Notes under the pieces: model-generated
What the model was told of the DNA's origin: nothing
Databases searched by the model: none
What the model saw: the letters and a program-made list of their open reading frames with translations, nothing else
Translations under genes and position numbers: made by a program
Source: an uncultured Eubacteriales bacterium
Lineage (GTDB): Bacteria > Actinomycetota > Coriobacteriia > Anaerosomatales > JAHIQC01
DNA length: 64,000 nucleotides
Assembly: GCA_964565645.1 (NCBI GenBank)
Contig: CAZMFQ010000011.1
Coordinates: 1,717-65,716 of the forward strand
Direction: 5' to 3'
Part shown: piece after piece, positions 1 through 64,000 of the stretch
Position numbering within the stretch: position 1 is the first letter of the stretch
Layout of the letters: each line of letters starts with the position of its first letter

Positions 1-84
1 GCAGAACTGGCGCGGCAGTTCTGTCGGTATGTCGCGCCGGACCTGGTCGACTCCGAAGTGCTTGCGTTGTCAGGCGGAGCCTGA
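1..84 (+). CDS. 3' end of a cassette ORF (partial, AELARQFCRYVAPDLVDSEVLALSGGA*)
   Basis: Open frame 1 to TGA at 82-84, 30 bp before the first attC. Confidence 0.55.
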   Translation, partial: AELARQFCRYVAPDLVDSEVLALSGGA

Positions 85-114
85 TGCGAGGTGCGCACAG
101 GGTCGACGCCAGCC

Positions 115-198
115 ATCGAACAAAGGCATCGAGCGGACGGCGTCAGGTAGTATCAACCTGAGCGGTCTTGACCGCCGCTCATGCCTAACACGTTCGAC
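115..198 (+). repeat. attC site 1 (84 bp, family C)
   Basis: ATCGAAC...GTTCGAC; arms ggcatcgagcggacggc / accgccgctcatgcc. Confidence 0.85.
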
Positions 199-203
199 AT
201 GCT

Positions 204-878
204 GTGGTCGCTCAAGGGGGATTCGTGGCATCACCACGCTGGTGGAATACCGAGCTCCACAAGACGTCGGTGGCGTTCTACGCGCTCCTGAACACTTTCG
301 CATCGGCAGGCGTTCCCTGTCTCTTCATATACGCCGGCTGGTTCATGGAGACACTCAGGGGCGAACCCATTCCGCAGGTACCTCCGTGGATGATTCTCGT
401 GTGTGCTGCAACGTTCGTGTACTACGTTGTCTGGCTTGACTCGCGCCTCCCTGCGGTATTGAAGTTGCGCGAGCTTGTTGTCGAAGACGGTGACTACATC
501 TTCCGTGCGCAAGCCAATGCCGCATTCGGTGGTCGTTTTGGGCTTATGATCCCGTTGCTGGGACTGGCACGAGCAATGATGATCGGCCTCGCTTTGTTCG
601 GGGTTGTGTTCGCGGCGACGTTCTTTGGGGAAGGCTCGGGCCTTGCCTGGCTCGGACTCGGCATGGTCTTGCTGGCCGGAGCGGGCAACTGGCTCTCGTA
701 TTCGGAAGAGCGGTTGGAGATGAACGCCGCACTCGATGCTTTCGCCAAGTCCCATGGGGCTGATGACGGGCCACTGCTCGATGTGGCGACGGCTATTCGG
801 AGCAGGATCGTGGTGCCCGGTCGTGAGTCCGCGTCTGATGTCGAACTAGCGCTTCGAGCAGACGGCCAGGAGCGCTAG
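204..878 (+). CDS. Hypothetical membrane protein (cassette); reads into attC2
   Basis: About 4 hydrophobic segments; C-terminus ELALRADGQER* is encoded by attC. Confidence 0.75.
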   Translation: MVAQGGFVASPRWWNTELHKTSVAFYALLNTFASAGVPCLFIYAGWFMETLRGEPIPQVPPWMILVCAATFVYYVVWLDSRLPAVLKLRELVVEDGDYIFRAQANAAFGGRFGLMIPLLGLARAMMIGLALFGVVFAATFFGEGSGLAWLGLGMVLLAGAGNWLSYSEERLEMNAALDAFAKSHGADDGPLLDVATAIRSRIVVPGRESASDVELALRADGQER

Positions 879-923
879 ACTCATGAGAGCGCTGAGCCGC
901 TGCTCAAGCGCAACACGTTAGGC
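840..923 (+). repeat. attC site 2 (84 bp, family A)
   Basis: GTCGAAC-tagcgcttcgagcagacggcc...gccgctgctcaagcgcaacac-GTTAGGC. Confidence 0.95.
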
Positions 924-940
924 GTAGAAGGGCGAGTGAC

Positions 941-1858
941 TTGGGGGGCGATCCGCGAAGCGATTCAGAGCGTGTCGAGGACTTCTTCTCCCAGGAGGAG
1001 GGGCCCGATGCGACGGGGCGCCCCTCGGGGGGAGCCGCGAGTGACGTCGTTCAGACCGTGCCTTCGCCCGGCTATCGAGTCGGTGTGAGCGCCATGTTCG
1101 TCCTCGTCCTTCTCTTGGACGTCCTCATCACTCCGCGACCGGACTCCTCGGCCTTTGCGGGAATGAGGCCGTCGTGGTTCGCGGGACTCGCGCTCTGCGC
1201 GTTCGGTCTGTGGGTTTGGCGCATGATGGACCGACGTACCGCCAGTATCACGCCGCGCGCACGAATGTACATGCTTCTCTCAATCATGCTGGGACCGGTC
1301 CTCGCGCGATTCATGACAGCACTTGGCCCAGACATCGCCGCATTCGTTCTCGGCTCACTCGCCGCAATCCTGATTTGGCTGGCAATGCTCATTGGTGCTC
1401 CACGTACCGCCGGTGAAGGATCCGGTCAATCGGCTCCTTCCGTCGTTGACCTGCTGCCAGCGCGCACGGTACTGAGGCCTCGCGACTTCATGGACTGGAT
1501 CGGAGCGTTCCTGTTCACGGGAGCGGGCGGGTACCTGCTCGTGACGATCCCCGCAGCGCAGCCGGACGCGGCGGCGCGCATCCCGGCGTGGCTTGTCGGC
1601 GCCGCCCTTGCGGCGGTCAGCCACATCACCATGACGCAGTGGGGAAGTCGACGGTTGCGCCCGTTGCCGTCATTGTGGTTTCCCCTCATCTTCATGGCCC
1701 TGTTCGTGGGACTCGCACTAGCTGTCCGAACGGGGACGGCGGTCACACTCGCAGTTGATCTGTTCATCTCGTCCATCGTCGTGTTCGTCACCCTTGAAGG
1801 CGCGTTCCACATCTGGAGGTTGATCCGCTCACCCCGGGCGCAGCGCGTTCACGCCTAA
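941..1858 (+). CDS. Hypothetical multi-pass membrane protein (cassette)
   Basis: About 8 hydrophobic segments; TAA stop lies in the R'' box GCCTAAC. Confidence 0.8.
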   Translation: MGGDPRSDSERVEDFFSQEEGPDATGRPSGGAASDVVQTVPSPGYRVGVSAMFVLVLLLDVLITPRPDSSAFAGMRPSWFAGLALCAFGLWVWRMMDRRTASITPRARMYMLLSIMLGPVLARFMTALGPDIAAFVLGSLAAILIWLAMLIGAPRTAGEGSGQSAPSVVDLLPARTVLRPRDFMDWIGAFLFTGAGGYLLVTIPAAQPDAAARIPAWLVGAALAAVSHITMTQWGSRRLRPLPSLWFPLIFMALFVGLALAVRTGTAVTLAVDLFISSIVVFVTLEGAFHIWRLIRSPRAQRVHA

Positions 1859-1937
1859 CAATGGCATCGAGCAGAACGCCAGGAGGTAGACTGACCTGTA
1901 AGGCATAGGGCGTCTGCTCATGCCAAACACGTTAGGC
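1853..1937 (+). repeat. attC site 3 (85 bp, family C)
   Basis: GCCTAAC-aatggcatcgagcagaacgcc...ggcgtctgctcatgccaaacac-GTTAGGC. Confidence 0.9.
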
Positions 1938-1955
1938 TGGCAAAGGGTGGGCTGG

Positions 1956-2474
1956 ATGAGACTTGCGGTTGTCGCATTCCCACAGTTGGATCCGGAAGCC
2001 CTCGCTGCAGTCGAGTCCTTTCGTGCCCGTCACGACCCAATGGCGCAGCGTATCCAGGCGCACCTCACGATGGTCTTCCCGGCGGATGCCGATGCCGCTT
2101 CTTTGGCGGCTGAGATTCGCCTGGTCGCGGCTTCGAGTGCACCCGTGGACGTCACACTTGCTGACATCGATGTGTCGACCGGTATCGACGGCAGAAGCTA
2201 CGTGCTCCTCGAGGCTGTCGGCGGCCGTCCCTCTATCGAGAAGATGCACGATCGGCTGTACTCCGGGATGCTCGCGGATCAACTTCGCCACGATGTCGAG
2301 TATGTCCCGCACGTAACACTGGCTGTCAGCGAGGACCCGGAGGAAGCCGCGAGGTTGGCAGATGGTCTACTCGCATCCTGGAGTCCTGTGTCGGGTCGCA
2401 TTGTCGAACTCGTGCTCTTGGATCTTGAGCGCGATCCCTTCCGCACTGTCGAGGTGTTCTCGCTCGGCGGGTGA
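1956..2474 (+). CDS. 2H phosphoesterase / 2'-5' RNA ligase family protein (cassette)
   Basis: Two HxT motifs (AHLTMV, PHVTLA); ATG 1956 chosen because the ORF-track start lies inside attC. Confidence 0.85.
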   Translation: MRLAVVAFPQLDPEALAAVESFRARHDPMAQRIQAHLTMVFPADADAASLAAEIRLVAASSAPVDVTLADIDVSTGIDGRSYVLLEAVGGRPSIEKMHDRLYSGMLADQLRHDVEYVPHVTLAVSEDPEEAARLADGLLASWSPVSGRIVELVLLDLERDPFRTVEVFSLGG

Positions 2475-2478
2475 GGCA

Positions 2479-2584
2479 GCCTAACACGCGCTTCAACCTG
2501 ATGAACCTTGGCCGTGTCAGGTATCGTGAGTAGCGACAGCGCGCGAGGCCTGCGGTTCACAGGTTAAGCGCAGACACGTTAGGC
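2479..2584 (+). repeat. attC site 4 (106 bp, family B)
   Basis: GCCTAAC-acgcgcttcaacctgatgaaccttggcc...ggcctgcggttcacaggttaagcgcagacac-GTTAGGC. Confidence 0.9.
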
Positions 2585-2592
2585 CGAATGGA

Positions 2593-3126
2593 GTGCCCAT
2601 GTATCGCCGAACGCGTGCTCTGACTGCGACGGTTCTCGTCTGTCTCTTGCTCATAGGTACCGTAGCCTGTACCCGTAGCAGCGGGAGCGAAGGCTCGGAA
2701 GCGCCGGACGGCCCGATGATACTTGGCCCCTACTCCGCCGACGTGGCGGTTCACCTCGGTGACGTCACCATCATGGTCACTGATGTTCAAGTGCTCGAAG
2801 CAACCGCAACGGCCGGCTCATTCGTCTACGGGCTCTCAAACCGTCCGGGAGAAGCCGCACCAGAAGGCAGCCGGTTCGTCGACATCACAGTGCAGGTGGA
2901 CGATCCGGCCCGACGATACTTCGAGGCCGGTGGTCTGTTCACCTCACCGGTGGTCTTGGCTGACGGCGAACGGGTCGAGGTCGGGGAGCGCGCACGTAGC
3001 GGTGGCGATAGCCCGCTCATCGAGGAGCGTATGGAGTTCGCTGTTCCAGAGACAGCCCGCGATGTTGTGTTGCAGCTTCCGCTTAGCGGGGAGTCGACGG
3101 CTGTCCCTTCCTTTCGCTTGTGGTAG
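2593..3126 (+). CDS. Putative lipoprotein, Ig-like DUF4352-like fold possible (cassette)
   Basis: Basic N-terminus, hydrophobic core, lipobox TVAC. Confidence 0.75.
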   Translation: MPMYRRTRALTATVLVCLLLIGTVACTRSSGSEGSEAPDGPMILGPYSADVAVHLGDVTIMVTDVQVLEATATAGSFVYGLSNRPGEAAPEGSRFVDITVQVDDPARRYFEAGGLFTSPVVLADGERVEVGERARSGGDSPLIEERMEFAVPETARDVVLQLPLSGESTAVPSFRLW

Positions 3127-3130
3127 ATCG

Positions 3131-3214
3131 GCCTAACTAGCGCTTCGAGCAGACGGCCAGGAGCGCTAGACTCATGAGAGCGCTGAGCCGCTGCTCAAGC
3201 GCAACACGTTAGCG
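3131..3214 (+). repeat. attC site 5 (family A)
   Basis: GCCTAAC...GTTAGCG, 84 bp. Confidence 0.95.
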
Positions 3215-3220
3215 GGACGC

Positions 3221-3625
3221 CTAGACGCGTTTCGCGCTGTGCGAGCGGATCCAGTCCGCGAGTGTCGGCTCATCGAGTGTCCCGGAGGCCAGAGCGACCA
3301 TCGTGGTCACTACTTCGGACTCCTCGGCGGTGAACTCGAGACCGTTGAGTCCCAGGAACACCGCCATCGCCACGAAGGCCACACGTTTGTTGCCGTCGAC
3401 GTAGGGATGATTGCTCGACAGCCCGAACCCGTACGCTGCAGCAAGCCCGGCCAAGTCCGTCGACGGTTCATGCGCCAGCTTCTGGCGTGGGCGAGCGAGT
3501 GCGGATTCGAGCAGGTCCTCGTCTCGCAGTCCCGGCAGCCCTCCATGGGTGAGCAGCATGTCGGTGTGCACTGCGTCGATGACCACCCGCGTGACCCAGC
3601 GCGGTTCTTGTTTGCTGTGAGCCAT
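3221..3625 (-). CDS. doc: Fic/Doc family toxin (death-on-curing)
   Basis: Fic motif HPYVDGNKR; 134 aa; directly downstream of AbrB-type antitoxin. Confidence 0.92.
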   Translation of the reverse strand: MAHSKQEPRWVTRVVIDAVHTDMLLTHGGLPGLRDEDLLESALARPRQKLAHEPSTDLAGLAAAYGFGLSSNHPYVDGNKRVAFVAMAVFLGLNGLEFTAEESEVVTTMVALASGTLDEPTLADWIRSHSAKRV

Positions 3626-3628
3626 GGG

Positions 3629-3856
3629 CTACTTGGCCAGTTCGCGCAATGCGTTGCGGTACGTGCGGGCCACGCTTGATGCGATCGCGAGCGCTTCTTC
3701 GGTGTCAGGATCGTAGGGGGTGAGCAGGATCCCGCGCTCCGTCTCGATGGCGATCACCGTGTCGCCGGCCTCGAGCTTGAGCCTGTCTGCCATGTCCTTG
3801 GGCAGCGTGGCGGCGATGGAGCCGCCGGCGCGCCGCAGTTTCACTCCCTGGGTCAT
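3629..3856 (-). CDS. AbrB/MazE/SpoVT family antitoxin
   Basis: KLRRAGGSIAATLPKDMADRLKLEAGD motif; GGAGG RBS before ATG 3856. Confidence 0.9.
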   Translation of the reverse strand: MTQGVKLRRAGGSIAATLPKDMADRLKLEAGDTVIAIETERGILLTPYDPDTEEALAIASSVARTYRNALRELAK

Positions 3857-3885
3857 CTTTGAGCCTCCGTAGATGGGTTGCATGG

Positions 3886-3907
3886 ATTGTAGCATACTTG
3901 TGCTACA
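3886..3907 (-). promoter_or_regulatory. TA promoter/operator: TGTAGCA-N6-TGCTACA inverted repeat overlapping extended -10 (TGcTACAAT, minus strand)
   Basis: Perfect 7-6-7 dyad, conserved in the second TA copy while flanking DNA diverges. Confidence 0.7.
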
Positions 3908-3915
3908 CAACCGCC

Positions 3916-3999
3916 CGCTAACTAGCGCTTCGAGCAGACGGCCAGGAGCGCTAGACTCATGAGAGCGCTGAGCCGCTGCTCAAGCGCAACACGTTAGAC
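3916..3999 (+). repeat. attC site 6 (family A)
   Basis: CGCTAAC...GTTAGAC. Confidence 0.95.
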
Positions 4000-4032
4000 C
4001 CACTGACTGCATTCGCCGCGAGGTAGGGACCC

Positions 4033-4422
4033 ATGGATCTGCTTCCTCACGAGGACAAGCTGATGCGTTGTCTGCTCTCGGGTGATGACCCTATCCTGGC
4101 GGCCCTCCGTGCCCAGTACGATCAGGCAATCGTCGTTGATCGTGAGTACACCCGCTCGGGATTCTTCACGACGTTCCACGTCCCGCAAGACCTCCAGGCT
4201 GTCGTGCCTGCAGAGTTGCACATCGGCGATGTATGGTTCGATCGTGACGATGATGATGCTGGCGGGGAGGCGATCTTGTTCGTCAGTTCCGGACGTCTCG
4301 CCGTGCTCGAAGGCGTTGCCAGAAGTGGGGTCTGGCCGGAGGACGCGCTCGTAGGGGACATCCACTACTTCGGCGAGTCGAGAGACCTTGCCGCGTTGCG
4401 GGAGTCGTGGGGGGGGGTCTAA
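4033..4422 (+). CDS. Hypothetical acidic protein (cassette)
   Basis: RBS aggtaggg; stop within R'' GTCTAAC; no family recognised. Confidence 0.75.
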   Translation: MDLLPHEDKLMRCLLSGDDPILAALRAQYDQAIVVDREYTRSGFFTTFHVPQDLQAVVPAELHIGDVWFDRDDDDAGGEAILFVSSGRLAVLEGVARSGVWPEDALVGDIHYFGESRDLAALRESWGGV

Positions 4423-4500
4423 CTAGCGCTTCGAGCAGACGGCCAGGAGCGCTAGACTCATGAAAGCGCTGAGCCGCTGCTCAAGCGCAACACGTTAGAA
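4417..4500 (+). repeat. attC site 7 (family A)
   Basis: GTCTAAC...GTTAGAA. Confidence 0.95.
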
Positions 4501-4580
4501 CCACCACGACAAGTCACGATGTCAGTCATCGGCGGTATGATGTTCTCGTGAGCATCGAACCCCCTGTGAGGTGAACTGCG

Positions 4581-4805
4581 ATGACCATCGAAGAATTGAA
4601 GCGCGAGGCACTGCGGCTCGACCCATCGGGTCGTGCTGATCTCGCCCGCGAGCTGCTCGAGAGTCTTGATGACCTACCTGAGTCGGAAGTCGAGCGCCTC
4701 TGGCTTGAAGAGGCTGAGCGCCGCCGGGTCGAGGTTCAGTCCGGCAACGTGACTCCGGTCCCGATGGATGAGGTCTTCGCAAGAGCGCGGGCAGCTCGCG
4801 CATGA
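4581..4805 (+). CDS. Addiction-module antitoxin component
   Basis: 74 aa; L..RADLARELLESLD...ERLWLEEAERR pattern; overlaps toxin start (ATGA). Confidence 0.85.
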   Translation: MTIEELKREALRLDPSGRADLARELLESLDDLPESEVERLWLEEAERRRVEVQSGNVTPVPMDEVFARARAARA

Positions 4806-5098
4806 GCCACTCGGTTGCGTTCGAGCCCACCGCCTCTCTTGAGCTCAACGAGGCGGCAGACTTCTACGACCTAGAGCGCCCTGGTTTGGGTACTGAGTTC
4901 CTCGACGCAGTCGAAGCCGCACTCATTGTCGTGGCAGACACGCCGGCCGCGTTCCCGATCGAACTGGGCGAGACGCGCAAGCGCGTCATCAGTCGATTCC
5001 CATACTCCATCATGTACTGGTTCGATGACGCTACCGTGCACGTTTCAGCCATCGCGCATCACAGGCAACGACCCCGGTACTGGGGTGACCGTCCTTAG
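4802..5098 (+). CDS. RelE/ParE family toxin
   Basis: 98 aa; RVISRFPYSIMY...VSAIAHHRQRPRYW. Confidence 0.88.
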   Translation: MSHSVAFEPTASLELNEAADFYDLERPGLGTEFLDAVEAALIVVADTPAAFPIELGETRKRVISRFPYSIMYWFDDATVHVSAIAHHRQRPRYWGDRP

Positions 5099-5109
5099 CT
5101 GTCGTGGGG

Positions 5110-5193
5110 TTCTAACTAGCGCTTCGAGCAGACGGCCAGGAGCGGTATTGTGATGAAAGCGCTGAGCCGCTGCTCAAGCGCAACACGTTGGGC
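5110..5193 (+). repeat. attC site 8 (family A, ggtattgtgatg loop subtype)
   Basis: TTCTAAC...GTTGGGC. Confidence 0.95.
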
Positions 5194-5267
5194 AGACCGA
5201 TGTGGCGGCGGGCAATCGCGGGATCCAGCAGCCTCACGCCTGAGCGCAAGCCATGAATGGGAGCTAG

Positions 5268-5666
5268 ATGGACTTCAGCAGTTGGCCAGCTATGGCTTAC
5301 ACGGTCTTGCCGGTCGTCGCATACGCGGGACTCCTGATTGGCGGGGTCTTCGTAGTCTATCGCCTCGTCACAGGGGCCTGGCACCCGGCGACCGCGGTTC
5401 CCATGGGATGGGCGTTATGCCCGGTCGCGCTCGTCAGTGGCATGATCGTGGCCACCATCGTGACTCCGGACTGGAACCCAATCACGATGTTCGTCTTCTG
5501 GATCCCATTCTTCACAATCGGCGCGTGGGCGCTCTACTTCTCAGTGTTCACGCAGCGCGGTCTCGACCGGGCGAAGGCCAGTCGGCGTGCGCTTCTATTG
5601 TCAGTTCCTTCGCTGCTCCTGGCCCCCTTGGTTGCGATGGCGGTACTGCTGTTTCCGGGTCTGTGA
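5268..5666 (+). CDS. Hypothetical membrane protein (cassette)
   Basis: 4 hydrophobic segments. Confidence 0.7.
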   Translation: MDFSSWPAMAYTVLPVVAYAGLLIGGVFVVYRLVTGAWHPATAVPMGWALCPVALVSGMIVATIVTPDWNPITMFVFWIPFFTIGAWALYFSVFTQRGLDRAKASRRALLLSVPSLLLAPLVAMAVLLFPGL

Positions 5667-5683
5667 TGGGCCATCGCTGGCTT

Positions 5684-5767
5684 GCCCAACTAGCTCTTCG
5701 AGCAGACGGCCAGAACCGCTAGACTCATGAAAGCGCTGAGCCGCTGCTCAAGCGCAACACGTTAGGT
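5684..5767 (+). repeat. attC site 9 (family A)
   Basis: GCCCAAC...GTTAGGT. Confidence 0.93.
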
Positions 5768-5795
5768 AGGGCGTAGATCGACGGGGGGCATTCGG

Positions 5796-6179
5796 GTGAT
5801 GCGAGGCCACTTGTTTGGACTGGATTTGCGCCTACTACTCCTGCTTGGCCTCAGCTCCCTGGTACTGCTTGCATGTTCACCCGGCTCACCGCCACGGCCC
5901 CAAGAGCAGCCGTATCGTTTTGATTCTGTTCGCTGGAAGCAGTCAATGCCGCATTCGCGCGATCTGGCGCAGGAGGTCATCGACAGGAGTCTGGTCAGTT
6001 CCATGACGCCCGAGCAGGTCTTCGAGTTGCTTGGTCCACCTGACTCATCTGCGATACCGGCGGACCTAGCTCCGGGGGACGAGTACCGAATCGGATTCTC
6101 GGTGGAGGCCACTCACGGTGTCGGGGAACTCGACTTACGCTTCTTGGGCGGGCGAGTGGCAGAGGCCGAACTGCACTGA
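5796..6179 (+). CDS. Putative lipoprotein with SmpA/BamE-like motif (cassette)
   Basis: Lipobox LLAC; MTPEQVFELLGPPD motif. Confidence 0.7.
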   Translation: MMRGHLFGLDLRLLLLLGLSSLVLLACSPGSPPRPQEQPYRFDSVRWKQSMPHSRDLAQEVIDRSLVSSMTPEQVFELLGPPDSSAIPADLAPGDEYRIGFSVEATHGVGELDLRFLGGRVAEAELH

Positions 6180-6202
6180 ATGCTGAGCGGTTGACGGCGC
6201 CT

Positions 6203-6286
6203 ACCTAACTGGCGCTTCGAGCAGACGGCCAGGAGCGGTATTGTGATGGAGGCGCTGGGCCGCTGCTCAAGCGCAACACGTTAGGA
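6203..6286 (+). repeat. attC site 10 (family A)
   Basis: ACCTAAC...GTTAGGA. Confidence 0.93.
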
Positions 6287-6302
6287 CTACCAAGGGGAGC
6301 GC

Positions 6303-6698
6303 ATGACACGTGTGGCAGTAGCGAGTCTGATCGCAGGCGCTGCCTTCCTCGTCATCGTGCTTGATGCTGGCGCGGGTCTTGGGGTTGCAGAACACCTGAT
6401 GATTCTCGCGATCGTAGTGGTAACCGGAATCGGCCCGTTCGCGTTCGGTGCGGTTGTTCGGCTGCTGTGGAAGTCGGATGACGTTCCGCAGGCCCTTCCT
6501 TGGCTGTTCGCCGTTGCGCTCGGCCTAATCCGGTATGTTGCGCCTCAATTCGGCGGGCTGACAGTCTGGGCTTCAAAGCCCATCTCGGTACTGATGACCA
6601 TCGCGCTGGGCGGTGCGTTTGCTGAACTAGGAATCGCTAGCGCTACCGCGATGCTGCGGCGTCGCGTCTTGCGTGATTCGGCGTCGTCTGAGTCCTAA
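6303..6698 (+). CDS. Hypothetical membrane protein (cassette)
   Basis: 4 hydrophobic segments; RBS ggggag; stop in R''. Confidence 0.8.
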   Translation: MTRVAVASLIAGAAFLVIVLDAGAGLGVAEHLMILAIVVVTGIGPFAFGAVVRLLWKSDDVPQALPWLFAVALGLIRYVAPQFGGLTVWASKPISVLMTIALGGAFAELGIASATAMLRRRVLRDSASSES

Positions 6699-6776
6699 CT
6701 AGCGCTTCGAGCAGACGGCCAGAACCGCTAGACTCATGAGAGCGCTGAGCCGCTGCTCAAGCGCAACACGTTAGAC
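6693..6776 (+). repeat. attC site 11 (family A)
   Basis: TCCTAAC...GTTAGAC. Confidence 0.95.
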
Positions 6777-6791
6777 ACCTTTGGGGGACAA

Positions 6792-7442
6792 TTGCGGCGA
6801 CTCGGGGTAGTGGCGATCGTGTTCGTCGGTCTGACTGCGATCGCGCAGGCGATCACGACCCTGGCGGGCAATGCCTGGGCGTTTGTTGCCCTCACCGAAC
6901 CGGCCATCGAGAATGTCCTCACGGTCGTTGGGCTTGTGGCGAGTGTTGTCCTCTCACTTGCGTTCGGATTCGTCCTGCTAGCCAAGCGCCATCGGCTCGC
7001 TGACCGGCTTCTCGATGACACAGAGGTCGATTTCGCCATCGACGGAGTGACAATGCTCCGAGTCGCGGTGATCGTCTTTGGACTGATACTGCTTGTCGGC
7101 TCAGTTCCTCGGCTGGTCAGTTCTGTGAGTTCGTGGGCAACCCAAGTGGCTCTAGAGCGTTCCTATGACATGGAGCTCACCCAAGAAACCGGTGAGTACT
7201 GGTCCATGGTCGCAAGCGCGCTGATCGGCATCATCGAAGCAGTGGTCGGCGCCGTCTTCCTTGTGCGCTCGCAATGGCTGGCTGAGCGCCTGTGGTTCGG
7301 TGCGCGGCCCGTCGCTGTCGCTGCCTCGCCCTCGTCCAATTGCCCAAGTTGTGGAGCCGGGTTCGACCCCGACGACTACGTGGACAGGGCCAACGCACGC
7401 TGCGTCGAATGCCGTGAGCTGCTATTCCCAGAAAGTGTCTAA
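6792..7442 (+). CDS. Membrane protein with C-terminal Zn-ribbon (cassette)
   Basis: 4 TM segments, then CPSC...CVEC; stop in R''. Confidence 0.78.
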   Translation: MRRLGVVAIVFVGLTAIAQAITTLAGNAWAFVALTEPAIENVLTVVGLVASVVLSLAFGFVLLAKRHRLADRLLDDTEVDFAIDGVTMLRVAVIVFGLILLVGSVPRLVSSVSSWATQVALERSYDMELTQETGEYWSMVASALIGIIEAVVGAVFLVRSQWLAERLWFGARPVAVAASPSSNCPSCGAGFDPDDYVDRANARCVECRELLFPESV

Positions 7443-7520
7443 CTAGCGCTTCGAGCAGACGGCCAGGAGCGCTAGACTCATGAGAGCGCTGAGCCGCTGC
7501 TCAAGCGCAACACGTTCGAC
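7437..7520 (+). repeat. attC site 12 (family A)
   Basis: GTCTAAC...GTTCGAC. Confidence 0.95.
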
Positions 7521-7535
7521 AAACGATGAAGGGCG

Positions 7536-8081
7536 GTGAGCTTCGCAGTGAGTCTACCCCCGACTCCACAGCGCACCACGCCTGGATTCTCGTTCTCAAT
7601 CGTCGAGCGCTCTCTTCGCGACTGCATTGCCGATCGCAAGTTTGGCGCGCCGGAGAAGGTAGTCGCCGCGGAGTTCTTCGGCGGCGAATGCGCATTCTGC
7701 GGGGCAACGCCAATCCAGCGTTGGGACCATCTGGTGGCCGTGTCGCAGGGCGGGGACACCGTACTGGGAAACATGGTCCCCGCTTGCGCACAGTGCGACG
7801 ATTCCAAGCGACATCTCCCGTTCGATGACTGGGCCCTCGGGGACTCAGCGGGGTCACCGCGCTCTCGTGGCGTGTTGGATCTCGAAGCGAGACTGGATCG
7901 GATTCGTGAGTACGTCGCCGTGTACGGCTACGCGGCGCGACAGCCGGAGCAACGTCTCACTCCAGACGAGCTTGAGCAGTACGAGTTGATCCGGCTTGAG
8001 TTACAGCGCCTTCGCCGTGACGTCGATAAGTTCATCGCGATGCATCGTGAGGCGTCAGCTACGGAATCCGCGTCCGGCTGA
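7536..8081 (+). CDS. HNH endonuclease (cassette, copy 1)
   Basis: CAFCG...WDHLVAVSQGG...NMVPACAQC, followed by a coiled-coil tail. Confidence 0.88.
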   Translation: MSFAVSLPPTPQRTTPGFSFSIVERSLRDCIADRKFGAPEKVVAAEFFGGECAFCGATPIQRWDHLVAVSQGGDTVLGNMVPACAQCDDSKRHLPFDDWALGDSAGSPRSRGVLDLEARLDRIREYVAVYGYAARQPEQRLTPDELEQYELIRLELQRLRRDVDKFIAMHREASATESASG

Positions 8082-8086
8082 TCGTT

Positions 8087-8170
8087 GTCGAACTAGCGCT
8101 TCGAGCAGACGGCCAGAACCGCTAGACTCATGAAAGCGCTGAGCCGCTGCTCAAGCGCAACACGTTCGAC
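8087..8170 (+). repeat. attC site 13 (family A)
   Basis: GTCGAAC...GTTCGAC. Confidence 0.95.
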
Positions 8171-8209
8171 AGAACGCGATGGCTCCCTCGGCGAGAAGGC
8201 AGGCATGCT

Positions 8210-8650
8210 TTGGTGGCAGACGTGGGGCAGGATATCGAAGGCTCGGGTGCCGCGATAGTTGCCCGACCGTGGTATCCCCCGTTCCTCGCTGGCTTGCTCA
8301 CCGCATCGATTTCGCTCGCAGCCTCATGGGTGGCGATGGTCGTGGTAGGACTACATGGATTGGCCTCGTATGCCTTCATCGTCTGCGGCGCGCTCATCTC
8401 TTGGGGAATCGGAAGTGCGCTCTCGCGCATGCGAGGCCTTGACGATCTGGACCACTGGCCCCACTGGCCGCTCAGCCTTGGCACCGTGCTTCCCCTCTTC
8501 GGATTCATCGGCTTCACCTACATGAGGGTCGAGTGGTTCGGATGGCACGAATCTGTGCCGATGGAGTCGGTGTTCTATCCCGCACTGGCATTCTCAATCG
8601 CCATGAGACCCGCGGTGAAGTTCAGACGCGCGGGGGGCAATGTCAACTAG
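8210..8650 (+). CDS. Hypothetical membrane protein (cassette, copy 1)
   Basis: 4 hydrophobic segments; near-duplicate at 17864. Confidence 0.78.
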   Translation: MVADVGQDIEGSGAAIVARPWYPPFLAGLLTASISLAASWVAMVVVGLHGLASYAFIVCGALISWGIGSALSRMRGLDDLDHWPHWPLSLGTVLPLFGFIGFTYMRVEWFGWHESVPMESVFYPALAFSIAMRPAVKFRRAGGNVN

Positions 8651-8658
8651 GGCGTCTT

Positions 8659-8742
8659 GTCGAACTAGCGCTTCGAGCAGACGGCCAGGAGCGGTATTGT
8701 GATGGGAGCGCTGAGCCGCTGCTCAAGCGCAACACGTTCGAC
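8659..8742 (+). repeat. attC site 14 (family A)
   Basis: GTCGAAC...GTTCGAC. Confidence 0.95.
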
Positions 8743-8755
8743 CGAATGAGGGCTC

Positions 8756-9283
8756 ATGAAACGCCTGGCAGTAATGCTCGCCATCGCCTGCGTGCTTGCC
8801 GCAAGTGCACTCGCATCAGGATGCGGATCTACTCCTACTGCAGACGACACCGAGGCCGCCTATGGCCTCGACCCAAGCCAGTTCCAGCCCGAGAGCGAAC
8901 CGATCAAGGCCTCGATGCCCCGGCTGGAGTTCGCCGGGCTCGTCGATCTCACGGGCGATGAGGTATCCGCGGGGACCCAACTCGCCCCAGAGGACTACAC
9001 CGTATTCTCGACCGGGAGCGGTGTGACCTCGATCCAGTGGGTCCTGGTGATCGAACAGCAGTCCACTCAGCTCTGGATGACCCTCGATGATGAGAGCGCC
9101 TCAGAGGTCGAGTCATGGACGACGGCTCATGTCGGCGAGCCAATGGTGCTGATAGCGGATGGCGAGGTCGTTACGAGTGCAACGATTCTTGAGCCCATCA
9201 CTGGCGGCAGCCTAGCCGTGGACATGGAGGCGGGCCAAGACACTCGCGAACGACTTGAAGCCCTGGTTGTCCGGGGCGAGTAG
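8756..9283 (+). CDS. Lipoprotein with SecD/SecF P1-head-like domain (cassette)
   Basis: Lipobox ASGC; TLDDESA..VESWT..HVGEPMVLIADGEVVTSATILEPITGG resembles the SecD head. Confidence 0.72.
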   Translation: MKRLAVMLAIACVLAASALASGCGSTPTADDTEAAYGLDPSQFQPESEPIKASMPRLEFAGLVDLTGDEVSAGTQLAPEDYTVFSTGSGVTSIQWVLVIEQQSTQLWMTLDDESASEVESWTTAHVGEPMVLIADGEVVTSATILEPITGGSLAVDMEAGQDTRERLEALVVRGE

Positions 9284-9302
9284 TGCGTGCGAGATCACAT
9301 CG

Positions 9303-9386
9303 GTCGAACAAGCGCTTCGAGCAGACGGCCAGGAGCGCTAGACTCGTGGAAGCGCTGAGCCGCTGCTCAAGCGCAACACGTTAGCC
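9303..9386 (+). repeat. attC site 15 (family A)
   Basis: GTCGAAC...GTTAGCC. Confidence 0.93.
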
Positions 9387-9407
9387 GGAGTCGAAGGGAA
9401 TCCTCCG

Positions 9408-9821
9408 ATGACTAGCAAGCATAGAGTGGCCCTCTTCGCCACAGCGCTCGTGCTTGCAGCGCTGATGCTCACAGCCTGCACCTCATCGGGCGAGCCTGAA
9501 CCCGCAAACGCACCGGAGCCCTCGGGAATCGAAGGCGTGTCCCTGATGCTGGGTGGAGGCGGAGGTTTCGCCGACACTGAGACCGCCTCGCAAGGACGAC
9601 CCTACGCAGGCGATATCGAGATTCACGAGGGCGAGGTGTCAGGTGAACTTGTGACGACGTGCACGGCTGACGAGTCCGGAGTCTTCAAGGTCGATCTTCC
9701 ATCGGGCACCTACACACTTGTTCAAGTGAGCGCTGAGGGCATCGAAATCGGTGAGCCGGTGACCGTTGCGGTCCGCGCGGGCGAGTACGCGACTGTCACA
9801 CTGACGATTTCCGCTTTGTAG
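9408..9821 (+). CDS. Lipoprotein with carboxypeptidase-regulatory-like domain (cassette)
   Basis: Lipobox LTAC; TADESGVFKVDLPSGTYTL. Confidence 0.75.
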   Translation: MTSKHRVALFATALVLAALMLTACTSSGEPEPANAPEPSGIEGVSLMLGGGGGFADTETASQGRPYAGDIEIHEGEVSGELVTTCTADESGVFKVDLPSGTYTLVQVSAEGIEIGEPVTVAVRAGEYATVTLTISAL

Positions 9822-9830
9822 TTGCGACCC

Positions 9831-9936
9831 GGCTAACACGCGCTTCCACACTGACAAGATGAGGCCCGCGAGCTACGCTCGACAAGACGAGGCAATAACG
9901 GCCTCATCTTGCAGGTGAAGCGCAAACACGTTAGAA
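9831..9936 (+). repeat. attC site 16 (106 bp, unique loop)
   Basis: GGCTAAC-acgcgcttccacactgacaagatgaggcc...ggcctcatcttgcaggtgaagcgcaaacac-GTTAGAA. Confidence 0.9.
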
Positions 9937-9947
9937 CGAGGGGGAAC

Positions 9948-10484
9948 ATGTCCAAGGCTAGCGATGCCTTTCAGAGCTCGATCGGTGATGCCAAGGCGCT
10001 ACTCACCTACTTCGACGGCCTGCAGAAGTCATCGCCGGCCGACGGCGAGGTCTTGAAACGTGCCGGTCTCATCATGGCTCTCACAGCTTGGGAGACCTAC
10101 GTCGAGGATCGTGTTCTTGAGGAAGTCACCGCCCGCCTGAAGGTCATCGAGGGCAGCTACGCCGGTAAGTTCGTTCATGCACATCTTCAGGAGGAGCTTC
10201 GTCGGCTGCATAATCCGACGTCCGATAGGGTTCGGAAGCTCTACCACGAGTTCCTTGAGCATGACGTGACCGCGACCTGGGAATGGGCGAACTACAAGTC
10301 GGCTGACGCCAAGAAGACCCTCGACAAGCTGATCTCGACGCGAGGCGACGTCGTTCATCGCTCCAATCCGCCAGTGGTTGGCTGTCCACCAGCACCTCAC
10401 CCTGTGAAGCGGGATGACCTCGAAAAGGCGGTCCGCTTCCTCGAGGGACTTGTCGAAGCGACTGAACGCGGACTCGCCAGCTAG
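9948..10484 (+). CDS. HEPN domain protein, RiboL-PSP-HEPN-like (cassette)
   Basis: RAGLIMALTAWETYVED helix and Rx4H motif RGDVVH; ATG 9948 after ggggg RBS. Confidence 0.75.
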   Translation: MSKASDAFQSSIGDAKALLTYFDGLQKSSPADGEVLKRAGLIMALTAWETYVEDRVLEEVTARLKVIEGSYAGKFVHAHLQEELRRLHNPTSDRVRKLYHEFLEHDVTATWEWANYKSADAKKTLDKLISTRGDVVHRSNPPVVGCPPAPHPVKRDDLEKAVRFLEGLVEATERGLAS

Positions 10485-10495
10485 CTGCGGCCCCG

Positions 10496-10579
10496 TTCTA
10501 ACTAGCGCTTCGAGCAGACGGCCAAGAGCGGTATTGTGATGAAAGCGCTGGGCCGCTGCTCAAGCGCAACACGTTAGAT
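10496..10579 (+). repeat. attC site 17 (family A)
   Basis: TTCTAAC...GTTAGAT. Confidence 0.93.
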
Positions 10580-11378
10580 GGAACCTGGGGGTTCGGGGTT
10601 GCAGGGAGAACCGCTAACGACAGCCGCATGGAGCAGCATGGTAGCTCCAGTCATGAAGCTCGGAGCGGACGGCGAAGTCGCCGCGTTCCTCGGCACCGGG
10701 TTCGTGGCGGCGACTACTAGGCCCGTTCTCATCACCGCTAGACATGTGATTGCAGACAATCCGCTTGGCGCCGGCGAGAAATACTACGTGTACTTCCAGA
10801 CTGACGATGGCGTCGACATTAACCGCGCCGGAACTGAGGCGACCCTGTCACAGCGATACGATGTCGCCGCACTCCCACTCGGCGACGTCCCGGGCGTGCT
10901 CCCGCTCTTCCTCGATCCAAGCGAGATTCCAATGAACGAGCAGGTGACGTGCCGCGAGTACAGCGGTAACCACTTCCGCTTGGACCGTGAGACAGGCAAG
11001 CGGATTGCGAAACTCAGGCCGCGCAATCACGTGGGCAATGTGATGTGCTGGTACACAAGCGACTTTCCTGAGGCTCGGCCGACGCCGAGTTGCGAGCTAT
11101 CGTTCCCCGCGCTACAGGGTGCGAGCGGGGCGCCGGTTGTGCGCGATCGCGGACTTCACGTTGTCGCGATGTTGGTTGCCAACATTGAGCAACAGCTCGC
11201 ACCGGCTCAGGTTCTCAGAGTCGATGGTGTAGACGGGGCCCCTACAGAGGAGGTCAGCTACTTCCTGCCTTCGGGGAAGGGACTCGTGGCAAGCGCCATA
11301 ATCGAGTTCCTCGAAGAGGAATGCGGCTTGACCTGCACCACACCTCCACCGCTCTATCTTCCAGGGGAACTCATCTGA
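10578..11378 (+). CDS. Trypsin-like serine protease (cassette)
   Basis: GTGFV, ITARHV (His), YDVA (Asp), GASGAPV (Ser); no signal peptide; true start may be a few codons downstream. Confidence 0.82.
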   Translation: MEPGGSGLQGEPLTTAAWSSMVAPVMKLGADGEVAAFLGTGFVAATTRPVLITARHVIADNPLGAGEKYYVYFQTDDGVDINRAGTEATLSQRYDVAALPLGDVPGVLPLFLDPSEIPMNEQVTCREYSGNHFRLDRETGKRIAKLRPRNHVGNVMCWYTSDFPEARPTPSCELSFPALQGASGAPVVRDRGLHVVAMLVANIEQQLAPAQVLRVDGVDGAPTEEVSYFLPSGKGLVASAIIEFLEEECGLTCTTPPPLYLPGELI

Positions 11379-11397
11379 GCGTGTGCATGCTGGGTCC

Positions 11398-11481
11398 ATC
11401 TAACAAGCGCTTCGAGCAGAGCGCCAGGAGCGGTATTGTGATGAAAGCGCTGAGCGCCTGCTCAAGCGCAACACGTTAGGC
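11398..11481 (+). repeat. attC site 18 (family A variant)
   Basis: ATCTAAC...GTTAGGC. Confidence 0.93.
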
Positions 11482-11505
11482 ACAACTACTTCAAAGGGAG
11501 TCGTT

Positions 11506-12129
11506 TTGGGGCGCTTCGGTGACGATCCTCACGCCTTCTTCGGCCAGGTGTACTCAGATGTCGCCCCATGGGAAGTTGGCGGTCCGCAGCCGGACATGGC
11601 TCGTATGCTTGAGGACCATCCACCCGCGAATCCGGTGCTCGACCTCGGCTCTGCCACCGGCGATCTGGCCATCAGTCTGGCTCTGGCGGGTCATGAAGTC
11701 GTCGGGCTCGAGTTCGTACAGGCGGCTGTTGACCAAGCGCGCGAGAAGGCAGCCGTTCTGCCGCCGGAAGTGGGCGCGCGACTGCGCTTCGAGGTCGGGG
11801 ACGCTACTCGTCCGTCCGCTCTCGGGGTGGAATTCGGCACCGTGCTCGATTCGGGGTTCATCCACCTGCTCGACCCGGAGGAGACCGACCGCTTCGTCGC
11901 AGACCTTCGCGAAGCGATTGCGCCCGGCGGTCGCTACTATCTTCACGAGTTCGCGATCGAGTTCCCGATCGACAACGTACCGCGAGCGATCACGGAGGAT
12001 GAGATCCGCGCCCGGTTCAATGAGAACACGGGATGGCGTGTCGTTGAGGTGAGGTCAGCCGTGTTTCACAATCGCGTCGCGCAGCCCACGGCTGCCATAA
12101 TCGCGTGTATCGAGAGGCTCGCGGACTGA
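11506..12129 (+). CDS. Class I SAM-dependent methyltransferase, TPMT-like (cassette)
   Basis: APWEVGGPQP; VLDLGSATG motif I; LDSGFIH. Confidence 0.87.
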   Translation: MGRFGDDPHAFFGQVYSDVAPWEVGGPQPDMARMLEDHPPANPVLDLGSATGDLAISLALAGHEVVGLEFVQAAVDQAREKAAVLPPEVGARLRFEVGDATRPSALGVEFGTVLDSGFIHLLDPEETDRFVADLREAIAPGGRYYLHEFAIEFPIDNVPRAITEDEIRARFNENTGWRVVEVRSAVFHNRVAQPTAAIIACIERLAD

Positions 12130-12137
12130 GAGCGTGT

Positions 12138-12221
12138 ACCTAACTAGCGCTTCGAGCAGACGGCCAGGAGCGGTATTGTGATGAAGGCGCTGAGCCGCTG
12201 CTCAAGCGCAACACGTTAGAA
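12138..12221 (+). repeat. attC site 19 (family A)
   Basis: ACCTAAC...GTTAGAA. Confidence 0.95.
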
Positions 12222-12238
12222 GCACACAGGGGAGGCTC

Positions 12239-12667
12239 ATGGAGATCGGGCGCGTTCGAGAATCCGACCTGGATGCCATCGCCCGGCTCCACATGCACTT
12301 CTGGGGCGAGGCTTCGGACGTACCTGCTATGGCCGAGACGCTCACGCGACTGGAGGCCGATCGCGATCATGCACTTCTGGCGGCGCGCCTCGATGGCGTG
12401 TGCGTAGGCACCGCGACGGGGGTCGTCTGCCACGGATTGTATGGGGGCTCCGACTCCTATCTTGTGATCGAGGACGTCGTAGTCGACCCCGCGTGTCGTC
12501 GGCAGGGGATAGCGACCGCGCTCCTCGGCGAGTTGGAGCGTTTCGCTCGTGAGCATGACTGCAACCAGATGATTCTACTCACTGAGTCTGTCCGCGCGGA
12601 TGCGTCCGCGCTGTATGAGTCGGCCGGCTTCGAGTCCCGTTGGACGGGGTTCAAGAAGAAGCTCTAG
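12239..12667 (+). CDS. GNAT acetyltransferase (cassette)
   Basis: IEDVVVDPACRRQGIA; ALYESAGF. Confidence 0.88.
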   Translation: MEIGRVRESDLDAIARLHMHFWGEASDVPAMAETLTRLEADRDHALLAARLDGVCVGTATGVVCHGLYGGSDSYLVIEDVVVDPACRRQGIATALLGELERFAREHDCNQMILLTESVRADASALYESAGFESRWTGFKKKL

Positions 12668-12673
12668 CGTGGC

Positions 12674-12779
12674 TTCTAACAGGCGTTTCGACCCGATGAA
12701 CCTTGGCCGTGTGAGGTATCGTGGGTCGTGACAGCGCGCGAGGCCTGCGGTTCACGGGTCAAACGCAGAAACGTTCGAC
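12674..12779 (+). repeat. attC site 20 (106 bp, family B)
   Basis: TTCTAAC-aggcgtttcgacccgatgaaccttggcc...gttcacgggtcaaacgcagaaac-GTTCGAC. Confidence 0.9.
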
Positions 12780-12794
12780 AAACGATGAAGGGCG

Positions 12795-13340
12795 GTGAGC
12801 TTCGCAGTGAGTCTACCCCCGACTCCACAGCGCACCACGCCTGGATTCTCGTTCTCAATCGTCGAGCGCTCTCTTCGCGACTGCATTGCCGATCGCAAGT
12901 TTGGCGCGCCGGAGAAGGTAGTCGCCGCGGAGTTCTTCGGCGGCGAATGCGCATTCTGCGGGGCAACGCCAATCCAGCGTTGGGACCATCTGGTGGCCGT
13001 GTCGCAGGGCGGGGACACCGTACTGGGAAACATGGTCCCCGCTTGCGCACAGTGCGACGATTCCAAGCGACATCTCCCGTTCGATGACTGGGCCCTCGGG
13101 GACTCAGCGGGGTCACCGCGCTCTCGTGGCGTGTTGGATCTCGAAGCGAGACTGGATCGGATTCGTGAGTACGTCGCCGTGTACGGCTACGCGGCGCGAC
13201 AGCCGGAGCAACGTCTCACTCCAGACGAGCTTGAGCAGTACGAGTTGATCCGGCTTGAGTTACAGCGCCTTCGCCGTGACGTCGATAAGTTCATCGCGAT
13301 GCATCGTGAGGCGTCAGCTACGGAATCCGCGTCCGGCTGA
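12795..13340 (+). CDS. HNH endonuclease (cassette, copy 2)
   Basis: Translation identical to 7536..8081. Confidence 0.88.
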   Translation: MSFAVSLPPTPQRTTPGFSFSIVERSLRDCIADRKFGAPEKVVAAEFFGGECAFCGATPIQRWDHLVAVSQGGDTVLGNMVPACAQCDDSKRHLPFDDWALGDSAGSPRSRGVLDLEARLDRIREYVAVYGYAARQPEQRLTPDELEQYELIRLELQRLRRDVDKFIAMHREASATESASG

Positions 13341-13345
13341 TCGTT

Positions 13346-13429
13346 GTCGAACTAGCGCTTCGAGCAGACGGCCAGAACCGCTAGACTCATGAAAGCGCTG
13401 AGCCGCTGCTCAAGCGCAACACGTTCGAC
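13346..13429 (+). repeat. attC site 21 (family A, identical to site 13)
   Basis: GTCGAAC...GTTCGAC. Confidence 0.95.
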
Positions 13430-13478
13430 GGAGGCTACTCGTTCAGCGGGTCCGCAGGTCATCGCAGAGGGAGGGTTG

Positions 13479-14063
13479 ATGGCCGCACAGGAGGCAAATC
13501 GGTTCTCCCTCGCAGATGAGCGTCAGACCGTGACGTTCGTGCTGCGCGGTTGGGAGTTCCCTGAGCGACCTCAAGAGGGTACCGGCGGGTTCGTCGTATT
13601 CGGAATCGAGGCCTCCGGTGAGGCGTCGTGGACGGTCGCTGAGTTCACCGGAGCGTACTCCGACGACCTTCTCCACATGTGGCGGATGCTTCGCGCGTGG
13701 GCGGAGGTACCTATCACCACTGACGGAGCAATCGGATCCATGGAGCCGGGCCTCGTTGTCGAGGCGCGCCCAGCTACCGGAGGCGCTGTGCAAGTCGACG
13801 TGCAGGTCGATGGGAATCGTGCGTCCGTGACCGTGAACTCCGACGACCTCGGCCAGATGGCCGCTTGGCTCAAGGCTGAATTCTCTCGCCTCATCCCAGA
13901 GGAGCGATTCGTCCCAGCTCCCGCGCCCTCGCGGTTCCTCGGCATCGTGGTCGCGCCAATCGTCATGTGGTCGCTCGCCGTATTCATTGCCGTCGGACGG
14001 GGTTTCATTTGGGTCTTCGGTGGCCGCCCGCGTCGAACTAGCGCTTCGAGCAGACGGCCATGA
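13479..14063 (+). CDS. Hypothetical protein with C-terminal TM helix (cassette); stop inside attC22
   Basis: RBS ggaggg before ATG 13479; TGA at 14061-14063. Confidence 0.72.
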   Translation: MAAQEANRFSLADERQTVTFVLRGWEFPERPQEGTGGFVVFGIEASGEASWTVAEFTGAYSDDLLHMWRMLRAWAEVPITTDGAIGSMEPGLVVEARPATGGAVQVDVQVDGNRASVTVNSDDLGQMAAWLKAEFSRLIPEERFVPAPAPSRFLGIVVAPIVMWSLAVFIAVGRGFIWVFGGRPRRTSASSRRP

Positions 14064-14115
14064 GCGGTATTGTGATGGAAGCGCTGGGCCGCTGCTCAAG
14101 CGCAACACGTTAGAC
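14032..14115 (+). repeat. attC site 22 (family A)
   Basis: GTCGAAC...GTTAGAC; private gga>tga change. Confidence 0.95.
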
Positions 14116-14157
14116 GCATTACCGTACGAGTCAGTGGCAGATGGTAGATTGGCACGA

Positions 14158-15318
14158 ATGAGTGAACGAGCAACATCCGTCACACCGCATCTGCTCACAT
14201 GGGCTCGTGAGCGGGCAGGTCTCTCGCTGTCCGATGTTGCAGAGTACATCTCAAAAGACCCGGCGGATGTCGCTGCCTGGGAGGCAGGCGAGGCTTGGCC
14301 AACCTTCAAACAGCTCGAAAGACTCGCAGACGGCCTCTTCCACCGTCCGGTCGCGCTCTTCTTCTTCCCTGAGCCGCCTGAAGAGCCACCAACCCAGGAG
14401 GAGTTCCGCACTCTTCCAGACTTCGATATTCAGGACCTGCAGGCTGATACGCGGTATGCGGTTCGGCTTGGGCGATCCTATCAAGAGTCACTGCGTGAGC
14501 TGACTGGAAGCGCGAACCCGTCGTCACGCAAGCTCTGGCGCGATATGAGGCTATCTGCTTCATCGGACATAGTGGCCGCAGCGATCGAGCTCCGTAAGTA
14601 CCTCGGCGTCTCGTTGGATCAACAAAGAGCATGGGGCAGCTCGGAGAACGCGATGGCCGGCTGGAGAGCCCGCATCGAAGATGCAGGTGTGTACGTCTTC
14701 AAGAGGTCATTCAAACAGCGTGAAATCTCTGGATTCTGTCTGACCGATGACGAGTTTCCGATCATCATGGTCAACAACAGCAATGCCTTCACCCGCCAGG
14801 TGTTCACGCTATTCCACGAGGTAGCACACATACTCTTCGGCGTTAACAGCATAACCACGGTGGATGGTCGTTTCGTTGACCACATGTCCGGCGCAAGCCA
14901 ATCCGTAGAGGTTGCATGCAACAGGTTCGCAGCTGAGTTCCTAGTGCCTGAAGCCGCCTTTCCGTGGAACGCCGTTAATCCGAGTGATCCACTCACCTCG
15001 ATCGCCCCAATCGCGGCACGATTCAACGTTAGCCGTGAAGTCATTCTTCGACGAATCGCTGACAAGGGGCTCGTGGATGCCGATACGTATCGCAAGTGCG
15101 TTAGCGAGTGGGCCGCCGCATCGTTGAACCGTCCGCCGGGTGGTGACGGAGGCAATTACTACAACACGCAGGCTGCCTACCTTGGGGATGCTTACCTACG
15201 GCTCGCCTTCTCGCGCTACAGGGCCGGGGTCATCAGCGTTGCAGATCTCTCGGAGCACCTCGGCGTCAAGGCGCGGAACATTGCCAAGCTTGAGGACAAG
15301 GTGGCGAGCAGAATCTGA
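14158..15318 (+). CDS. XRE-family HTH fused to ImmA/IrrE Zn-metallopeptidase
   Basis: LTWARERAGLSLSDVA...WEAG HTH; HExxH motif (FHEVAH); EVACNRFAAEFLVP. Confidence 0.9.
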   Translation: MSERATSVTPHLLTWARERAGLSLSDVAEYISKDPADVAAWEAGEAWPTFKQLERLADGLFHRPVALFFFPEPPEEPPTQEEFRTLPDFDIQDLQADTRYAVRLGRSYQESLRELTGSANPSSRKLWRDMRLSASSDIVAAAIELRKYLGVSLDQQRAWGSSENAMAGWRARIEDAGVYVFKRSFKQREISGFCLTDDEFPIIMVNNSNAFTRQVFTLFHEVAHILFGVNSITTVDGRFVDHMSGASQSVEVACNRFAAEFLVPEAAFPWNAVNPSDPLTSIAPIAARFNVSREVILRRIADKGLVDADTYRKCVSEWAAASLNRPPGGDGGNYYNTQAAYLGDAYLRLAFSRYRAGVISVADLSEHLGVKARNIAKLEDKVASRI

Positions 15319-15794
15319 TGTCCTCGATCTACGTCTTTGACACCAACTCATTCAGGGTATTTGGCAACTACTACCCAGAAGCCTTCCCGTCGTTTTGGAT
15401 GAGCATTGAAGACTTGGTGCGAGATGGAAGAGTGATTTCGTGTAGCGAGGTGGCCAAGGAGCTTGAGCTTCAAAGCCCGTCAGAGCACCTGAATCTCTGG
15501 GTTGGTGGCCACGGCGAGCTCTTCTCGGACCCCTCGTCTGCCGAGATGCAAGTGGTCGCCGATGTCTTCCGTGTACCTCATTTCCAGCAGCTGATCGGAG
15601 AGAAGCAGCGGCTGAAAGGCCTGCCGGTCGCGGATCCGTTCTTGGTTGCCCGGGGCGCCGTTTTGGGCGGCTGTGTGGTCACCGAAGAGGTGCTGAAGCC
15701 GCACGCCGCCAAGCTTCCGAATGTTTGTGAGCATTTCAGCGTAAGGTCGACGAACGTTCAGGGCTTCTTGGCTGAAGTGGGATGGAAGTTCTGA
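15318..15794 (+). CDS. PIN-like domain protein (DUF4411-like)
   Basis: YVFDTNS, ADPFLVA, VVTEE, KLPNVC; start overlaps upstream stop (TGATG). Confidence 0.85.
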   Translation: MSSIYVFDTNSFRVFGNYYPEAFPSFWMSIEDLVRDGRVISCSEVAKELELQSPSEHLNLWVGGHGELFSDPSSAEMQVVADVFRVPHFQQLIGEKQRLKGLPVADPFLVARGAVLGGCVVTEEVLKPHAAKLPNVCEHFSVRSTNVQGFLAEVGWKF

Positions 15795-15796
15795 GC

Positions 15797-15889
15797 GTCT
15801 AACAAGCGCTTCAACCTGACGCGCAGAAGCGCCTTCGCGCTTCGCGCAGTAAGCTGCAGGCGCGCAGGTTAAGCGCAAACACGTTAGAC
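15797..15889 (+). repeat. attC site 23 (93 bp, unique loop)
   Basis: GTCTAAC-aagcgcttcaacctgacgcgc...gcgcgcaggttaagcgcaaacac-GTTAGAC. Confidence 0.9.
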
Positions 15890-15911
15890 ATTGACGCAGG
15901 TAACGGGAGCC

Positions 15912-16559
15912 ATGAAGACCACCTCTCGGCCGATAGTCGCCCACACAGAATCCGGACCGAAACTGCTGTCGGTGCCCTGGCGTAACGTTCCGCTCCCAAC
16001 GGGCGGTATGCCCACTCGCCGTGACATCAGACGCGGCTCTCCTCGGCTCGTCATCGAGTTGCCACTCACCACCGGCGGACAAGTCGTCTTGGCTGGCGTG
16101 GTCTGTGCGTTCCTTGGCTTAGGGACGCTCCTCATCGTCCGACTGATCGATGGCGGAGTAAGCAGGTCGGACACACTCTTCGTCGCCGCACTCGAGCTGT
16201 TCCTGTTTGTACTGATAGTCACGGCGGGGGGTCTTTGGTCAAAGCGGGAGATCTTCGAGATTGACTCACGCTTCGTGACTGTGACGCGTGGCGACGCCCT
16301 AGTCGGATTCTCTCCGCGAGCTCAGTGCCTCGACGCGTGGCTGCTCCCTGTGCCCAAAGGTCGTGGTGCGCGCATCGCCCGCCGCCTCGTTGCAGCTCCA
16401 CGGATCGCACTCGGGGTCGATGGCGGGTCCTATATGCTGTTTGGCGCAGGGGTATCCGATCACGCGGCGTCAGAGGTGCTGTCGCTTGTTGCAGGTTTCA
16501 TGGTTGAGAATCCGCCTGAGCCCGGCTTTGATTTCGCAGTCGAGAGCGGTGCGCGATGA
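15912..16559 (+). CDS. Hypothetical membrane protein (cassette)
   Basis: 2 TM segments plus soluble C-terminal part; RBS gggag before ATG 15912. Confidence 0.7.
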   Translation: MKTTSRPIVAHTESGPKLLSVPWRNVPLPTGGMPTRRDIRRGSPRLVIELPLTTGGQVVLAGVVCAFLGLGTLLIVRLIDGGVSRSDTLFVAALELFLFVLIVTAGGLWSKREIFEIDSRFVTVTRGDALVGFSPRAQCLDAWLLPVPKGRGARIARRLVAAPRIALGVDGGSYMLFGAGVSDHAASEVLSLVAGFMVENPPEPGFDFAVESGAR

Positions 16560-16593
16560 GGGATGGTCATCCTGCGTGTCCCGACGGCGTCAT

Positions 16594-16698
16594 GTCTAAC
16601 CCCGGCTTCGACCCTGACAAACCTTGGCCGTGCAATGTAGTGTGGGTAGCGACCGCGCGAGGCCTGCGGTTTGCAGGTCAAGCCGAAACACGTTAGAT
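16594..16698 (+). repeat. attC site 24 (105 bp, family B)
   Basis: GTCTAAC...GTTAGAT. Confidence 0.9.
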
Positions 16699-17205
16699 GC
16701 ACCACTCGTCTTCAGCGGTGAGCATTCGGACCATCAGCAGGTCCTCGTCCTGCTCGCCAATGGTCGTGAAGCCGAGTCTCGTGTAAAGCCTGGACGCGGG
16801 ATTGTCACGGTCGACGCTGAGTGAGGTCTTTGCGTATCCGGCTGTCGCCAGTAGGCCGAACAGACCCCGCATCAGACGCGTCCCGATTCCTCGGCCGCGA
16901 TACTCCGGCAGAAGCGATACCGCGAGCTCCGGTGTCGCACCATCGACATAGCCGTATCCGCGCGGTTCGCCCCCGAGTACGCGGGCCCATGCGACGCCCA
17001 CCACTCGTCCGTCCGCATCCGCGACAAGCCCGTAGTCGTCGGGGCATTGGCCAAAGGCGTCGACGTATATCCTCACGCCCGGCTCGTCGACGACGCTGCG
17101 CGGTATCGGCTGAAGGGGGTCACGCTGGTGGACAGCGAGGTAGAGGAACCCCCTTAGAAGCGGGTAGTCCCTGGGCTCGATCTGCCTGATGGTCACTTCG
17201 TGCAT
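16693..17205 (-). CDS. GNAT acetyltransferase (inverted cassette gene)
   Basis: PELAVSLLPEYRGRGIG; NPASRLYTRLGF; stop is the TTA of the R' box. Confidence 0.88.
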   Translation of the reverse strand: MHEVTIRQIEPRDYPLLRGFLYLAVHQRDPLQPIPRSVVDEPGVRIYVDAFGQCPDDYGLVADADGRVVGVAWARVLGGEPRGYGYVDGATPELAVSLLPEYRGRGIGTRLMRGLFGLLATAGYAKTSLSVDRDNPASRLYTRLGFTTIGEQDEDLLMVRMLTAEDEWCI

Positions 17206-17266
17206 GGTTGTCGCCGCCTCGCTTGATACTGGCAGTCCGAATCATACGTCGAACCGGTCCATTGGC

Positions 17267-17350
17267 ATCTAACTAGCGCTTCGAGCAGACGGCCAGAACC
17301 GCTAGACTCATGAGAGCGCTGAGCCGCTGCTCAAGCGCAACACGTTCGAC
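17267..17350 (+). repeat. attC site 25 (family A)
   Basis: ATCTAAC...GTTCGAC. Confidence 0.95.
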
Positions 17351-17365
17351 AGAGACGAGACAGGC

Positions 17366-17707
17366 TTGGCCAGTTCCCGGTACGTGCCGCTCACCGATGT
17401 GTGGCCCGCACACGGACTCGTTTCGGTCGTTCTCGCATGTCTTACTGACGCAGGGTTCCATCCGCTGTCCGAATGTGACTCGCGCGGCTGGTTCTACGTT
17501 CGTGGGTGGCCACTGGGATCCCAGCGACCGACCACTCTCTGGGTCCCTGAGCAAGAACGCGATCTGGCGCTGGCCTTCCTCGACGCACCATTTGATGCTG
17601 AAGAACCCGAGGTGCTCGAATCAGCGGGCCTGTGGGCCTGGGTCGCGGCGCATCGGCGTGGAATCTTCGTAGCGTGGCTCGCAATGATCCTGCTGAACGG
17701 CATGTAG
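17366..17707 (+). CDS. DUF2007-like small protein with C-terminal TM (cassette)
   Basis: SVVLACLTDAGFHP...TLWVPEQERDLALAFL pattern. Confidence 0.65.
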   Translation: MASSRYVPLTDVWPAHGLVSVVLACLTDAGFHPLSECDSRGWFYVRGWPLGSQRPTTLWVPEQERDLALAFLDAPFDAEEPEVLESAGLWAWVAAHRRGIFVAWLAMILLNGM

Positions 17708-17740
17708 ACCACCGCCGGCGCGTCGTGCAATCGCGTCCTT

Positions 17741-17824
17741 GTCGAACTAGCGCTTCGAGCAGACGGCCAGGAGCGGTATTGTGATGAAGGCGCTGGGCCG
17801 CTGCTCAAGCGCAACACGTTCGAC
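17741..17824 (+). repeat. attC site 26 (family A)
   Basis: GTCGAAC...GTTCGAC. Confidence 0.95.
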
Positions 17825-17863
17825 AGAACGCGATGGCTCGGTCGGCGAGAAGGCAGGCATGCT

Positions 17864-18304
17864 TTGGTGGCAGACGTGGGGCAGGATATTGAAGGCTCGG
17901 GTGCCGCGATAGTCGCCCGACCGTGGTATCCCCCGTTCCTCGCTGGCTTGCTCACCGCATCGATTTCGCTCGCAGCCTCATGGGTGGCGATGGTCGTGGT
18001 AGGACTACATGGATTGGCCTCGTATGCCTTCATCGTCTGCGGCGCGCTCATCTCTTGGGGAATCGGAAGTGCGCTCTCGCGCATGCGAGGCCTTGACGAT
18101 CTGGACCACTGGCCCCACTGGCCGCTCAGCCTTGGCACCGTGCTTCCCCTCTTCGGATTCATCGGCTTCACCTACATGAGGGTCGAGTGGTTCGGATGGC
18201 ACGAATCTGTGTCGATGGAGTCGGTGTTCTACCCCGCACTGGCGTTCTCCATCGCCATGAGGCCCGCGGTGAAGCTCAGGCGCGCAGGGGGCAATGCCAA
18301 CTAG
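17864..18304 (+). CDS. Hypothetical membrane protein (cassette, copy 2)
   Basis: 3 aa differences from 8210..8650. Confidence 0.78.
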   Translation: MVADVGQDIEGSGAAIVARPWYPPFLAGLLTASISLAASWVAMVVVGLHGLASYAFIVCGALISWGIGSALSRMRGLDDLDHWPHWPLSLGTVLPLFGFIGFTYMRVEWFGWHESVSMESVFYPALAFSIAMRPAVKLRRAGGNAN

Positions 18305-18312
18305 GGCGTATT

Positions 18313-18396
18313 GCCGAACTGGCGCTTCGAGCAGAGCGCCAGGAGCGATATTGTGATGAGAGCACTGAGCCACTGCTCAAGCGCAACACGTTCGAC
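18313..18396 (+). repeat. attC site 27 (family A, several substitutions)
   Basis: GCCGAAC...GTTCGAC. Confidence 0.9.
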
Positions 18397-18620
18397 GGAG
18401 GGTGTGGCGCACGGAGTCGAGACGTGAACCGGTCGGCGCCCGCGGCGACGTAGCTCGACGACGGGTTCACCTTCCTTCCAGCGACCCCTCGAGACCGTCC
18501 AGGATAGGCGGACCCCAGGGACGCTCGTGTGGCACAACGCCCTCACGCCCATTGTGACCGTGATCTCGCGCGCCGCCGACTAGGACATCCTCGAATCTCC
18601 AGACTCCCGCGAATCTGCAC

Positions 18621-18668
18621 TTGCATCTTGATTCTAACAGCGTTAGAGTGGACTCTAACAGCGTTAGA
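18621..18668 (+). promoter_or_regulatory. Sigma70-type promoter TTGCAT-N17-TAGAGT overlapped by two TCTAACAGCGTTAGA operators
   Basis: Identical 15-bp dyads at 18633-18647 and 18654-18668, upstream of tetR. Confidence 0.75.
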
Positions 18669-18708
18669 ATCCCGGCGCATACGCCGAGATTCGAGGTCCA
18701 AGGGAGCG

Positions 18709-19383
18709 ATGATGAACGCACGTGCGACCCGCAGTGGTGAACCGCGCGACACCCTGACTCGCGAACGCGTGCTACGCGCCGCGATCGAGTTGGCGGACGA
18801 GCGCGGCATCGACGCGCTCACCATGCGCGAGCTCGCGAGGAAGCTCGGCGTCGAAGGGGGCTCGCTCTACTACCATGTCGCGGGCAAAGGCGACCTTCTC
18901 GACGGTATGACGGATCTCGTCGCGGCAGAGATCGAAGTGCCCTCGGGGTCCTCGGACTGGAAAGAAGCCATGCGGCGGCGCGCGATCTCCGCGCGCGACG
19001 TCTTCTCGCGGCATCCATGGGCGAGCGGAGTCATAGACTCTCGTGAGCACAGCGGGCCGGCCCAGCTGGCCTATGCCGACCGTGTCCTAGGAACGCTGCT
19101 CGCGGCCGGTTTCACGCCGCGGGCGGCCGCCAACGCGTTCCTGATCCTCGACAGCTACATCCACGGCTTCCAGCGCCAGCAATCTAGTCTGGCACTACCT
19201 GAGGGTGTGGAGACGTTCGACGTCGCCGAGGAACTGCTCGCGGAACTCACGCCCGACGCGTACCCGTCTCTGCTGACCATCGCGGCCGACTTCGCTACGG
19301 ACCCGCACGACGAGACGAGCCTTTTCGAGTTCGGTCTCGATCTCATCCTCGACGGTCTCCAGCGCTCGCTCGAATCCCAGTGA
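18709..19383 (+). CDS. TetR family regulator (TetR_C type)
   Basis: LTRERVLRAAIELADERGIDALTMRELARKLGVEGGSLYYHV; FEFGLDLILDGL. Confidence 0.92.
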   Translation: MMNARATRSGEPRDTLTRERVLRAAIELADERGIDALTMRELARKLGVEGGSLYYHVAGKGDLLDGMTDLVAAEIEVPSGSSDWKEAMRRRAISARDVFSRHPWASGVIDSREHSGPAQLAYADRVLGTLLAAGFTPRAAANAFLILDSYIHGFQRQQSSLALPEGVETFDVAEELLAELTPDAYPSLLTIAADFATDPHDETSLFEFGLDLILDGLQRSLESQ

Positions 19384-19445
19384 TCCCCCGCTCAGCGCTC
19401 GGCGCCGCCGGCGTCGCGCGAGCGGCCGAAGAAAGGAATGGCGTC

Positions 19446-20414
19446 ATGAATGCGATCGTCCAAACCGGCTACGGCTCCTCGGATGTGATCGAGTGCCGGC
19501 AGATCGACAAGCCCGCACCGGGTGACGGGCAGGTGCTCGTCCGCGTGATGGCGACCTCGCTCGCGGCGGGCGAGTACTTCGGCATGCGAGGCAAGCCGGT
19601 CCCGATCCGCTTGTACATGGGGCTTCTCAAGCCCAAGCCCGGCTTCGTCGTCGGCATCTCGTTCGCGGGGGTCGTCGAGTCCGTCGGCGGCAAAGTGACC
19701 GAGTTCCGCCCGGGCGACGAGGTCTACGGCGAGTGCCACGGCTCGTGCGCCGAGTTCGCGGTCGCCGATGTCGGCTCCATCGCGCCGAAGCCCCGCAACC
19801 TGACGTTCGAGCAGGCGGCGGCGGTGCCCACGTCCGCGTGTACGGCACTCCAGGCCCTCCGCGACCACGGCAAGGTCCGCCCGGGACACAAGGTGCTCAT
19901 CAACGGCGCGTCGGGTGGCGTCGGGACCTTCGCGGTGCAGATCGCGAAGGCGCTCGGTGCAGAGGTGACCGGGGTCTGCAGCACGGGCAACGTCGAGATG
20001 GTCCGCTCGCTCGGCGCCGACCACGTCATCGACTACACAAAGGAAGACTTCACCAAAGGCAGCGCGCGCTACGACGTGATTCTGGACAACGTGGGCAGCC
20101 ACTCGCTCTCGGACACCAGGCGCGTGCTCGAGCCCGACGGGCTGCTGCTGCCGAGCAGCGGGCACGCCGGTATGAGTTGGGTGATCGCCGCGGCGATCTC
20201 CTCGATGTTCGTCCGGCAGCAGGGTCGGGTCTTCATGGCTCTCACCGACACCCAGAGCCTGCTCGCGCTGAGTGAGCTCATCGAGGCCGGCACGGTGACG
20301 CCGGTCATCGATAGGACGTATCTGCTGAGTGAGACCGCGCGCGCCTTCGAGTACCTGGACGAGGGACATGCGCGCGCGAAGGTCGTTGTATCCGTGGCAG
20401 CGAGCGCAGCATGA
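19446..20414 (+). CDS. NAD(P)-dependent oxidoreductase (MDR / quinone oxidoreductase-like)
   Basis: GHKVLINGASGGVGTFAVQIAK; ADHVIDYT; VTPVIDRTY. Confidence 0.9.
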   Translation: MNAIVQTGYGSSDVIECRQIDKPAPGDGQVLVRVMATSLAAGEYFGMRGKPVPIRLYMGLLKPKPGFVVGISFAGVVESVGGKVTEFRPGDEVYGECHGSCAEFAVADVGSIAPKPRNLTFEQAAAVPTSACTALQALRDHGKVRPGHKVLINGASGGVGTFAVQIAKALGAEVTGVCSTGNVEMVRSLGADHVIDYTKEDFTKGSARYDVILDNVGSHSLSDTRRVLEPDGLLLPSSGHAGMSWVIAAAISSMFVRQQGRVFMALTDTQSLLALSELIEAGTVTPVIDRTYLLSETARAFEYLDEGHARAKVVVSVAASAA

Positions 20415-20815
20415 GCGCTTCTGCCGGAGGGGGCGTGGGAACGATGGTCGATGTGAGGGTCATCCTGTCGGCTCTGTGGGGATCCCTGATGCTGGTATTC
20501 CTGCTTGGGGACGTGCTTCGGATCTTTGCGGGGGACTACACGGCGGGTGAGCTGGCGGGCGTCCCGGCGTCTCAACCGATGTGGGTCGGTGTCGCGGCGA
20601 TGATGTCGACTCCGATTCTGATGATGGTGCTGTCTCTCGTGGTGCCGTATCCGGCGATCCGGTGGGTCTGCATCGTCGCGGCGGGCGCCTGGGTGGTCTT
20701 GAACCTTATGGGCCTGCCGTACCCGGGTGCGTACGACAACTTCCTTATCGGCGTCGGCGTCATCGTGTGTGGGGCGATCATCTGGTACGCGTGGACGTGG
20801 TCGGTGGTCGGATAG
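20411..20815 (+). CDS. DUF6326-like membrane protein
   Basis: LSALWGSLMLVFLLGDVLRIF; 4 TM; coupled to upstream gene. Confidence 0.7.
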   Translation: MSASAGGGVGTMVDVRVILSALWGSLMLVFLLGDVLRIFAGDYTAGELAGVPASQPMWVGVAAMMSTPILMMVLSLVVPYPAIRWVCIVAAGAWVVLNLMGLPYPGAYDNFLIGVGVIVCGAIIWYAWTWSVVG

Positions 20816-20954
20816 CAGTGGTCACGCCGTCCAGCATGCTTATGTGTCAGCGGCGCAAGCCGCCCGGCGCTTGCGGGGTACGGCGCTGTCGTGCAAGAAG
20901 CGTGTCGCCCCATTGGCGCACGCACATCCGGTGAGGCGCCGGGTACTCCAATCA

Positions 20955-21031
20955 CCCAGACAATCGCGCAGAACGGCCAGGAACGTTAGACTCATGAAGG
21001 CGCTGGGCCGCTCAAGCGCAACACGCTAGCC
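20955..21031 (+). repeat. attC site 28 (degenerate family A)
   Basis: Keeps aacggccaggaacgttagactcatgaaggcgctgggccgctcaagcgcaacac; core mutated to GCTAGCC; left arm eroded. Confidence 0.75.
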
Positions 21032-21068
21032 ATAGCCGGGAGGCGTTCGTCGACGGGGGGTCGCGGCG

Positions 21069-21212
21069 ATGAGTGACAGGAATCCGAATCCGAACGACTG
21101 GAATCGCGACTACACCGTTGGCACAGGCCGCAGCCCGGTGATGTTCTGGCTGGGCATGGGCTTCATCCTGCTCGTGTTCGGCGGCGCGGCGATCGGCTAC
21201 TTCTTCTACTGA
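21069..21212 (+). CDS. 47-aa small membrane protein (cassette; not in ORF track)
   Basis: MSDRNPNPNDWNRDYTVGTGRSPVMFWLGMGFILLVFGGAAIGYFFY*; only ORF between attC28 and attC29. Confidence 0.65.
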   Translation: MSDRNPNPNDWNRDYTVGTGRSPVMFWLGMGFILLVFGGAAIGYFFY

Positions 21213-21234
21213 GCGCGCGTGTCGTGAATGGCAT

Positions 21235-21339
21235 GGCTAGAAGGCGTTTCGACGCGATTCACCTTGGCCGTGTGCGGTATCGTGAGTCGTGACAGCGCGT
21301 GGGGCCTGCGGTTCACGGGTCAACGCACAGACGTTGGCG
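21235..21339 (+). repeat. attC site 29 (105 bp, family B, mutated R'')
   Basis: GGCTAGA...GTTGGCG. Confidence 0.82.
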
Positions 21340-21345
21340 GGACGC

Positions 21346-21750
21346 CTACACGCGTTTCGCGCTGTGCGAGCGGACCCAGTCCGCGAGCTCCGGCTCATCG
21401 AGTGTCGCGGAGGCCAAGGCGACCATCGTGGTCACCACGTCGGACTCCTCGGCAGTGAACTTAAGACCGTTCAGTCCCAGGAACACTGCCATCGCCACAA
21501 AGGCCAGGCGCTTGTTGCCGTCGATGTAGGGATGGTTGCTCGACAGCCCGAACCCGTATGCCGCCGCAAGTCCGGCCAGGTCCGTGGACGGTTCATGTGC
21601 CAGCTTCTGGCGTGGGCGCGCCAGTGCGGATTCGAGTCGGCCCTCGTCTCGCAGCCCCGGCAGCCCTCCGTGGGTGAGCAGCATATCGGTGTGCACCGCG
21701 TCGATGACCACCCGCGTGACCCAGCGCGGTTCTTGGTTGCTGTGAGCCAT
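21346..21750 (-). CDS. doc: Fic/Doc family toxin (copy 2)
   Basis: HPYIDGNKR; diverged paralog of 3221..3625. Confidence 0.92.
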   Translation of the reverse strand: MAHSNQEPRWVTRVVIDAVHTDMLLTHGGLPGLRDEGRLESALARPRQKLAHEPSTDLAGLAAAYGFGLSSNHPYIDGNKRLAFVAMAVFLGLNGLKFTAEESDVVTTMVALASATLDEPELADWVRSHSAKRV

Positions 21751-21753
21751 GGG

Positions 21754-21981
21754 TTACTTGGCAAGCTCGTGCAATGCGTTGCGGTACGTGCGGGCCACGC
21801 TCGACGCGATCGCGAGCGCTTCTTCGGTGTCAGGATCGTAGGGGGTGAGCAGGATCCCACGATCCGTCTCAATGGCGATCACCGTGTCGCCGGCCTCGAG
21901 TTTGAGCCTGTCCGCCATGTCCTTGGGCAGCGTGGCGGCAATCGAGCCGCCAGCGCGCCGCAGTTTCACTTCCTGAGTCAT
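21754..21981 (-). CDS. AbrB/MazE family antitoxin (copy 2)
   Basis: MTQEVKLRRAGGSIAATLPKD; GGAGG RBS. Confidence 0.9.
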   Translation of the reverse strand: MTQEVKLRRAGGSIAATLPKDMADRLKLEAGDTVIAIETDRGILLTPYDPDTEEALAIASSVARTYRNALHELAK

Positions 21982-22011
21982 CTTCAGGCCTCCGTCGATA
22001 GGGTCACACCG

Positions 22012-22033
22012 ATTGTAGCATACTTGTGCTACA
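22012..22033 (-). promoter_or_regulatory. TA operator/extended -10 (copy 2)
   Basis: ATTGTAGCATACTTGTGCTACA, identical to 3886-3907. Confidence 0.7.
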
Positions 22034-22041
22034 CAACCGCC

Positions 22042-22125
22042 CGCTAACTCGCGCTTCGAGCAGACGGCCAGGAGCGGCGTCTTGATGGAGGCGCTGAACG
22101 CCTGCTCAAGCGCAACATGTTGGGC
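22042..22125 (+). repeat. attC site 30 (family A, diverged)
   Basis: CGCTAAC...GTTGGGC. Confidence 0.9.
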
Positions 22126-22190
22126 ACACCCGGCTATGTGGCCACCCTCCGCAACTAGCGCCCCGCTAGGCACTGGCCCAAGGCATCCTG

Positions 22191-23171
22191 CTAGCCGGCG
22201 ACGGGCGATGCTGCTTCGCTCTGCGCCTCGCACCACCTGGCGTGCATCGAATCGTAGTGCCCGTACATGAACGGGCAGCGCTTGATGCACAACGTGCACC
22301 CGTCCATCGTGCTGAAAGGCACCGCGCACTTTGCGTGGTCGATGAAGACCGGGCCGCCTTCGGGGGCCTCTCGCGGTTCCAGATAGATAGCGTCAGCGGG
22401 GCAGTGCTTCACGCAGGCGTTGCACGTGTCGCAGTAGTCGCGGACCCAGGAGTGGGGATTCTCCTCGGCGAACCGCAGGTTCTCGATGTCGGTGTAGACG
22501 GCGGCCAGTCGAACACGGGGACCGTAGGCCTTGGTGATGATCATGCCGTTCTTGCCGACCTCGCCAAGGCCGGCATCACGCGCAATGGGAACGAAGCTAC
22601 CTTCGCTTCCCAGCGCCGGACCCGCATGAGCGTTGAAGCCGCGCTCGCGCAGGAAGTCAGACAGTTGGTTCACGACGTGACCCAGCTTGTAGTACGTGCG
22701 AAAGATCTCTAGGAAGGTCGGCACGCTGGGGGCCTGCTTGATCTTCTCGAAATCCATCTCCATCGTGAACACGATGGCGTTGGGATACAGGATGCTCAGG
22801 TCCTTGAAGATGTAGTCGGGGTTCACCCGCGTGTACCCGATGTCCGAGACACCCAGCGAGCGAGCGTAGTCCTCTAACTCAACCAGCGTCTCCGGCGCCA
22901 CCTCCACGTTTCCGAGCCGCGGGTTCTCACGGATGCTCACGTTGGCCCTGCGCAACTCGCGAATGTTGATGGCCATCAGTCTCCAGATGCGGCCGATTCG
23001 TCTGACGCGGCCCCATAGGCTGCCGTAGTCCAGAATCACCAGTGGGACGAGACGGGGGTATCGCGCATTGGGTCCACTGTGAAGAGGATGGTCGCCTTCC
23101 CGCAGGTAGTGGTCCTTGTTGAGGAACCAGGGCGGGCGGCGGAACCTCTCGGAGAGCAGCGGTCGCTTCAC
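22191..23171 (-). CDS. Reductive dehalogenase/QueG-like 2x[4Fe-4S] protein (probably cobalamin-binding), no TAT signal
   Basis: ARDAGLGEVGKNGMIIT..GPRVRLAAVYTD; CxxCxxCxxxCP and Cx9CxxCxxxCP; GTG 23171 after AGGAGG. Confidence 0.8.
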   Translation of the reverse strand: MKRPLLSERFRRPPWFLNKDHYLREGDHPLHSGPNARYPRLVPLVILDYGSLWGRVRRIGRIWRLMAINIRELRRANVSIRENPRLGNVEVAPETLVELEDYARSLGVSDIGYTRVNPDYIFKDLSILYPNAIVFTMEMDFEKIKQAPSVPTFLEIFRTYYKLGHVVNQLSDFLRERGFNAHAGPALGSEGSFVPIARDAGLGEVGKNGMIITKAYGPRVRLAAVYTDIENLRFAEENPHSWVRDYCDTCNACVKHCPADAIYLEPREAPEGGPVFIDHAKCAVPFSTMDGCTLCIKRCPFMYGHYDSMHARWCEAQSEAASPVAG

Positions 23172-23181
23172 GGTCGACCTC

Positions 23182-23757
23182 CTATTGAGTGGGGCGCCAG
23201 CGGGCGAGTAGCGCGTCCACGTGAAGCGGGATGAAGTCGCGCGAGACGATGCGGCCGGCGATGAACCTCTCGTAGAAGAACGGTCCGGCAATCAGCGACA
23301 GGGCCGTTTCGAAGGGCACGTCCATCGCGATGGTTGCCCGAGCCACCTCTCGCTGCAGCAGACGCATCATTTCGTCCTCGGCGTGCGCGAGTACCCCGTC
23401 GAGGAAGGAGCGCATCTCCGGTTCCCAGTCCGCACGTGCGATGAGCGATGACATCGCGAGGGCACTCGGCGATTCCAGTCGGGAGCAGAGCGTTTCGAGC
23501 ATGAACACGAGGCCATCGCGGAGTGAGAGATCCTCGGGTACTCCAATCGACAGCGACAGCGCCTCGAGGGCCTCAAGCATGAGACTCTGGCGATCCGGCC
23601 AGTGTCGGTAGACAGTAGCGCGCCCGATACCTGCGCGCTCTGCCACACGCTGGTGGGTGATCGCCTCAGGACCATCCTCTTGAAGCAATTCAAGCGCTGC
23701 CGCGGTGACGAGTTCTCTTGTACGCTCGATTCTGGGGTCGGTGACAGTGAGGCCCAT
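23182..23757 (-). CDS. TetR/AcrR family regulator
   Basis: RIERTRELVTAAALELLQEDGPEAITHQRVAERAGIGRATVYRHW. Confidence 0.9.
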   Translation of the reverse strand: MGLTVTDPRIERTRELVTAAALELLQEDGPEAITHQRVAERAGIGRATVYRHWPDRQSLMLEALEALSLSIGVPEDLSLRDGLVFMLETLCSRLESPSALAMSSLIARADWEPEMRSFLDGVLAHAEDEMMRLLQREVARATIAMDVPFETALSLIAGPFFYERFIAGRIVSRDFIPLHVDALLARWRPTQ

Positions 23758-23792
23758 GGTGTACTCCAGAGAAAGGAAGGGAAGTCCGCGAA

Positions 23793-23837
23793 TTATGATA
23801 CAGGTTGTCTCGTTATGATACAAGACGTCTCATTATG
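23793..23837 (-). promoter_or_regulatory. Promoter TTGTAT-N17-TATCAT (minus strand) within tandem 20-bp repeats; likely TetR operators
   Basis: ttatgatacaggttgtctcg / ttatgatacaagacgtctca / ttatg. Confidence 0.65.
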
Positions 23838-23862
23838 CGTGATTGGCAAGCTGAGTGCGGGT

Positions 23863-23963
23863 GTCCAACAAACGCATAGACACCGACAAGCCGGTCGGGT
23901 GAGGTAGACTCAGTGGCAAGCGCGCAGGAGCCGGTTTGCGGGTCATGCGCAAACACGTAAGGC
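23863..23963 (+). repeat. attC site 31 (101 bp, diverged)
   Basis: GTCCAAC-aaacgcatagacaccgacaagccgg...ccggtttgcgggtcatgcgcaaacac-GTAAGGC. Confidence 0.78.
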
Positions 23964-23984
23964 AGAGCGCTGGGGGGCGGAAAG

Positions 23985-24164
23985 ATGCCAATACTGGGGG
24001 ATCCGCAAGGCACGCAGGCGCGGGCGATTGATACCGAGCGCAAGTACCCCGCGGCCCGGGCCCAGGAGCCACCACCCTCCTACCGTCGCAAGCAGCTACT
24101 CGTGCTCGCGGCACTGATCGGGGTCCCGGCGCTGGTATACGCGTTCACTCGGTTGCTCGGTTGA
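23985..24164 (+). CDS. 59-aa small protein with C-terminal TM helix (cassette; not in ORF track)
   Basis: MPILGDPQG...RRKQLLVLAALIGVPALVYAFTRLLG*; fills the cassette between attC31 and attC32. Confidence 0.6.
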   Translation: MPILGDPQGTQARAIDTERKYPAARAQEPPPSYRRKQLLVLAALIGVPALVYAFTRLLG

Positions 24165-24170
24165 GTGCCT

Positions 24171-24254
24171 GCCCAACTAGCGCTTAGAGCAGACGGCCAG
24201 GAGCGGTATTGTGATGAGAGTGCTGGGCGTCTGCTCAAGCACAACACCATAGGC
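24171..24254 (+). repeat. attC site 32 (family A, core mutated)
   Basis: GCCCAAC...CATAGGC. Confidence 0.85.
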
Positions 24255-24282
24255 ATCCACGTCTGCGAGTCGGGTGATCCAT

Positions 24283-24555
24283 ATGTGCCGCAACATTCAC
24301 GTTCTGTTCAACTTCGAACCTCCCGCGACCGACGAGGAGATTCGGGCCGCCGCCGCGCAGTACGTGCGCAAGATCAGCGGCTATGCCAAGCCGTCGGCGG
24401 CGAACGAGGCAGCTTTCAACCGTGGCATCGATGAGATCGCACAGGCATCCGCTCGCATGCTCGACTCTCTGGTCACAGCCGCCCCGCCCCGCGATCGTGA
24501 GCGCGAGGCAGAGAAGGCTCGTGAGCGGGCTCGTCATCGATTCGGTGATGCCTAG
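24283..24555 (+). CDS. DUF2277 family protein (cassette)
   Basis: MCRNIHVLFNFEPPATDEEIRAAAAQYVRKISG. Confidence 0.88.
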   Translation: MCRNIHVLFNFEPPATDEEIRAAAAQYVRKISGYAKPSAANEAAFNRGIDEIAQASARMLDSLVTAAPPRDREREAEKARERARHRFGDA

Positions 24556-24641
24556 CGGGCGTTTCGACCCGATGAGCCTTGGCCGTGTCAGGTATCGTGA
24601 GTGGCAGCATGGGCCGCTGCTCACGCCGAAACACGTTAGGC
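24550..24641 (+). repeat. attC site 33 (family B, internally shortened, R'' mutated)
   Basis: GCCTAGC-gggcgtttcgacccgatgagccttggcc...GTTAGGC. Confidence 0.78.
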
Positions 24642-24741
24642 GCAGGAGGGAGGGCTAGATGCGCGGGCTCGTGAAGTCGCTCCTCGTGATCTGGTTGGTG
24701 ATGGGCCGCGGATAGAAGGCAACACGTCGGACACGATACGG

Positions 24742-25293
24742 ATGGGTCTGGGGAGTGTATCGATGGCGGAGCACGAACAGGAGAGGGAGTACCTCCTGGC
24801 TGAGTTCAGCGAATCGTTCCAGCATCTGGGCAAGCTGGATGACCGTCGATTCGAGATCCTGCAGTTCTACTCGGCCTTCATCGCTGCCGTGGTTGCCGCC
24901 TCGGCAGCGATACTCGGCCTCGAAGCCCTCTCATCCGCGTACCGGGTCGTCGGGGTCGCTTCCCTGCTCCTGGTTTCAGCGCTCGTCTCGTGGGCGATCG
25001 GACAGGTGCTCCGGAGTGAGCGGGCGGCGACCGAGCGCTACCGAAACAAGCTGAACGCGATTCGTTGCGTGCTTCTGTCGGGGGAGCGCTCCCCTGAGAT
25101 GAACGAGTTCATCGCGAAGGGAAGCCGCATCTCGATCGGTCTGACTGACATTGCGCACAAGCATCTGCGTTTCTGGGACATCTTCTTCAGGCAGAGGCAC
25201 TGCACTGCGCTCTACATCAAGGTGTTGATCGACGTCGGGTTCGCCCTTTCGCTGGTAGCGGCGATCGTTCTCCTGCTGAAGGCCTTCATCTAG
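24742..25293 (+). CDS. Hypothetical membrane protein (last cassette)
   Basis: 2 TM hairpin, soluble loop, C-terminal TM. Confidence 0.72.
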   Translation: MGLGSVSMAEHEQEREYLLAEFSESFQHLGKLDDRRFEILQFYSAFIAAVVAASAAILGLEALSSAYRVVGVASLLLVSALVSWAIGQVLRSERAATERYRNKLNAIRCVLLSGERSPEMNEFIAKGSRISIGLTDIAHKHLRFWDIFFRQRHCTALYIKVLIDVGFALSLVAAIVLLLKAFI

Positions 25294-25304
25294 TCCGAGC
25301 TCGT

Positions 25305-25388
25305 GCCGAAAACCGGGCTTCAAGCGGACCGGCGAGAGTCTGACCCGAGGAGGCGCAGAGCCGAGGCTGAGCCGCGATCACGTCGACC
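25305..25388 (+). repeat. attC site 34 (strongly decayed)
   Basis: GCCGAAA-accgggcttcaagcggacc...gctgagccgcgatcac-GTCGACC; 84-bp spacing retained. Confidence 0.5.
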
Positions 25389-25465
25389 TCAGCCCGCAGG
25401 AAGCATCGCGAATCTCGCAGTAACGGGAACAGACTCCACAGACATACCTACTGAGGAGGGGCTCT

Positions 25466-25693
25466 GTGAATCCGTTCTGCACCTTCATGGCGTCTACCGC
25501 CGGTCGCGCTACTCGCGTCGTAGCAGGCGTCGCACTCGTCGCACTGGGTCTACTGGTGATCAAGGGCACCGCTGGGATCGTCGTGACGGTCATCGGTCTG
25601 GTGCCTTTGGCGGCCGGGGCACTCGACTTCTGCGTGTTCGCTCCTCTCTTCGGCTGCCCGATGAGCGGGCCGAAGATCCGCGCGGGCAAGTAG
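25466..25693 (+). CDS. DUF2892 / YgaP-like membrane protein
   Basis: GRATRVVAG...GLVPLAAGALDFCVFAPLFG. Confidence 0.85.
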   Translation: MNPFCTFMASTAGRATRVVAGVALVALGLLVIKGTAGIVVTVIGLVPLAAGALDFCVFAPLFGCPMSGPKIRAGK

Positions 25694-25828
25694 CGCAGAC
25701 CCCGCAGTCTTCCCGGCCCATCACCACGCTCGGCGCTGATGGACTTCTCCGCGCGAGCAGGCGCTGCCAGCGGAAGCGACGGGGAATCATCGGAGTATCA
25801 GTCAACTCACGACACAGAGGTGAGAGCG

Positions 25829-26269
25829 ATGGCCGATACGCGAAGGAAGTCCCCAGACCCCGTCGAGCCGGTGCTTCTGGCAGGCGGCAATCCTCAGATA
25901 GCCAAGGCAGACGGGGATGCCCCCGTGCAGGCATACATCGCCGCGATGCCGGGATGGAAGCATGATGTCGGACGCCTCCTGGACACGCTGATCGTGCGTG
26001 TGGTGCCGGATGTGAAGAAGGCCGTGCGCTGGAACTCGCCGTTCTACGGTGTGGAAGGCCGGGGCTGGTTCCTCAACTACCACTGCTTCGACAGGTACGT
26101 GAAAGTGGCGTTCTTCGGCGGTTCATCGTTGAGTCCCCAGCCGCCAGGAGAGTCCAAGGACGCGAACGTGCGCTACCTCAACATCTACGAGGACGGGGAG
26201 TTCGACGAGACGCAGTTCACCGACTGGGTCGAGCAGGCAAGTCGACTGCCCGGATGGGATGGCTTCTAG
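25829..26269 (+). CDS. DUF1801 domain protein
   Basis: LLAGGNPQIAKADGDAPVQAYIAAMPGWK; AVRWNSPFYG. Confidence 0.85.
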   Translation: MADTRRKSPDPVEPVLLAGGNPQIAKADGDAPVQAYIAAMPGWKHDVGRLLDTLIVRVVPDVKKAVRWNSPFYGVEGRGWFLNYHCFDRYVKVAFFGGSSLSPQPPGESKDANVRYLNIYEDGEFDETQFTDWVEQASRLPGWDGF

Positions 26270-26406
26270 ACGCGCCGGAGCGGCGCCCGCGCCGGGTGCG
26301 TCTAGTCCCCGACGAGTCGACGCCGCCCAGGTGACGTTCACATCTCGTCAACGCGTGTCCCGCGTCCGCGCTCCCTTTGGCTAGTGTGAAGAGGGGAGGT
26401 GACCTC

Positions 26407-27018
26407 ATGGAACGGATGCTCTCTCGGATCGTGCTCGGCAGTGTTCCCCCGACCGGGTTGCTGCTGGCAGCATGGTGGTGCACGTATCTCCTTGCGGGAG
26501 ACAGCCCGTGGATCCCATGGGCCGCCACCGCAGGCCTCGCGACCGGGCTGCTGCTGGACGTGACCGCGCTCAGATCGTGGACGGGCGCGTTGTTCACACT
26601 TCCTTCTCGCTCATTGGCGCTGCTCGCCGTGTTCTACGCTGTCATGATCTACGGCTTCTTCATGGGTCTTCCCGTGCCCCTGCTGCTCATCCCGTTGGTC
26701 TGGGGCTTCGTCGCTGCCCGACCGGTCGGCGACCGGGCAGGGCATCCCGCGGCGCGCGTGGTGGTGGCCATGCGAGGATCAGCACTCATCGTCTTCGGCT
26801 TGTGCTGCGCGACCGCCGCGCTCGCGTTCCGCGAGCCTTCCATAGCCCGGCAGGTACAGGGCATGCTCGGACTGGGCTTCACGCCGTCCATGCCGCTTCT
26901 GGTGGCCGCGTCGATCCTGTGCGGGGTGGCGCTCGTGGGCTGCTCGTACGGCATCGCACGTTCCGTGGGGATGTGGGCGTCGCGAGGCCCTGCCGTCCGT
27001 CCGGCGGCATTCCGATGA
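26407..27018 (+). CDS. Hypothetical membrane protein
   Basis: About 6 hydrophobic segments; coupled to tam. Confidence 0.7.
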   Translation: MERMLSRIVLGSVPPTGLLLAAWWCTYLLAGDSPWIPWAATAGLATGLLLDVTALRSWTGALFTLPSRSLALLAVFYAVMIYGFFMGLPVPLLLIPLVWGFVAARPVGDRAGHPAARVVVAMRGSALIVFGLCCATAALAFREPSIARQVQGMLGLGFTPSMPLLVAASILCGVALVGCSYGIARSVGMWASRGPAVRPAAFR

Positions 27019-27803
27019 TGGCGGCGGGTGGGGCGGAGTCATGGAGCCCCGACGAGTACATGCGCTTCGGCGATGAGCGGACCCGCCCGTCGGTCGATCT
27101 CGCATCGCGTATCGCGGTCGATCGGCCTTCGACCGTCATCGACCTGGGCTGCGGTCCCGGCAACAGCACCCGGGTGCTCAGGCTGCGCTGGCCTGAGGCC
27201 ACGGTGATAGGCATGGACAGTTCGCCGGAGATGATTGAGGCAGCGCGCGCCGAGGAACCGCGGCAAGAGTGGATCCTCGGCGATATCCAGCGTTGGACGC
27301 CCCCATCCGCGTTCGACGTCGTGTTCTCCAACGCGGCGCTTCAGTGGCTACCCGATCACTGCGCTTTGGTGGAACGACTCTTCATGGTCGTCGCTCCGGG
27401 TGGCGCCCTCGGCTTTCAGATCCCCAGCGTTACGTTCGCTGCCGTCCGGGAGCTCATACACGACATCGCCCTCGACGGGCCGTGGACGCACAGGATGGAG
27501 GGCCCACTCGGTGAGCTCACCATGGAAGCGCCGGGAGCGTACTACGACTGTCTCTGTTCGCACGCTCGGTCCCTCGACATCTGGGAGACCGAGTACTTCC
27601 ATGTCATGGATTCCGCGCCGGCCATCGTGGACTGGATCTCGAGTACCGGACTGCGTCCGTTCCTTGCAGTCCTTGAGTCCGAAGAGGAGGTTCGGGCGTT
27701 CCTCGCACGTTTGAACGAGCGTGCGCGCGAAGCCTATCCGCCGCAGAAGGATGGACGCGTGCTGTTCCCGTTCAAGAGGACGTTCGTGGTCGCATACCGC
27801 TAG
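27015..27803 (+). CDS. tam: Trans-aconitate 2-methyltransferase family
   Basis: WSPDEYMRFGDERTRPSVDL; DLGCGPGNST; FSNAALQWLPDH; FPFKRTFVVA. Confidence 0.88.
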   Translation: MMAAGGAESWSPDEYMRFGDERTRPSVDLASRIAVDRPSTVIDLGCGPGNSTRVLRLRWPEATVIGMDSSPEMIEAARAEEPRQEWILGDIQRWTPPSAFDVVFSNAALQWLPDHCALVERLFMVVAPGGALGFQIPSVTFAAVRELIHDIALDGPWTHRMEGPLGELTMEAPGAYYDCLCSHARSLDIWETEYFHVMDSAPAIVDWISSTGLRPFLAVLESEEEVRAFLARLNERAREAYPPQKDGRVLFPFKRTFVVAYR

Positions 27804-27872
27804 CGGTCGGTTCGGCCACCCGGCCCGGCGACAGGTCGAGACGATCTGGGGAGGCGTGGGGAGGGGCTTGTC

Positions 27873-28301
27873 ATGGATCTGCTCACAGACGTCCTGCTCC
27901 TGGTGCTCATTCTCGTTCTCGTGGAGGTGCTTGCCTCAGGTGCCGTGCGGATCTGGCTCGCCAGGCGGGTCGAGCTGCTCCGGATCCGATGTGGCCGGCA
28001 ACTGCCTGTGGGTTCGTATCGGCTCGAGAGCGAGATCGGGATCCGGTTCGGCGTCGATGACACGACGCTCATCCTTCGGTTGCCGTTGCTGGACCCGGTC
28101 ACCGGCCGCGTGATCAAGTACACCGGCGCCACGGATTCGTCGACCACGTTCTTGGTCGGAGGCGAGGCTGTGAATCCCGATGCCCTTCTGGAGGCATACG
28201 ATGAATCGCTCGGACCGCTCGAGATCCGGGTATGGGAGGCAGGCAGGATCGCCGAGCTCGGCATCGCGGTAGACGCGCATCGGCCGCCCGCCACGATATG
28301 A
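27873..28301 (+). CDS. Hypothetical protein with N-terminal TM
   Basis: RBS ggagggg; codon pattern fits host. Confidence 0.6.
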   Translation: MDLLTDVLLLVLILVLVEVLASGAVRIWLARRVELLRIRCGRQLPVGSYRLESEIGIRFGVDDTTLILRLPLLDPVTGRVIKYTGATDSSTTFLVGGEAVNPDALLEAYDESLGPLEIRVWEAGRIAELGIAVDAHRPPATI

Positions 28302-28390
28302 CAAGTTGTGTCAGCAGACGCTAGACTCTGGTGGCGGAGCTGCCGCTCTGAGCGCGGCGCTCAAAGGGTGGCACACATCCGACAGGGGGA

Positions 28391-28795
28391 GTGGATCACG
28401 TGACATCTGCAGTGCGCGTCGCGGCCTGGGGGTACGTGTGCCTGACTGCGGTCGTTGTGGCGTTCCAGGTGGCCCTTGCGCTTGGTGCGCCTTGGGGGGC
28501 ATATGCGATGGGTGGCAGCTTTCCCGGACGGTTGCCCGCAAACGCCCGGGTCGCCTCGGTCGTCCAAGCGTTGTTGCTCGCCATGACCGCAGTCGTCGTC
28601 ACGTCGCGGGCAGGACTCGCGTTCGCCGGCATGTCGGGCGCATCGGGCTGGCTGATCTGGGTCGTTGTAGGGCTGCTCTCGCTCAGCCTCGTGGGTAATC
28701 TCCTCTCCTCCTCGGCAGGTGAGCGCATGCTTTGGGTGCCGGTGCTCGTTCTGATGTTGGTGGCGAGCGTTGCCGTCGGCGTGATGGGTCGGTAG
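28391..28795 (+). CDS. Hypothetical membrane protein
   Basis: FQVALALGAPWGAYAMGG..PGRLP motif; 4 TM. Confidence 0.78.
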   Translation: MDHVTSAVRVAAWGYVCLTAVVVAFQVALALGAPWGAYAMGGSFPGRLPANARVASVVQALLLAMTAVVVTSRAGLAFAGMSGASGWLIWVVVGLLSLSLVGNLLSSSAGERMLWVPVLVLMLVASVAVGVMGR

Positions 28796-28824
28796 CGGAC
28801 GATACATAGTAGGCAGGAGGCAGC

Positions 28825-29247
28825 ATGCGCAAAGCCACCCGAGTGTTCCTGATCCTGGTCAGTCTTCTCAACGGCATCGCCGGCTTGATCTGCGGTGTGC
28901 TGTTCCTTGTCAGTCCCGACGGGAGTCTGATGGGATTCGAGCCGCTTCTGTCGGTGGTGAGAACGCTGCCGCTTGCGGACGTCTTCTTTCGCGACCTGAC
29001 GTGGATCGGGATCGCCATGCTTCTCGTGCTCGGGATTCCGAACGCGATCGCGACGGTCATGCTGCTGCGCCGCAGCGCCCTGCAGTACACCGTGACTTTC
29101 GCGGCGGGCGTCTTGTTGCTGCTTTGGACCGGATTCGAGCTCGTGTTCATGTACAACGTCGCCGCTCTGGGGTACTTCATCGTAGGGGTTGCGTGCATCC
29201 TCGGCTCTGTGTCGTTGCGGAGGGAGTCCGCGCCTGCGGAAGGCTGA
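28825..29247 (+). CDS. Hypothetical membrane protein
   Basis: 4 TM; RBS aggagg. Confidence 0.78.
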   Translation: MRKATRVFLILVSLLNGIAGLICGVLFLVSPDGSLMGFEPLLSVVRTLPLADVFFRDLTWIGIAMLLVLGIPNAIATVMLLRRSALQYTVTFAAGVLLLLWTGFELVFMYNVAALGYFIVGVACILGSVSLRRESAPAEG

Positions 29248-29260
29248 TCGGTTCAGGATC

Positions 29261-29734
29261 GTGAACGGGGGCGCGACGTTGGACGACCGTGAGTGGACAC
29301 CCGTCGACTTCGAGCACTACGACCATGTCGAAGGGCCCTTCTATCATGGGAGCAAGTCGGTACTGCACCCCGGCGACGAGCTCATCCCCGGATTCGGCTC
29401 CAACTTCCAGGAAGGCCGGGTCTCCAACAACATCTACTTCACCGCGTCGGTGGACACTGCCGCTTGGGGCGCGCAGTTGGCCACGGCACTGGCGGGAATC
29501 TCGGAGCGCGGCCACATCTATCTCGTCGAGCCGCTCGGTCCTTTCGAGGACGACCCGAACGTGACCAACAAGAGGTTCCCCGGGAACCCGACGCGTTCGT
29601 ACCGTACGCGATCGCCGCTGCGAGTCATCGCTGAACTCGGGGAGTGGGAGGGGCACAGCCCTGAAGCGCTCAAGCAGATGCTCGATCATCTGGCGTACCT
29701 TCGTGAACAGGGGCTGGACGTGATCGAGGACTAG
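29261..29734 (+). CDS. arr: Rifampin ADP-ribosyltransferase
   Basis: GPFYHGS, IYFTA, YLVEPLGPFEDDPNVTNKRFPGNPTRSYRT signature. Confidence 0.9.
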   Translation: MNGGATLDDREWTPVDFEHYDHVEGPFYHGSKSVLHPGDELIPGFGSNFQEGRVSNNIYFTASVDTAAWGAQLATALAGISERGHIYLVEPLGPFEDDPNVTNKRFPGNPTRSYRTRSPLRVIAELGEWEGHSPEALKQMLDHLAYLREQGLDVIED

Positions 29735-29784
29735 GCGCATCGCGCGCTACAATGGCCTGACGACGCCCGTCGGATGGAGCCCCG

Positions 29785-30660
29785 GTGACCCGAGCCCTTG
29801 CCATCTGCTACTTCTCCGGGACCGGGAACACCGAGTACGTGGTGGAGCTAGCGCGCGACGCGTTCGCCCGGGCCGGGGTAGCTGTCGACACCTTCCGCAT
29901 CGAGGACCTCCGCCGAGGAGCAGACTCCTCGTTCGACCCCACCGCATATGACATGCTCGGGATCGCGCATCCCGTTCTGGGCTTCGACTGCCCCCGACTC
30001 GTCCGCGAGTTCGTGCAGGATCTGCCGCAGGCGATGGCTCAGCCGGTCTTCATCCTCAAGACCGCCGGTGACTATCACGCGGTGAACCATAGTTCCTCGC
30101 ATGTGATCAAGAGGGTGCTCATCGCAAAGGGCTACGACCCGTTCTACGATGAGATCGTCGCCATGCCGTCGAACTGGCTCGTGGCATACGACGACAGACT
30201 CAACAGGGAGTTGGTGCGGGTGGCTCCCGAGCGGGTGGAAGTCGCGGTCCGGCACATCCTGGCCAAGGAGCGCCGAGCCCTCTCGAATCACTGGCCCGCC
30301 CGCCTCCTCCTCGGCGCGGCGAGTGTGCTCGAGGACCGCTACGGCGCCAGAGCCTTCGGGCGGTCGTTGCAGGCAGGCGCCTCGTGCACTCGATGCGGAC
30401 TGTGCGCGCGCGAGTGCCCGAGCGGCAACATACGGCTGTCTGGGGGCACCGTGTCCTTCGGCGATGAGTGCGTTTGGTGCATGCGGTGCGTCTACAACTG
30501 TCCGGTGAGCGCGATCGGCAGCAAACGTATGGGCATCTTCATCCTGAAGAGGGGCTACAGCCTGGCGAACACGAAGGATCTCACGGCGGAGCCGATCGAC
30601 TTCGAGGCTGACGGATTGCCCTTCTGGCACCGGTACTTCCGGCGCTACTTCGTCGAGTGA
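29785..30660 (+). CDS. EFR1-family flavodoxin-ferredoxin fusion
   Basis: YFSGTGNTEYV; CTRCGLCARECP; CVWCMRCVYNCP. Confidence 0.88.
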   Translation: MTRALAICYFSGTGNTEYVVELARDAFARAGVAVDTFRIEDLRRGADSSFDPTAYDMLGIAHPVLGFDCPRLVREFVQDLPQAMAQPVFILKTAGDYHAVNHSSSHVIKRVLIAKGYDPFYDEIVAMPSNWLVAYDDRLNRELVRVAPERVEVAVRHILAKERRALSNHWPARLLLGAASVLEDRYGARAFGRSLQAGASCTRCGLCARECPSGNIRLSGGTVSFGDECVWCMRCVYNCPVSAIGSKRMGIFILKRGYSLANTKDLTAEPIDFEADGLPFWHRYFRRYFVE

Positions 30661-30700
30661 TCCGCCGTGTTCATCGCTGTCGGGAGGGAGTCACTCCGTC

Positions 30701-31045
30701 ATGAACGAAGCGCAGTTCGATCCGTCGCATCGAGCGGTTCTTGACGCGATGCTGCTGCGGGATCCGCGGGTGCGTGCCGGCAAGATGTTCGGGTATCCCG
30801 CGTACTACGCCGGTCGGAAGCTCGTGGCTTGTCTGTATGAAGGGGGAGTCGGCCTCAAGGTACCGGAGGCGCTTGCGACGCGCCTGCTTCAAGACGACCC
30901 GAACGTGGTGCCGTTCCAGCCTCTGGGCAGGCGACGCATGCGTGAGTGGATCCAGATCGATCTACGCCGCTCCGAGGACTACCGTGAGTACGCAGAGGTC
31001 TTTGCGCAGGCTGTCGAGTACGTCGCCGCGCTCGATCAGGTATGA
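30701..31045 (+). CDS. TfoX/Sxy N-terminal-like protein
   Basis: GKMFGYPAYY; PFQPLGRRRMREWI. Confidence 0.75.
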   Translation: MNEAQFDPSHRAVLDAMLLRDPRVRAGKMFGYPAYYAGRKLVACLYEGGVGLKVPEALATRLLQDDPNVVPFQPLGRRRMREWIQIDLRRSEDYREYAEVFAQAVEYVAALDQV

Positions 31046-31575
31046 CGCAGGGGGCGACCGTGATCCTTCCCAAGGTGCGTGACCCGAGATTCATCACCAT
31101 ACGGCGCGGCGGAACGCTGCAGGACTCCGACCACGCGCTTCTCGCCGAGTGGGCGGCGACGTGCGCGGAGCACGTGCTGCCGCTGTTCGAGGCGGTCCGC
31201 CCCGACGACGCACGCCCGAGGGCCGCGATCGAGTCCGCGCGCGCATGGGCGCGGGGCGAGTTGCCGATGTCGCTCTCGCGTACCGCGGCCGGCAAGGCCA
31301 ATGCAGCGGCACGGGCCCTCTCGGGCGCCGCGAGGCACGCGGCCTTCGCCGCGGGGCAGGCGGCGGCGGTCGCTCACGTCGCCGCTCACGAATTGGGGGC
31401 CGCAGCCTACGCGATCAAGGCCGTCCGTGCATCCGTGGAGGCCGACGAGAGCGAGGCGGCCGGCCGGCGTGAGTGCGCCTGGCAGCGGCATCAACTCCCG
31501 CCCGCCATCCGTGAGCTCGTGCTTGATGACCAGCGGCTGCGCAACACGATCTGCTGGTCGGTGTTCGACTGCTAG
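31042..31575 (+). CDS. Imm5-like putative immunity protein
   Basis: LAEWAATCAEHVLPLFEAVRPDDARPRAAIESARAW. Confidence 0.8.
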   Translation: MTQGATVILPKVRDPRFITIRRGGTLQDSDHALLAEWAATCAEHVLPLFEAVRPDDARPRAAIESARAWARGELPMSLSRTAAGKANAAARALSGAARHAAFAAGQAAAVAHVAAHELGAAAYAIKAVRASVEADESEAAGRRECAWQRHQLPPAIRELVLDDQRLRNTICWSVFDC

Positions 31576-31597
31576 CTGCACGGGACCCGGAACTCGG

Positions 31598-32359
31598 CTA
31601 CGACAGCCTGCGGCGGAACACGATCATGGCGAGCGCGTAGGCGATCAGCAGGACCCCGAGACACCAGGCGAGCGCTATCCAGATATCCGTACCAACGGGC
31701 TGTTGCGAGAGCAGGGCGCGGATCGCGTCGACGATCGAGGTGACCGGCTGGTTCTCTGCGAACGCCCGTACCGGGCCGGGCATGGTCTCTGTGGGGACGA
31801 ACGCCGAACTCACGAACGGCAGGAAGATGAGCGGGTAGGAGAACGCGCTCGCCCCATCGACCGTCTTGGCAGTCAGGCCGGGGATGACCGCGAGCCATGT
31901 CAGTGCGAGGGTGAAGAGCGCCAGGATGCCGGCGACCGCGAGCCATTCAGCGACGCCTGCCCCGGAACGGAAGCCCATCAGCAGAGCCACGAGCAGCACC
32001 ACCACAAGTGATATGCCGTTGGCGACAAGCGAGGTCAGCACGTGCGCCCACAGGACCGAGGTCCGCGCGATCGGCATGGACTGAAAGCGCTCGAAGATGC
32101 CGCTCTGCATGTCCAGGAACAGTCGGAACGCAGTGTAGGAAACCCCCGATGCGATGGTGATGAGCAGGATGCCGGGCAGAAGGTAGGCCACGTATGACTC
32201 CGAGCCGACATCGATCGCGCCGCCGAATACGTACACGAACAGGAGCATGAAGGCGATCGGCATGACGGTGGTCGTGATGATGGTGTCGAGGCTTCGGGCT
32301 ATGTGCCGCAAAGAACGCCCGGTCAGGGTGGATGTGTCGGCGACGAAATGGGTGTTCAT
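31598..32359 (-). CDS. ABC-2 type exporter permease
   Basis: YLLPGILL; GIFERFQSMPI; SSAFVPTETMP. Confidence 0.9.
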   Translation of the reverse strand: MNTHFVADTSTLTGRSLRHIARSLDTIITTTVMPIAFMLLFVYVFGGAIDVGSESYVAYLLPGILLITIASGVSYTAFRLFLDMQSGIFERFQSMPIARTSVLWAHVLTSLVANGISLVVVLLVALLMGFRSGAGVAEWLAVAGILALFTLALTWLAVIPGLTAKTVDGASAFSYPLIFLPFVSSAFVPTETMPGPVRAFAENQPVTSIVDAIRALLSQQPVGTDIWIALAWCLGVLLIAYALAMIVFRRRLS

Positions 32360-33180
32360 CGGCCCACCTCACTGTGCGGCGGGCGGGCGTCCTGTTCAGG
32401 GCCTTGCGCACCGACGCCCGCACCGGTGATCGCGAGGAACACGTCTTCGAGTGTCGGCTGCTTCTCGACGTACTCGACCCTGGCCGGCGGGAGCAGGCGC
32501 TTGAGCTCCGGCAGCGTGTCGTTGACCAGGATGCGGCCTTCATGCAGGATCGCGATCCGGTCGGCGAGTTGTTCGGCCTCGTCGAGATACTGCGTCGTCA
32601 GAAGCACCGTCGTCCCGCCCGCTGCGAGTTCCCGGACCGCCTGCCAGACCTCGAGCCGGGCTTGCGGGTCGAGGCCGGTGGTCGGTTCGTCGAGAAAGAT
32701 GACCGGGGGGTCGCCGATGAGGCTCATTGCGATGTCGAGCCTTCGTCGCATCCCGCCGGAGTAGGTCGACACCCGTCGCGAGCCCGCATCGCTCAGCCCG
32801 AAGCGCTCAAGGAGCCCGTCGGCGATCGTGCCGGGGTCGGCGAGGTGCCGGAGCCGGGCCACCAGGACGAGGTTCTCGCGCCCCGTCAGGACCTCGTCGA
32901 CGGCCGCGAACTGCCCGGTGAGGCTTATCGATCGACGCACCTCGGCCGGGTGTGTGGAAACATTGAACCCGTTGACGCTCGCAGATCCGGCGTCGGCCCG
33001 AAGCAGCGTCGCCAGGATGTTGACGATCGTGGTCTTTCCCGCCCCGTTCGAGCCGAGGAGAGCGAAGATGCTGCCGCGCGTCACGTCGAAGTTCACGCCG
33101 CGCAGGACGCTCACCGACTTGTACGACTTGTGCAGGTCCGCCACCTGGATCGCGGCGACCTCGGGTGACGACGGTGTCAT
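32356..33180 (-). CDS. ABC exporter ATP-binding subunit (DrrA-like)
   Basis: GSNGAGKT; YSGGMRRR; IFLDEPTTGLD. Confidence 0.93.
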   Translation of the reverse strand: MTPSSPEVAAIQVADLHKSYKSVSVLRGVNFDVTRGSIFALLGSNGAGKTTIVNILATLLRADAGSASVNGFNVSTHPAEVRRSISLTGQFAAVDEVLTGRENLVLVARLRHLADPGTIADGLLERFGLSDAGSRRVSTYSGGMRRRLDIAMSLIGDPPVIFLDEPTTGLDPQARLEVWQAVRELAAGGTTVLLTTQYLDEAEQLADRIAILHEGRILVNDTLPELKRLLPPARVEYVEKQPTLEDVFLAITGAGVGAQGPEQDARPPHSEVGR

Positions 33181-33554
33181 GATCCGGTCCCGTCACCCTG
33201 CTCCTCGGCGCGCTCGATCGCGTCGGCAAGGCGCTTGCGCTCCTTGGCGATCCAACCTGGCTTCGAGTAGCTCTGTACGAAGGTCTCGGCGAACTCGACC
33301 GGGTCCTCGCCCACGATCTCGCGGATCGGCGTATGGTCCGCCGCCGCCTGCTCGAACAGGTCGGCGAGGTCTTCGAACATGGAGGCCGCAGTGTCGGCGT
33401 CGTCGGGGCCGCCGCTGTACATGAGGTACCGCTCCACCGCGTCGATGGCGGTGCGATAGTTCTCCGGCAGCAGCTTGGTCCGGGCCTTGTACCGGCGCCA
33501 ACGCTGCTTGTCACCGATCAGCTTCGCGGCGAAATCTGAGATCGACATGGTCAC
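33177..33554 (-). CDS. DUF1048 family protein
   Basis: YKARTKLLPENYR; IVGEDPVEFAE. Confidence 0.85.
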   Translation of the reverse strand: MTMSISDFAAKLIGDKQRWRRYKARTKLLPENYRTAIDAVERYLMYSGGPDDADTAASMFEDLADLFEQAAADHTPIREIVGEDPVEFAETFVQSYSKPGWIAKERKRLADAIERAEEQGDGTGS

Positions 33555-33880
33555 ATACCTCTTTCGTGAAGGTCTTCGAGCCGGCTGGCGAGGAAACCCC
33601 AGGTACTCCAGAACTCGTCGAGGTACGCCTGTCCTCGAGTGTTCAGTGAGTACACCTTGCGCGGGGGGCCCTTCTCCGACGGGTGTTTCTCGACGTCGAC
33701 GAGGCCCCGGCGCTCGATGCGGACGAGCAGTGCGTATACGGTGCCCTCGGCGATCTCGGCGAAGCCCATCTCGCGCAGCCGTGCGGTGATCTCGTATCCG
33801 TAGGCGGGACGCTCGGACAGGATCGCAAGCACGATGCCCTCAAGGGTCCCTTTGAGCATCTCCGTTATCTGCTTGCCCAC
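33551..33880 (-). CDS. PadR family regulator
   Basis: LKGTLEGIVL; YGYEI; EGTVYALL; GPPRKVYSL. Confidence 0.92.
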   Translation of the reverse strand: MGKQITEMLKGTLEGIVLAILSERPAYGYEITARLREMGFAEIAEGTVYALLVRIERRGLVDVEKHPSEKGPPRKVYSLNTRGQAYLDEFWSTWGFLASRLEDLHERGM

Positions 33881-33995
33881 CGGACACCACCTCGACTAGG
33901 CTACTGAGTATGACTAGGTACGGCTACATAGTATCACAGAGTAGTGGATACGCAAGTCGCGATCCCGAAGCGCCGGCCATGATGCGGAGGTCCAC

Positions 33996-34490
33996 GTGGT
34001 TCGCGTCGATCCGGTGAGTTCAGGCGCGGACTTGGAGGCGGTCCGTGGGATGTTCCGGGAGTACGCGGTCTGGATCGACCTCGACCTCGGATTCCAGGAC
34101 TTCGAGTCCGAGCTTGCGACGTTGCCCGGCGCCTACAGTCCGCCCGGAGGGGCGCTCTTCATTGCTCGCGAAGGCGACTCCGTATCGGGTTGCGTTGCGA
34201 TCAGGCCGTTTCAGCCGCCATCTGTCGCCGAGCTCAAGCGTCTGTTCGTGCGTCCCGAGGCGAGGGGGCTCGGAGTGGGTCGCGCACTGACCGAGGCCGC
34301 GATCGACGCCGCCCGCTCGGCGGGCTATGGATTCCTGCGCCTCGACACACTTCCGATGATGGGCTCCGCCCAGCGCCTATACGAATCTCTCGGCTTCTAC
34401 GAGATCGATCCCTACCGGTTCAACCCTGTGTCCGGCGCACTCTATCTCGAACTCGATCTCCGCCCAAGCCGAGGAGCCTCCCATGACTGA
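33996..34490 (+). CDS. GNAT acetyltransferase
   Basis: AELKRLFVRPEARGLGVG; LRLDT; LYESLGF. Confidence 0.9.
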   Translation: MVRVDPVSSGADLEAVRGMFREYAVWIDLDLGFQDFESELATLPGAYSPPGGALFIAREGDSVSGCVAIRPFQPPSVAELKRLFVRPEARGLGVGRALTEAAIDAARSAGYGFLRLDTLPMMGSAQRLYESLGFYEIDPYRFNPVSGALYLELDLRPSRGASHD

Positions 34491-35028
34491 CACCTCGCGC
34501 TACTTCGACCTGAGCCTGGACTCGCTCCGCGCGATCGGGGCGTGGTCGGCCGAGTGTGCCGAGCGGGTGTTGCCGCTGTTCGAGGTCTGCGCGCCCACCG
34601 ACCCGCGGCCCCGTGAGGCCATCGAGGGCATCCGCGAGTTCGCGGCCGGCGGCAAACGTGCGGCGCGCCTGCGAACGCTGGCGCTGCAGGCGCACGCCGC
34701 CGCGCGCGAGGTCGACGATCCCGCAGCGGCTGCCGCGGCGCGCGCGGCGGGCACGGCTGCCGCGAGCGCCTACACCCATCCGCTGGTCGATGTGCACCAG
34801 ACCAAGCACGTCATCGGGGCGGCCGCCTACGCAGCGCTCGCACGTGAACTCGCGTCCGGCGATGACACCGGCGCCTCAGAGGCGGAGGTCCGGTGGGCGA
34901 TCGAGCACGCCCCATCGGCGGCTCGCGACGTCCTGCTGCAGATGCCGGCCCGCCAGGCCGGCAAGAGCAGGCTCGACAGCATCCTGTTCGCGCTCGATGC
35001 GGGGATCCGGGCCACAGCGCCGGGTTAG
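34483..35028 (+). CDS. Imm5-like putative immunity protein (second paralog)
   Basis: WSAECAERVLPLFEVCAPTDPRPREAIE. Confidence 0.8.
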   Translation: MTDTSRYFDLSLDSLRAIGAWSAECAERVLPLFEVCAPTDPRPREAIEGIREFAAGGKRAARLRTLALQAHAAAREVDDPAAAAAARAAGTAAASAYTHPLVDVHQTKHVIGAAAYAALARELASGDDTGASEAEVRWAIEHAPSAARDVLLQMPARQAGKSRLDSILFALDAGIRATAPG

Positions 35029-35085
35029 TCGCCCAGGGTCTGGAGATACCCCTTCGCGGAGATAGACAACTCAGGAGGTGTCGAC

Positions 35086-35550
35086 ATGTCTGAGATAGTC
35101 GATTTCGCGAACGTCTCAACGGCCGGGCTGGAGTCCTCTCCGGTGGCCGACGCACTTGCCGGACTTCGCGCGAACGAGGCCCGGTACTACATGAACAAGT
35201 ACAAGCACGCCTTCGCGGTCGTCCCTGCGGCGGAGAGCGCCGATACCCTGGAGTACGTGACCACGATCCTTCGGAAGGAGCGCGACATCGAGTTCGCGGC
35301 CAAGCCCCTTCAGACCTCGCGCTTCCAGGTGGACGGCATCAAGATGGCCTACGTCTTCTACGAGGACGGACTCGCCGTCAACGTCATGTACTCGGTCGAC
35401 GACCCCAAGAAGCGAGCCGTCGGCTTCAAACTCTCGGAGGGCATGGATGTGCCCGCGGAACTCGAAGGACGGTTCAAGTTCGCCCGTCAGAAGTCCAAGT
35501 TGGCGGGCACCATCCGAGGATCGTTCTTCGTGATCAAGGGCGAGTACTAG
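35086..35550 (+). CDS. Conserved hypothetical protein
   Basis: RBS aggagg; SSPVADALAGLRANEARYYMNKY...KRAVGFKLSEG. Confidence 0.8.
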   Translation: MSEIVDFANVSTAGLESSPVADALAGLRANEARYYMNKYKHAFAVVPAAESADTLEYVTTILRKERDIEFAAKPLQTSRFQVDGIKMAYVFYEDGLAVNVMYSVDDPKKRAVGFKLSEGMDVPAELEGRFKFARQKSKLAGTIRGSFFVIKGEY

Positions 35551-35553
35551 CCT

Positions 35554-36462
35554 TCAGGCCGAGGAGAGCCCGAGCGCGTCTTGCAGGAACCGCATCTGGC
35601 TCTCGACGGCTGCGCGAGACACCGATGCCGCGGGCGCGACCGCTATGAAGCCGTGGCATGCTGCGTCGTACTCGGTGAACTCACACCGGACCCCCGCCTC
35701 CTGAAGCCGTTGCGCGTACGCACGGTCCTCCTCGAGGAACAGGTCGAGTGAGCCCACTCCGATCCATGCCGGCGGCAGTCCGCTAAGATCCGCCCGGCGG
35801 GCGGGCACCGCATACTCGGGGACGTCCTGCGATCCTGGCTCGCGGCCGAGGTACGACGACCAGCCGAAGAGGTTGCTGGCGTTGTTCCATACCGGATGAT
35901 CCACGGCATCGAGCTCTCTGCGTGCCGCCGTCCTGTCGTCGAGCATCGGGTACACGAGAAGCTGAGCCGCCGGCCGGGGACCCGGCTGATCGCATATCCG
36001 CTGCGCGAGCGCTGCCGCGAGGCCGCCGCCTGCGCTCTCGCCGCCCACGGCGACGCGGGCCGGGTCGAACCCGAGCTCCTCGGCATGGTCCAGAAGCCAC
36101 TGCCATGCCCGCCGGCAATCATCCAGCGCGGCCGGGAAGGGGTGCTTGGGGGCGAGCCGGTAGTGTGTGCAGGCCACGACGATGCCGAGCCGGGCGGCGA
36201 ACTCGGCGCAACGCGCGTCGTCCTGGCGCGGGGCGCCCACGACGAGTCCTCCACCGTGCATCCACAGCAACGCCCCGGTCACCGCGCGCTTCTCGGGCAC
36301 GATCAGTCGGACGCGCGCGGCGTTGCCGCTGTGCTCGCTGATGCGGACGTCACGCGGCCTGGGGCCGAGCGGCAGCCCGCCGAGGAGCCGGTACAGCGTC
36401 GCGGTCCTTCGTGTGACGCGCGGGACCTTCGTGGCTATGCGCAACTCCGGATCGAGGTTCAT
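35554..36462 (-). CDS. Alpha/beta hydrolase, HSL-family esterase
   Basis: HGGG; YRLAPKHPFPAALDD; GESAGG; YPMLDD; HGF. Confidence 0.92.
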   Translation of the reverse strand: MNLDPELRIATKVPRVTRRTATLYRLLGGLPLGPRPRDVRISEHSGNAARVRLIVPEKRAVTGALLWMHGGGLVVGAPRQDDARCAEFAARLGIVVACTHYRLAPKHPFPAALDDCRRAWQWLLDHAEELGFDPARVAVGGESAGGGLAAALAQRICDQPGPRPAAQLLVYPMLDDRTAARRELDAVDHPVWNNASNLFGWSSYLGREPGSQDVPEYAVPARRADLSGLPPAWIGVGSLDLFLEEDRAYAQRLQEAGVRCEFTEYDAACHGFIAVAPAASVSRAAVESQMRFLQDALGLSSA

Positions 36463-37160
36463 GGGCGCACGGATCCCTGTCGGGCCAGGATCCGCTGCAG
36501 GCCGTCGAGGATGATCTCGAGCCCGAACTCGAAGTCGGCGTCCGGATCGTAGCCGGAATGCATCGCATGCGACGCCATCCGGTGCAGATAGGGGTACTCC
36601 TCTGCCGGGATATAGGTCAGGAGCGCCTCGGCCATCTCCTCGGAAGAGGCGCCGTCGCCTGGCGACATGTTGAACTGCTGGATCCCGAAACCGTAGATGT
36701 AGCTGTCGAGCAGCGAGAACGCGCGTGCCGCGCCGTCGAGCGAGAAGCCCGCCCGGACCAGCGTGCCCAGGATGGAATCGAAGTAGTGCAGCCGCACCGG
36801 GCCGCTCGACTCGCGCGAGTCGAGAAGTGCCGGGGCCCAGGGATGCCGGCCGAAGACCTCGTGCGCGGATATCGCGCGGCGCCGCATGGCCTCGCGCCAG
36901 TCGTCGGCCTCGGTCGGCGCGTCGAGCTTCTCGACCACGAGATCGACCATGCCGTCGAGGATGTCGTCCTTGTTCGCGACGTGGTTGTACAGCGACATCG
37001 CCTCGACCCCCAGCCGTGCCGCGACCTCGCGCATGGTGACGGCGCCGACACCGCGCTCGTCGGCGATCTCGGCCGCCGTGGCCAAGATCCGGTCCCGGCT
37101 CAGGGGGGTACGCGGGGCCTTGCGGTCAGCGGGTATTCGGCTCGCTTTGGGCATCCTCAC
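36459..37160 (-). CDS. TetR family regulator (TetR_C type)
   Basis: LSRDRIL...VTMREVAARLGVEAMSLYNHV; FEFGLEIILDGL. Confidence 0.92.
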   Translation of the reverse strand: MRMPKASRIPADRKAPRTPLSRDRILATAAEIADERGVGAVTMREVAARLGVEAMSLYNHVANKDDILDGMVDLVVEKLDAPTEADDWREAMRRRAISAHEVFGRHPWAPALLDSRESSGPVRLHYFDSILGTLVRAGFSLDGAARAFSLLDSYIYGFGIQQFNMSPGDGASSEEMAEALLTYIPAEEYPYLHRMASHAMHSGYDPDADFEFGLEIILDGLQRILARQGSVRP

Positions 37161-37168
37161 CTCATGAC

Positions 37169-37221
37169 TTGACAGACTTACTAAGTAAGTCGATACTGCC
37201 GATATGACTTACTAAGTAAGT
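37169..37221 (+). promoter_or_regulatory. TTGACA-N17-GATACT promoter with two ACTTACTAAGTAAGT operators
   Basis: Identical 15-bp dyads at 37176-37190 and 37207-37221, in the divergent intergenic region. Confidence 0.78.
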
Positions 37222-37278
37222 ATACAGGAGGCGCCGGGGTGCGCAAGCCGACCCGGCATATGTGAAGGAGGATGCACG

Positions 37279-38082
37279 ATGAACGGATCGACAGGTACGG
37301 AGACGCGGTCACAGCGGGTCGGGGGAGCGGCTGCGCTGTATCTGGCGCTCGCATACATCGCCGCGATGCCCTACTTCCTGCTCGCCGTCGACTACCCCGG
37401 CGCGAGAACCGTGGCGGACAAGGTCGCTCTGGTCGTGGGCAACTACGCGAGCATGTACGCGATGTACCTCGTGACGTACGTCTTCTTCGGGATCGTGCTC
37501 GGGGTGCTGGTGTTCGCGCTGTACGACAGGTTCAGGCCCGTCGCTCCGTCGGCCGCGCGCATCATGGCGGCCGTGGGGCTTCTGTGGGCGGTCGTGCTCG
37601 TGGCGAGCGGGATGGTCTTCAACCACGGGATGACCACGGTGGTGGGCCTGGCACGGACGGACATGGCGCAAGCGCGTGCGGTGTGGCTGGCGATCGAGCC
37701 GGTGGCTCAGGGACTGGGCGGGGCGGGCGGAGAGCTCCTCGGCGGTCTGTGGGTGTTGCTCGTGAGCGGACTCGCGATCAGGAGCGGCGCGCTGCCCCGG
37801 TCGCTCGGCTGGTTCGGCGTGCTCATCGGCGCTGCGGGCATGCTTTCGACCGTGCCGCCGCGAGCGCGGTCGCTTCGCCGGCGTAGTGCCCTCGGATGCG
37901 CCGCGCCTCGCGTCATCTGCGCCATCTGTGGGTACCTTAGGTGCGACACACGTCGCGAAGGAGTGGTGGCGGGATGGCGGAGTACACGCGTGACGAGGCG
38001 CTGGCGTTCCTGGATGCCGTCCGTCTCACCGTCGAGGGCAAGGTCGGGTTCAAGTGGATGGTGGCCAAGCTCTCGGACCTGA
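37279..38082 (+). pseudogene. DUF4386-like membrane protein, apparently truncated near 37860 with a non-native read-through tail
   Basis: TM pattern ends at LSTVPP, then Arg-rich sequence overlapping the next gene. Confidence 0.55.
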
Positions 38083-38189
38083 GCGCGTTCGTGGACTCCG
38101 TCACAGCGGAGAACGCGACGCTCAACGAGTTCGTCGACAGCTCCGGAACGCGAGAGCAGTACCAGGCGTTCCTCTCGTCGCGAATGTGA
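37974..38189 (+). CDS. Small hypothetical protein (71 aa)
   Basis: MAEYTRDEALAFLDAV...; host-like codon usage. Confidence 0.6.
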   Translation: MAEYTRDEALAFLDAVRLTVEGKVGFKWMVAKLSDLSAFVDSVTAENATLNEFVDSSGTREQYQAFLSSRM

Positions 38190-38216
38190 TCCGTCCCCGG
38201 CAGGAAGGCGCCCGAG

Positions 38217-38582
38217 ATGCCCGATCCGACCAGCCCCATCGACGAGTACATCGCCGGGTTTGCGCCCGAGGTGCGTGAGCGGCTCGAGCGCGTCCGTGCG
38301 ATCATCGCGCAGACCGCTCCCGACGCCGTGGAGACGATCAGCTACGCGATCCCCACGTTCGACCTCAATGGCAAGCACCTCGTGCACTTCGCCGGGTTCG
38401 CGCATCACATAGGGCTGTACCCGATCCCCTCCGCGATGGAGGCATTCAAAGACGAGCTCTCCGCCTACAAACAGGGCAAGGGCTCGGTGCAGTTCCCCCT
38501 GAGCGAGCCTCTCCCCGAGGATCTGATCCGGCGGATCGTCGAGTTCCGGGTCGAGGAGAGCGTCCGCAAGCAAGCGAAATGA
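38217..38582 (+). CDS. DUF1801 / YdhG-like protein
   Basis: IDEYIAGF; ETISYAIPTF; HIGLYP; GKGSVQFPL. Confidence 0.88.
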   Translation: MPDPTSPIDEYIAGFAPEVRERLERVRAIIAQTAPDAVETISYAIPTFDLNGKHLVHFAGFAHHIGLYPIPSAMEAFKDELSAYKQGKGSVQFPLSEPLPEDLIRRIVEFRVEESVRKQAK

Positions 38583-38586
38583 GGCG

Positions 38587-39072
38587 ATGACGATGCAGGC
38601 GATCAGCCCGTTCTTGTGGTTCGATTCCCAGGCCGAGGAAGCGGCGGAGTTCTACACGAGCGTGTTCCGCAACTCCCGCATCCTGTCGACGACACGCTAC
38701 CCCGAAGGTTCGCCGGGGGAGGCGGGAACCGTGATGACCGTGCGCTTCGTTCTGGATGGCGAGGAGTTCACCGCGCTCAACGGCGGTCCGATCTTCCGGT
38801 TCACCCCGGCCATCTCCTTCGTGGTGAGCTGTCCCGACCAGGCCGAGGTGGACCGTCTGTGGACCGTTCTCACCGCCGACGGTGGCGAGGAGGGTCAGTG
38901 CGGGTGGCTCACCGACCGCTTCGGACTCTCGTGGCAGATCGTGCCCGAAGGCATGTACGCGCTGTTCAGTTCACCGGACTCCGAGGCCGTGCGACGCGCC
39001 AACGCCGCCATGCTCAAGATGAGCCGACTCGACCTCGCGGCGATGCAGCGCGCCTTCGACGGCGAGGCGTGA
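38587..39072 (+). CDS. VOC family (PhnB / 3-demethylubiquinone-9 methyltransferase-like)
   Basis: ISPFLWFD; ALNGGP; QCGWLTDRFGLSWQIVP. Confidence 0.9.
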   Translation: MTMQAISPFLWFDSQAEEAAEFYTSVFRNSRILSTTRYPEGSPGEAGTVMTVRFVLDGEEFTALNGGPIFRFTPAISFVVSCPDQAEVDRLWTVLTADGGEEGQCGWLTDRFGLSWQIVPEGMYALFSSPDSEAVRRANAAMLKMSRLDLAAMQRAFDGEA

Positions 39073-39376
39073 ATCGGGCCCTCACCGAGGGTACCGCTGA
39101 CGGGTAGGCGTATACTCGGGGGTGTTGCGCGGCATCAGCGGCGCTTCGGCCGGGGTCCGGCCGACCTTCTCCTGCCTCTTCTGCCTCGACGGGTCGACAG
39201 CATCTGCCAACCGGTGCCGATGCCGATCCTGAGGTCTCGCGAAGGGGTGCGCCCTTCGGCGCGAACCGACGATCGACTGTCTCCGCGTGCGCCTCGATTC
39301 CGAGGTCTCGGCTCCGGGTGCGGCTGCCCCATCGTGAGATGTGGCGGTCGCTGCCGCCTACGTTCGGGGAGTCAAG

Positions 39377-40201
39377 ATGTCGGATATCGATGCACGTTTT
39401 GAACGATCCACTGCGCGACCCACCACGGCCCTGCTGCTTGCCGCGGGGATGGGGAGCCGTCTGGCCCCCCTCACGGATTCGACCGCGAAATGCCTCGTGG
39501 ACCTGAGCGGCGTGTCGATCCTGGAGCGCCTGTTGCGAGTGCTCAACAGCCAGGGCTTCACACGCCTCGTCGTCGTGGTCGGGCACGAGTCCGACTCCAT
39601 CCAGGACTACCTGGGCGACCATTCCGGGGACATCCGGATCAGTTACCTGACGAGTTCCTGTTATCGGACCACGAACAACATCTACAGTCTGTGGCTCGCC
39701 CGTGGCGTCATCGACGAGCCCTTCGTCCTTCTTGAAAGCGATCTGGTGTTCGAGGAATCGCTGTTCGAGCAGATGCTCGTCCCTGACGCGATCGCCGTCT
39801 CCCGGCAACTGCCGTGGATGAACGGGACGACGGTGACGCTGGACGGCGAGGAGGGCGTCGGCGCCTTCTGTCTCGGCGAGATGAGCCGGCCCGACGCCAC
39901 CCACTACAAGACGGTGAACATCTACAGCTTCTCGCGCGGCACGTGGCGCTCCATATGTGACCGCCTCGACACCTACATCGCCGCGAAGCGCACGGGCGAC
40001 TACTACGAGTCGGTCTTTGCGGAGATGGTCGCCGAGGGCGCGCTCACGCTCGCCCCGGTGCTCTTCGATGCCGACAGCTGGTACGAGATTGACACGCTCG
40101 AGGACCTTGAGGCGGCTGCGAGCATCTTCCCGAGGTACTCGGAGACCATGAGGCGTGATGCCGTCGCGATGCTCCGTGCGGATGCGGGGGCAGCCGGGTG
40201 A
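39377..40201 (+). CDS. Cytidylyltransferase (phosphocholine cytidylyltransferase / LicC-like)
   Basis: LLAAGMGSRL..T...KCL; TNNIYSLWL; ESDLVF; WYEIDTLEDL. Confidence 0.85.
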   Translation: MSDIDARFERSTARPTTALLLAAGMGSRLAPLTDSTAKCLVDLSGVSILERLLRVLNSQGFTRLVVVVGHESDSIQDYLGDHSGDIRISYLTSSCYRTTNNIYSLWLARGVIDEPFVLLESDLVFEESLFEQMLVPDAIAVSRQLPWMNGTTVTLDGEEGVGAFCLGEMSRPDATHYKTVNIYSFSRGTWRSICDRLDTYIAAKRTGDYYESVFAEMVAEGALTLAPVLFDADSWYEIDTLEDLEAAASIFPRYSETMRRDAVAMLRADAGAAG

Positions 40202-41319
40202 CGAGTCCCGAGCAGACCGCGCGCGCCGACCGGGTCGCCGAGTACGAGGCGCTCCAGACCGAGCACGGAGGGTACTGGCGCCACGGCTTCGTCGACCACG
40301 CGTATCTGTACAACCTGTACTTCCCGCCGGAGTCGCTGTTCGACGAGTTCCGCGAACGGCTTCACGACCTCGTGCTCAACTATCCGGTGGCGCAGAACGT
40401 GCTCGCCGGACTCCTCGGCAGACTGATAGGGCAGCCTCCCGAGCGCCTGGTCGTGGCCAACGGCGCCGCCGAGATCATCAAGATCGTCTCCGGACACCTG
40501 GCCACCCGTCTCATCATCCCCGTGCCGTCGTTCAACGAGTACGCGAACGCTTGTCCGCCCGGCGTCGCCGTGGAGTTCGTGTTGGACGCGCCCGGCTTTG
40601 CCCTGGACGTGGACCGCTTCGCCTCCGAGGCGATCGCCGCGGGTGCCGACCTCGCGGTCGTGGTCTCGCCGAACAACCCGACCTCTATGATGGTGCCGCG
40701 CGCCGACCTGGTGCGGCTGCTTTCGCTGCTCGAGGACCACGGATGCATGCTGCTCGTGGACGAGTCGTTCATCGATTTCTCCGGAAGCGGCCATGCGGAG
40801 TCGCTCGAGCAGGACCTCGCCGGACACCGGAACCTCGCCGTCATCAAGAGTGTGAGCAAGGCGTACGGCATCTGCGGCCTGCGCATCGGCTACCTCGCGA
40901 CAGCCAACAGCGAGTTCGCCGAGCGCGTGCGTGACGGTCTGCACATCTGGAACCTCAACGGGTTCGCCGAGGAGTTCCTGCGTGTGGCCCCCGCTTACCG
41001 TCGGGAGTTCGTGGAGAGCTGCGAGGCGGTACGCGGCGACGCCGCGGCGTTTCACGAGCGCCTGAACTCGATCCCGGGCCTTCGCGTCTACCGGCCCGAC
41101 GCGAACTTCGTCTTCTGCCGGCTGCCCGACGAGGCACCGAGCGGTCCCGAGGTCGCGCTCGAGCTGTTCGTGGAGCACAACATCCTGGTCAAGGACACCG
41201 CAGGCAAGACCATGCCCGAGGCGGACAGATACCTGCGTCTGGCCTGTCGTACGCGCCCGGAGAACGAGTCGCTCGCCGCTGCGCTCGCCACCATCCTGAC
41301 CCGGGAAGCAAGCCGATGA
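40198..41319 (+). CDS. PLP-dependent class I/II enzyme (CobD/HisC-like)
   Basis: NGAAEII; SPNNPT; VDESFIDF; KSVSKAYGICGLRIGY. Confidence 0.88.
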   Translation: MTSPEQTARADRVAEYEALQTEHGGYWRHGFVDHAYLYNLYFPPESLFDEFRERLHDLVLNYPVAQNVLAGLLGRLIGQPPERLVVANGAAEIIKIVSGHLATRLIIPVPSFNEYANACPPGVAVEFVLDAPGFALDVDRFASEAIAAGADLAVVVSPNNPTSMMVPRADLVRLLSLLEDHGCMLLVDESFIDFSGSGHAESLEQDLAGHRNLAVIKSVSKAYGICGLRIGYLATANSEFAERVRDGLHIWNLNGFAEEFLRVAPAYRREFVESCEAVRGDAAAFHERLNSIPGLRVYRPDANFVFCRLPDEAPSGPEVALELFVEHNILVKDTAGKTMPEADRYLRLACRTRPENESLAAALATILTREASR

Positions 41320-41960
41320 CCTCGCACAGGCACACCCCGCACCCCAAGCCGATGCTGTGGTTCGCGCGCGACCTGCCGAACCTGGTCTCGCTCCTGGGTC
41401 TCGCCTCGGCGCTTCTCGGCATCTACTACGCGATCCTCGGCGTGTACCCGGCCGCGATGATCGGGCTTGTCTGGGCGATCGCGTTCGACTGGCTCGACGG
41501 CAGGGTCGCACGACGGCTCAAGGGCCGCACCGGCGAGCAGTCCGCGTACGGGGCGAACCTCGACTCGCTCATAGACATCGTGAGCTTCGGGATCGCGCCG
41601 GCGATCGTGCTTCTGTCGGTCGGCGGCTACGACGCGTGGTACCTGCCGGGCGCGTTCATCGTCGTGGGCGGCGCGGCGATCCGCCTGAGCTACTTCAACG
41701 TCTTCGGCCTGGCCGACGACTCTACCTACCGCGGTCTCGCCCTCGACAACAACGTGATCCTGCTCGTCGCGCTCTTTGCGATCCGACCTTTGGTCGGCGG
41801 GCAGGCGTTCGCGATCGTGCTGTACGCGATGCTCATCGTCCTTGCCGCTCTCAACGTCTCGACGCTGCGGACGCCCAAACTCGGAGGCGATTGGTACTAC
41901 GCGATCATCGCCTACGCCGCGGCCATGAGCGCCCTGTTCGCATGGCAGCTCGCGGCCTGA
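41316..41960 (+). CDS. CDP-alcohol phosphatidyltransferase
   Basis: DWLDGRVAR...YGANLDSLIDIVSFG motif. Confidence 0.9.
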   Translation: MTSHRHTPHPKPMLWFARDLPNLVSLLGLASALLGIYYAILGVYPAAMIGLVWAIAFDWLDGRVARRLKGRTGEQSAYGANLDSLIDIVSFGIAPAIVLLSVGGYDAWYLPGAFIVVGGAAIRLSYFNVFGLADDSTYRGLALDNNVILLVALFAIRPLVGGQAFAIVLYAMLIVLAALNVSTLRTPKLGGDWYYAIIAYAAAMSALFAWQLAA

Positions 41961-42125
41961 CGAGCCCCGAATCCCGCCTCTTGCAGCATGTTTCCTCGGA
42001 ATGTGTTAGTATCTGCGTGTGTGAGCCATTCGGGCTCACGAGATTGCGACGTGACAACCCGCATTCTGGCGGAAACGTCACGTCGTTTTGTTTTGCCCCA
42101 CTACGGGGCGAGAGGATGGTTTGGC

Positions 42126-42329
42126 ATGGCTGAAGGTAAAGTAAAGTGGTTCAACGCTGACAAGGGTTACGGCTTCATCGAGCGCGAGGACGGCGACGAC
42201 CTGTTCGTCCACTTCTCCGAGATCCAGACCGAGGGCTTCAAGACCCTCGACGAGGGTCAGGCCGTTTCCTTCACGGAAGCCACTGGCCAGAACGGCAAGA
42301 AGCAGGCGACCCAGGTGCGCGCCATCTAG
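42126..42329 (+). CDS. cspA: Cold-shock protein
   Basis: [15 protein letters not shown]; DLFVHFSEI; GFKTLDEGQ. Confidence 0.95.
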
Positions 42330-42360
42330 GTTTCGCTTTCGCGAATCGCTGTTGAGTCGG

Positions 42361-42380
42361 GCGGTCCCTTCGGGGGCCGC
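42361..42380 (+). terminator. Hairpin after cspA
   Basis: gcggtccc-ttcg-ggggccgc; no strong U-tract. Confidence 0.55.
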
Positions 42381-42502
42381 TCGATCTGCGTTGTGTGGAG
42401 GATGCCGGGACCCCGCTGCTGCTGCGCTCGCTCGCTATAAGCCAGATGGAACCGCAGAATGTGATAGTCTTATCGCACTGACTGACGCCCCCTGGAGGTC
42501 CA

Positions 42503-43015
42503 GTGCCCGAGCGCTCTCGACGTGTGGCGATTCTGGCCCACTGCCATCTCGATGTGAACACCAAGGTCCACGGCCTGGCTCGCTGCGCGGGCGCCGATGT
42601 CGACCTCGTGGCTCCGCTGCTTGCAGAGGGCGTCGGGATCATCCAGCTTCCGTGTCCAGAGGCGACGTTCCTCGGCATGTCGAGATGGGGCATGACCCGG
42701 GAGCAGTACGACGTCCCCGCGTACCGCAGGCATTGCGAGCAGATCCTTGGTCCGGTGATCGACACCCTCAGTGCGTTGGATGCCGACGGATGCGAACTGC
42801 TCGGGGTCATCGGCGTCGACGGCAGCCCGAGCTGCGGAGTCCGCCGCACGTGCGCGGGATACGGAGGCGGCGAGATCGAGCGGCTCTTTGCCGCAGGCGA
42901 GTCGCCGAGCGCCACTGACGCAGCGATGCCGGGCGTGTTCATGGAGGTCCTTCGGTCGCGGCTGTCCGCCGTCGGCCTGGATATCGAGTTTCGCGCTGTG
43001 GACGAGGGCGCGTGA
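42503..43015 (+). CDS. TudS-related (DUF523 / CD3072-like) putative desulfidase
   Basis: LAHCHLDVN; IIQLPCPE; REQYD..AYRRHC; GVDGSPSCG. Confidence 0.75.
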   Translation: MPERSRRVAILAHCHLDVNTKVHGLARCAGADVDLVAPLLAEGVGIIQLPCPEATFLGMSRWGMTREQYDVPAYRRHCEQILGPVIDTLSALDADGCELLGVIGVDGSPSCGVRRTCAGYGGGEIERLFAAGESPSATDAAMPGVFMEVLRSRLSAVGLDIEFRAVDEGA

Positions 43016-43047
43016 GCGCGCCCGGGAACGAAGGGATCGACACGGAA

Positions 43048-43887
43048 ATGCAGACGCACAAGAGATGGATCGCACTCATGGTGGCCGGATGCCTCATCGC
43101 CGCGTTGGCGCTGACGGGTTGCGGCGCCAAGGAAGCCGCCGAGGACAAGCCCGCGGGCGAGACCGAGACGGTCTCCGATGACTCGCTCGCCAAGGTGACC
43201 GAGGCCGGCACGCTCGTGGTCGGGTTGGCGCCGTTCTATGCGCCCTTCGAGTCCACCAATGAGCAGACCAAGGAGATCGAGGGCTTCGACATCGATCTCA
43301 TGAACGCCATCGTCGAGAAGATGGGCGTCAAGGCCGAGTACAAGCCGGCCGAGTGGCAGGCGCTCCTCGGCGGTATCGAGAAGGGTGACTACGACGTCAT
43401 CTTCTCGGCCATGTCCAAGAAGGAGGCCGCGGAGGCCAACGTCGAGTTCTCGGACGTCTACTACCAGCTGCCCGACGTCATCATCGTCGCCAAGGGCAAC
43501 CCGGTGGGGATAGCGGACAAGGCGGGCCTCAAGGACAAGGTCGTCGGCGTGCAGATCGGTTCGGGATCCGAGCAGATCGCCGACGCCCTCAAGTCCGAGG
43601 TCGGATTCAAAGAGGTCAAGAAGTACAAGCTCACGCAGGACGCCATGAACGACCTGAAGGCAGGCCGTATCGACGCCGTGCTCGCAGGTCAGGCTTTCGC
43701 GGTCGAGCAGAGCAAGGTCGATCCGAGCTTCGAACTCGTGGGTGAGCCCCTCGAGACCGCCGATCTCGTAGGCGTGTTCGCCAAGGGGTCGACCACCCTC
43801 GTCGACGCGTTCAACGCCGCACTGGCCGAAGTCAAGGCCGACGGCACGTACGACCAGCTCGTGGAGAAGTGGCTCACGGTCAAGTAG
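43048..43887 (+). CDS. Polar amino-acid ABC substrate-binding lipoprotein
   Basis: Lipobox LTGC; YAPFE; GFDIDL; VGVQIGS. Confidence 0.9.
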   Translation: MQTHKRWIALMVAGCLIAALALTGCGAKEAAEDKPAGETETVSDDSLAKVTEAGTLVVGLAPFYAPFESTNEQTKEIEGFDIDLMNAIVEKMGVKAEYKPAEWQALLGGIEKGDYDVIFSAMSKKEAAEANVEFSDVYYQLPDVIIVAKGNPVGIADKAGLKDKVVGVQIGSGSEQIADALKSEVGFKEVKKYKLTQDAMNDLKAGRIDAVLAGQAFAVEQSKVDPSFELVGEPLETADLVGVFAKGSTTLVDAFNAALAEVKADGTYDQLVEKWLTVK

Positions 43888-43906
43888 TCCATCGGCCACA
43901 CGTGAT

Positions 43907-44632
43907 GTGCGTGAACCAGGGCGGCCTTGTCACGGGGGCCGCCCTGGACCGCTTTGGGAGGTGGAGAGATTGGGCAGCGCGCTGCAGTGGCAGGTCATAG
44001 GTGACTGGACGCCGGAGCTTCTCAAGGCCGCGGGGCTGACGCTTCAGATCACCGCCATGTCGTTCCTTGTCGCGCTCGTCGTCGGTCTCGTGGTCGGCAC
44101 GCTGCGCAGCCGCACGAAGTGGCTCGGCAGACCCTTCGCGATCTACGTCGAGTTGTTCCGGGGTACGCCTCTGCTCGTGCAACTCTTCTTCATCTACTAC
44201 GGGCTCGCGCAGGTGGGCCTGGTCCTGCCTGCCATGTTCGCGGCGGTCCTCGGGCTTGGACTCAACGGCGGCGCCTACATCTCCGAGATAGTCCGGGGGG
44301 CCCTGGCGGGTATCGACAAGGGCCAGTACGATGCGTCGCACGCGCTGGGCATGGGGTGGTTCGCGACCCTCGGCTGGGTGGTGATGCCGCAGGCGCTCAG
44401 GGTGGCGACCCCGCCGCTCGTCAACTCGTTCTCATCGATGCTCAAGGACACGTCCCTTGTGTCACTGCTTGCCATCACCGAGATGATGAACATAGCGAAC
44501 CAGATCTACTCTCGTACCTTCCGGGCCTTCGAGATCTTCACCGTCGTGGCGCTCATGTACCTCGCGATGACCCTGGTCTTCTCGCTCGCGAGCCGCTGGC
44601 TCGAGCGGCGCCTGGCCGTCGGGCGCGCATAG
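43907..44632 (+). CDS. Polar amino-acid ABC permease
   Basis: FRGTPLLVQLFFIYYG; AYISEIVRG; KDTSLVS; true start may be slightly downstream. Confidence 0.9.
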   Translation: MREPGRPCHGGRPGPLWEVERLGSALQWQVIGDWTPELLKAAGLTLQITAMSFLVALVVGLVVGTLRSRTKWLGRPFAIYVELFRGTPLLVQLFFIYYGLAQVGLVLPAMFAAVLGLGLNGGAYISEIVRGALAGIDKGQYDASHALGMGWFATLGWVVMPQALRVATPPLVNSFSSMLKDTSLVSLLAITEMMNIANQIYSRTFRAFEIFTVVALMYLAMTLVFSLASRWLERRLAVGRA

Positions 44633-44712
44633 GAGGGAGCGCCTCGAAGACCTCCTGACGACCGCGCGTCTGGGCATACACTGGATGCCGAGGAGCTTGA
44701 AGGGGGGCGGCT

Positions 44713-45132
44713 GTGCGACACCTGAACGATCGGACGGGCAAGACCTGGCACCAGCAACTGGTCGAGCAGAGGACCCTGGGTCAGCGCATCGCGGATGCGA
44801 CAGCGCACACGCTCGGGTCATGGACCTTCATCATCGCGCAGACCGTGGCGGTGGCGGCATGGGTCGCCCTCAACGTCCTCGGCATGGTCAAGCATTGGGA
44901 CCCGTACCCGTTCATCCTGCTGAACCTGATGTTCTCGGTGCAGGCCGCCTACGCCGCGCCGGTGCTGATGATGAGCCAGAACAGGCAGGCTGAGCGCGAC
45001 CGTTACCAGGCCCAGGCCGACTTCGACACGAACGTGAAGGCGGAGGCCGAGATCGAGGATATCCAGGACCACCTTCATCGTATCGAGGACGCGATCGCGC
45101 GACTCGAGAGCGCGATGGCCGGCGAGCGCTGA
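44713..45132 (+). CDS. DUF1003 family membrane protein
   Basis: GSWTFII; WDPYPFILLNL; AAPVLMMSQNRQ. Confidence 0.9.
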   Translation: MRHLNDRTGKTWHQQLVEQRTLGQRIADATAHTLGSWTFIIAQTVAVAAWVALNVLGMVKHWDPYPFILLNLMFSVQAAYAAPVLMMSQNRQAERDRYQAQADFDTNVKAEAEIEDIQDHLHRIEDAIARLESAMAGER

Positions 45133-45167
45133 GCGCCGCAGGAACGACCGGAACAGGAAGGCATCAC

Positions 45168-45647
45168 ATGGAGATCCGTGCTCCGAAGCGCGCCACCAGG
45201 ACGTTCACCCAGCGGCTCGCCGCTCCGCCCGAGCGCGTGTTCCCGCTGCTGTGCCCGGTGCTCGAGGCCGAGTGGATCGAAGGGTGGGACCCGGTACTCG
45301 TGGTGAGCGAGTCGGGAGTCGCCGAGCCGGACTGCGCGTTCGTCACTGCCGCGGAGCCGGCCGACGCGATCTGGTACGTGACCCGGCACGAGCCCGAGAG
45401 CGGGTTCGTCGAGATGCTCAAGATCTCCCCCGGCGTGACCGCATGCAGGCTCAGCATCCAACTCATGGCCACCCGCGGCGGTACGGACGCGGACATCACG
45501 TACTCTCATACGAGCCTGGGGCCTGCGGGCGATGAGTTCGTGGACGGGTTCACCGAAGCCTACTACCAGCGCTTCATGCGCGACTGGGAAGCGCGTCTCA
45601 ACTACTACCTCACCACCGGAGAGGCGTTGCGCCTGCCCTCGGCATAG
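45168..45647 (+). CDS. Hypothetical protein (SRPBCC-like)
   Basis: APPERVFPLLCPVLEAEWIEGW. Confidence 0.75.
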   Translation: MEIRAPKRATRTFTQRLAAPPERVFPLLCPVLEAEWIEGWDPVLVVSESGVAEPDCAFVTAAEPADAIWYVTRHEPESGFVEMLKISPGVTACRLSIQLMATRGGTDADITYSHTSLGPAGDEFVDGFTEAYYQRFMRDWEARLNYYLTTGEALRLPSA

Positions 45648-45713
45648 CGAGCAGACGCCTGCCCTCGCCCTGGCGAGGCGAGCTCCGCGATGCCCGGGGG
45701 GCGCACCTCACGT

Positions 45714-46742
45714 ATGATGGCGCGCATGGGATCCGGTTCCGACATACGCGCGCTCCTCGCACCCGGCACCGTGGTGCTCGGCCCCATGGCCGGTGTGACC
45801 GAAGCGCCGTTCCGCGGCATCTGCAAGCGGATGGGTGCGGGGCTCACCTACACCGAGATGATCAGCGCGAAGGGATTGCACTACAACCCCGACGGAGCGG
45901 TCTCCCGCTCGATGCTCACGTTCGATGCCGAGGAGACGCCCTGCGCGGTCCAGCTCTTTGGCGCCGATCCCGAGATCATGGGACCGCAGGCGGCGCGCAT
46001 AGTCGAGCGCTATGGCGACGACGTCGCGCTCATCGACATCAACATGGGGTGTCCGGTGACGAAAGTGGTCGCCAAGGGCGAAGGCAGTGCGCTCATGCGC
46101 ACGCCGGACCTGGCCGCGGAGGTGGTATCCGCGGTCGTGAATGCGTGCCGTGTGTCTGTCACCGTCAAGATCCGGTCTGGCTGGGACAACGGGCACGTCA
46201 ACGCCGTCGAGTTCGCACAGGCCATGGAGCAGGCGGGCGCGGCGGCGATCGCCGTACACGGGCGCACGCGCGGTCAGTTCTACCATGGGGATGCAGACTG
46301 GGACGTCATCGCCCGGGTGAAGGCGGCGGTCGGGGTGCCCGTGATCGGAAGCGGGGACGTGTTCGGTGCCGAGCGGGTCGTGGCGATGTTCGAACAGACG
46401 GGCGTCGACGCCGTCATGGTCGCACGCGGCGCACAGGGCAACCCATGGATCTTCCGCGAGGCACGCGCGCTGCTCGAGAGCGGCGAGGCGACCGCTCCGC
46501 CGACGGCGTTCGAACGCATCGACCTGGCGCTCGAGCATGCACGCGCGTTCGTGGCCTTCGCCGGGGACGGTGCGTTCGCGCGCATGCGCAAGCACGTAGC
46601 GTGGTATATGCGTGACATGCCCGGTGCGACGCGCATCCGCGAACTCGCGTTCCGCGTCGAGAACCAGACGGAACTCGAGAAGCTCCTCGGCGAGTACCGG
46701 GAGTGGCTGTCCGAGATAGGGCACGGATCCGACGAGGAGTAG
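45714..46742 (+). CDS. dusB: tRNA-dihydrouridine synthase
   Basis: GPMAGVT; VQLFG; IDINMGCP; HGRTR.Q.Y; GSGDV; ARGAQGNPWIF. Confidence 0.92.
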   Translation: MMARMGSGSDIRALLAPGTVVLGPMAGVTEAPFRGICKRMGAGLTYTEMISAKGLHYNPDGAVSRSMLTFDAEETPCAVQLFGADPEIMGPQAARIVERYGDDVALIDINMGCPVTKVVAKGEGSALMRTPDLAAEVVSAVVNACRVSVTVKIRSGWDNGHVNAVEFAQAMEQAGAAAIAVHGRTRGQFYHGDADWDVIARVKAAVGVPVIGSGDVFGAERVVAMFEQTGVDAVMVARGAQGNPWIFREARALLESGEATAPPTAFERIDLALEHARAFVAFAGDGAFARMRKHVAWYMRDMPGATRIRELAFRVENQTELEKLLGEYREWLSEIGHGSDEE

Positions 46743-46752
46743 GGAGGCATCT

Positions 46753-47865
46753 GTGACTCCGAAGACGGATGGTGTGGCGGCGGCAAAGCCGGATCTGCGC
46801 ACGAGGCTGCTGGGCGATCCCAAGGTGCCGTTGCTTTGGCCACTGGTGTGGCGTGCGCTCACGCTGCTCGTGGTGCTGGGGGCGCTCATCGCGGCCGTCG
46901 ACCGCGTCGACATGCTGCTCTACGCCGTGTTCCCGGGATTGATCGCCCTGCTGGTGTCGGTGGTCCACCGGGGGCCGGGACGGTTCGTCCGCGGGGCCTC
47001 GGTCGGAGCCCTCGTGGCACTCCTGGGCGGGGCGGCCGTGCTCATCTCGGGCTCGTGGCTGGTGGCGGGCGTCGTCGCGGGCATCGTGTTCTTTGCCACG
47101 ACGGCTGCCAAGGAGGTGCCAGCCTGGCGTGTCGAGCCGGACTTCGTGGCGCTCGGCTACGTCATCGCTGTCTTCGCCGGCAGCCTCATGGGTATCGGCA
47201 GCGGTGAAGTGTGGTCGGTGCTGCTCGCCGGAGTCACCGGTACCGCGGCAGGCCCTATCGTCGAGGCGGGTTTCTCGCTCAGCCGGTCGGCCGAGGAGGG
47301 CGCATCCAGCGTCGTCGGCACAACCGTATCGGTCTCCCTTTCGGATGCGGTGCCGCTGATGACCCGTCTCTCAAGTCCGGTGGTGCGGTTCGCGATCGTG
47401 CGAGGTCTGACGCTCGGTGTCGGGGTGGCGCTGATGACCGCGTTCGAGGCGAACCGCAACGTGGGGTGGGTGCTCATCGCCGTGTTCTCGATCATGCGCG
47501 CCGTTCCGGATGACACGGTTGCGGAATCGATCGGGCGTTCCGCCGCCACCGGGGTCGCCGTGCTGCTCGTGGGGGCGGCCAGTATCGTCTCGCCCAAGTA
47601 CGGTCCGTTGGGTCTCGCACTGCTCGGGGTGCTCGCCGCGTTGCTCTACCTCGTGCGCAGCCGCTTCATCGCGACGACCGGAGGAACGATGGCGGCCATC
47701 GCGGCCGCTGGCGCTGCGAGCGGAACGTACCTTGAGTGGGCCGGTGCCCGCCTTCTGGATACGATCGTGGGCGCGGCGATCGCGATGGCTGTGATATTCA
47801 TCGCGATGCCGATCGTGGACCGGCTGTCCGGCGACGCGCCAACCGAGACGCGCGCCGAGGAGTAG
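46753..47865 (+). CDS. FUSC family membrane protein
   Basis: About 11 TM; C-terminal ARLLDTIVGAAIA motif. Confidence 0.72.
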   Translation: MTPKTDGVAAAKPDLRTRLLGDPKVPLLWPLVWRALTLLVVLGALIAAVDRVDMLLYAVFPGLIALLVSVVHRGPGRFVRGASVGALVALLGGAAVLISGSWLVAGVVAGIVFFATTAAKEVPAWRVEPDFVALGYVIAVFAGSLMGIGSGEVWSVLLAGVTGTAAGPIVEAGFSLSRSAEEGASSVVGTTVSVSLSDAVPLMTRLSSPVVRFAIVRGLTLGVGVALMTAFEANRNVGWVLIAVFSIMRAVPDDTVAESIGRSAATGVAVLLVGAASIVSPKYGPLGLALLGVLAALLYLVRSRFIATTGGTMAAIAAAGAASGTYLEWAGARLLDTIVGAAIAMAVIFIAMPIVDRLSGDAPTETRAEE

Positions 47866-47946
47866 CGACAGGGCCGCCCGTCGTGATGACGGACGGCCCC
47901 GGAGTCGATCACAGCCATCGCGGGCCACACTCGCGCGTGTCCCAAC

Positions 47947-48717
47947 CTAGCCCTGGTTGCGCTTGAGGTTCGCCTTGATCGCGTCGTGCACGTACTGCGC
48001 CATACCCACGTGGATCTTCTCGTAGGTCGCCGTGAAGCGCGGGTCGGCGATGTACATCTCCGCCAGACCGGCGTGCATCTCGTGCGAGCACGGGTAGAAC
48101 CAGGTGTCGATCTGCAGCCTGTGCCGGTCGACCGCGTCCATCGCGCGCGGGTCGGTCGCCGGTACTCCTTCGTCCATCAGTGCGACGATGGCGAGGTTGA
48201 TCTCCTCGGACTCGGCCTTGAAACGCGCCCAGTCGTCCTTGGTGTAGCGGGCCGTGCGGCGGGCCGATTCCTTGTAGGCGTCGGTCTCACCCCAGCGCTC
48301 CTTGACCTCGTCCTCGTACTCGTCGGGGTCGAAGTCGCCAAAGACCTCGAACTTCTCTTCTTTGGTCATGCGTATCCCTCCTTCCAGAGAGACCAGTGTC
48401 TTGTCGATCAGTCCCAGCATCGCCTCGAACCTGAGCGCCTGCTCGGCGATCAGATCTCGCTGCACGATGAGGGCCTCTCGGCGGTCGAACGCGGGATCGT
48501 CCACGAGATCGCGGATCTCCTCGAGCGAGAATCCGAGTTCCTTGAAGAACAGGACCGTCTGCAGTCGGTCCAGGTCCTCGTCCGTGTAGAGCCGGTAGCC
48601 CGCCTCGGAGCGCTCCGAGGGTATGAGCAGGCCGAGCTCGTCGTAGTGGTGCAGTGTGCGTATGCTCACGTTCGCGAGCCTGGCCACTTCACCGACCGTG
48701 TACGCCATCGCGTCCAC
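47947..48717 (-). CDS. MerR family regulator with TipAS domain (TipA/Mta-like)
   Basis: YTVGEVARLANVSIRTLHHYD; EVKERWG..DAYKES; LAEMYIADPRF. Confidence 0.92.
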   Translation of the reverse strand: MDAMAYTVGEVARLANVSIRTLHHYDELGLLIPSERSEAGYRLYTDEDLDRLQTVLFFKELGFSLEEIRDLVDDPAFDRREALIVQRDLIAEQALRFEAMLGLIDKTLVSLEGGIRMTKEEKFEVFGDFDPDEYEDEVKERWGETDAYKESARRTARYTKDDWARFKAESEEINLAIVALMDEGVPATDPRAMDAVDRHRLQIDTWFYPCSHEMHAGLAEMYIADPRFTATYEKIHVGMAQYVHDAIKANLKRNQG

Positions 48718-48731
48718 CTCCTTCAGGGAGC

Positions 48732-48762
48732 AGCGTAGACCCTTACGTTACGTGAGGGTCAA
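48732..48762 (-). promoter_or_regulatory. MerR-type promoter TTGACC-N19-TACGCT with 23-bp dyad
   Basis: 19-bp spacer; dyad GACCCTTACGTTACGTGAGGGTC at 48738-48760. Confidence 0.8.
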
Positions 48763-48860
48763 GACCCATTGTGAGCGAATCCCGCAAATGGGTGGTTTGC
48801 CTGACAAAGCCTTCCACGTAGGGGTATAGTGGCGCTGTTTCCGGCCATGAGGGGGTCTTC

Positions 48861-51800
48861 ATGCTACGCAGGCGCGTCGTTCCGTTCGTACTTCTTTCTG
48901 TGCTGTTCGTCCTTATGTGTGCGCAGACGGCGATGGCCGCTCCGAGCGCATCGTTCGGCGGACCGAGTCTCATGGGGACGGGCTACTACGTCTACTCCCA
49001 GACGACGGGCGATCTGAACAACGACGGCCACCCCGACCTCGTGGTGCCCATGTACAACTCGGGCAGCGACGGGTTCTTGAGGACGTATCTGGGTACCGGC
49101 GCCGGCGGTTTCGTCCCGAGCACCGTCGCCACTATCGCGGGATCCGAGGCGCAGCTTGCGGACCTCGACCGGGACGGCAGTCTCGACGCGGTCTCCATGA
49201 CGATGTGGAGCGGCTCGGGGCACAGTCTCACGTTCACCAAGGGAGACGGCGCCGGCGGGATGACCTTCGCGGGCGCGTATGACAGCGGGTGGATGACCAC
49301 CTACTACGACATCGGCGACTTCAACGGTGACACGATCCCCGACCTGCTCATCGGCACCGGCGAGATGGACAACGCCTACGTGTTCACCGGCGACGGGGAC
49401 TTCACGTTCACGCAGTCGAGCGTTGTGACAGGTATCGGCTACAACTCCTGGACCTCGGACATCGGTGACATCAACCGTGACGGGAACCAGGACTTCGTCG
49501 TGGCGAACTACGGTTCGGCGAACCTCGACATCCGGCTGGGCGACGGTACCGGCGTCGGGTTCCTCGCGCTCCCGGACCTTCCTGTCGACTCGAACCCGAC
49601 CAACGTGCGACTCGCCGACCTCGATCGCGACGGCATCCTCGACCTCGTCGTCGGCTACAACGGCGCGAACTACGTGAGCGTGTTCACCGGCGACGGTTTC
49701 GGCGACTTCACGGACCGCCGCGATGTCACGGCCGCCGCGGTCGCGATCAACGACTTCCAGATCGCCGACATGAACGTGGACGGGACGCTCGACATCGTGG
49801 TCGGCGGCACGCAGTTCGGCGGCGCCTCCTGGTCTGAGAGTCAGATGCGCGTGCTGCTCAACGACGGCGCGGGCCGGTTCCCGGTGCAGGTGACCCCACC
49901 GACCTCCCAGTACTGGGCCTACGGGCTCGGTGCTCTGAGCATCGCCGATCTGAACGGGGACGCGCGTCCCGACTTCGTCACCTCCAACGTCAACTCGAAC
50001 GCGGCGAACAACATCGGTGTCCATATGAACACCTCGACCATCGACCACACGCTCGACCCGCGTGCGCGCGAGGTCTCGACCGGCACCCTCTACAGCCCCT
50101 ACCGGCTCGCGACGGGCGACCTGGACCGCGACGGCAAGCTCGACCTCGTCGCCTCCAGCTTCAACGGGGGGAACATCGTTCCGATGCTCGGCGACGGACT
50201 CGGCGGCATGAGCCCCGGCGGCGCGTACGGCGGCCTCGATTCGCAGCTCTACGGACTTGCGGTCGCCGACATGGACCGTGACGCGGTCCCGGACGTCGTC
50301 ACGTTCGACAACGTGGGGATGAGCCTGTTCACCGGCGACGGTGCGGGTGCCCTCTCGCTTCAGAGCCAGGAGCCCACGGCCGGTCTGCCGACCGGTGCGG
50401 TCATCGATGCGAACCGTGACGGCAACGAGGACGCATTGATGGCGCCTTGGTCGGCGTCATCAGCGCAGCTGCTCACCGGAGCCGGCGACGGCACGTTCGC
50501 CAACGGCGCCACCTTCGACCTCGGCACGAGCAACAACGCCGTGGTCGTCGCGGACTTCAACGGCGACGGGACCGAGGACGCCGTCACGGTCCCGGGAAGC
50601 GACGGCTGCGCACACCTCGCTCTCGGTGACGGCAACGGCGGCTTCACGACCTCGGTCTCAGGCATGGTGAGCGTATATGCGCCCAACGCGATCGCCGTCG
50701 GCGACCTCAATGGCGACAACCGTCCCGACCTTGCCGTATCGAGCTTCAGCGGCGTGCAGATCGTGATCAACGACGGCACCGGTCCCTCGATAGCCGGTCA
50801 GTGGCTGGCCGGCTCCGGACGGGGTGTCGCGATAGGCGACTTCGATGTGGATGGCAGCCTTGACGTCGCCTCCTGTGGCGACGACGGCATCGTCCGGTAC
50901 TTCGACAACGATGGTGCCGGGACGTTCACTCCGGCGACGAGCGTCAACGTCGGCGTGCGGCTCTACGGAGCGGCCGCGGGCGACTTCGATCGCGACGGCA
51001 GGCCGGATGTCGCGTGCGCGGGCGAGTCCAACAAGGTCTACATCCTCACCAACGACACCGCCGCGCCGTACACGACGCCGGTCTTTTCGTTCCTGCCCAA
51101 CGGCAACCTCGGCTGGTATGTCACGACCCCGACCGTGACGCTCGAGACCAACGAGCCGGCCACGACCGATATCTCGTTCAACGGTGCCGCGTGGGAAGCG
51201 TACAGCGGAAGCGTCACGCCGGTGGTGCAGGGGACGAACACTCTCTCTTTCTACTCGGCAGACAGCCTCGGTCACAAAGAGGCGACGCAGACGACAACGT
51301 TCAAGCTCGACTCGGTCGCGCCCTCAACAAGCATCGCCGGCTTGCCTGCGGGTCCGGCGAGCGATGACGTGACCTTCACGCTCTCGGCAACCGACGGCGG
51401 TTCCGGGGTCAATGCGACGTACTATCGGATCGGTTCGGGTGCACAGGAGTTGTACTCCACCACCGCCACGATCACCGCGAGCGGGGCCAACGAACTCAGC
51501 TGGTGGTCGGTCGACAATGCCGGCAATGTCGAGACCGCCCACACCGCGACCGTCACGATCGTGCGGCCCGAGCCGCCGGTGACCACGTCTGACAGCTACT
51601 CCACGGACGAGGACGTCGAGCTTGACGTCGCCGGCCCGGGCGTCCTCGCCAACGACACCGATCCGATGAGCGGGGAGATGACCGTCACGGTCGGCACGGA
51701 CGCCGCGAACGGCACCCTGACCCTCAACGCCGACGGCAGCTTCACGTACATGCCCGACGCCGACTGGAACGGCGAGGACACCTTCACCTACATCGCACAC

Positions 51801-53627
51801 AACGCCGCCACCGAGTCCGCGCCCGAGACCGTGACGATCACGGTCGCCGCCGTAGCCGACGCGCCGACCTCGGTCTCGCTCTCCAACGACTCCGTGGAAG
51901 AGAACATGCCCGTCGGCACGGGGATCGGGGCACTGACGGCCACCGACGTCGATTCCTCGGCGTTCACCTACGAACTCGTGAGCGGGGACACCTCCGCATT
52001 CAGCATCTCGGGCGACGAGCTTCTGACCGCCGAGGAGTTCGACTACGAGACCAAGTCGACGTACGCGCTCACCATCCGGGTGACCGATGAGAGCGACAAC
52101 ACGTTCGACCAGATCTTCACCATCTACGTCACCGACGTGAACGAGCCTCCGGTGGCCGTCGACGACAGTTACGAGACCACCACGGGCGTAACGCTCGACG
52201 TCGCGGCCCCGGGCATCCTCGGCAACGACAGCGATCCCGAGGGCGACGAGTTCCTGGCGCTGCTCGGCAATGGGCCGGCACACGGCGGGCTCTCCGTGAA
52301 CGCCGACGGCGGGTTCAGCTACTCGCCTCAGGCCGGGTACGCGGGGACCGACTCCTTCACGTACCGCGCGTACGATCTGGACCTGAACGCGTTCTCGCAG
52401 TACGCGACGGTGACCATCACGGTCATCTCGCCCGATTCAGAGGCGCCGGTGACGACGTCGGACGCGCAGGACGAGTACGCGGGCGAAGCGCTCATCACCC
52501 TGTCGGCGACAGATGACGGCAGCGGTGTGGCCGCGACGCACTGGATCCTTGACGACGGAGCCGAGCAGACGGGCACCGAGGTCAAGGTCGTCACGACCGG
52601 GGCGCACACGCTCGAGTTCTGGTCCGAGGACACCATCGGAAACGTCGAGATCCCCAACACCGTCGAGTTCACCGTCACGAGCGACATCATCCCCATCGAA
52701 GGTGACGACCGCTACGGCACCGCCATCCGCACCTCGGAGGTCGCGTTCCCCGGTGGCGCCGACGATGCGGTCATCTGCCGAGGAGACCTGTGGGCGGATG
52801 TCTCCGGCGGTTCCGCGCTCGCGGGCGCCGTCGACGGTCCGCTGCTGCTCACCGAGCCTGACGCGGTCGCCGACGGGCTGCTCGATGAACTGGAGCGCCT
52901 TGAAGTGGGCCACGTGTACATCCTGGGCAGCGAGAACGCCATCTCGACCGACGTCGAGGACGCACTCATAGCCGTGCTCGGCGCCGATGGCGTCACCCGC
53001 ATCGGCGGGGCGAACCGCTACGAGACCGCGGCGGCCGTGGCCGAAGAGACCGCGTCGCTGCTCGTGGACCAGGACCGCTTCGACGGCGAGGTGCTCGTGG
53101 CCACCGGCGGCTCGTTCCCCGACGCGATCGCCGCCGGCCCGCTCGCCGCGCGCCTGTACCGTCCGATCATCCTCACCCAGACCGACTCTCTCTCGGTCGA
53201 AGCGTCCGAGGCCCTCGAGGCCATCGGCGCCACCGACGTGATGATCCTCGGCGGTGAGGGTGCCGTCTCCGCGCAGGTCGCCGATGAGCTTGCCGACGTC
53301 CCGGGCATCGCGAGCGTCGGTCGCCTCTCGGGCGCCGACCGCTACCTGACATCCATCGCGATCGCCGAGTACGGCGTCTCGCAGGGTCTGGAGTGGAACG
53401 GCGTCGCGGTCGGCGCGGGAACGAACTTCCCCGACGCTTTGGCCGGCGGCGTGATGCAGGGCCGCTTCAACTCCGTCGTGCTGCTCACGCGCCCGAACGC
53501 GCTGCCTGCGCCGGTCGCCGACGTCCTGCACGCCCATCGCGACGAGATCGGGTTCTGCCGGATCCTCGGCGGCACGTCTGCGGTGAGCGAAGCGGTCCGC
53601 GTCCAGATCCACAACGCCCTGCAGTAG
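48861..53627 (+). CDS. Large cell-surface protein: FG-GAP/VCBS repeats, Ig-like and cadherin/tandem-95 domains, three CWB2 repeats
   Basis: Signal peptide; many DxN/DxDG..D repeats; IEGDDRYGT, IGGANRYET, LSGADRYLT; FPDALAG. Confidence 0.9.
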   Translation: MLRRRVVPFVLLSVLFVLMCAQTAMAAPSASFGGPSLMGTGYYVYSQTTGDLNNDGHPDLVVPMYNSGSDGFLRTYLGTGAGGFVPSTVATIAGSEAQLADLDRDGSLDAVSMTMWSGSGHSLTFTKGDGAGGMTFAGAYDSGWMTTYYDIGDFNGDTIPDLLIGTGEMDNAYVFTGDGDFTFTQSSVVTGIGYNSWTSDIGDINRDGNQDFVVANYGSANLDIRLGDGTGVGFLALPDLPVDSNPTNVRLADLDRDGILDLVVGYNGANYVSVFTGDGFGDFTDRRDVTAAAVAINDFQIADMNVDGTLDIVVGGTQFGGASWSESQMRVLLNDGAGRFPVQVTPPTSQYWAYGLGALSIADLNGDARPDFVTSNVNSNAANNIGVHMNTSTIDHTLDPRAREVSTGTLYSPYRLATGDLDRDGKLDLVASSFNGGNIVPMLGDGLGGMSPGGAYGGLDSQLYGLAVADMDRDAVPDVVTFDNVGMSLFTGDGAGALSLQSQEPTAGLPTGAVIDANRDGNEDALMAPWSASSAQLLTGAGDGTFANGATFDLGTSNNAVVVADFNGDGTEDAVTVPGSDGCAHLALGDGNGGFTTSVSGMVSVYAPNAIAVGDLNGDNRPDLAVSSFSGVQIVINDGTGPSIAGQWLAGSGRGVAIGDFDVDGSLDVASCGDDGIVRYFDNDGAGTFTPATSVNVGVRLYGAAAGDFDRDGRPDVACAGESNKVYILTNDTAAPYTTPVFSFLPNGNLGWYVTTPTVTLETNEPATTDISFNGAAWEAYSGSVTPVVQGTNTLSFYSADSLGHKEATQTTTFKLDSVAPSTSIAGLPAGPASDDVTFTLSATDGGSGVNATYYRIGSGAQELYSTTATITASGANELSWWSVDNAGNVETAHTATVTIVRPEPPVTTSDSYSTDEDVELDVAGPGVLANDTDPMSGEMTVTVGTDAANGTLTLNADGSFTYMPDADWNGEDTFTYIAHNAATESAPETVTITVAAVADAPTSVSLSNDSVEENMPVGTGIGALTATDVDSSAFTYELVSGDTSAFSISGDELLTAEEFDYETKSTYALTIRVTDESDNTFDQIFTIYVTDVNEPPVAVDDSYETTTGVTLDVAAPGILGNDSDPEGDEFLALLGNGPAHGGLSVNADGGFSYSPQAGYAGTDSFTYRAYDLDLNAFSQYATVTITVISPDSEAPVTTSDAQDEYAGEALITLSATDDGSGVAATHWILDDGAEQTGTEVKVVTTGAHTLEFWSEDTIGNVEIPNTVEFTVTSDIIPIEGDDRYGTAIRTSEVAFPGGADDAVICRGDLWADVSGGSALAGAVDGPLLLTEPDAVADGLLDELERLEVGHVYILGSENAISTDVEDALIAVLGADGVTRIGGANRYETAAAVAEETASLLVDQDRFDGEVLVATGGSFPDAIAAGPLAARLYRPIILTQTDSLSVEASEALEAIGATDVMILGGEGAVSAQVADELADVPGIASVGRLSGADRYLTSIAIAEYGVSQGLEWNGVAVGAGTNFPDALAGGVMQGRFNSVVLLTRPNALPAPVADVLHAHRDEIGFCRILGGTSAVSEAVRVQIHNALQ

Positions 53628-53649
53628 TCCCGAGCACGAACGACCGTCC

Positions 53650-53683
53650 CGCGGCCCCGGCGCCTCACAGTGCCGGGGCCGCG
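53650..53683 (+). terminator. Hairpin after surface-protein gene
   Basis: cgcggccccggc...gccggggccgcg. Confidence 0.6.
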
Positions 53684-53746
53684 TCGCGTGGTGGTACAGT
53701 GTGTAGCCGACAGCACCGCTCCTCGGCAGACGAAAGGCGAAACGGC

Positions 53747-54268
53747 ATGAACACCGGCATCGTCATCACGCTCACCGGCCCCGACCGCGTCGGCATCGTC
53801 GAGGAGGTCACGCGCATCACGCTCGCGCTCGGCGGCAACGTCGAGACGAGCCGCATGGCGCGACTGGGCGGGGAGTTCGCGGTGCTCATGCTCGTGAGCA
53901 CGTCCGCCGACGACTCCGCGGTCGAGGCGGCGTTCGAGGCGCTCACGACTCAGGGCTACCGCCTCACGGTCTCGCGGACCGAACGTCCCGCGGTCGCCCC
54001 CGCGACGACATACCAGGTCGAGGTGCTCGGGGCCGATCACGAAGGCATCATCCATGAGGTCGCGCGCCAGCTCGCCGCCGCCGGCATCAACATCGAGTCG
54101 ATGGAGACCGGCACGGTACCCTCGCCGATAACGGGGACCCCGCTGTTCGCGATGAAGGCGCTCGTGGCGGTACCGGCGTCGCTTCACGAGGCTACGTGGC
54201 TCGCGGCGCTCGAAGAAGCCGGACGGCTTGCGAACGTCGACGTGACCGTCACGTCGGTGGAGCGCTAA
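53747..54268 (+). CDS. Double-ACT domain protein (GcvR-like)
   Basis: ITLTGPDRVGIV; VLGADHEGII. Confidence 0.88.
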   Translation: MNTGIVITLTGPDRVGIVEEVTRITLALGGNVETSRMARLGGEFAVLMLVSTSADDSAVEAAFEALTTQGYRLTVSRTERPAVAPATTYQVEVLGADHEGIIHEVARQLAAAGINIESMETGTVPSPITGTPLFAMKALVAVPASLHEATWLAALEEAGRLANVDVTVTSVER

Positions 54269-55878
54269 CCCGCGTCCTCCTGGGCCATCCGCACCGGCCG
54301 CGATCCGTACCAGCGCAGCAGGCGCTGCGCCCGCTCCGCTTCCAGATGCACGATCCGGTGGCGCGCCCGTGCGTTGCCCGAGACCGAGTCCGCGATGATG
54401 GTCGCGAGCCCGGCACGCCGCTGGAACGGGTTCTGCGTGATCGTGAGCGACTGGATGCGCATCCTGGCGATGCGGATCCGGCTCCTGCCAAAGACCCCGA
54501 CCTGCATCGTCATCGCCGACTCGTCGACACCGATCCCGGCCGCGCGCCATGCGAGCGCGCGCACCGAGGCGACGATCAGCGCCACGAGTACGACCACCGT
54601 GCCTCCCGCGGCGTAGCCCGGCGTCCACAGCATGCCGAGGACCGCCGTGAGTGCCGCGCCTGTGAGCAGCGTGAGCGCCGTCGGGACGAACAGGTAGAAG
54701 CGCACCGCGCGCGGCGGGAGTCCCGGGGCGACGGGGAACTCATCGGCCTCCGGCAGAAGCCCGTGCATGACTGCGGGGAGGTCCCGCATGCGCAAACCGG
54801 GCAGCAGCGCGGTCGACCCGCCTGAGGCCTGCTGCTGCTGGTGGCTGATGCCGGCCGTGTCCACATACACCGTGCACCTGCCGAGGAGCTTGCGCAGCAG
54901 CGGTTCCTCGACGCGCACCGACTGCACCCGGCGGACCGGGATGCCGGTCAGGCGCCGCTCGAGCAGGCCGGCCTCGATCTCGATGCGCTGTCCGCTCCGA
55001 CGGGCCACGAAACCGAAGTCGCGGACGATGCCGGCGCCCAGGGCGATGAGCACCACGAGCCCGATGCCGGCCACGACCGTCACCGCCACGACCGGGACCG
55101 CGAGCGAAGCGGCCGCGCCTGCCGCGGACTCCACGCGCGACAGCCCGATGACCTCCACGAGCTGCGCGCCGGCGCCGAGGATGAGGGCGAACATGAGCGG
55201 CACGCGGTTGGAGGTGAGCGAGGCGATCACGAGTTCGATGAACGGCACGCGGTGCTCGTACTCGACGACGGCCGCGTGCACCTCCGCACCGCCGAACGCG
55301 CCGCGGAAGTCGCTCATGCGCCCGACGGGGTCCGCACCCATCGGCAGGCCCGCCGCGAGATTCCCGGCTGCGCCACCGGACGCTGCGGAGTCCGCCTCCT
55401 CGGCCGGGACGGGGGCCTGTTCGTGCCCGGTGTGCAGCAACGCCGCCTTGAGCGCCTCGGCCTCGGCCAGCGTGATCGCTCCGATCTTGGCCTCCGGCTC
55501 GTTGGAGCCGCCGCCCGCGGTCTGCACCACCACCTCGACGAGTCCGAGCATGCGCATGAACAGGTCCGCGCGGACGTTGACGCCGTGCACGCGCGCCACG
55601 GGGATGACGCTGCGGTGTCGGACCAGCAGTCCGCCCACGACCACGAGGTCCTCGCCCTGGATGCCGTATCCGAAGCGCGACCACGCGACCCACTGGGTCG
55701 CCACGCCGATGAGGACCGACAGCAGCATCAACCCGCCGAACAGGGCGATCGACGCGCTCTGTCCGATGCCGCTCGCGATGAACACGAAGAAGATGCCGAC
55801 GGCGCTCTGCCACAGCAACGTGACGGAGCGGACGATCACGGTGGCCGGGTGGGTCCGCTTGAGCTCAGACTCCGCCAT
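54265..55878 (-). CDS. Membrane protein with bacterial PH domains (YdbT-like)
   Basis: KRTHPAT; GLLERR..IPVRRVQSV; RIQSL..TQNPFQRR. Confidence 0.85.
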   Translation of the reverse strand: MAESELKRTHPATVIVRSVTLLWQSAVGIFFVFIASGIGQSASIALFGGLMLLSVLIGVATQWVAWSRFGYGIQGEDLVVVGGLLVRHRSVIPVARVHGVNVRADLFMRMLGLVEVVVQTAGGGSNEPEAKIGAITLAEAEALKAALLHTGHEQAPVPAEEADSAASGGAAGNLAAGLPMGADPVGRMSDFRGAFGGAEVHAAVVEYEHRVPFIELVIASLTSNRVPLMFALILGAGAQLVEVIGLSRVESAAGAAASLAVPVVAVTVVAGIGLVVLIALGAGIVRDFGFVARRSGQRIEIEAGLLERRLTGIPVRRVQSVRVEEPLLRKLLGRCTVYVDTAGISHQQQQASGGSTALLPGLRMRDLPAVMHGLLPEADEFPVAPGLPPRAVRFYLFVPTALTLLTGAALTAVLGMLWTPGYAAGGTVVVLVALIVASVRALAWRAAGIGVDESAMTMQVGVFGRSRIRIARMRIQSLTITQNPFQRRAGLATIIADSVSGNARARHRIVHLEAERAQRLLRWYGSRPVRMAQEDAG

Positions 55879-56362
55879 CGTCGCTCACCCGCGCGAGTGT
55901 GGCGATGCGGTCCCGCAGTTCGCCGGCCTCGGTCTCGGAGAGGGCCGGGATGGCGTGCGAGCCCGCGGCGGTCCATACCCGGACCTCCGAGAGGTCGAAG
56001 GCGCGCATGATCGGGCCCTGGCTCGTGTCGACGTGCTGGATGCGCGGCATGGGGATGACGGTGCGCTGGATGACGAACAGCCCGTGCTGCAACCGGACCT
56101 CGAGTTCGGTCACTTCCCAGCGCCAGCGTTCGTAGCGGATGGCGATCGCGGGGCCGAGCGCGATGACGACGCCGGCTAGCACGATGACGGCGGGCACGGT
56201 CCAGAGCACCGAGGGCGCTTCGACCATCGTGAGGATCACCGCGGTGATGGCCACCGCAAGCACGGCCACCGAGGTCCCGACGAGCGCCTGGATGCGCCAG
56301 ACGCTCTTGGCCCTCGGATCGAGCTTGTTCGCTGGTGCCCCCTGGGTCTTCATGCGCACCAT
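55865..56362 (-). CDS. Bacterial PH domain membrane protein (YdbS-like)
   Basis: LDPRAKSVWR; IPMPRIQHVDTSQGP. Confidence 0.85.
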   Translation of the reverse strand: MVRMKTQGAPANKLDPRAKSVWRIQALVGTSVAVLAVAITAVILTMVEAPSVLWTVPAVIVLAGVVIALGPAIAIRYERWRWEVTELEVRLQHGLFVIQRTVIPMPRIQHVDTSQGPIMRAFDLSEVRVWTAAGSHAIPALSETEAGELRDRIATLARVSDDGGV

Positions 56363-56447
56363 GGTATCCGATTGGGTCCGTGTCCGGGCAGGCTCCTCGG
56401 CGTACACTGGTCGATGCCGGATCCTCGACCCACGACCGGAGGCCCCC

Positions 56448-56954
56448 ATGAGCGATAGTGACCGTCCCGATCCCATCGCGGTTGCGCGCGCCGAGACCCG
56501 CGCCGCGTTCGAGAACCGCGCGCTGTTCTACCTCCACATGTACGAGACGCTTGCCGAGGAGCTGGGCGCCGAGAAGGCCGCGGAGCTCATGAAGCGCGCC
56601 ATCTACGAGCGGGGCCTCGAGGTCGGCGAGCGCTATCGCGAGGCCGTCGAGGACGGTGACCTCGAGCTTGTGGGCGAGCTGTTCTGCGCGGGATCACCCT
56701 GCGAGGGCGAGCTCTTCGAGCCCGGCGTCGAGGAGTCGGGGACGAGTCGCACGGTGCTGAGGATGACCGCCTGCCCGCTCGTGGACGCATGGCGTGCGCA
56801 TGGCGTGCCGGAGTACGAGATCGACGTGCTGTGTTCGATCGCGGCCGCGGTGGATGAGGGCACATTCGAGGGTGCCGGGCTCGAACTCGCGTTCCTCGAC
56901 CGCCTCGGGCGGCCCGGCTCCGAGAGCTGCCTGCTCGATCTCCGGCTTCGTTAG
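56448..56954 (+). CDS. L-2-amino-thiazoline-4-carboxylate hydrolase-like protein
   Basis: MTACPLVDAW; LCSIAAAVDEG; RBS ggagg. Confidence 0.72.
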   Translation: MSDSDRPDPIAVARAETRAAFENRALFYLHMYETLAEELGAEKAAELMKRAIYERGLEVGERYREAVEDGDLELVGELFCAGSPCEGELFEPGVEESGTSRTVLRMTACPLVDAWRAHGVPEYEIDVLCSIAAAVDEGTFEGAGLELAFLDRLGRPGSESCLLDLRLR

Positions 56955-57035
56955 TCTGCCGGTGAGCGCGCGCGGTGCCTGACCAAGGCACCGGCGGGGC
57001 ATAGACTCCTTGGACCACGCGAAAGGAGCCCGCAC

Positions 57036-57419
57036 ATGGATCGCGCCATCGTGGCAGTGCCCTCACAGACCCCCGCCGGCCTCGAGGCACCCAGATCATC
57101 ACATTTCGGCAGCGCGCCGTACTTCATCGTCGCGCAGGTCGAGCAAGGCCGGATCACGCACGTCAGAGCGATCTCGAACCAGTCGGACACCCAGGGCGGA
57201 CACGGACAGATAGCCCGCGCGCTCATCGAGGACGGACTGACCGACATCATCACCGCGGGAATAGGCCAGGGCATGCGCTCCAAGGCCGACTCAGCGGGAG
57301 TGAACATCTGGATCGATCGCGACTCCCCGAGTGTTGGCGAAGCGATCGCCGGGCTGCTCGCCGGTTCTCTGCCCCGGGCGACCGACGCCGACGTGCACGC
57401 GGGGCACCGCGCACACTAG
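57036..57419 (+). CDS. NifB/NifX-family Fe-Mo cofactor-binding-like protein
   Basis: SSHFGSAPYF; IITAGIG. Confidence 0.82.
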   Translation: MDRAIVAVPSQTPAGLEAPRSSHFGSAPYFIVAQVEQGRITHVRAISNQSDTQGGHGQIARALIEDGLTDIITAGIGQGMRSKADSAGVNIWIDRDSPSVGEAIAGLLAGSLPRATDADVHAGHRAH

Positions 57420-57505
57420 TCATCATCGGGTTCTCAGATTCCCTCGGCACCCGCCTCGGGGCTATCCTGTTGCGGGGCGAACCATGCGAGGGTGGAGGTG
57501 GCGGT

Positions 57506-58000
57506 GTGTCACGCGACGAGGTTCTTGAGCGGTTGCAGCACAACCGGATCCGGTTCGATCAGCGTATCGCGAAGATCCCTGTAGAGCGCCTGGACGCGGC
57601 GCCTCCCGGTCGGGCGCACACCCCGAAACAGGTCGTGGCGCACATCACCTCCTACGAGGAACTCATCGTGGAGCGCCTCCGCGCCGCCCGCGTGGGCGAT
57701 ACGACAGCGTTGTTCCGCGACCGTGTGGGCTGGGAGGAGTTCAACGACCAGGTCTGGGCGCAGGCGGCCGGTCGTGACGCCGCCGAGGTTCTCAGGGACT
57801 CGGCCCGTGTGTTCGCCGAACTCGTGCATGAGCTCATGCTCGTGAGTGACGCCGAGATGAACGAGGCGACCGGGGTCGTCGCGCACATCGATCCGGCATG
57901 GCTCCAGGGCCGGACGCTCGCAGAGGTCATCGCGGTGGACGCGTTCGATCACTACCCGATGCACTACGACGAGCTCGATCAGGCCCTCGCCGAGGAGTGA
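57506..58000 (+). CDS. DinB/ClbS-like four-helix bundle protein
   Basis: TPKQVVAHI; DHYPMH. Confidence 0.75.
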   Translation: MSRDEVLERLQHNRIRFDQRIAKIPVERLDAAPPGRAHTPKQVVAHITSYEELIVERLRAARVGDTTALFRDRVGWEEFNDQVWAQAAGRDAAEVLRDSARVFAELVHELMLVSDAEMNEATGVVAHIDPAWLQGRTLAEVIAVDAFDHYPMHYDELDQALAEE

Positions 58001-58010
58001 CGGTTCGCGA

Positions 58011-58676
58011 CTATGCGAGCCAGTGGACCTCGCCGCTCGCGAGCTTGTACGCGGCGCCCTGCACCGCGACGCTTCCCGCGGGCACGTCCATACCTGCCAC
58101 GAGCTCGATGAGCTCGGCCACGGTGTCGCGCACGTGATCGTCGACGGCGGCCGCGAGCAGCGCATCGTCGGCGTCGGCGGGAGCGAGGCTCGGGTCGACG
58201 TGGCTGACGTCGATCTTCTCCACGATCGGCGCGAGCCATCCGGGTGCATCGCCCGCGAGCGCCGCGCTCACGGCGCCGCAGTCCTCGTGACCGAGCACGA
58301 CCACGACGCGCGTTCCGAGCTTCTCGAGCGCGAAACGGATCGAGGCGACGCTCGCCTGCGCGAGCACATGTCCCGCGGTGCGCACGACAAAGAGCTCACC
58401 CGGGCCCGCGTCGAACACGGCCTCTACCGGAACGCGTGAGTCCGAGCAGCCCACCACCACGGCCATCGGGTCCTGTCCTTCGAGCGAGGAGGCGCGCTCG
58501 GCGGCGGAGTAGCGTGCCGAGGAAAGGCCGGAGGCGAACCGCGTGTTGCCTTCGCGGAGCCTGGCGAGGGTGGCGGAGTTGTCCTGGGTCACCTGCTTCG
58601 TCCCTTCGGGTAGCGGCCTGCGCCCATGATAGCCGAGTGCGGCCGGTTCCCGCGTGGCATCGTGAGCGTGCGTCAC
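58011..58676 (-). CDS. Beta-class carbonic anhydrase
   Basis: LREGNTRF; GCSDSRVP; VRTAGH; GHEDCGAV. Confidence 0.92.
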   Translation of the reverse strand: MTHAHDATREPAALGYHGRRPLPEGTKQVTQDNSATLARLREGNTRFASGLSSARYSAAERASSLEGQDPMAVVVGCSDSRVPVEAVFDAGPGELFVVRTAGHVLAQASVASIRFALEKLGTRVVVVLGHEDCGAVSAALAGDAPGWLAPIVEKIDVSHVDPSLAPADADDALLAAAVDDHVRDTVAELIELVAGMDVPAGSVAVQGAAYKLASGEVHWLA

Positions 58677-60226
58677 TCCACGTTGATGAGCGCGTCGGTC
58701 GGCGCGTGCGAGTCGGTCAGAAGCGGGACGTCCGCGACAGGAACGGGCTTGTCGTACAGGTCGTCGGCGAACGTCTCGAAGCCTTCGATGGTCACGCGCC
58801 CGTCGAGGGCGGTGCGGATGCGGCGGTCGAGGGTCCCGGGGTCCACCGAGGCGTCCGAGGCGAGCACGATGGTGTTGCGCCGGATGTCCATGTCCTCACC
58901 GGCGCCGTACCCGATCGGGAACGCCCAGAGGTTGTCCCAGACTTCCGCGGTCGTCCTGTGCATGCTGCGGAACAGCTTGCTTCCGGGGCCCTCGACGGGG
59001 GAGACGACGTTGTAGGCGAGCACGCCGTCGGGCGCCATGTGCTCCTTCACCTCGCCGAGGAACTCCACGGTGGTGAGGTGGAACGGGAGCGAGTCAGCGT
59101 AGTACGCGTCCACTATGACGACATCGTAGGTCCGGTCGGTGGTCTGCACGTAGCGACGTGCATCCTCGGTGAAGACCTCGAGACGTTCGTCTTGCGGGAG
59201 CCAGAAGTACTTCTCGGCGACCTCGACGACCGCCGGGTCGATCTCGACCGAGTCGACGGTCATCTCGGGGTAGTCGCGCCAGTAGCGTTTGGTGATGGCG
59301 CCCCCGCCGAGACCGAGCACGAGCACGCGCTTCGCATCGGGCTTCACGCTGAGCGCCAGGTGCATGTAATCGGGGTAGCGGATCCTGCTCGTGAAGGGGT
59401 CCGACATGTCGATGGCGGACTGGTGTGAGCGGTCGAAGCGCAGGTGCCGGGTCTCGGCGTCCTCGGTCACGGTGATGCGGTGGTACTGCGTGTCGACCCG
59501 GTACAGGACCGTCTCGCCCTTCTCGTTACGCGCCGGGGCGGGCGCGACGCGCCAGAGCACGATCCCTCCGACGATCACGCCGAGGGCCACAAGCGCGACC
59601 GCGCTGACGGCCGTCGCGGACAGCACGCGGCGTTTCGGTGCGGCCGACTCCTCGGCGGGTACCGGAAGTCCGAGCGAGAGGAGCGCTGTGGCACAGAGGG
59701 CGAAACCGGTGCACACGATGAGCGGCTCGATCGAGAGCAGCGGGATGAGCCAGAACGAGGTGGCGAGCGTGCCGAAGATGCTGCCCGCCGTCGAGACGGC
59801 GTAGAGGTTGCCGGTCGAGCGGCCGAGGTGCGTCATGCCGCGGTCGGCGGCGAGGCGCACTCCCAGCGGCGAGACCGTGGCGAGCAGGAGTGCGGGCAGG
59901 AAGAACACCAGTCCGGCGGCGGTGAGCGAGCCCAGGCGCGGCCCGAGCTCCGCCGTGGCCGGCAGGGAGGTCGAGGCGATGACCGGGGCGAACACGGTCG
60001 CGAGCCCGGCGCCCGCGATCACGGTCGGCAGCACACGCCGCGGCCCGAAGTGGTCCGCGAGCTGGCCGCCAAGCCAGTAGCCGAGCGAGAGCGCCACCAT
60101 GACGACGCTGATGACGCTGCCCCACACGTAGATGGAGTTGCCGAGGAACGGCGCCAGCACGCGCGCCGCCACGAGTTCGAGACCCATGAGTGCGGCGCCG
60201 CACAGGAACACGATCGCGTTGAGCAT
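58673..60226 (-). CDS. Fused membrane domain / spermidine synthase
   Basis: N-terminal TMs; VLVLGLGGG; VEIDPAV; VIVDAY. Confidence 0.9.
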   Translation of the reverse strand: MLNAIVFLCGAALMGLELVAARVLAPFLGNSIYVWGSVISVVMVALSLGYWLGGQLADHFGPRRVLPTVIAGAGLATVFAPVIASTSLPATAELGPRLGSLTAAGLVFFLPALLLATVSPLGVRLAADRGMTHLGRSTGNLYAVSTAGSIFGTLATSFWLIPLLSIEPLIVCTGFALCATALLSLGLPVPAEESAAPKRRVLSATAVSAVALVALGVIVGGIVLWRVAPAPARNEKGETVLYRVDTQYHRITVTEDAETRHLRFDRSHQSAIDMSDPFTSRIRYPDYMHLALSVKPDAKRVLVLGLGGGAITKRYWRDYPEMTVDSVEIDPAVVEVAEKYFWLPQDERLEVFTEDARRYVQTTDRTYDVVIVDAYYADSLPFHLTTVEFLGEVKEHMAPDGVLAYNVVSPVEGPGSKLFRSMHRTTAEVWDNLWAFPIGYGAGEDMDIRRNTIVLASDASVDPGTLDRRIRTALDGRVTIEGFETFADDLYDKPVPVADVPLLTDSHAPTDALINVE

Positions 60227-60427
60227 CCTTTGCCTCCTTGGGAGGTGGGTTCGTCGGCACAGACCCCCATCCTCTTGCGGATGCGGAGCGAGGACTCATT
60301 GTAGCGGCCGAACACAGCCTACCGTTCATCCGGTTGCACCTGCCGATGCTCGTGATTTCGGCTACGATATGAACGTGGCGCGCCCGGGGGACACGTGCGC
60401 GCGTTGTCTGCGGTGGAGGGAGCACTC

Positions 60428-63097
60428 ATGCACGTGCAAGTCACGCGGCGCCGTCGTGCGCTCAGTCTTCTCTTGGTGATGGCGATGTGCGCTGCGCTGT
60501 TGCCGGTGATGCCGGCCGCGGCTGTGCCGGCCCCGACGATCTATGTCGACCCGGTCGGCGGCGATGACGCCAACACCGGCGCCTCGGAGGCCGAGGCACT
60601 CGAGACGCTCACATCTGCGATAGACGCCTCCGATCCGGGAAGCGCGATCGTCATGCTGCCCGGAACGTACGAGCTCGCGGACGCGATCCTGCTGCCCTGG
60701 CGACTCGACTTCGTCGGCCGCGACGGTGCAGCCGAGACGACCATCACCCTCGCAGGCGACGAAGGCATGTTCGACATCGAGTCGAACGCGTCGGGCACGA
60801 CGTTCGAGGGCATTGCGTTCGTGGGTGCGAGCAACGTCGCGCATCCCGGCGGGGCGATAGCGGTCTCTGACGCCGAGTTGACGATCTCGGAATGCGTGTT
60901 CAGGGACAACTGGACGCCGGTCGGCGGCGCGCTGTACGCCGGCGGGGCGAGTCTGGTGATCGAAGACACCGTGTTCGACCGTAACGGTGATGAGACCACC
61001 ACCACGCCTTTCGGCGCTGCGGAGGTGATTGACCGCGAGTGCTACGAAGGTGGCGCCATTTACGCGGAAGCGAGTGGCGTCACGATCACCGGCTCCACAT
61101 TCACCGACAACGGCGCCTATTTCGTCGCCCCCGCGGTGATGTGCGCGGGCTCCGAGGCGATGGTCTCAGACACCACGTTCGATCATAACCAGGTCACCCA
61201 GTGGTTCGACATGATGGTCCCGGCGCCGAACGAATCCTTCACGTTCGACGGCGTTTCCGCGCAGGTGACGGGGCCGATATCGGACGATTCCGGGGCCCTG
61301 ACCTTCGCGGATTCCTACGCGATGGTGGAGCGTTGCGAGTTCACAGAGAACCTCGCGTACGCGGGTGCCGGCGTCTTGGTTAGCGGAGGTTCGGTCGCGG
61401 TCTACCAGTCCGAGTTCCGCGACAACATCACCTATACCGGGGCTGCGGCTTTCGGTGCGCTGCTCGAGCCGCCGACGGTCGAGGAGTTCAAGGACAACGT
61501 CACATTCGACTCTGCGGCGCCTGTCTCGCCGCTTCGCGAGATGCCGCATCTCGTCGACCGGTCGCTGTTCACCGGGACGACCGGCGGCGGCGCCGTGCTG
61601 GGCTTCATGGGTGAGACCGGCATGGTCACCAACTCGCAGTTCGTCCAGAACGGGGAACCCGGCGATGAGCCGGACCTGTACACGGTCATCGGCACGTCGG
61701 GCGGGGCCCCGGTCCCGAACATCATCATCGATCTGGTCGACCCGGTCGACGTGTACAACTGCACGATCGCCGACAACTCAGCCGGCACGGGCGTGTTCGG
61801 CCTGGACATGCCAGTCGACGTGATAGACACCATCGTCTGGAACGGCTTGGGCCTGGATTCGGTCGTCACCGCCGGAGACGTCCTGGGCTGCGACCTCGAG
61901 ACCGACATCCCCGATTTCTCGGCTCCGTCGTCCGGTCCGGGCGCGAGCTCCGTCTTCGGCTATATCAGCTTGTATCCCGAGTTCGTGGATCCCGATGCCG
62001 GCGATTACCGCCTCAAGCCGTTCTCCCCGTGTATCGACACGGGTACCGACGTGGTCTCCGAGTGGGTGACCGAGGACTATGACGGCGTGATGCGTCCGAT
62101 CGACGGCGACGAGGACGAGACAGCCCAGTGGGACATCGGCGCGTTCGAGTACGACCCGTGGAGTGACACGCGCATCGGCGGCTCCGACCGCTTCGATACG
62201 AGCGTCGAGGTCTCCCAGCGTCACTTCCCCGAGGGTGCCGACACCGTCATCCTCGCGACCGGCCTCAAGTTCGCGGACGGCCTTGCCGCCGCAGGCCTTG
62301 CCGGTGTCTACGACGCCCCGCTGCTGCTGACCGACAGCGACGAGCTGCCCGAGGTGGTGGCCGATGAGATCGTGCGTCTGGGCGCTTCCGAGGTCATCAT
62401 CATGGGCGGCACTCTCGCTGTCAGCGAGGACGTCGCCGACGAGGTCGCAGCCCTGGGCGAGATCACTGTCGACCGCATCGGTGGCGAGGACCGCTACGAG
62501 ACCGCCGCTCTGATCGCCGATGAGATCGTGGCGGCAGAGGGTGACGGGTTCGGGGGTACGTTCCTGATCGCGCGCGGCGACCTGTTCGCCGACGCCTTGA
62601 CGGCCTCGCCCGTTGCATATGCGAACCACATCCCGATCCTGCTGGTCGCTCCCGGCGAGCTTCCCGAGGCGACGATCGACGTCATCCAGGCGGCCGGTGC
62701 GGAGCGCGCGATCATCGTCGGCGGCACCGCAGCGGTGCAGCCCAAGGTCGCGACGCAGGTCGCCTCCATGGTGGCGGCGAGCGACCGCATCGACGGCACC
62801 GACCGCTACGACACGTCGGCGAACTTCTGTCAGTGGGCCTACGACAACGAGCTCGCTGACTGGGCTTCGGTCGGCATCGCCACCGGCGAGAAGTTCCCGG
62901 ACGCACTGTCAGGCGGGGCCGGTATAGGCAGCCGTGGCGGCCTCGTCATGCTCACTCCGCGTGCGAGCGTGCACGCCTCCATCCAGAGCAAGCTCGAGGA
63001 GGTCGGCGGCGACGTCGATTCTCTTGAGGTGTTCGGCGGCGAGGGCGCTGTGTCCACGGATGTCTATGACACGCTGATCGGACTCGTGAATCCCTAG
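60428..63097 (+). CDS. Cell-surface protein: pectin-lyase-like beta-helix, choice-of-anchor-Q-like segment, three CWB2 repeats
   Basis: IYVDPVGGDD; GGAI/GGAL repeats; DYRLKPFSPCIDTG; IGGSDRFDT, IGGEDRYET, IDGTDRYDT. Confidence 0.88.
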   Translation: MHVQVTRRRRALSLLLVMAMCAALLPVMPAAAVPAPTIYVDPVGGDDANTGASEAEALETLTSAIDASDPGSAIVMLPGTYELADAILLPWRLDFVGRDGAAETTITLAGDEGMFDIESNASGTTFEGIAFVGASNVAHPGGAIAVSDAELTISECVFRDNWTPVGGALYAGGASLVIEDTVFDRNGDETTTTPFGAAEVIDRECYEGGAIYAEASGVTITGSTFTDNGAYFVAPAVMCAGSEAMVSDTTFDHNQVTQWFDMMVPAPNESFTFDGVSAQVTGPISDDSGALTFADSYAMVERCEFTENLAYAGAGVLVSGGSVAVYQSEFRDNITYTGAAAFGALLEPPTVEEFKDNVTFDSAAPVSPLREMPHLVDRSLFTGTTGGGAVLGFMGETGMVTNSQFVQNGEPGDEPDLYTVIGTSGGAPVPNIIIDLVDPVDVYNCTIADNSAGTGVFGLDMPVDVIDTIVWNGLGLDSVVTAGDVLGCDLETDIPDFSAPSSGPGASSVFGYISLYPEFVDPDAGDYRLKPFSPCIDTGTDVVSEWVTEDYDGVMRPIDGDEDETAQWDIGAFEYDPWSDTRIGGSDRFDTSVEVSQRHFPEGADTVILATGLKFADGLAAAGLAGVYDAPLLLTDSDELPEVVADEIVRLGASEVIIMGGTLAVSEDVADEVAALGEITVDRIGGEDRYETAALIADEIVAAEGDGFGGTFLIARGDLFADALTASPVAYANHIPILLVAPGELPEATIDVIQAAGAERAIIVGGTAAVQPKVATQVASMVAASDRIDGTDRYDTSANFCQWAYDNELADWASVGIATGEKFPDALSGGAGIGSRGGLVMLTPRASVHASIQSKLEEVGGDVDSLEVFGGEGAVSTDVYDTLIGLVNP

Positions 63098-63120
63098 TCG
63101 TACATCACTGCTACCGATGG

Positions 63121-63148
63121 AGGGGCCGTCCCGTCAGGGGCGGCCCCT
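63121..63148 (+). terminator. Intrinsic terminator-like hairpin
   Basis: aggggccgtccc-gtca-ggggcggcccct followed by cttcat. Confidence 0.65.
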
Positions 63149-63236
63149 CTTCATGTACTGGAGACCGCACTCCTCGGCTGGCATGCCCTTGGCTATCATG
63201 TGCGAGGAGCCGCTCGAGTGCGCGTGAGGAGCTGAG

Positions 63237-63680
63237 ATGCCTGAGTGTTCATATCATCCCGGCGTGGAGACCGAGGTCACGTGCGCGGAGTGCGGGCGTC
63301 CCATCTGCCCGAAGGACATGAAAGCGACGCCGGTGGGCTATAAGTGCCCCGAGTGCGCCCGGCCCGCGCGAAGCCAGTACACGTACGTCAAACCGCGACA
63401 GGCCGTCATGGGTCTGCTCGCCGGGCTCGCGGTCGGGTTCGGCGGGGCATGGCTGCTCGCGGGGCTGAGGCTCTCGTTCTTCCTGCTCGGAGTCGTATGG
63501 GGCATGGGCGTGGGCGAGGCCGTTCGCCGGGGTGCGGGCGGACACCGCGGCCCGACGGCCGCGACCATCGGTGTCGTCTGCGTGCTCGTCGGGGGGATCG
63601 CCGGAGGACTCGACATCCTCGGCATAGCCATGGGGGTCGTCGGCGTGCTCTCGGCGCTCTCCTGGAGCTGGGGACGATGA
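63237..63680 (+). CDS. B-box-type zinc finger plus membrane protein
   Basis: CSYHP...CAECGRPICPKD...CPEC, then TM segments. Confidence 0.82.
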   Translation: MPECSYHPGVETEVTCAECGRPICPKDMKATPVGYKCPECARPARSQYTYVKPRQAVMGLLAGLAVGFGGAWLLAGLRLSFFLLGVVWGMGVGEAVRRGAGGHRGPTAATIGVVCVLVGGIAGGLDILGIAMGVVGVLSALSWSWGR

Positions 63681-64000
63681 TGCGCCGGATCGCTCTGTTC
63701 TCCGATGTCCACGGGAACTCTGTCGCACTGGACGCCGTGCTCGAGTCGATAGCCCGGGCCGGCGTCGCGGAAGTCTACTGCCTGGGCGACCTGGTGGGAT
63801 ACGGCCCGGACCCGCAGGGCGTGGTGGACCGGCTTCGCACCCTCGGGATTCCGACGATACAGGGCAACTACGACGAGGGGGTCGGGACCCGGCGCGGCGA
63901 GTGCGGCTGCTACTACGCCACCGACGAGGCGCGATCGGACGGAGCGGCGAGCTACGCGTTCACCGACACCGCCCTTTCCGATGAGGCTCACGCATGGCTT
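63677..64000 (+). CDS. Metallophosphoesterase family protein (partial, runs off the window)
   Basis: FSDVHGN; CLGDLVGYGP; IQGNYD. Confidence 0.88.
   Translation, partial: MMRRIALFSDVHGNSVALDAVLESIARAGVAEVYCLGDLVGYGPDPQGVVDRLRTLGIPTIQGNYDEGVGTRRGECGCYYATDEARSDGAASYAFTDTALSDEAHAWL

Follow-up and report, generated by a model that had tools for sequence, protein, structure and literature searches.

A large integron cassette array, probably the integrase-distal portion of a sedentary chromosomal integron, in an uncultured actinobacterium of the Coriobacteriia

In the window analysed here, a stretch of DNA of 64 kb, 33-34 cassettes spanning 24.5-25.3 kb very probably form the integrase-distal end of a sedentary chromosomal integron, followed by downstream chromosome, in a Coriobacteriia host. 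The initial annotation had proposed that the locus could be a native Gram-positive chromosomal integron with its own attC family; the attC array, the intI genes and attI sites of relatives and the host markers all support that reading.

The attC array and its cassettes

The initial annotation had suggested a search with attC covariance models. One trained on 26 attC sites, from the window and from related loci, was run over the whole window without filters. It returned 33 co-oriented matches on the + strand at 115-24641, 32 of them with E≤3e-4 and the remaining one (21235-21339) with E=0.16, and no match in the other 39 kb (24.7-64 kb). "Echo" matches on the - strand scored 70-80 bits below those on the + strand. 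The direct repeats annotated initially were confirmed in place, and of the 33-34 co-oriented sites then counted, 33 are found by the model and the 34th is a plausible relic. This last candidate (25305-25388) is undetected at E≤1; by eye, it keeps the 5' arm GCTTCAAGCGGAC and the 3' end CACGTCGAC, and may be a decayed attC site. Intact cores and high scores characterise 26 consecutive sites, while in the 6-7 most distal sites the cores carry mutations, which probably immobilises them. The G+C content of the array is 58-66%, mostly 61-63%, compared to 64-71% for the backbone.

Twenty-two sites form a family of 84 bp with a mean pairwise identity of 89.9% over a 76-nt core, in agreement with the dominant repeat described initially; sites outside this family are 85, 93 or 100-106 nt long. 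The canonical attC layout that had been proposed was recovered by folding the bottom strand as DNA, with an R box pair (cores AAC/GTT), an unpaired spacer, an L stem with extrahelical G and T on its 3' arm, and a variable loop. The L arms were verified as GCGCTT-C-GAGCAG-A-CGGC and GCCG-CTGCTC-AAGCGC. Bottom-strand folds have z scores of -3.6 to -7.9, and none of 200 shuffles folds equally well. In the stem alignment 95.7% of cells pair, compared to 26-32% in slid controls. Compensatory changes are seen in 11 of the 16 L-stem pairs and one-sided (G-T) intermediates are almost absent, as expected of a DNA hairpin. Moreover, the first bases of each cassette are the TTRRRY half of the R' box before it, and they are complementary to the R'' box of that cassette's own site. 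The flank after GTT of one site matches the complement of R'' of the next over a mean of 5.1 nt (typically 5-7), whereas control comparisons, inside single sites and between unrelated pairs, average 1.8 and 1.2 nt, respectively. This complementarity indicates that every cassette passed through a circular form, with cleavage and joining at G|TT. The typical cassette is compact, with one ORF and a leader of 17-45 nt carrying a Shine-Dalgarno-like motif. As judged from sequence, all testable features of an integron cassette array are supported.

The cassettes lie on the + strand unless indicated otherwise. The first attC (115-198, 84 nt, divergent in sequence; 65.9 bits, fold z=-5.4) ends a cassette cut by the window start. 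Cassettes 2 (204-878) and 3 (941-1858) each encode a membrane protein without Pfam match, the second of 305 aa; the former ORF reads into its attC (840-923, 92.9 bits), and the TAA stop of the latter lies within R'' of attC 1853-1937 (85 nt, 80.3 bits). Cassette 4 (1920-2584) has a 2'-5' RNA ligase-like ORF (1920/1956-2474; PF13563) and an attC of the 106-nt family (2479-2584, 69.8 bits); a copy of window positions 1105-2570 at 100% identity is present in Logan ERR3839024. Cassette 5 (2593-3214) encodes a lipoprotein-like product without Pfam match (attC 3131-3214, 89.4 bits). Cassette 6 (3221-3999) carries a Fic/Doc toxin (3221-3625; PF02661, 1e-14) and a MazE/AbrB-type antitoxin (3629-3910; PF04014, 1e-9) on the - strand, with its attC (3916-3999, 91.1 bits) on the + strand. 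It is followed by cassette 7 (4033-4500; no Pfam match; attC 4417-4500, 94.9 bits) and by cassette 8 (4581-5193), which pairs an Unstab_antitox antitoxin (PF09720, 6e-13) with a ParE toxin (PF05016, 4e-6) ahead of attC 5110-5193 (95.8 bits). Cassettes 9-12 (5268-7520) are four single ORFs without Pfam match, with attC sites of 83-95 bits at 5684-5767, 6203-6286, 6693-6776 and 7437-7520.

Cassette 13 (7536-8170; attC 8087-8170) encodes an HNH endonuclease (PF01844) and is duplicated at 100% identity as cassette 21 (12795-13429). Within cassettes 14-15 (8210-9386; attC 8659-8742 and 9303-9386), the former has an ORF without known function, with a 97% duplicate at 17864-18304 in cassette 27, and the latter encodes a protein with a SecDF_P1_head-like domain. 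Cassettes 16-17 (9408-10579) hold a CarboxypepD_reg-like ORF (attC 9831-9936, 106 nt, 56.5 bits) and a RiboL-PSP HEPN ORF (PF18735, 1e-21; attC 10496-10579, 96.2 bits). Cassettes 18-20 (10578-12779; attC 11398-11481, 12138-12221 and 12674-12779) encode a trypsin-like peptidase, a SAM methyltransferase and a GNAT protein. Cassettes 21-22 (12795-14115; attC 13346-13429 and 14032-14115) comprise the HNH duplicate and an ORF without known function, whose attC is the best-scoring of the array (97.2 bits). Cassette 23 (14116-15889; attC 15797-15889, 93 nt, 78.2 bits) has two genes, an HTH plus ImmA/IrrE metallopeptidase (PF06114, 1e-20), RmrA-like by PADLOC (2e-25), and DUF4411 (PF14367, 9e-27). Cassettes 24-27 (15891-18396; attC 16594-16698, 17267-17350, 17741-17824 and 18313-18396) contain an ORF of unknown function, a reverse-strand GNAT gene (16693-17205), another unknown ORF and the duplicate of cassette 14.

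Towards the distal end the sites are weaker. Cassette 28 (18397-21031) contains three genes (TetR, zinc-type dehydrogenase and DUF6326) and a decayed attC (20959-21031, 30.5 bits) in which the GTT core reads GCT; its counterpart in the UBA2286 array is 95% identical over 2441 bp and has different neighbours. Cassettes 29-30 (21032-22125) are a 309-bp unit without an ORF, with the very weak attC at 21235-21339 (13.4 bits, the match of E 0.16), and a second Fic/Doc cassette, a duplicate of cassette 6 at 91% identity (toxin on the reverse strand at 21346-21750; attC 22042-22125, 74 bits). Cassettes 31-33 (22126-24641) encode a Fer4 protein and a TetR regulator (reverse strand), a 59-aa ORF and DUF2277, with sites at 23863-23963 (38.6 bits, core GTA), 24171-24254 (66.5 bits, core CAT) and 24550-24641 (23.3 bits, R'' core AGC). 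A last putative cassette (24742-25388) has an ORF for a 183-aa membrane protein ahead of the possible relic. In all, the array holds 3-4 toxin-antitoxin modules, GNAT, HNH and HEPN proteins, many unknowns and duplicated cassettes, contents typical of sedentary integrons. The cassette ORFs scanned gave no match to antibiotic-resistance families.

Chromosomal context and host

The array is followed by approximately 10 kb (25389-35022) of mostly short accessory genes without attC, most co-oriented on the + strand and four (31598-33880) on the - strand. They encode YgaP-like, DUF1801, methyltransferase, Arr, Fer4, two Imm5-like, ABC-2 transporter, PadR and GNAT proteins. The region is possibly a decayed or hypervariable extension of the array; the GNAT gene (33996-34490) has a 59% homolog inside the array of a related contig (L121). 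The arr gene, cited initially as a host indicator, is genuine (Arr-ms, 137.6 bits) but lies outside the attC array (29189-29734). The conserved backbone (35023-62724) includes Abhydrolase_3, TetR, DusB, TipA-type MerR, bPH_2 and spermidine synthase, as well as the CWB2 surface proteins reported initially. It is syntenic with, and 90-95% identical in nucleotide sequence to, contig L195 of Logan SRR13192684. That contig stops at window position 35023, and no independent assembly supports the array-backbone link across 25.4-35.0 kb.

A monoderm actinobacterial host, as first proposed, agrees with the two backbone markers, DusB (45690-46742) and a fused MFS/spermidine synthase (58673-60226). Their homologs are 62-77% identical, and the named ones belong only to Coriobacteriia, Anaerosomatales or Actinomycetota MAGs, as labelled by depositors. 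Cultured Anaerosomatales have a Gram-positive wall (PMC9686372). On these markers, together with the match to L195 and the CWB2 proteins, the assignment to an uncultured environmental member of the Coriobacteriia, OPB41/Anaerosomatales-like and presumably monoderm, holds.

Integrases of relatives and competing explanations

No intI, attI or Pc was found in the window, and its six-frame translation lacks a detectable tyrosine recombinase, because the window opens with the array already under way. Full-length integron integrases (TIGR02249 460-475 bits, cutoff 265) are encoded in related Coriobacteriia assemblies, some of them on contigs of 0.5, 1.06 and 1.59 Mb; they span the model and conserve the catalytic R-K-HxxR-H-Y residues and the IntI-specific insertion. 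In most of these assemblies sites of the same attC family lie 3' of intI on the same strand, as in L115, L121, L124, L126, L127 and L196 (44-82 bits), whereas IntI loci from other phyla score 20-48 bits. The initial annotation would have been undermined by a lack of IntI in relatives; instead, IntI accompanies same-family attC sites in several Coriobacteriia assemblies, five of them with attI. The attI sites lie approximately 115-200 bp after the integrase (motif ...AGAATCAYT G|TT). Their left half is conserved, whereas the right half varies and is complementary to R'' of the first attC. In every related locus examined, attC sites are downstream of intI on the same strand, the "inverted" layout; an integrase pointing the same way as the cassettes had not been anticipated.

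An orphan cassette cluster (CALIN), in which the integrase was lost or separated by rearrangement and cassettes would move only with an integrase supplied in trans, is unlikely. The window taken alone is a CALIN, with 64 kb devoid of integrase and decaying distal cores, and in two related contigs (L011 and L113) an array ends and IntI is absent from the adjoining 4-9 kb. However, the array simply continues past the window start, the run of 26 intact, high-scoring sites persists, and several relatives have intI, five also attI, directly upstream of same-family arrays. Synteny anchors also agree with a complete integron: a 1.59-Mb JGI contig has the order leuCD-intI-attI-16 attC sites, Abhydrolase_3 (-), approximately 9 kb, DusB (+), and the window shares its Abhydrolase_3 and DusB anchors in equal orientation and spacing.

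An assembly or binning artefact, in which an array from a diderm organism had been misassembled onto, or binned together with, a Coriobacteriia backbone, is very improbable. Repeats do break assemblies and join them wrongly, the junction at 25.4-35 kb is without independent confirmation, array G+C is somewhat below that of the backbone, and a contig binned as Caldisericota (L006) carries this attC family too. Yet high-scoring sites of the family were found in at least 10 Coriobacteriia- or Actinomycetota-labelled MAGs from different studies, and intI plus array lie inside the 1.06-Mb and 1.59-Mb contigs, the latter with a Coriobacteriia-type DusB. The order array, Abhydrolase_3, DusB is repeated in an independent assembly. 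The G+C content of L006 (61%) is atypical for Caldisericota, so L006 is more likely the mis-binned contig. Slightly less probable still is a recent import, with the integron carried in by a transposon, plasmid or ICE. IntI relatives at 70-74% identity are present in many diderm phyla, and upstream context varies among Coriobacteriia MAGs, with that of intI not conserved in five GTDB loci. Against import, the window lacks transposition, conjugation and plasmid genes, nothing similar was found among 72,556 plasmids, the large array has homogeneous and lineage-specific attC sites, and relatives' IntIs score below the IntI1 equivalog cutoff (328-380 vs 435 bits). In one subgroup the integrase lies immediately 3' of leuC-leuD, a junction that recurs with IntIs 83-100% identical. 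Even under the preferred reading horizontal transfer may have brought in the system, since the IntIs of diderm phyla, at 70-74% identity, are similarly close; IntI monophyly has only 70% NJ bootstrap support.

Relation to known integrons

For the preferred reading, a resident sedentary integron, relatives suggest that the integrase would lie upstream of base 1, transcribed towards the cassettes, with attI approximately 115-200 bp beyond it. IntI would recombine the folded bottom strands of two sites (attC x attC) to release a cassette, which it would reinsert at attI. Transcription of attI-proximal cassettes would start at a promoter further upstream or reach them by read-through. Distal cassettes such as those of the window would be kept largely silent in reserve, with toxin-antitoxin cassettes stabilising this stock. 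The window has a positive GC skew throughout, which puts the bottom strands of the attC sites on the leading-strand template, the arrangement of 25 of 30 known sedentary integrons (PMC5371416).

The array resembles the Vibrio cholerae superintegron (VCR) and the sedentary integrons of Xanthomonas, Pseudomonas and Shewanella in being large and chromosomal with one dominant homogeneous attC family. It shares with the V. cholerae type compact, mostly single-ORF cassettes, some duplicated, interspersed toxin-antitoxin cassettes, some on the reverse strand, and the apparent leading-strand-template position of attC bottom strands. The Xanthomonas integron adjoins ilvD, and the leuCD neighbouring one subgroup of Coriobacteriia relatives is likewise an amino-acid biosynthesis operon. 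Unlike the V. cholerae type, the attC sites are 84 nt rather than approximately 120-129 nt, the host is a monoderm actinobacterium, and relatives (the window itself lacking the integrase end) have an integrase co-directional with cassettes and attI downstream of intI. Inverted-integrase integrons (Treponema denticola type; cyanobacteria, Chlorobi and Planctomycetota) also have attC 3' of intI on the same strand, and their IntIs are 56-74% identical to those of Coriobacteriia (61% for a T. denticola IntI). They differ in host phylum and attC family (55-97 bits in Coriobacteriia-type loci vs 20-48 in other phyla). A rare complete integron from one genome of another phylum regarded as Gram-positive is, by its description, alike in host type, whereas the present system recurs in at least 10 MAGs of one actinobacterial class. 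The class 1 integrons of Corynebacterium and other Gram-positives also place integron components within Actinomycetota, but these are mobile imports that carry IntI1 and a few resistance cassettes, with heterogeneous attC sites; the present array has at least 33 cassettes, relatives' IntIs fall below the class 1 cutoff and arr is outside the array. Native integrons have been reported as virtually absent from Actinomycetota. The system is of a known kind, and the Coriobacteriia would be a new lineage among its hosts.

Structure of the attC sites and their cassettes

The repeats in the first 25 kb of the window are attC sites, as three tests agree: their structure, the cassette rule at their junctions, and the anatomy of the cassettes between them. 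Direct repeats within 1-30000 fall into families of 84-106 nt, are spaced 470-2600 bp apart, and lie on a single strand. A covariance model was built from an alignment of 17 sites of the window and nine sites of related loci, with the structure (the AAC/GTT pairs and a 16-bp L stem) specified by hand. When run unfiltered over the entire window, the model detected 33 plus-strand sites within 115-24641 at 13-97 bits, all except one at E ≤ 3e-4, with minus-strand echoes at 11-22 bits and no match in 24.7-64 kb. The initial annotation had counted 33-34 sites; 33 are borne out by the model, and the last (25305-25388), which has no model match, is a relic at best. The 84-bp family comprises 22 sites that average 89.9% identity, with TAGACTCATGA and TATTGTGATGA as its two loop variants. 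Outside this family are five sites of 100-106 nt and three sites of 84-93 nt with other sequences. Differences in attC length (84-106 nt) are confined to the terminal loop.

The AAC...GTT cores are intact in 26 of the first 27 sites. Across the 26-sequence alignment, the R box pairs are present in 97% of cells and Watson-Crick pairing is found in 95.7% of cells, falling to 26-32% when partners are slid by 1-3 columns. Folded as DNA, the bottom strand pairs R' with R'', leaves the spacer unpaired (5 nt against 2 nt on the opposite side), and forms a 16-bp stem that ends in the variable terminal loop, with z-scores of -3.6 to -7.9. An extrahelical G and T, six base pairs apart, protrude from the R''-L'' arm, a layout which we take to match that of attC-aadA7. 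Crossover in integrons falls between the G and TT of R', such that the last six bases of R' become part of the following cassette and have to pair with the R'' of that same cassette. Accordingly scored, the bases after GTT of one site are complementary over 5-7 nt to those before AAC of the following site in 25 of the first 26 junctions. Complementarity averages 5.1 nt over all junctions; the corresponding means are 1.8 nt for comparisons inside a single site and 1.2 nt for all other pairs.

Other classes of repeat were weighed against this evidence. REP/MITE-type or CRISPR repeats leave the G|TT rule, the AAC/GTT cores, and the matching integrase and attI of related loci unexplained; to our knowledge, junction complementarity at G|TT is predicted by no repeat class other than integron cassettes. 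An RNA structure was rejected as well. Of the 16 L-stem pairs, 11 have two-sided changes, and a one-sided (G-T type) change occurs in two cells only; G-U intermediates are absent from a stem whose changes are nearly all two-sided. The near-absence of one-sided changes suits a DNA hairpin, and the attC of known integrons acts as DNA, which also counts against RNA. Scans of the window with Rfam and for tRNAs returned no matches.

The cassettes are co-oriented and compact. A cassette has a median length of 650 bp and usually one plus-strand ORF, which follows a leader of 17-45 nt with a purine-rich Shine-Dalgarno-like motif and has its stop codon inside R'' or only a few bases from it. As to promoters within cassettes, one sigma-70-like site was found against 3.5 expected, in a scan that is weak for this phylum. 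Positions 1105-2570 match a 1.5-kb Logan contig of run ERR3839024 at 100% identity, indicating the same cassette order in an independent assembly. The integron array proposed from the sequence alone is confirmed as an observation, and its interpretation is supported.

The contents of the cassettes are usual for sedentary integrons. They include a ParE toxin-antitoxin pair, two reverse-strand copies (91% identity) of a Fic/Doc toxin paired with a MazE-type antitoxin, a RiboL-PSP HEPN protein, two identical (100%) copies of an HNH endonuclease, three GNAT acetyltransferases, a SAM methyltransferase, and a trypsin-like peptidase. A two-gene cassette at 13987-15794 encodes an HTH/ImmA-IrrE protein followed by DUF4411, with a PADLOC match to RmrA (2e-25); it resembles a RosmerTA-type toxin-antitoxin defence pair. 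A three-gene cassette encodes TetR, a dehydrogenase and DUF6326 (18507-20943). Over 2441 bp it shares 95% identity with a cassette that has different neighbours in an array of the related genome UBA2286 (locus L016, 2650-5090), and an 80% copy is found in a further related locus (L114). Numerous cassette ORFs have no Pfam match, and no antibiotic-resistance family was matched among the cassette ORFs scanned. Exact look-ups placed the protein encoded at 1920-2474 only on the 1.5-kb Logan contig and returned no record for those at 25739-26269 and 24742-25293.

Distal end, chromosomal backbone and host

Of the detected sites, the six at the far distal end are weak: five score 13-39 bits and that at 24171-24254 scores 66.5; an intact site (22042-22125) lies amid them. 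At least four of the weak sites have mutated cores, with GCT, GTA or CAT in place of GTT, or AGC in place of AAC. With its weak sites and mutated cores, the end of the array looks frozen, and comparison of 20959-25388 with the first 27 sites suggests that core decay increases away from the integrase. Beyond the array, 25389-35022 holds ten kb of mostly short accessory genes, most on the plus strand, with no detectable attC: DUF1801, a methyltransferase, arr, Fer4, two Imm5-like genes, PadR/ABC-2, and GNAT. The GNAT has a 59% homolog within another array, and a related contig (L195, described below) stops exactly at window position 35023. This stretch may represent decayed cassettes or a hypervariable zone. 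The rifampin ADP-ribosyltransferase gene arr (29189-29734; Arr-ms, 137.6 bits) was considered as a cassette and rejected, as it lies 4 kb past the last attC and outside the array. The two Imm5-like immunity-protein genes (31042-31575, 8e-36; 34483-35028, 3e-26) have no obvious toxin partner nearby.

The position of the array in the chromosome can be compared with that on a 1,593,035-bp JGI contig of a related genome. On that contig, RlmL, GNAT, an isopropylmalate/homocitrate synthase, leuC, leuD, VapBC, intI, attI and 16 attC sites follow one another; Abhydrolase_3 lies on the minus strand approximately 20 kb past the last attC, and DusB on the plus strand 9.3 kb beyond it. In the window, the array is followed after 10 kb by Abhydrolase_3 (35554-36462, minus strand; 55% amino acid identity) and, 9.2 kb further, by DusB (45690-46742, plus strand; 71% identity). 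Given the same order, the same strands and the same Abhydrolase_3-DusB spacing, the most economical reading of the sequence is that the window would be the distal part of a homologous integron locus. The leuCD-intI arrangement was found in three assemblies, and tblastx revealed no common context upstream of intI among five other (GTDB) Coriobacteriia loci. A TetR and DUF4386 pair in the backbone (36459-38082) has homologs (61% and 35%) between attC sites in a UBA2286 array (locus L111, 4453-5867), and TetR homologs occur in four other arrays as well; these hint at gene traffic between backbone and cassettes.

The backbone also bears on the host. The window DusB has a 96% homolog on the 34-kb Logan contig L195 (SRR13192684), which is syntenic with window 35023-62724 at 90-95% DNA identity, bar three window-specific insertions: an operon for an NTP-transferase, an aminotransferase and a CDP-alcohol phosphatidyltransferase (39077-41966), a FUSC_2 membrane protein (46725-47869), and a 1588-aa FG-GAP/cadherin/CWB2 surface protein (48766-53674). 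Independent assembly support covers the join between array and backbone except for 25.4-35.0 kb. All MAGs that supplied named homologs of DusB (68-77%) and of a fused MFS/spermidine synthase (62-71%) are labelled Coriobacteriia, Anaerosomatales or Actinomycetota. A monoderm host would fit the two large CWB2 cell-wall-binding proteins and the TipA-type regulator, and the wall of cultured Anaerosomatales is Gram-positive (PMC9686372). GC skew, the one basis for assigning replication strands here, is positive throughout the window and would put the bottom strand of each attC on the leading-strand template. Of 30 known sedentary integrons, 25 are oriented in this way, as are the largest arrays (PMC5371416).

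Integrases and attI sites of related loci

The window starts inside the array, and the integrase-proximal end would lie beyond base 1. A six-frame phmmer search with IntI1 found no tyrosine recombinase in the window or the first 27 related loci, and the attI motif was not found in the window. The array on a 65-kb contig of UBA2286 runs off the integrase side in the same manner. Taken by itself, the window falls within the operational definition of a CALIN, a cluster of attC sites lacking an integrase, solely through starting inside the array. An exact search with attC 20-mers in species-representative genomes found arrays in MAGs labelled Actinomycetota, Coriobacteriia or Anaerosomatales, with one exception binned as 'Caldisericota'. 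The exception (JAUSAI010000115.1) carries at least 10 sites of this attC family, one of which scores 91.9 bits; it is likely mis-binned because its 61% G+C is atypical for Caldisericota, the alternative being cross-phylum sharing. In JGI metagenomes, the true sites recovered by a 20-mer scan of this kind were confined to two short contigs, neither with an integrase.

A walk from one attC array led to an IntI-like gene on JAXMMT010000034.1 (Coriobacteriia O10_metabat.bin.1). Relatives of this integrase with 68-74% identity are present in five more Coriobacteriia MAGs, on contigs that include ones of 1,059,566 bp and 502,742 bp, and an 88% relative with integrase Pfam domains is encoded on the 1,593,035-bp contig. 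Two further IntI records traced to samples other than those containing the window's strain. All five integrases scanned against NCBIfam match the integron-integrase model TIGR02249 over the full model length at 460-475 bits (cutoff 265), and score 328-380 bits against the class 1 (IntI1) equivalog NF011946, below its cutoff of 435. When six of the integrases are aligned, their catalytic residues (R, K, HxxR, H and Y) and IntI-specific insertion fall in register with those of IntI1. The six Coriobacteriia IntIs cluster in a neighbour-joining tree with 70% bootstrap, and IntIs of many diderm phyla lie at a similar distance. A single old acquisition of IntI in Coriobacteriia is plausible. A database entry, 'integron integrase [Aeromicrobium sp.]' (P0200), is 74% identical to a Coriobacteriia IntI and lies on a 2.9-kb contig; it may stem from a binning error, or show that IntI is present in a second actinobacterial order.

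Most of the relatives' loci have sites of the same attC family 3' of intI on the same strand, with scores of 44-82 bits: L115 has five, L121 at least 12, and L196 has 16. On IntI loci of other phyla, the same model scored only 20-48 bits. An attI site with a conserved left half (...AGAATCAYT GTT) was found in five loci, 114-201 bp past the intI stop in four and approximately 960 bp past it in L127. Beyond the attI GTT, the next 5-7 nt vary by locus and are complementary to R'' of the first attC, which matches the prediction for insertion at attI. A Logan contig (L197, SRR5506721) ends 2 nt past the predicted attI crossover GTT (11077-11090). Its IntI protein is identical to that of the 1,593,035-bp contig, as is its gene order upstream of intI, and the two appear to come from the same organism. 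The JGI assembly continues into a cassette; population heterogeneity at the insertion point would fit this end. For the window's own genome, we infer an integrase, attI and promoter, and recombination activity.

Probable resident integrons in monoderm Actinomycetota

Judged from sequence, the locus would be a classical inverted-integrase integron that has an attC family of its own and whose monoderm host lineage is new. The mechanism is classical, and the locus is therefore an extension of a known system and no new kind of system. The array has at least 33 cassettes with highly similar attC sites, above the more than 20 cassettes that mark sedentary arrays; its location is chromosomal: the backbone shares synteny with that of a related genome, mobility genes are absent, and no plasmid matched. 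It is probable that a free-living monoderm clade of Coriobacteriia (OPB41/Anaerosomatales and relatives) maintains resident, active chromosomal integrons that combine an attC family of their own with an inverted integrase and a recognisable attI.

Surveys of complete genomes found Actinobacteria to lack complete integrons, an absence described as intriguing (PMC4889954, PMC9024848). The same gap was raised by an older survey (PMC2426708), and a 2026 MAG study still noted virtual absence in Actinomycetota (PMC13323075). The searchable literature contains no description of integrons in Coriobacteriia beyond passing mentions; NCBI annotation already carries the name 'integron integrase [Coriobacteriia bacterium]'. 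The 33-cassette array, together with integrases and attC arrays on megabase contigs of relatives and attI on the 1,593,035-bp contig, makes the question of absence from Actinomycetota directly testable. It supplies recombination assays with a cognate IntI/attI/attC set whose host is monoderm and of high G+C, and points to possible cultured relatives worth screening, Anaerosoma and Parvivirga. It also opens a reservoir of unknown cassettes, including toxin-antitoxin and candidate defence modules, in Actinomycetota of the anoxic subsurface. If the reading is true, the reported absence of native integrons from Actinomycetota would reflect the sampling of cultured genomes, and not a biological incompatibility with the Gram-positive cell type or its machinery.

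Follow-up and report, generated by a model that had tools for sequence, protein, structure and literature searches.

Core pairing between neighbouring attC sites in a chromosomal array of integron cassettes from an Actinomycetota host

An integron gene-cassette array occupies about the first 25 kb (1–24.7 kb) of the window, by which we mean the whole 64-kb stretch analysed here from a 110,689-nt source contig. The setting is chromosomal and adjoins core genes of an Actinomycetota genome, and these flanking genes place the host as Coriobacteriia/Anaerosomatales-like. Repeated sites in the array have the architecture R''(RYYYAAC)-L''...L'-R'(GTTRRRY), and 33 attC sites were counted (27 intact and six decaying). 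The left window edge cuts the array, so that its integrase-proximal end lies beyond that edge.

The attC type is 84 nt long, with variants of about 93–106 nt and the 85-nt attC3, and has about 60% GC. Placement of the sites used only the internal symmetry of each, and R'' was assigned blind to the neighbouring site by own-arm alignment, by a MAFFT alignment of the 27 sites and by a covariance model (CM) with filters off. Coordinates were identical by all three routes for the 27 sites. AAC and GTT are invariant in 27 of 27, and CM scores range from 53.7 to 103.7 bits. The R' core is GTTCGAC in 9 of 27 sites, a deviation from GTTRRRY at position 4. All sites found in the CM search lie on the + strand; matches on the - strand were only weak (13.6–27.4 bits) self-matches at the same coordinates as + sites. 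No extra attC was detected inside the long cassettes with the model's filters off. The intact sites are as follows, each with R'' / R' and CM score.

115–198, + strand: attC1, R'' ATCGAAC / R' GTTCGAC, 76.9 bits (arm alignment, MAFFT)
840–923, + strand: attC2, GTCGAAC / GTTAGGC, 99.8 bits
1853–1937, + strand: attC3, GCCTAAC / GTTAGGC, divergent 85-nt type, 78.5 bits
2479–2584, + strand: attC4, GCCTAAC / GTTAGGC, 106-nt type, 68.9 bits
3131–3214, + strand: attC5, GCCTAAC / GTTAGCG, 98.4 bits
3916–3999, + strand: attC6, CGCTAAC / GTTAGAC, 99.9 bits
4417–4500, + strand: attC7, GTCTAAC / GTTAGAA, 103.7 bits
5110–5193, + strand: attC8, TTCTAAC / GTTGGGC, 99.9 bits
5684–5767, + strand: attC9, GCCCAAC / GTTAGGT, 91.8 bits
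6203–6286, + strand: attC10, ACCTAAC / GTTAGGA, 98.1 bits
6693–6776, + strand: attC11, TCCTAAC / GTTAGAC, 98.0 bits
7437–7520, + strand: attC12, GTCTAAC / GTTCGAC, 101.6 bits
8087–8170, + strand: attC13, GTCGAAC / GTTCGAC, identical to attC21, 101.6 bits
8659–8742, + strand: attC14, GTCGAAC / GTTCGAC, 101.0 bits
9303–9386, + strand: attC15, GTCGAAC / GTTAGCC, 94.2 bits
9831–9936, + strand: attC16, GGCTAAC / GTTAGAA, 106-nt divergent type, 53.7 bits
10496–10579, + strand: attC17, TTCTAAC / GTTAGAT, 101.3 bits
11398–11481, + strand: attC18, ATCTAAC / GTTAGGC, R' with one mismatch (position 7) to attC19 R'', 98.2 bits
12138–12221, + strand: attC19, ACCTAAC / GTTAGAA, 99.5 bits
12674–12779, + strand: attC20, TTCTAAC / GTTCGAC, 106-nt type, 61.7 bits
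13346–13429, + strand: attC21, GTCGAAC / GTTCGAC, 101.6 bits
14032–14115, + strand: attC22, GTCGAAC / GTTAGAC, 97.7 bits
15797–15889, + strand: attC23, GTCTAAC / GTTAGAC, 93-nt type, 75.5 bits
16594–16698, + strand: attC24, GTCTAAC / GTTAGAT, 105-nt type, 62.1 bits
17267–17350, + strand: attC25, ATCTAAC / GTTCGAC, 98.3 bits
17741–17824, + strand: attC26, GTCGAAC / GTTCGAC, R' with one mismatch (position 6) to attC27 R'', 103.6 bits
18313–18396, + strand: attC27, GCCGAAC / GTTCGAC, 87.5 bits

The cassettes between these sites are 474–1774 nt in size and carry one or two ORFs each, mostly on the + strand, with a GC3 of about 0.70; the corresponding value for the flanking core genes is about 0.87. 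Their content, which includes toxin-antitoxin pairs, GNAT acetyltransferases, HNH and HEPN proteins and many ORFs without a Pfam match, is typical of sedentary integrons. No clinical-type resistance-gene cassettes were seen in the array.

193–18390, + strand: 26 complete cassettes, each starting at the TT that follows the G of one R' and extending to the G of the next
3209–3993, - strand: toxin-antitoxin cassette, Doc/Fic toxin (3221–3625) and MazE/AbrB-type antitoxin (3629–3910), PF02661 and PF04014; reverse-oriented, with a paralogue at 21334–22119
4495–5187, + strand: toxin-antitoxin cassette, antitoxin (4581–4805) and ParE toxin (4802–5098), PF09720 and PF05016
7515–8164, + strand: HNH-endonuclease cassette, copy A, PF01844, 100% identical to 12774–13423
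8165–8736, + strand: cassette paralogous (96.2%, sequence comparison) to 17819–18390
12774–13423, + strand: copy B of the HNH-endonuclease cassette, preceded by an attC of unrelated type
14110–15883, + strand: two-gene cassette, HTH plus ImmA/IrrE peptidase and DUF4411, PF06114, PF01381 and PF14367

Decay is evident in the distal third of the array, where cores have been lost or mutated. Directly after attC27 comes a composite unit, part of which is an intact cassette in the metagenome-assembled genome (MAG) UBA2286, namely the unit encoding TetR, a Zn-dependent dehydrogenase and a membrane protein.

18397–21031, + strand: composite unit, a 110-nt fragment common to L002 followed by the TetR, Zn-dependent dehydrogenase and membrane-protein unit
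20959–21031, + strand: attC remnant 28, end of the composite unit, R''/L'' lost
21235–21339, + strand: decayed attC29, GGCTAGA / GTTGGCG, 15 bits
22042–22125, + strand: attC30, CGCTAAC / GTTGGGC, 67.4 bits
23863–23963, + strand: decayed attC31, GTCCAAC / GTAAGGC, 33.4 bits
24171–24254, + strand: decayed attC32, GCCCAAC / CATAGGC, 59.9 bits
24550–24641, + strand: decayed attC33, GCCTAGC / GTTAGGC, last recognisable site, 24.1 bits

The original prediction held that, across 192–18319, the 5' core of each cassette matches its own 3' inverse core and not that of the attC in which it now sits. This span is correct, with 192 being the G of the attC1 R' and 18319 the last base of the attC27 R''. When R' of each of the 27 intact sites was compared with the reverse complement of R'' of the next site, 24 of 26 heptamers paired perfectly and the other two differed by one base, the same figures as first reported. 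The two exceptions are the pairs 18→19 (position 7) and 26→27 (position 6), the latter representing a T>C change in the attC27 R'', since attC14, a paralogue of attC27, has GTCGAAC as its R''. Frequent mismatch of the two cores within one attC had also been claimed, and same-site comparisons (offset 0) are indeed perfect for only 7 of 27 sites; the example given, GTCGAAC...GTTAGGC at 840–923, is exact. Other offsets from -6 to +6 yield one to six perfect pairings. The proposed comparison with shuffled order was run as 200,000 shuffles of R'', which gave a mean of 3.95 perfect pairings (sd 1.73, maximum 13) and none reaching the observed 24.

Only three of the seven heptamer positions (4, 6 and 7) are informative, because GTT/AAC and position 5 never vary, and three cassettes are paralogues of others; the result is unchanged by these paralogues or by the invariant positions. 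Complementarity extends over 9 nt, two past the heptamer, with per-position values of 0.96–1.0 at positions 1–8, 0.81 at position 9 and chance levels from position 10. Related arrays with the same attC type, comprising nine loci from five other MAGs, exhibit a similar profile (about 0.93–1.0, then 0.80; n = 46). In these arrays, 39 of 46 pairings are perfect and 44 of 46 have at most one mismatch, compared with 8 of 56 perfect same-site matches and a shuffle mean of 4.1 (maximum 14).

We consider it very probable (roughly 93%) that window positions 1–24.7 kb constitute the distal part of a chromosomal integron array, built from circles inserted by strand exchange within the R' GTT. The mobile unit would comprise TTRRRY(NN), the gene or genes, and the unit's own attC as far as the R' core G. 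Circular cassettes would have entered when the folded bottom strand of attC underwent site-specific recombination, the strands being exchanged within the GTT of R'. [quoted passage not shown] If R' is split in this way, the variable bases of R'(n) would therefore match the next R'' and not the R'' of their own site. Published integron biology suggests that the agent would be an IntI-type tyrosine recombinase that makes an exact G^TT cut on a single-stranded substrate and acts through a circular intermediate.

The pairing rule is sound but not new, as it is a classical consequence of recombination at G^TT that is explicit in the literature. Work by Hall, Stokes and Collis on 59-base elements reportedly placed the crossover at G^TT of GTTRRRY. 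Complementarity between the inverse core and the 5' core was the original argument for circular cassettes, and the pairing principle has been known since the early 59-base element work.

Duplicated cassettes bear on the location of the exchange point. The two HNH copies at 7515–8164 and 12774–13423 are 100% identical over 650 nt and share their downstream attC. Upstream, copy A follows an 84-nt attC and copy B a 106-nt attC, and similarity between these two begins only 2 nt ahead of the GTT core's G. In the Doc/antitoxin paralogues, similarity ends from position 4 of the next R'. The duplicated unit is thus the gene plus its downstream attC, with unrelated attC sites upstream, and the duplicate boundaries bracket the exchange point to AC-GTT, positions -2 to +3 of R'. 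Strand exchange in known integrons occurs between bases 1 and 2 of GTTRRRY (PMC8876359), with the exact G^TT position also given in PMC11014356, and the RRRY bases of R' are set by the identity of the downstream cassette (PMC11014356). The identical HNH duplicate indicates, as far as sequence comparison can inform on this, recent cassette movement, and its presence at a second place lends indirect support to a cycle of circular excision and reinsertion.

These same duplicates argue against an exceedingly improbable reading, according to which only the gene is mobile. The unit would resemble a miniature transposon with a 9-bp terminal inverted repeat (GTTxxxxNN ... NNxxxxAAC), would have inserted between fixed host repeats, and would not include the 70-nt repeat between units. 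Read naively, the unit 5' end and R'' do amount to an inverted repeat of 9 bp on either side of the ORF. However, the duplicated HNH cassette carries its whole downstream attC, identical even in the subtype-specific loop, whereas the repeats upstream of the two copies are of two unrelated types. Moreover, there are several repeat sequence types, each travelling with the upstream gene, and no transposase is present.

The folding of the sites was also evaluated. In the attC alignment, pairing holds in 96.7% of cells in the palindrome structure, and compensatory changes on both sides occur at 13 of 22 pairs; none of 500 shuffles matched the observed pairing, and slid controls were 25–34% paired. 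When the bottom strand is folded with DNA parameters, the R''/L'' arm carries two single-base bulges, a T and a G separated by 6 bp, and the GTGTT spacer between the R and L boxes stays unpaired. According to published work, extrahelical bases act in strand choice. When attC was rebuilt as in the circle, the bottom strand was more stable in 25 of 26 cassettes, with a mean difference of -4.0 kcal/mol, and the mean fold energy of the rebuilt form was -28.1 compared with -23.3 when 5' ends were dealt at random.

We also weighed whether homologous recombination or slippage between repeats built the array, with complementarity arising because local hairpins, for instance transcription terminators, were selected. 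The length and similarity of the attC repeats would suffice for homologous recombination, and the hairpins are stable (about -20 kcal/mol). Yet the complementary partners lie 0.4–1.8 kb apart and therefore form no local hairpin in place, and the hairpin formed in place is less stable than the rebuilt one. Furthermore, the left junctions of the duplicates join attC types that share about 2 nt before GTT, which is too little for homologous recombination, and the specificity for offset +1 is left unexplained. We regard this explanation as very improbable. In contrast, insertion by crossover in the R' core, as first proposed, fits the offset +1 pairing, the duplicate-cassette boundaries and the stability of the rebuilt attC. 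The further contention that pairing is internal evidence for true integrase-assembled units is likewise upheld. Judged from these sequence features, the 26 units are true integron cassettes, for which core pairing provides a clean internal validation.

No match to an integron integrase was obtained by tblastn in the 64-kb window with an IntI1 probe, and PF00589 is absent from the 30 ORFs scanned beyond the intact array, among them all predicted genes longer than 250 aa. Neither the window nor the related loci retrieved yielded an integrase (tblastn probe and Pfam), an attI or a Pc. This negative result, the GTTCGAC cores and a host phylum in which surveys of complete genomes found no complete integron (PMC9024848) weigh against the main reading. 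An attC cluster without an integrase is a CALIN by the IntegronFinder definition (Cury et al. 2016, PMC4889954), a description that fits the visible 64 kb, where at least two attC sites occur but no intI. This label may be no more than a product of where the window ends, because the array runs off the edge on the intI side; intI would be expected upstream of attC1, beyond that edge.

A reading in which integrase-assembled cassettes now sit as an immobile CALIN, in a genome lacking a functional integrase, is one we find unlikely. It accords with the lack of intI in 64 kb, with the decay of the distal third, where cores are lost or mutated, and with surveys of complete Actinobacteria genomes, which report few CALINs and not one complete integron (PMC9024848). 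Against it stand the 27 intact proximal sites with conserved GTT/AAC and 9-bp matches, the recent movement indicated by the 100% identical duplicate, and the extension of the array past the left edge, where intI is expected, with 64 kb of the 110.7-kb contig visible.

The array resembles sedentary chromosomal integrons, for example the superintegron of Vibrio cholerae and its VCR-type attC sites, in being long and one-directional, with short cassettes and homogeneous attC. It also has in common with them numerous ORFs of unknown function, cassettes carrying toxin-antitoxin pairs (one of them reverse-oriented here), GNAT acetyltransferases, cassette base composition unlike that of the host core, and R' variable bases set by the downstream cassette. 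In contrast to the V. cholerae superintegron, the host is an Actinomycetota and not a Proteobacterium, the attC is 84 nt (variants about 93–106 nt) with about 60% GC, cores often read GTTCGAC, the R stem measures 9 bp instead of 7, and no integrase is seen within the 64-kb window. Class 1 59-base elements (attC) share the RYYYAAC ... GTTRRRY layout, the imperfect inner palindrome, the cassette boundary inside the core site, and an inverse core whose complement is found in the core bases at the 5' end of the same cassette. Unlike class 1 mobile integrons, however, this array is chromosomal, its attC sites are homogeneous rather than diverse, and no clinical-type resistance cassettes were seen. 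Within the 64-kb window it is also like CALIN elements in having at least two attC and no intI (PMC4889954).

The pairing gives exact cassette boundaries for annotation, and the regular 9-bp match could sharpen boundary calling and serve to test the R-box pairing need of the integrase of this attC family. The host context is worth more than the pairing rule, which changes little. Integrons seem nearly absent from Actinobacteria, Firmicutes and Alphaproteobacteria (PMC9024848, PMC4889954); in surveys of complete genomes, Actinobacteria yielded no complete integrons, and a few CALINs and a single In0 are the only integron-like elements reported (PMC9024848). We tentatively suggest that the array belongs to a lineage of sedentary integrons that is native to anaerobic Actinomycetota, has been active recently and has its own attC type. 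If so, a cassette pool would be exchanged among Gram-positive-type anaerobes by an integrase not yet described. The apparent gap may partly reflect the sampling of cultured, complete genomes, and the array described here bears on this scarcity together with the same attC type in several other Actinomycetota MAGs, a type that is also found in one Caldisericota MAG.

In its left 25 kb, the window carries short gene units in tandem, with a recurring imperfect palindrome of ~84 nt between them and a few length variants of 85-106 nt. A motif scan for the right-hand end of this palindrome (..ACGTT..) located 27 copies between positions 188 and 18386, on the + strand in every case. Each palindrome is bounded by a left core (R'', RYYYAAC) and a right core (R', GTTRRRY), which are part of the anatomy that defines integron attC sites. 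The inner stem is 98.8% paired and carries compensatory changes at 11 of 16 pairs across sequence types, and for the structure as a whole 96.7% of cells are paired versus 25-34% after displacement of the partner by 1-3 columns. When folded, the bottom strand exhibits an unpaired spacer adjoining the R box, plus single-base T and G bulges 6 bp apart. The R' core GTTCGAC, which is present in 9 of the 27 sites (192, 7514, 8164, 8736, 12773, 13423, 17344, 17818 and 18390), departs from the consensus by a C at position 4 and recurs in arrays of related MAGs.

The R'' core of each site was assigned blind to the neighbouring site by three methods. First, the 24 nt that follow each candidate AAC were aligned, with gaps allowed, to the reverse complement of the 24 nt preceding GTT. 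Second, the 27 sites were aligned with MAFFT, which places all R'' heptamers in columns 1-7. Third, a covariance model (CM) derived from the MAFFT alignment was run, filters off, against the entire window. All three yielded identical coordinates. Ungapped arm matching misplaced several sites because of bulged bases, and selection by lowest folding energy was biased to longer candidates; both were dropped in favour of gapped arm alignment, checked with MAFFT and the CM. The CM search of the whole window revealed no extra attC inside the longer cassettes, and its − strand matches were weak self-matches only (13.6-27.4 bits) that coincide with + strand sites.

The original prediction held that R' of each site is the reverse complement of R'' of the next site downstream, while the two cores of one site often mismatch, and its coordinates, counts and examples proved to be exact. 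Neighbouring cores are perfectly complementary in 24 of 26 pairs, a count that includes three cassettes paralogous to others and in which information comes from just three of the seven heptamer positions (4, 6 and 7) because GTT/AAC and position 5 are invariant. The remaining two pairs are each off by one base: 18 to 19 (GTTAGGC versus GTTAGGT) and 26 to 27 (GTTCGAC versus GTTCGGC). For the latter, R'' of attC27 (GCCGAAC) carries a T-to-C change, since the paralogous cassette at 8165-8736 has R'' GTCGAAC. Cores of the same site match in only 7 of 27 cases, and offsets from -6 to +6 other than 0 and +1 give 1-6 matches each. Shuffled cassette orders do not match equally well: 200,000 shuffles of the R'' order gave a mean of 3.95 matches (sd 1.73) and a maximum of 13. 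Under an independence approximation with a ~0.15 chance per pair, we infer that 24 of 26 would arise by chance with a probability on the order of 1e-17.

Complementarity extends two nucleotides beyond the canonical heptamer at the cassette 5' ends of the window (192-18396) and of the related loci L002-L016. Agreement between R' and R'' in the window is 0.96-1.0 at positions 1-8, 0.81 at position 9 and at chance (0.19-0.38) from position 10, and the complementary run is 9 nt in 16 of 26 pairs, 8 nt in four and 10 nt in four. On the cassette 5' side, 58 of 72 cassettes have an A at position 10 that lacks a complementary partner.

Window-type attC sites were sought in other genomes by a scan of one genome per species with a 20-nt attC piece as the query. 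They were found in nine loci of five MAGs, labelled Actinomycetota, Anaerosomatales, Coriobacteriia, 'Actinobacteria bacterium UBA2286' and Caldisericota. In these arrays, 39 of 46 neighbouring pairs are perfect and 44 have no more than one mismatch, compared with 8 of 56 same-site matches and a shuffle mean of 4.1, and the 9-nt agreement profile recurs. The Caldisericota MAG contig (JAUSAI010000115.1) carries ten window-type attC sites though it is assigned to a different phylum, which points either to a cassette pool shared across phyla or to an error in binning.

The pairing had been interpreted as the footprint of cassette insertion by crossover at G^TT, and this reading is supported by duplicated cassettes, boundary mapping, folding and the literature. 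[quoted passage not shown] An HNH cassette occurs in two copies (7515-8164 and 12774-13423) with 100% identity over 650 nt, and these copies have their downstream attC in common, including its loop subtype. Upstream of the copies lie an 84-nt attC and a 106-nt attC that are unrelated until 2 nt before the G, and homologous recombination is ruled out for this left junction because so little sequence is held in common. The mobile unit is the gene plus its downstream attC. This contradicts a model of fixed host repeats between which nothing moves but an ORF and its 9-bp terminal inverted repeats, since duplicated cassettes take their downstream attC along. Similarity between two Doc/antitoxin paralogues (3209-3993 and 21334-22119) stops at position 4 of the following R'. 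The exchange point is within positions -2 to +3 (AC-GTT), an interval that includes G^TT without resolving it. Homologous recombination combined with selection for local hairpins cannot explain the array, because the complementary partners are 0.4-1.8 kb apart and the specificity for offset +1 would be unaccounted for.

The attC that each cassette would have as a circle was modelled by joining its own R'' through G to its own TTRRRYNN, with bottom-strand folding. The rebuilt hairpin is more stable than the in-array form for 25 of 26 cassettes, with mean energies of -28.1 (circular) versus -24.1 kcal/mol (in-array), and -23.3 when the 5' ends are dealt at random. For the HNH cassette, the G of its own R' would be joined to its own TTRRRY, giving a predicted junction at which ...CAAGCGCAACACG abuts TTCGACAAACGATG. 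The participating enzyme, single-stranded substrate and circular intermediate are presumed by analogy with established integron biology.

Units between attC sites are 474-1774 nt in length and carry one or two ORFs, and their content is typical of sedentary integrons:

3209-3993, reverse-oriented: Doc/antitoxin pair
Cassette of the window array: ParE/antitoxin pair
Array cassettes: two GNAT acetyltransferases
Array cassette: ImmA/IrrE and DUF4411 pair
Further cassette products: HNH, HEPN, 2'-5' RNA ligase-like protein, methyltransferase, trypsin-like peptidase

Approximately half of the cassette ORFs are without a Pfam match, and a protein look-up returned no exact-sequence record for the ParE and Doc proteins. 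Third-position GC is about 0.70 for the cassettes versus 0.85-0.9 for genes on the right of the array, with ranges of ~0.68-0.80 for cassette ORFs (window 1-24700) versus 0.80-0.92 for flanking core genes (26000-64000), which is consistent with an origin of the cassettes in a different gene pool.

Given the orientation of the attC sites, attI and intI are expected to the left of the array, and the array runs off the left window edge because attC1 starts at 115, after the end of an earlier cassette. With ATCGAAC as the R'' of attC1, an attI there is predicted to end in GTTCGAT. Within the window, which represents 64 kb of a 110,689-nt source contig, tblastn with an IntI1 probe gave no match to an integron integrase, and Pfam revealed no tyrosine recombinase in 30 ORFs scanned beyond the intact array, a set that covers all predicted genes >250 aa. 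A genome-collection scan for intI recovered arrays but no integrase, and a metagenome scan recovered just two short attC-bearing contigs, also without one. The gene is absent from every related locus retrieved, most of which are filled by arrays or end within them. For example, a 488-kb MAG contig with a homologue of the three-gene unit described below stops inside its array. The array could by now be fossil, an attC cluster lacking an integrase; this alternative bears on its present state and not on its origin.

Six weaker CM sites follow the intact array:

20959-21031, + strand: attC28, R''/L'' half lost
21235-21339, + strand: attC29
22042-22125, + strand: attC30
23863-23963, + strand: attC31
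24171-24254, + strand: attC32
24550-24641, + strand: attC33

The CM detected no credible attC beyond 24.7 kb in the window, and a search for remnants at 24.7-40 kb gave one weak match only, within the rifampin ADP-ribosyltransferase (Arr) gene, which was taken as chance. Decay is visible in the right-hand third of the array: GTT or AAC triplets are mutated in four of the five distal sites other than site 28, and neighbouring cores are still within 1-2 mismatches. At sites 28 and 29 (20959-21339), R' GCTAGCC and R'' GGCTAGA have changed both the otherwise invariant second base of GTT and its AAC partner with pairing kept, which could reflect chance in a decaying region or movement of a cassette with a variant triplet.

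The segment at 18397-21031 is a composite of a 110-nt fragment common to one MAG locus (L002), a three-gene unit and a shortened attC. This unit encodes a TetR regulator, a Zn-dependent dehydrogenase/quinone reductase and a small membrane protein. Its UBA2286 counterpart has 94-95% DNA identity to the window and forms an intact cassette of 2.8 kb whose cores match (GTTGGGCgg / ccGCCCAAC). The window copy has the 110-nt fragment in addition, and ATAGGC at ~18503-18510 is what remains of its own core. L002 shares with the window segment no more than the first 110 nt and weak homologues. Compensatory core changes between cassette orthologues of the window/L002 (GTTCGAC) and UBA2286 (GTTGGGC/GCCCAAC) were considered and rejected on the grounds that the 5' ends lack orthology. 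The unit recurs in array contexts on MAG contigs L016 and L028 (duplicated by L029), and on the short contig L027. Two copies of the palindrome TCTAACAGCGTTAGA reside directly upstream of the TetR gene (18633-18672) and probably serve as its operator. Each half of the palindrome resembles an inverse-core/core pair (TCTAAC...GTTAGA).

To the right of the last attC (25700-35100) is a run of small accessory genes, cassette-like in kind but lacking attC sites:

25739-26269: DUF1801 gene
29189-29734: rifampin ADP-ribosyltransferase Arr-ms
33996-34490: GNAT gene
34483-35028: Imm5-like gene

They may represent old cassettes in which the attC has eroded away. MAG contig L028 has DUF1801, GNAT and Imm5-like genes in its array-like region as well, and the Imm5-like proteins are 73% identical.

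Ordinary chromosomal genes are present to the right of the array, including those for an ABC transporter, Dus, an aminotransferase and carbonic anhydrase. Among named relatives, those nearest to Dus (70-78% identical) come from MAGs labelled Actinomycetota, Coriobacteriia, Anaerosomatales and HGW-Actinobacteria. At 48861-53627 and 60395-63097 lie genes for two very large secreted or wall proteins whose C-termini bear CWB2 cell-wall-binding repeats. One (1588 aa) contains FG-GAP, cadherin-like and Ig domains, and a beta-helix is present in the other (900 aa). Both fit a Gram-positive-type envelope. Actinobacteriota are named among the phyla with detected integrons (review, PMC8618304). We conclude that the array, whose attC type is undescribed and whose phylum is unusual, is a sedentary integron array or a cluster of attC sites lacking an integron integrase (CALIN). 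More noteworthy than the pairing rule are the presence of 33 sites adjoining core genes in Actinomycetota and the sharing of this attC type with other Actinomycetota MAGs. Proteins encoded by L027, a 3191-nt Logan contig from run ERR3839026, are 100% identical to those of window 18.2-21.3 kb, indicating that the same or a near-identical strain was present in that sample.

Follow-up and report, generated by a model that had tools for sequence, protein, structure and literature searches.

Cassette array and attC sites

The stretch of DNA analysed here (i.e. the window, 64 kb in length) carries an integron cassette array on the plus strand, as read from the sequence and from covariance-model and motif hits. 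A preliminary description had placed this array at 917-16600; an integron array does lie there but it is larger, extending from window position 1 to ~25,340. At least 33 attC sites were found, with the distal ones being degenerate from ~20,959 onwards, and the top strand of the array reads in the order R''-L''-loop-L'-R'. No intI was detected in the 64-kb window by tblastn, and the integrase gene of the array presumably lies to the left of the window. The same attC family adjoins intI in four Coriobacteriia contigs (L037, L184, L187 and L190).

In integrons, the integrase crosses over at G|TT, and the bases following GTT (5' end) and those preceding RYYYAAC (3' end) stay together. On the excised circle the two cassette ends come together again and form the R arm of attC in its folded, single-stranded state, with each cassette carrying both halves of its own site. 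Both terminal boxes, R'' (RYYYAAC) and R' (GTTRRRY), were present in the array, with 27 intact sites in the window having ..YTAAC or GAAC and GTTAG, GTTCG or GTTGG. The R'' box was complementary to the start of its own cassette and not to the neighbouring R', with matches at positions 4-7 in 96-99% of cognate pairs as compared to 32-99% for shuffled partners.

A typical 84-nt main-type attC is found at 4417..4500 (+) and reads GTCTAAC TA GCGCTT[C]GAGCAG[A]CGGCC..GCCG CTGCTC AAGCGC AACAC GTTAGAA, in which the classical extrahelical bases are the top-strand C and A (i.e. bottom-strand G and T), 9 and 16 nt after the R'' box. This spacing from the R box, with 6 bp between the two bases, matches that of Nivina 2020 and 2016. 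DNA folds of the sites contained an L''/L' stem with the bottom-strand G and T extrahelical and 6 bp apart, an unpaired central spacer and a variable terminal loop. Three attC length types occur in the family (84, 93 and 106 nt); in the fold of a 106-nt site at window positions 9831-9936 there were three extrahelical bases on the L'' side. The window sites are presumed to be recombined by IntI as folded bottom strands.

Outer stems of the individual cassettes

Complementarity between cassette ends was counted for 29 window cassettes, one being an exact duplicate (28 distinct). The 5' arm was numbered from the G of GTTRRRY, and each stem was recorded as the paired positions among the first nine, the skipped base at position 10 and the further base pairs. 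All nine positions were complementary in 20 of the 29 cassettes, eight in 8 and seven in 1. Once position 10 was skipped, pairing resumed for at least 1 bp in 26/29 cassettes (1-8 bp) and for at least 2 bp in 19/29. The skipped base was A in 23 of the 28 distinct cassettes, such that the position-10 bias survives a full count.

The longest outer stem of the window array belongs to a cassette encoding a ParE-type toxin-antitoxin pair (4494..5116, all cassettes being given on the plus strand), in which 9/9 positions, unpaired A4503 and 8 bp were found between arms 4494-4511 and 5100-5116. A long bulged pairing had been described for this cassette, but its length is 17 bp and not 16 bp. It is one of five examples quoted in the preliminary description, all of which were recovered at the same positions. 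The other four also have 9/9 pairs, followed by T15892 and 5 bp in 15883..16600 (arms 15883-15897 / 16587-16600), A9389 and 4 bp in 9380..9837 (106-nt-type attC; arms 9380-9393 / 9825-9837), A7523 and 4 bp in the HNH protein cassette at 7514..8093, whose exact duplicate lies at 12773-13352, and A926 and 3 bp in 917..1859 (arms 917-929 / 1848-1859).

Three base pairs also follow 9/9 pairs and the skipped base in the cassettes at 5761..6209 (G5770, inside a G run), 6770..7443 (C6779), 8736..9309 (A8745), 9930..10502 (A9939), 10573..11404 (A10582) and 12215..12680 (A12224; GNAT acetyltransferase). Two base pairs follow in 2578..3137 (A2587, where the bulge may slip between A2587 and A2588) and in 3208..3922 (A3217), which encodes a Doc/Fic toxin and a MazE-like antitoxin (minus strand). 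A single base pair follows in 192..846 (G201; arms 192-202 / 837-846), 1931..2485 (G1940), 3993..4423 (A4002), where the TAA of R'' is the ORF stop, 6280..6699 (A6289), 14109..15803 (A14118; ImmA/IrrE-HTH protein and DUF4411) and 16692..17273 (A16701; GNAT on the minus strand). Stems with 8/9 pairs and 2 bp beyond the skipped base were observed for 11475..12144 (A11484; methyltransferase), 13423..14038 (A13432) and two distal cassettes, namely 21333..22048 (A21342), a paralogue of the 3208 cassette, and 22119..23869 (A22128). In the distal, decayed cassette at 21025..21241 the triplet is altered on both sides (R' GCTAGCC, R'' GGCTAGA), and 8/9 pairs, A21034 and 3 bp were present.

A few cassettes had been noted as pairing for only 8-9 bp, and this was seen here, for example in the short stem of 5187..5690 (8/9, A5196 and 0 bp). 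A 2x2 loop replaces the bulge in a few others (i.e. 8164, 17344 and L005:3165). The cassette at 8164..8665 has 8 bp, a 2x2 internal loop (GA/AG) and 4 bp (ACGC) without a single-base bulge, and 17344..17747 has 8 bp, a 2x2 loop and 4 bp (GACG), with A17353 at position 10. A paralogue of the 8164..8665 cassette is located at 17818-18319.

A bulge at a fixed position across the attC family

The count was extended to 78 non-duplicate cassettes, drawn from the window together with 11 MAG contigs that carry Actinomycetota or Coriobacteriia labels; the 11 bulge-bearing contigs derive from at least six MAGs and their taxonomy is that of the MAG labels. Ungapped pairing in these 78 cassettes fell from 0.99 at position 8 to 0.82 at position 9 and 0.26 at position 10, where the null is 0.22, and no cassette (0/78) had an ungapped stem of at least 11 bp, pairing being continuous only to position 9. 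With position 10 skipped, the next three pairs formed at frequencies of 0.88, 0.74 and 0.54, and all covaried. The first post-bulge pair was complementary in 69/78 cassettes. In a count of structure pairs, B10-A11 formed in 70/78 with four Watson-Crick types, and the unbulged alternative formed in 21/78, a background level. Position 10 was A in 64/78 cassettes, and the switch from ungapped to +1-shifted pairing fell exactly between positions 9 and 10; both observations count in favour of an extrahelical base. Profiles shifted by -1, +1 and +2, which would report a bulge on the other strand or at another position, were at background in all sets. As had been proposed, the unpaired base (usually A) has a fixed place at position 10 on the 5' (R') side; it lies outside the R box, and the top-strand A corresponds to a T on the recombinogenic bottom strand. 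The bulge was found in all three attC length types and also beside the intI genes of the Coriobacteriia contigs L037, L184, L187 and L190.

Chance or an alignment artefact can virtually be dismissed as the source of this signal. The post-bulge helix is short, with only 0-1 bp after the bulge in ~27% of cassettes, and the outer helix is thus weak in many of them; nothing else speaks for a chance origin. Against it, complementarity of the first post-bulge pair was expected at 0.28 (binomial P = 7e-29 for 69/78), an R'-strand bulge at position 10 with at least 2 bp after it was found in 69% of cassettes versus 8% (maximum 21%) in 1000 partner permutations, none of which (0/1000) reached the observed fraction, and the signal was lost when the partner was slid by +/-1 to 3 columns.

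First-12-nt sequences differed among 73 cassettes, 51 of which have the bulge with at least 2 bp after it, indicating that each cassette has its own bulge and flanking pairs rather than a copy of a shared repeat. The pairs at positions 8 and 9 and the three post-bulge pairs vary with changes on both sides; the claim that extensions are specific to each cassette was hence borne out by covariation. Folding of reconstituted bottom-strand attC sites, one of the checks proposed for this array, placed a T bulge between the outer stem and the 9 bp, followed by the unpaired central spacer, 6 bp, G, 6 bp and T, with energies of -25 to -41 kcal/mol and z-scores of -4.4 to -9.3.

Outer stems in other integrons

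A covariance model of the window attCs (R1) was too specific as a cross-phylum finder, giving 29 hits in 1 Mb, and was replaced by a structure-based finder. This required AAC and GTT 40-145 nt apart, an arm alignment score of at least 10, a cognate R box of at least 6/7 and an orientation reading away from intI; only adjacent sites were used and positions 8 and beyond were unconstrained. Stems of ~12 bp, ungapped and usually with a paired C at position 10, were observed in ~250 cassettes from Vibrio/Alteromonadales, class 1 integrons and many other phyla. Comparison sets B and C were ungapped to about position 12 without a shifted signal, and in the class 1 cassettes aadA2 and aacA4 the 12-bp stem has no gap and position 10 is C. 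Bulged cassettes are sporadic in other phyla, numbering 8/55 in set D and 2-4 each in sets B and C. Pairing dropped sharply to background at ~12 bp in all lineages, bulged or not. Tabulated against Vibrio, class 1 and most other arrays, the bulge is essentially absent outside the family and so is not universal.

Pairing of cassette ends beyond the 7-nt R boxes, over 9-11 consecutive nt, is described by Bouvier et al. 2009 (PLoS Genet), who cite Rowe-Magnus 2003 and Sundstrom 1991. The caution in the preliminary description over novelty was justified, as pairing of >7 bp is published (Bouvier 2009) and extends to ~12 bp in every lineage examined here. The present stems resemble the classical extension in their cassette-specific self-pairing past R'/R'' and in a total of ~9-12 bp; in the published account of the classical sites, however, this pairing is continuous, whereas here it is broken after base pair 9 by a conserved unpaired base. 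Extended cassette-end pairing is already known; no description of the fixed R-arm bulge was found in the accessible literature. The bulge, which is characteristic of one attC family of Actinomycetota/Coriobacteriia MAGs, seems to be new and specific to this lineage.

As the bulged arrays are all GC-rich (attC GC of 0.53-0.65) and their folds very stable, the bulge might serve to weaken an over-stable, GC-rich 12-bp arm in a genome of 60-65% GC. Such thermodynamic tuning is very unlikely, as a need for weakening would not fix position, strand and base identity. GC-rich arrays of other phyla (L247, L222, L027 and L060, from Acidobacteriota, Gemmatimonadales and Betaproteobacteria) have ungapped stems of 11-14 bp, and a GC-driven bulge was rejected. 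The suggestion in the preliminary description that the outer stem and its extra base stabilise folding of high-GC single-stranded DNA was unsupported; low-GC Vibrio arrays have the same total stem length.

Possible role of the R-arm bulge

Extrahelical bases of attC sites are known at G16 and T23/24 of the bottom strand (MacDonald 2006; Bouvier 2009; Nivina 2016, 2020). Like the classical T, the R-arm base is a single unpaired T of the bottom strand with a constant spacing from the cleavage triplet, covarying pairs on either side and nine paired positions of a GTT-type arm before it. The classical bases, however, are all on L'', whereas the R-arm base is found beyond the R box, in the cleaved half-site and on the other (5') arm of the bottom-strand hairpin. 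VCR-type sites have three extrahelical bases, the number varying between attC families, but their extra base lies between the classical two (position 20) and not beyond the R box.

One of the suggestions for this array had been that an additional extrahelical base aids the integrase, and this is the explanation favoured here by base identity, fixed register and exact dyad symmetry with the classical T. Eight paired nucleotides separate the bulge base from the scissile A^C of the R box. Relative to the pseudo-scissile AAG of the L box, the classical L-arm T has the same spacing and polarity, with CTT[C]GAGCAG[A] on L'' matching GTT-AGAACC[A] on R' about the dyad. This symmetric position points to recognition by the integrase, such that the R-bound monomer could read the flipped-out T in the way that the L-bound monomer does in the VchIntIA-VCR structure, and this reading could add affinity, register or strand discrimination. 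That the R-arm base is a selected, extra extrahelical base recognised by the integrase receives about half of our credence. The extrahelical T is known to be bound in cis by IntI. According to the published model, such binding of the T in the L arm blocks attack at the L box; a symmetric R-arm T might by the same logic inhibit the active monomer instead of assisting it, which counts against recognition. The weak outer helices, the 2x2-loop cassettes, the sporadic bulges in other phyla and the unremarkable IntI residues also stand against it. When the Coriobacteriia IntIs were aligned with VchIntIA and IntI1 around the residues contacting the extrahelical bases, nothing obviously specific to the lineage stood out; the positions equivalent to W219, H240 and H241 of VchIntIA are conserved.

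The R arm is ~12 bp in all lineages, and not 7 bp. Binding arms of tyrosine recombinases measure 13 bp in loxP and 11 bp in dif. The attC pairing extent is alike in reaching ~12 bp from the cleavage site, but loxP and dif arms are perfect duplexes read by sequence, unlike the folded, sequence-variable attC arm.

Conservation of A10 for a double-stranded or expression-related reason, with its unpaired state being incidental, is improbable. A10 might then be an integrase contact when the 5' end of the first cassette forms the attI R arm, or a signal in the 5' UTR. The position appears to be read somehow, as other lineages conserve a C there (R' side, 43/75; R'' side, 49/75), and the first cassette beside intI in L037 also begins GTTGGACAC[A]. 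Identity alone, however, could be met by a pairing T on R'', yet pairing at the three positions that follow is displaced by one base, indicating that the unpaired state itself is maintained. In most cassettes the distance between the G of GTT and the start of the ORF is 6-54 nt (three are longer), and the spacing to A10 is not fixed.

As also suggested in the preliminary description, the bulged outer stem could alternatively be a mark of cassette birth, built in at creation and tolerated rather than needed by the integrase, for instance if an attC module were copied or folded back onto the 3' end of a gene with one non-templated or template-encoded A. Cassette-specific complementarity must arise at birth or be selected later, the bulge has been re-created in at least 73 different cassettes, one stem of 17 bp exceeds any plausible binding arm, and the origin of cassettes is an open question. 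A birth mark is nevertheless rather unlikely: the sharp ~12-bp limit in all lineages looks imposed by selection rather than copying, R'' frequently lies in coding sequence, A10 is kept in decayed distal cassettes that have lost R-box pairs, such that no copying process is visible, and no mechanism is known by which a single base would be inserted at precisely this point, after 9 bp. In ~14/26 cassettes the ORF stops within R'' or at most 18 nt upstream of it. As the R'' side is often coding, the untranslated 5' side would be the one to adapt such that pairing is preserved.

A more specific version of integrase recognition, put forward tentatively and with greater doubt, is that the attC sites of Actinomycetota/Coriobacteriia are doubly marked. 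Both arms would then display a flipped-out bottom-strand T, 8 paired nt from the scissile or pseudo-scissile phosphate, and the attacking IntI monomer would recognise the one in the R arm, maybe as a lineage lock.

Recognition of attC is by shape and not by sequence, and the present rule set (the R box, two or three L''-side extrahelical bases, the central spacer and the terminal loop) has been drawn up almost wholly on Vibrio and class 1 sites. If read as proposed, the T of the R arm would join the extrahelical bases, the unpaired central spacer and the variable terminal structure as the fourth structural determinant by which attC is recognised, and might be a lineage-specific lock limiting cassette exchange with Proteobacteria integrons. 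A conserved R-arm extrahelical base would matter for synthetic attC design and for covariance models used in integron finding, and the bulge offers a simple, testable handle on positioning of the active integrase monomer. As the bulge is set up cassette by cassette, it bears on the old question of how cassettes and attC sites originate, and would constrain models of cassette birth if the sites are doubly marked. Integrons are virtually absent from Actinomycetota according to recent surveys; the bulge marks a family of large chromosomal integrons in this phylum reported as nearly integron-free.

Organization of the cassette array

An integron cassette array occupies the window from position 1 to about 25,340, reading on the + strand, and each cassette is closed by a canonical attC layout. 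The main attC type is 84 nt long (nnnTAAC-TA-GCGCTT[C]GAGCAG[A]CGGCC...GCCG-CTGCTC-AAGCGC-AACAC-GTTAGnn) and length variants of 93 and 106 nt are also present. A covariance model trained on the window attC sites and a structure-based finder independent of this model agreed on 27 intact sites, with further degenerate ones in the distal part. With at least 33 attC sites, the array is that of a large chromosomal integron. No integrase gene (intI) was found within the 64-kb window, and the orientation of the attC sites places intI beyond the left window end. The cassette genes encode Doc/MazE-like and ParE-type toxin-antitoxin pairs, GNAT acetyltransferases, a methyltransferase, an HNH protein, ImmA/IrrE plus DUF4411 and many small membrane proteins, a content typical of chromosomal integrons. 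The HNH cassette (7514-8093) has an exact copy at 12773-13352 behind a different attC type, and diverged copies were observed for a membrane-protein cassette (8164-8665 and 17818-18319) and a Doc/MazE-like toxin-antitoxin cassette (3208-3922 and 21333-22048). In the cassettes at 192-878, 5282-5722 and 13476-14063, the longest + strand ORF crosses R'' (the 3' outer attC box) and stops 25-32 nt inside attC; the stop codon is a TAA within R'' in four other window cassettes.

An unusually long cassette of about 2.6 kb (18390-21031) encodes a TetR regulator, a zinc-type oxidoreductase and a membrane protein; its own attC (20959-21031) is truncated and lacks R''. The distal end of the array (20959-25340) is decaying, with partial attCs, a final remnant near 25300 and mutated R' triplets (GCT at 21025, GTA at about 23957 and CAT at 24248). 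The T:A pair of GTT/AAC, normally invariant, has become C:G at 21025/21241 through changes on both sides.

Pairing of cassette ends

For each cassette, the first 30 nt from the G of the R' box (position 1) were compared with the 30 nt running up to the C of its own R'' box, taken as reverse complement. Positions 1-9 matched at 9/9 in 20, 8/9 in eight and 7/9 in one of the 29 window cassettes. When position 10 of the R' side was skipped, pairing continued for at least 1 bp in 26/29 and at least 2 bp in 19/29; in two or three cassettes (8164, 17344) a 2x2 internal loop replaces this bulge. The five cassette-end pairings quoted in the preliminary description were correct on recheck, except that the one at 4494/5116, although properly located, spans 17 bp rather than 16. 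Its claim of a single unpaired base at position 10, usually A, was borne out by the full count (A in 23/28 distinct window cassettes) and the bias persisted in the wider attC family (A in 64/78).

This wider family (set A) was pooled from the window, related contigs and L037, an intI-linked Coriobacteriia locus, giving 78 non-duplicate cassettes, each with a cognate R box. Ungapped pairing on the R'' side was 0.99, 0.82, 0.26, 0.28 and 0.44 at positions 8-12, the value at position 10 comparing with 0.22 for shuffled partners. Skipping A10 raised pairing at positions 10, 11 and 12 to 0.88, 0.74 and 0.54, with background (0.27) reached at position 13. The pair directly after the bulge formed in 69/78 cassettes (binomial p = 7e-29), and an R'-strand bulge at position 10 followed by at least 2 bp occurred in 54/78 as compared to 8% in 1000 partner permutations (maximum 21%), excluding chance as the source of the signal. 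None of the 78 cassettes had an ungapped stem reaching 11 bp. In a 31-column alignment of both arms of set A, the bulged structure was 88% paired and the post-bulge pair, of GC, CG, UA and AU types, formed in 70/78 cassettes versus 21/78 for the unbulged alternative; the signal was lost when the partners were shifted by +/-1 to 3 columns.

The longer pairing is not new, as Bouvier et al. (2009) describe most cassettes as self-pairing beyond the 7-nt R boxes 'to a total of 9-11 consecutive complementary nt'. It is the fixed bulge that looks new. In the open-access papers on attC extrahelical bases, these all lie on one arm near the inner L'' box (G at 16, a conserved T at 23/24 and sometimes one at 20), and no mention of an unpaired base outside the R box was found there.

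Comparison with other lineages

Comparison cassettes came from 237 integrase-anchored loci obtained in three scans, using as queries an alignment of IntI1 (100% match to a Citrobacter intI1) and VchIntIA (from PDB 2a3v), VchIntIA alone, and the L037 integrase. About 35 diverse arrays from Beta- and Gammaproteobacteria, Acidobacteriota, Planctomycetota, Chloroflexota and others (set B, n=75) gave 0.77/0.71/0.61/0.49/0.48 at positions 8-12, with 28 ungapped stems of at least 11 bp. Vibrio/Alteromonadales (set C, n=116) gave 0.95/0.79/0.59/0.51/0.31, with 41 such stems. In both sets, pairing was at background from position 13 onward and shifted registers (-1, +1, +2) gave no signal. A universal bulge distribution in known cassettes, a possibility that the preliminary description had raised, is not what was found: an R' bulge at position 10 was present in 2/75 cassettes of set B and 4/116 of set C, against 54/78 of set A. 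Non-Coriobacteriia loci with relatives of the L037 integrase (set D, n=55) had 15 ungapped stems of at least 11 bp and eight bulges, four of them from one paralogous family in an Eisenbacteria array. Right of intI in the Candidatus Eisenbacteria MAG locus L227, very short cassettes of about 228 bp are repeated at least four times; these start GTTCTGnGnG-CTGACGGGGC, with a G bulge at position 10 and a mismatch at position 9.

Among class 1 plasmid cassettes, aadA2 and aacA4 had 12 ungapped bp and C10, and the others 7-8 bp only. A conserved paired C occupies position 10 (GTTRRRYnnC) in sets B and D (L019-L098, L179-L255). Outside the attC family of the window, C was counted at this position in 43/75 cassettes on the R' side and 49/75 on the R'' side, and the R-arm consensus outside the bulged family seems to reach three positions past the textbook 7-nt box. 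A stem reach of about 12 bp is therefore general across lineages, whereas interruption by one base after bp 9 is a property of the attC family of the window. A footprint of cassette birth is a less likely reading of the bulge, since lineages with and without it share the same sharp limit of 12 bp. GC-rich arrays of other phyla have ungapped stems, which contradicts weakening of the stem in response to high GC.

Related arrays and taxonomy

Relatives were found by an attC 20-mer scan of 185,579 species genomes, and the taxonomy of the attC family was taken from MAG labels and shared cassettes. The family occurs in MAG contigs labelled Actinomycetota, Coriobacteriia, Anaerosomatales and 'Actinobacteria UBA2286', and in one labelled Caldisericota. 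The long cassette of the window (2.4 kb at 18507-20943) is 95% identical to one in a UBA2286 contig (L017, 2650-5090). The Caldisericota-labelled MAG (L007), at about 60% GC, carries a 10-cassette array of this family with the bulge present, as a result of either misbinning or horizontal transfer. Two very large surface proteins in the window (48861-53627 and 60395-63097), each with three CWB2 cell-wall-binding repeats and also FG-GAP, cadherin-like, Ig and beta-helix domains, are consistent with a Gram-positive-type envelope.

Coriobacteriia contigs, up to 1.06 Mb long in the case of L184, carried intI together with its array and thus complete integrons, and all the intI-linked Coriobacteriia arrays (L037, L184, L187 and L190) had A10 followed by 1-3 bp. 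In L037, intI (5414-6379) comes after leuC/leuD-like genes and precedes the array (6496-10489). The Coriobacteriia intI genes are co-directional with the cassettes, an 'inverted integrase' layout, and their closest relatives (60-74% identity) are from Omnitrophota, Nitrospirales, Planctomycetia, Chlorobiaceae, Treponema and cyanobacteria. Within the L184 locus (10001-20908), many attCs at 12104-20908 have lost the AAC triplet (GAC, ATC, AGC) and retained A at position 10, which suggests that this array is inactive and eroding.

Fold and possible function of the bulged site

DNA folding of the reconstituted bottom strands (z-scores of -4.4 to -9.3) recovered the outer stem, a single T bulge on the 5' arm, 9 bp and an unpaired spacer (5 nt opposite 2), followed by 6 bp, G, 6 bp, T and the apical stem. 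The window site is canonical: counted from the R box, the classical G is the 9th nt and the classical T the 16th, separated by 6 bp. Both GTT-type arms of the top strand (L'' CTT[C]GAGCAG[A]CGGC and R' GTT-AGAACC[A]CCAC) have an unpaired A following nine paired positions. Each of the two Ts on the bottom strand is 8 paired nt 5' of an A^C or A^G step and reads towards the site centre; the R-arm and L-arm Ts are therefore dyad-symmetric within the recombination site, as can be read straight from the sequence. The classical extrahelical T is on the L arm, where the integrase of the VchIntIA synapse binds it in cis, whereas the R-arm T lies outside the R box at the dyad-symmetric position.

We infer that the R-arm T may be a selected, additional extrahelical base read by the R-bound integrase monomer, with the three outer pairs completing a binding arm of about 12 bp. 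Base identity is conserved in spite of being unpaired and the register is fixed, which favours selection over accident. A purely double-stranded or expression role could be proposed for the retention of A10, but would leave the one-position shift of the following pairs unexplained. A further argument for selection is that upkeep of the bulge has to be separate in each cassette, as both arms travel with the cassette; since the R'' side is within coding sequence or holds the stop codon in about 14/26 cassettes, the 5' untranslated side must adapt. Caution is warranted as, in the published model, cis binding of the T inactivates the L-bound monomer, and as the outer helices are often of 1-2 bp only. 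An integrase alignment revealed nothing special. The bulge of the preliminary description was confirmed and extended beyond the window, and its interpretation found partial support: assistance to the integrase is retained as a putative mechanism, a footprint of cassette making is less likely, and a folding aid linked to high GC found no support.

No paper combining attC, integron and Coriobacteriia was found in the open-access literature, which is not in itself proof of novelty. The IntegronFinder 2.0 survey reported Actinobacteria without complete integrons and a 2026 study a 'virtual absence' of integrons in Actinomycetota, in contrast to the complete integrons on the Coriobacteriia-labelled contigs examined here. 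The bulged attC carries one additional extrahelical base in its R arm and is characteristic of integrons from MAGs labelled Actinomycetota/Coriobacteriia.
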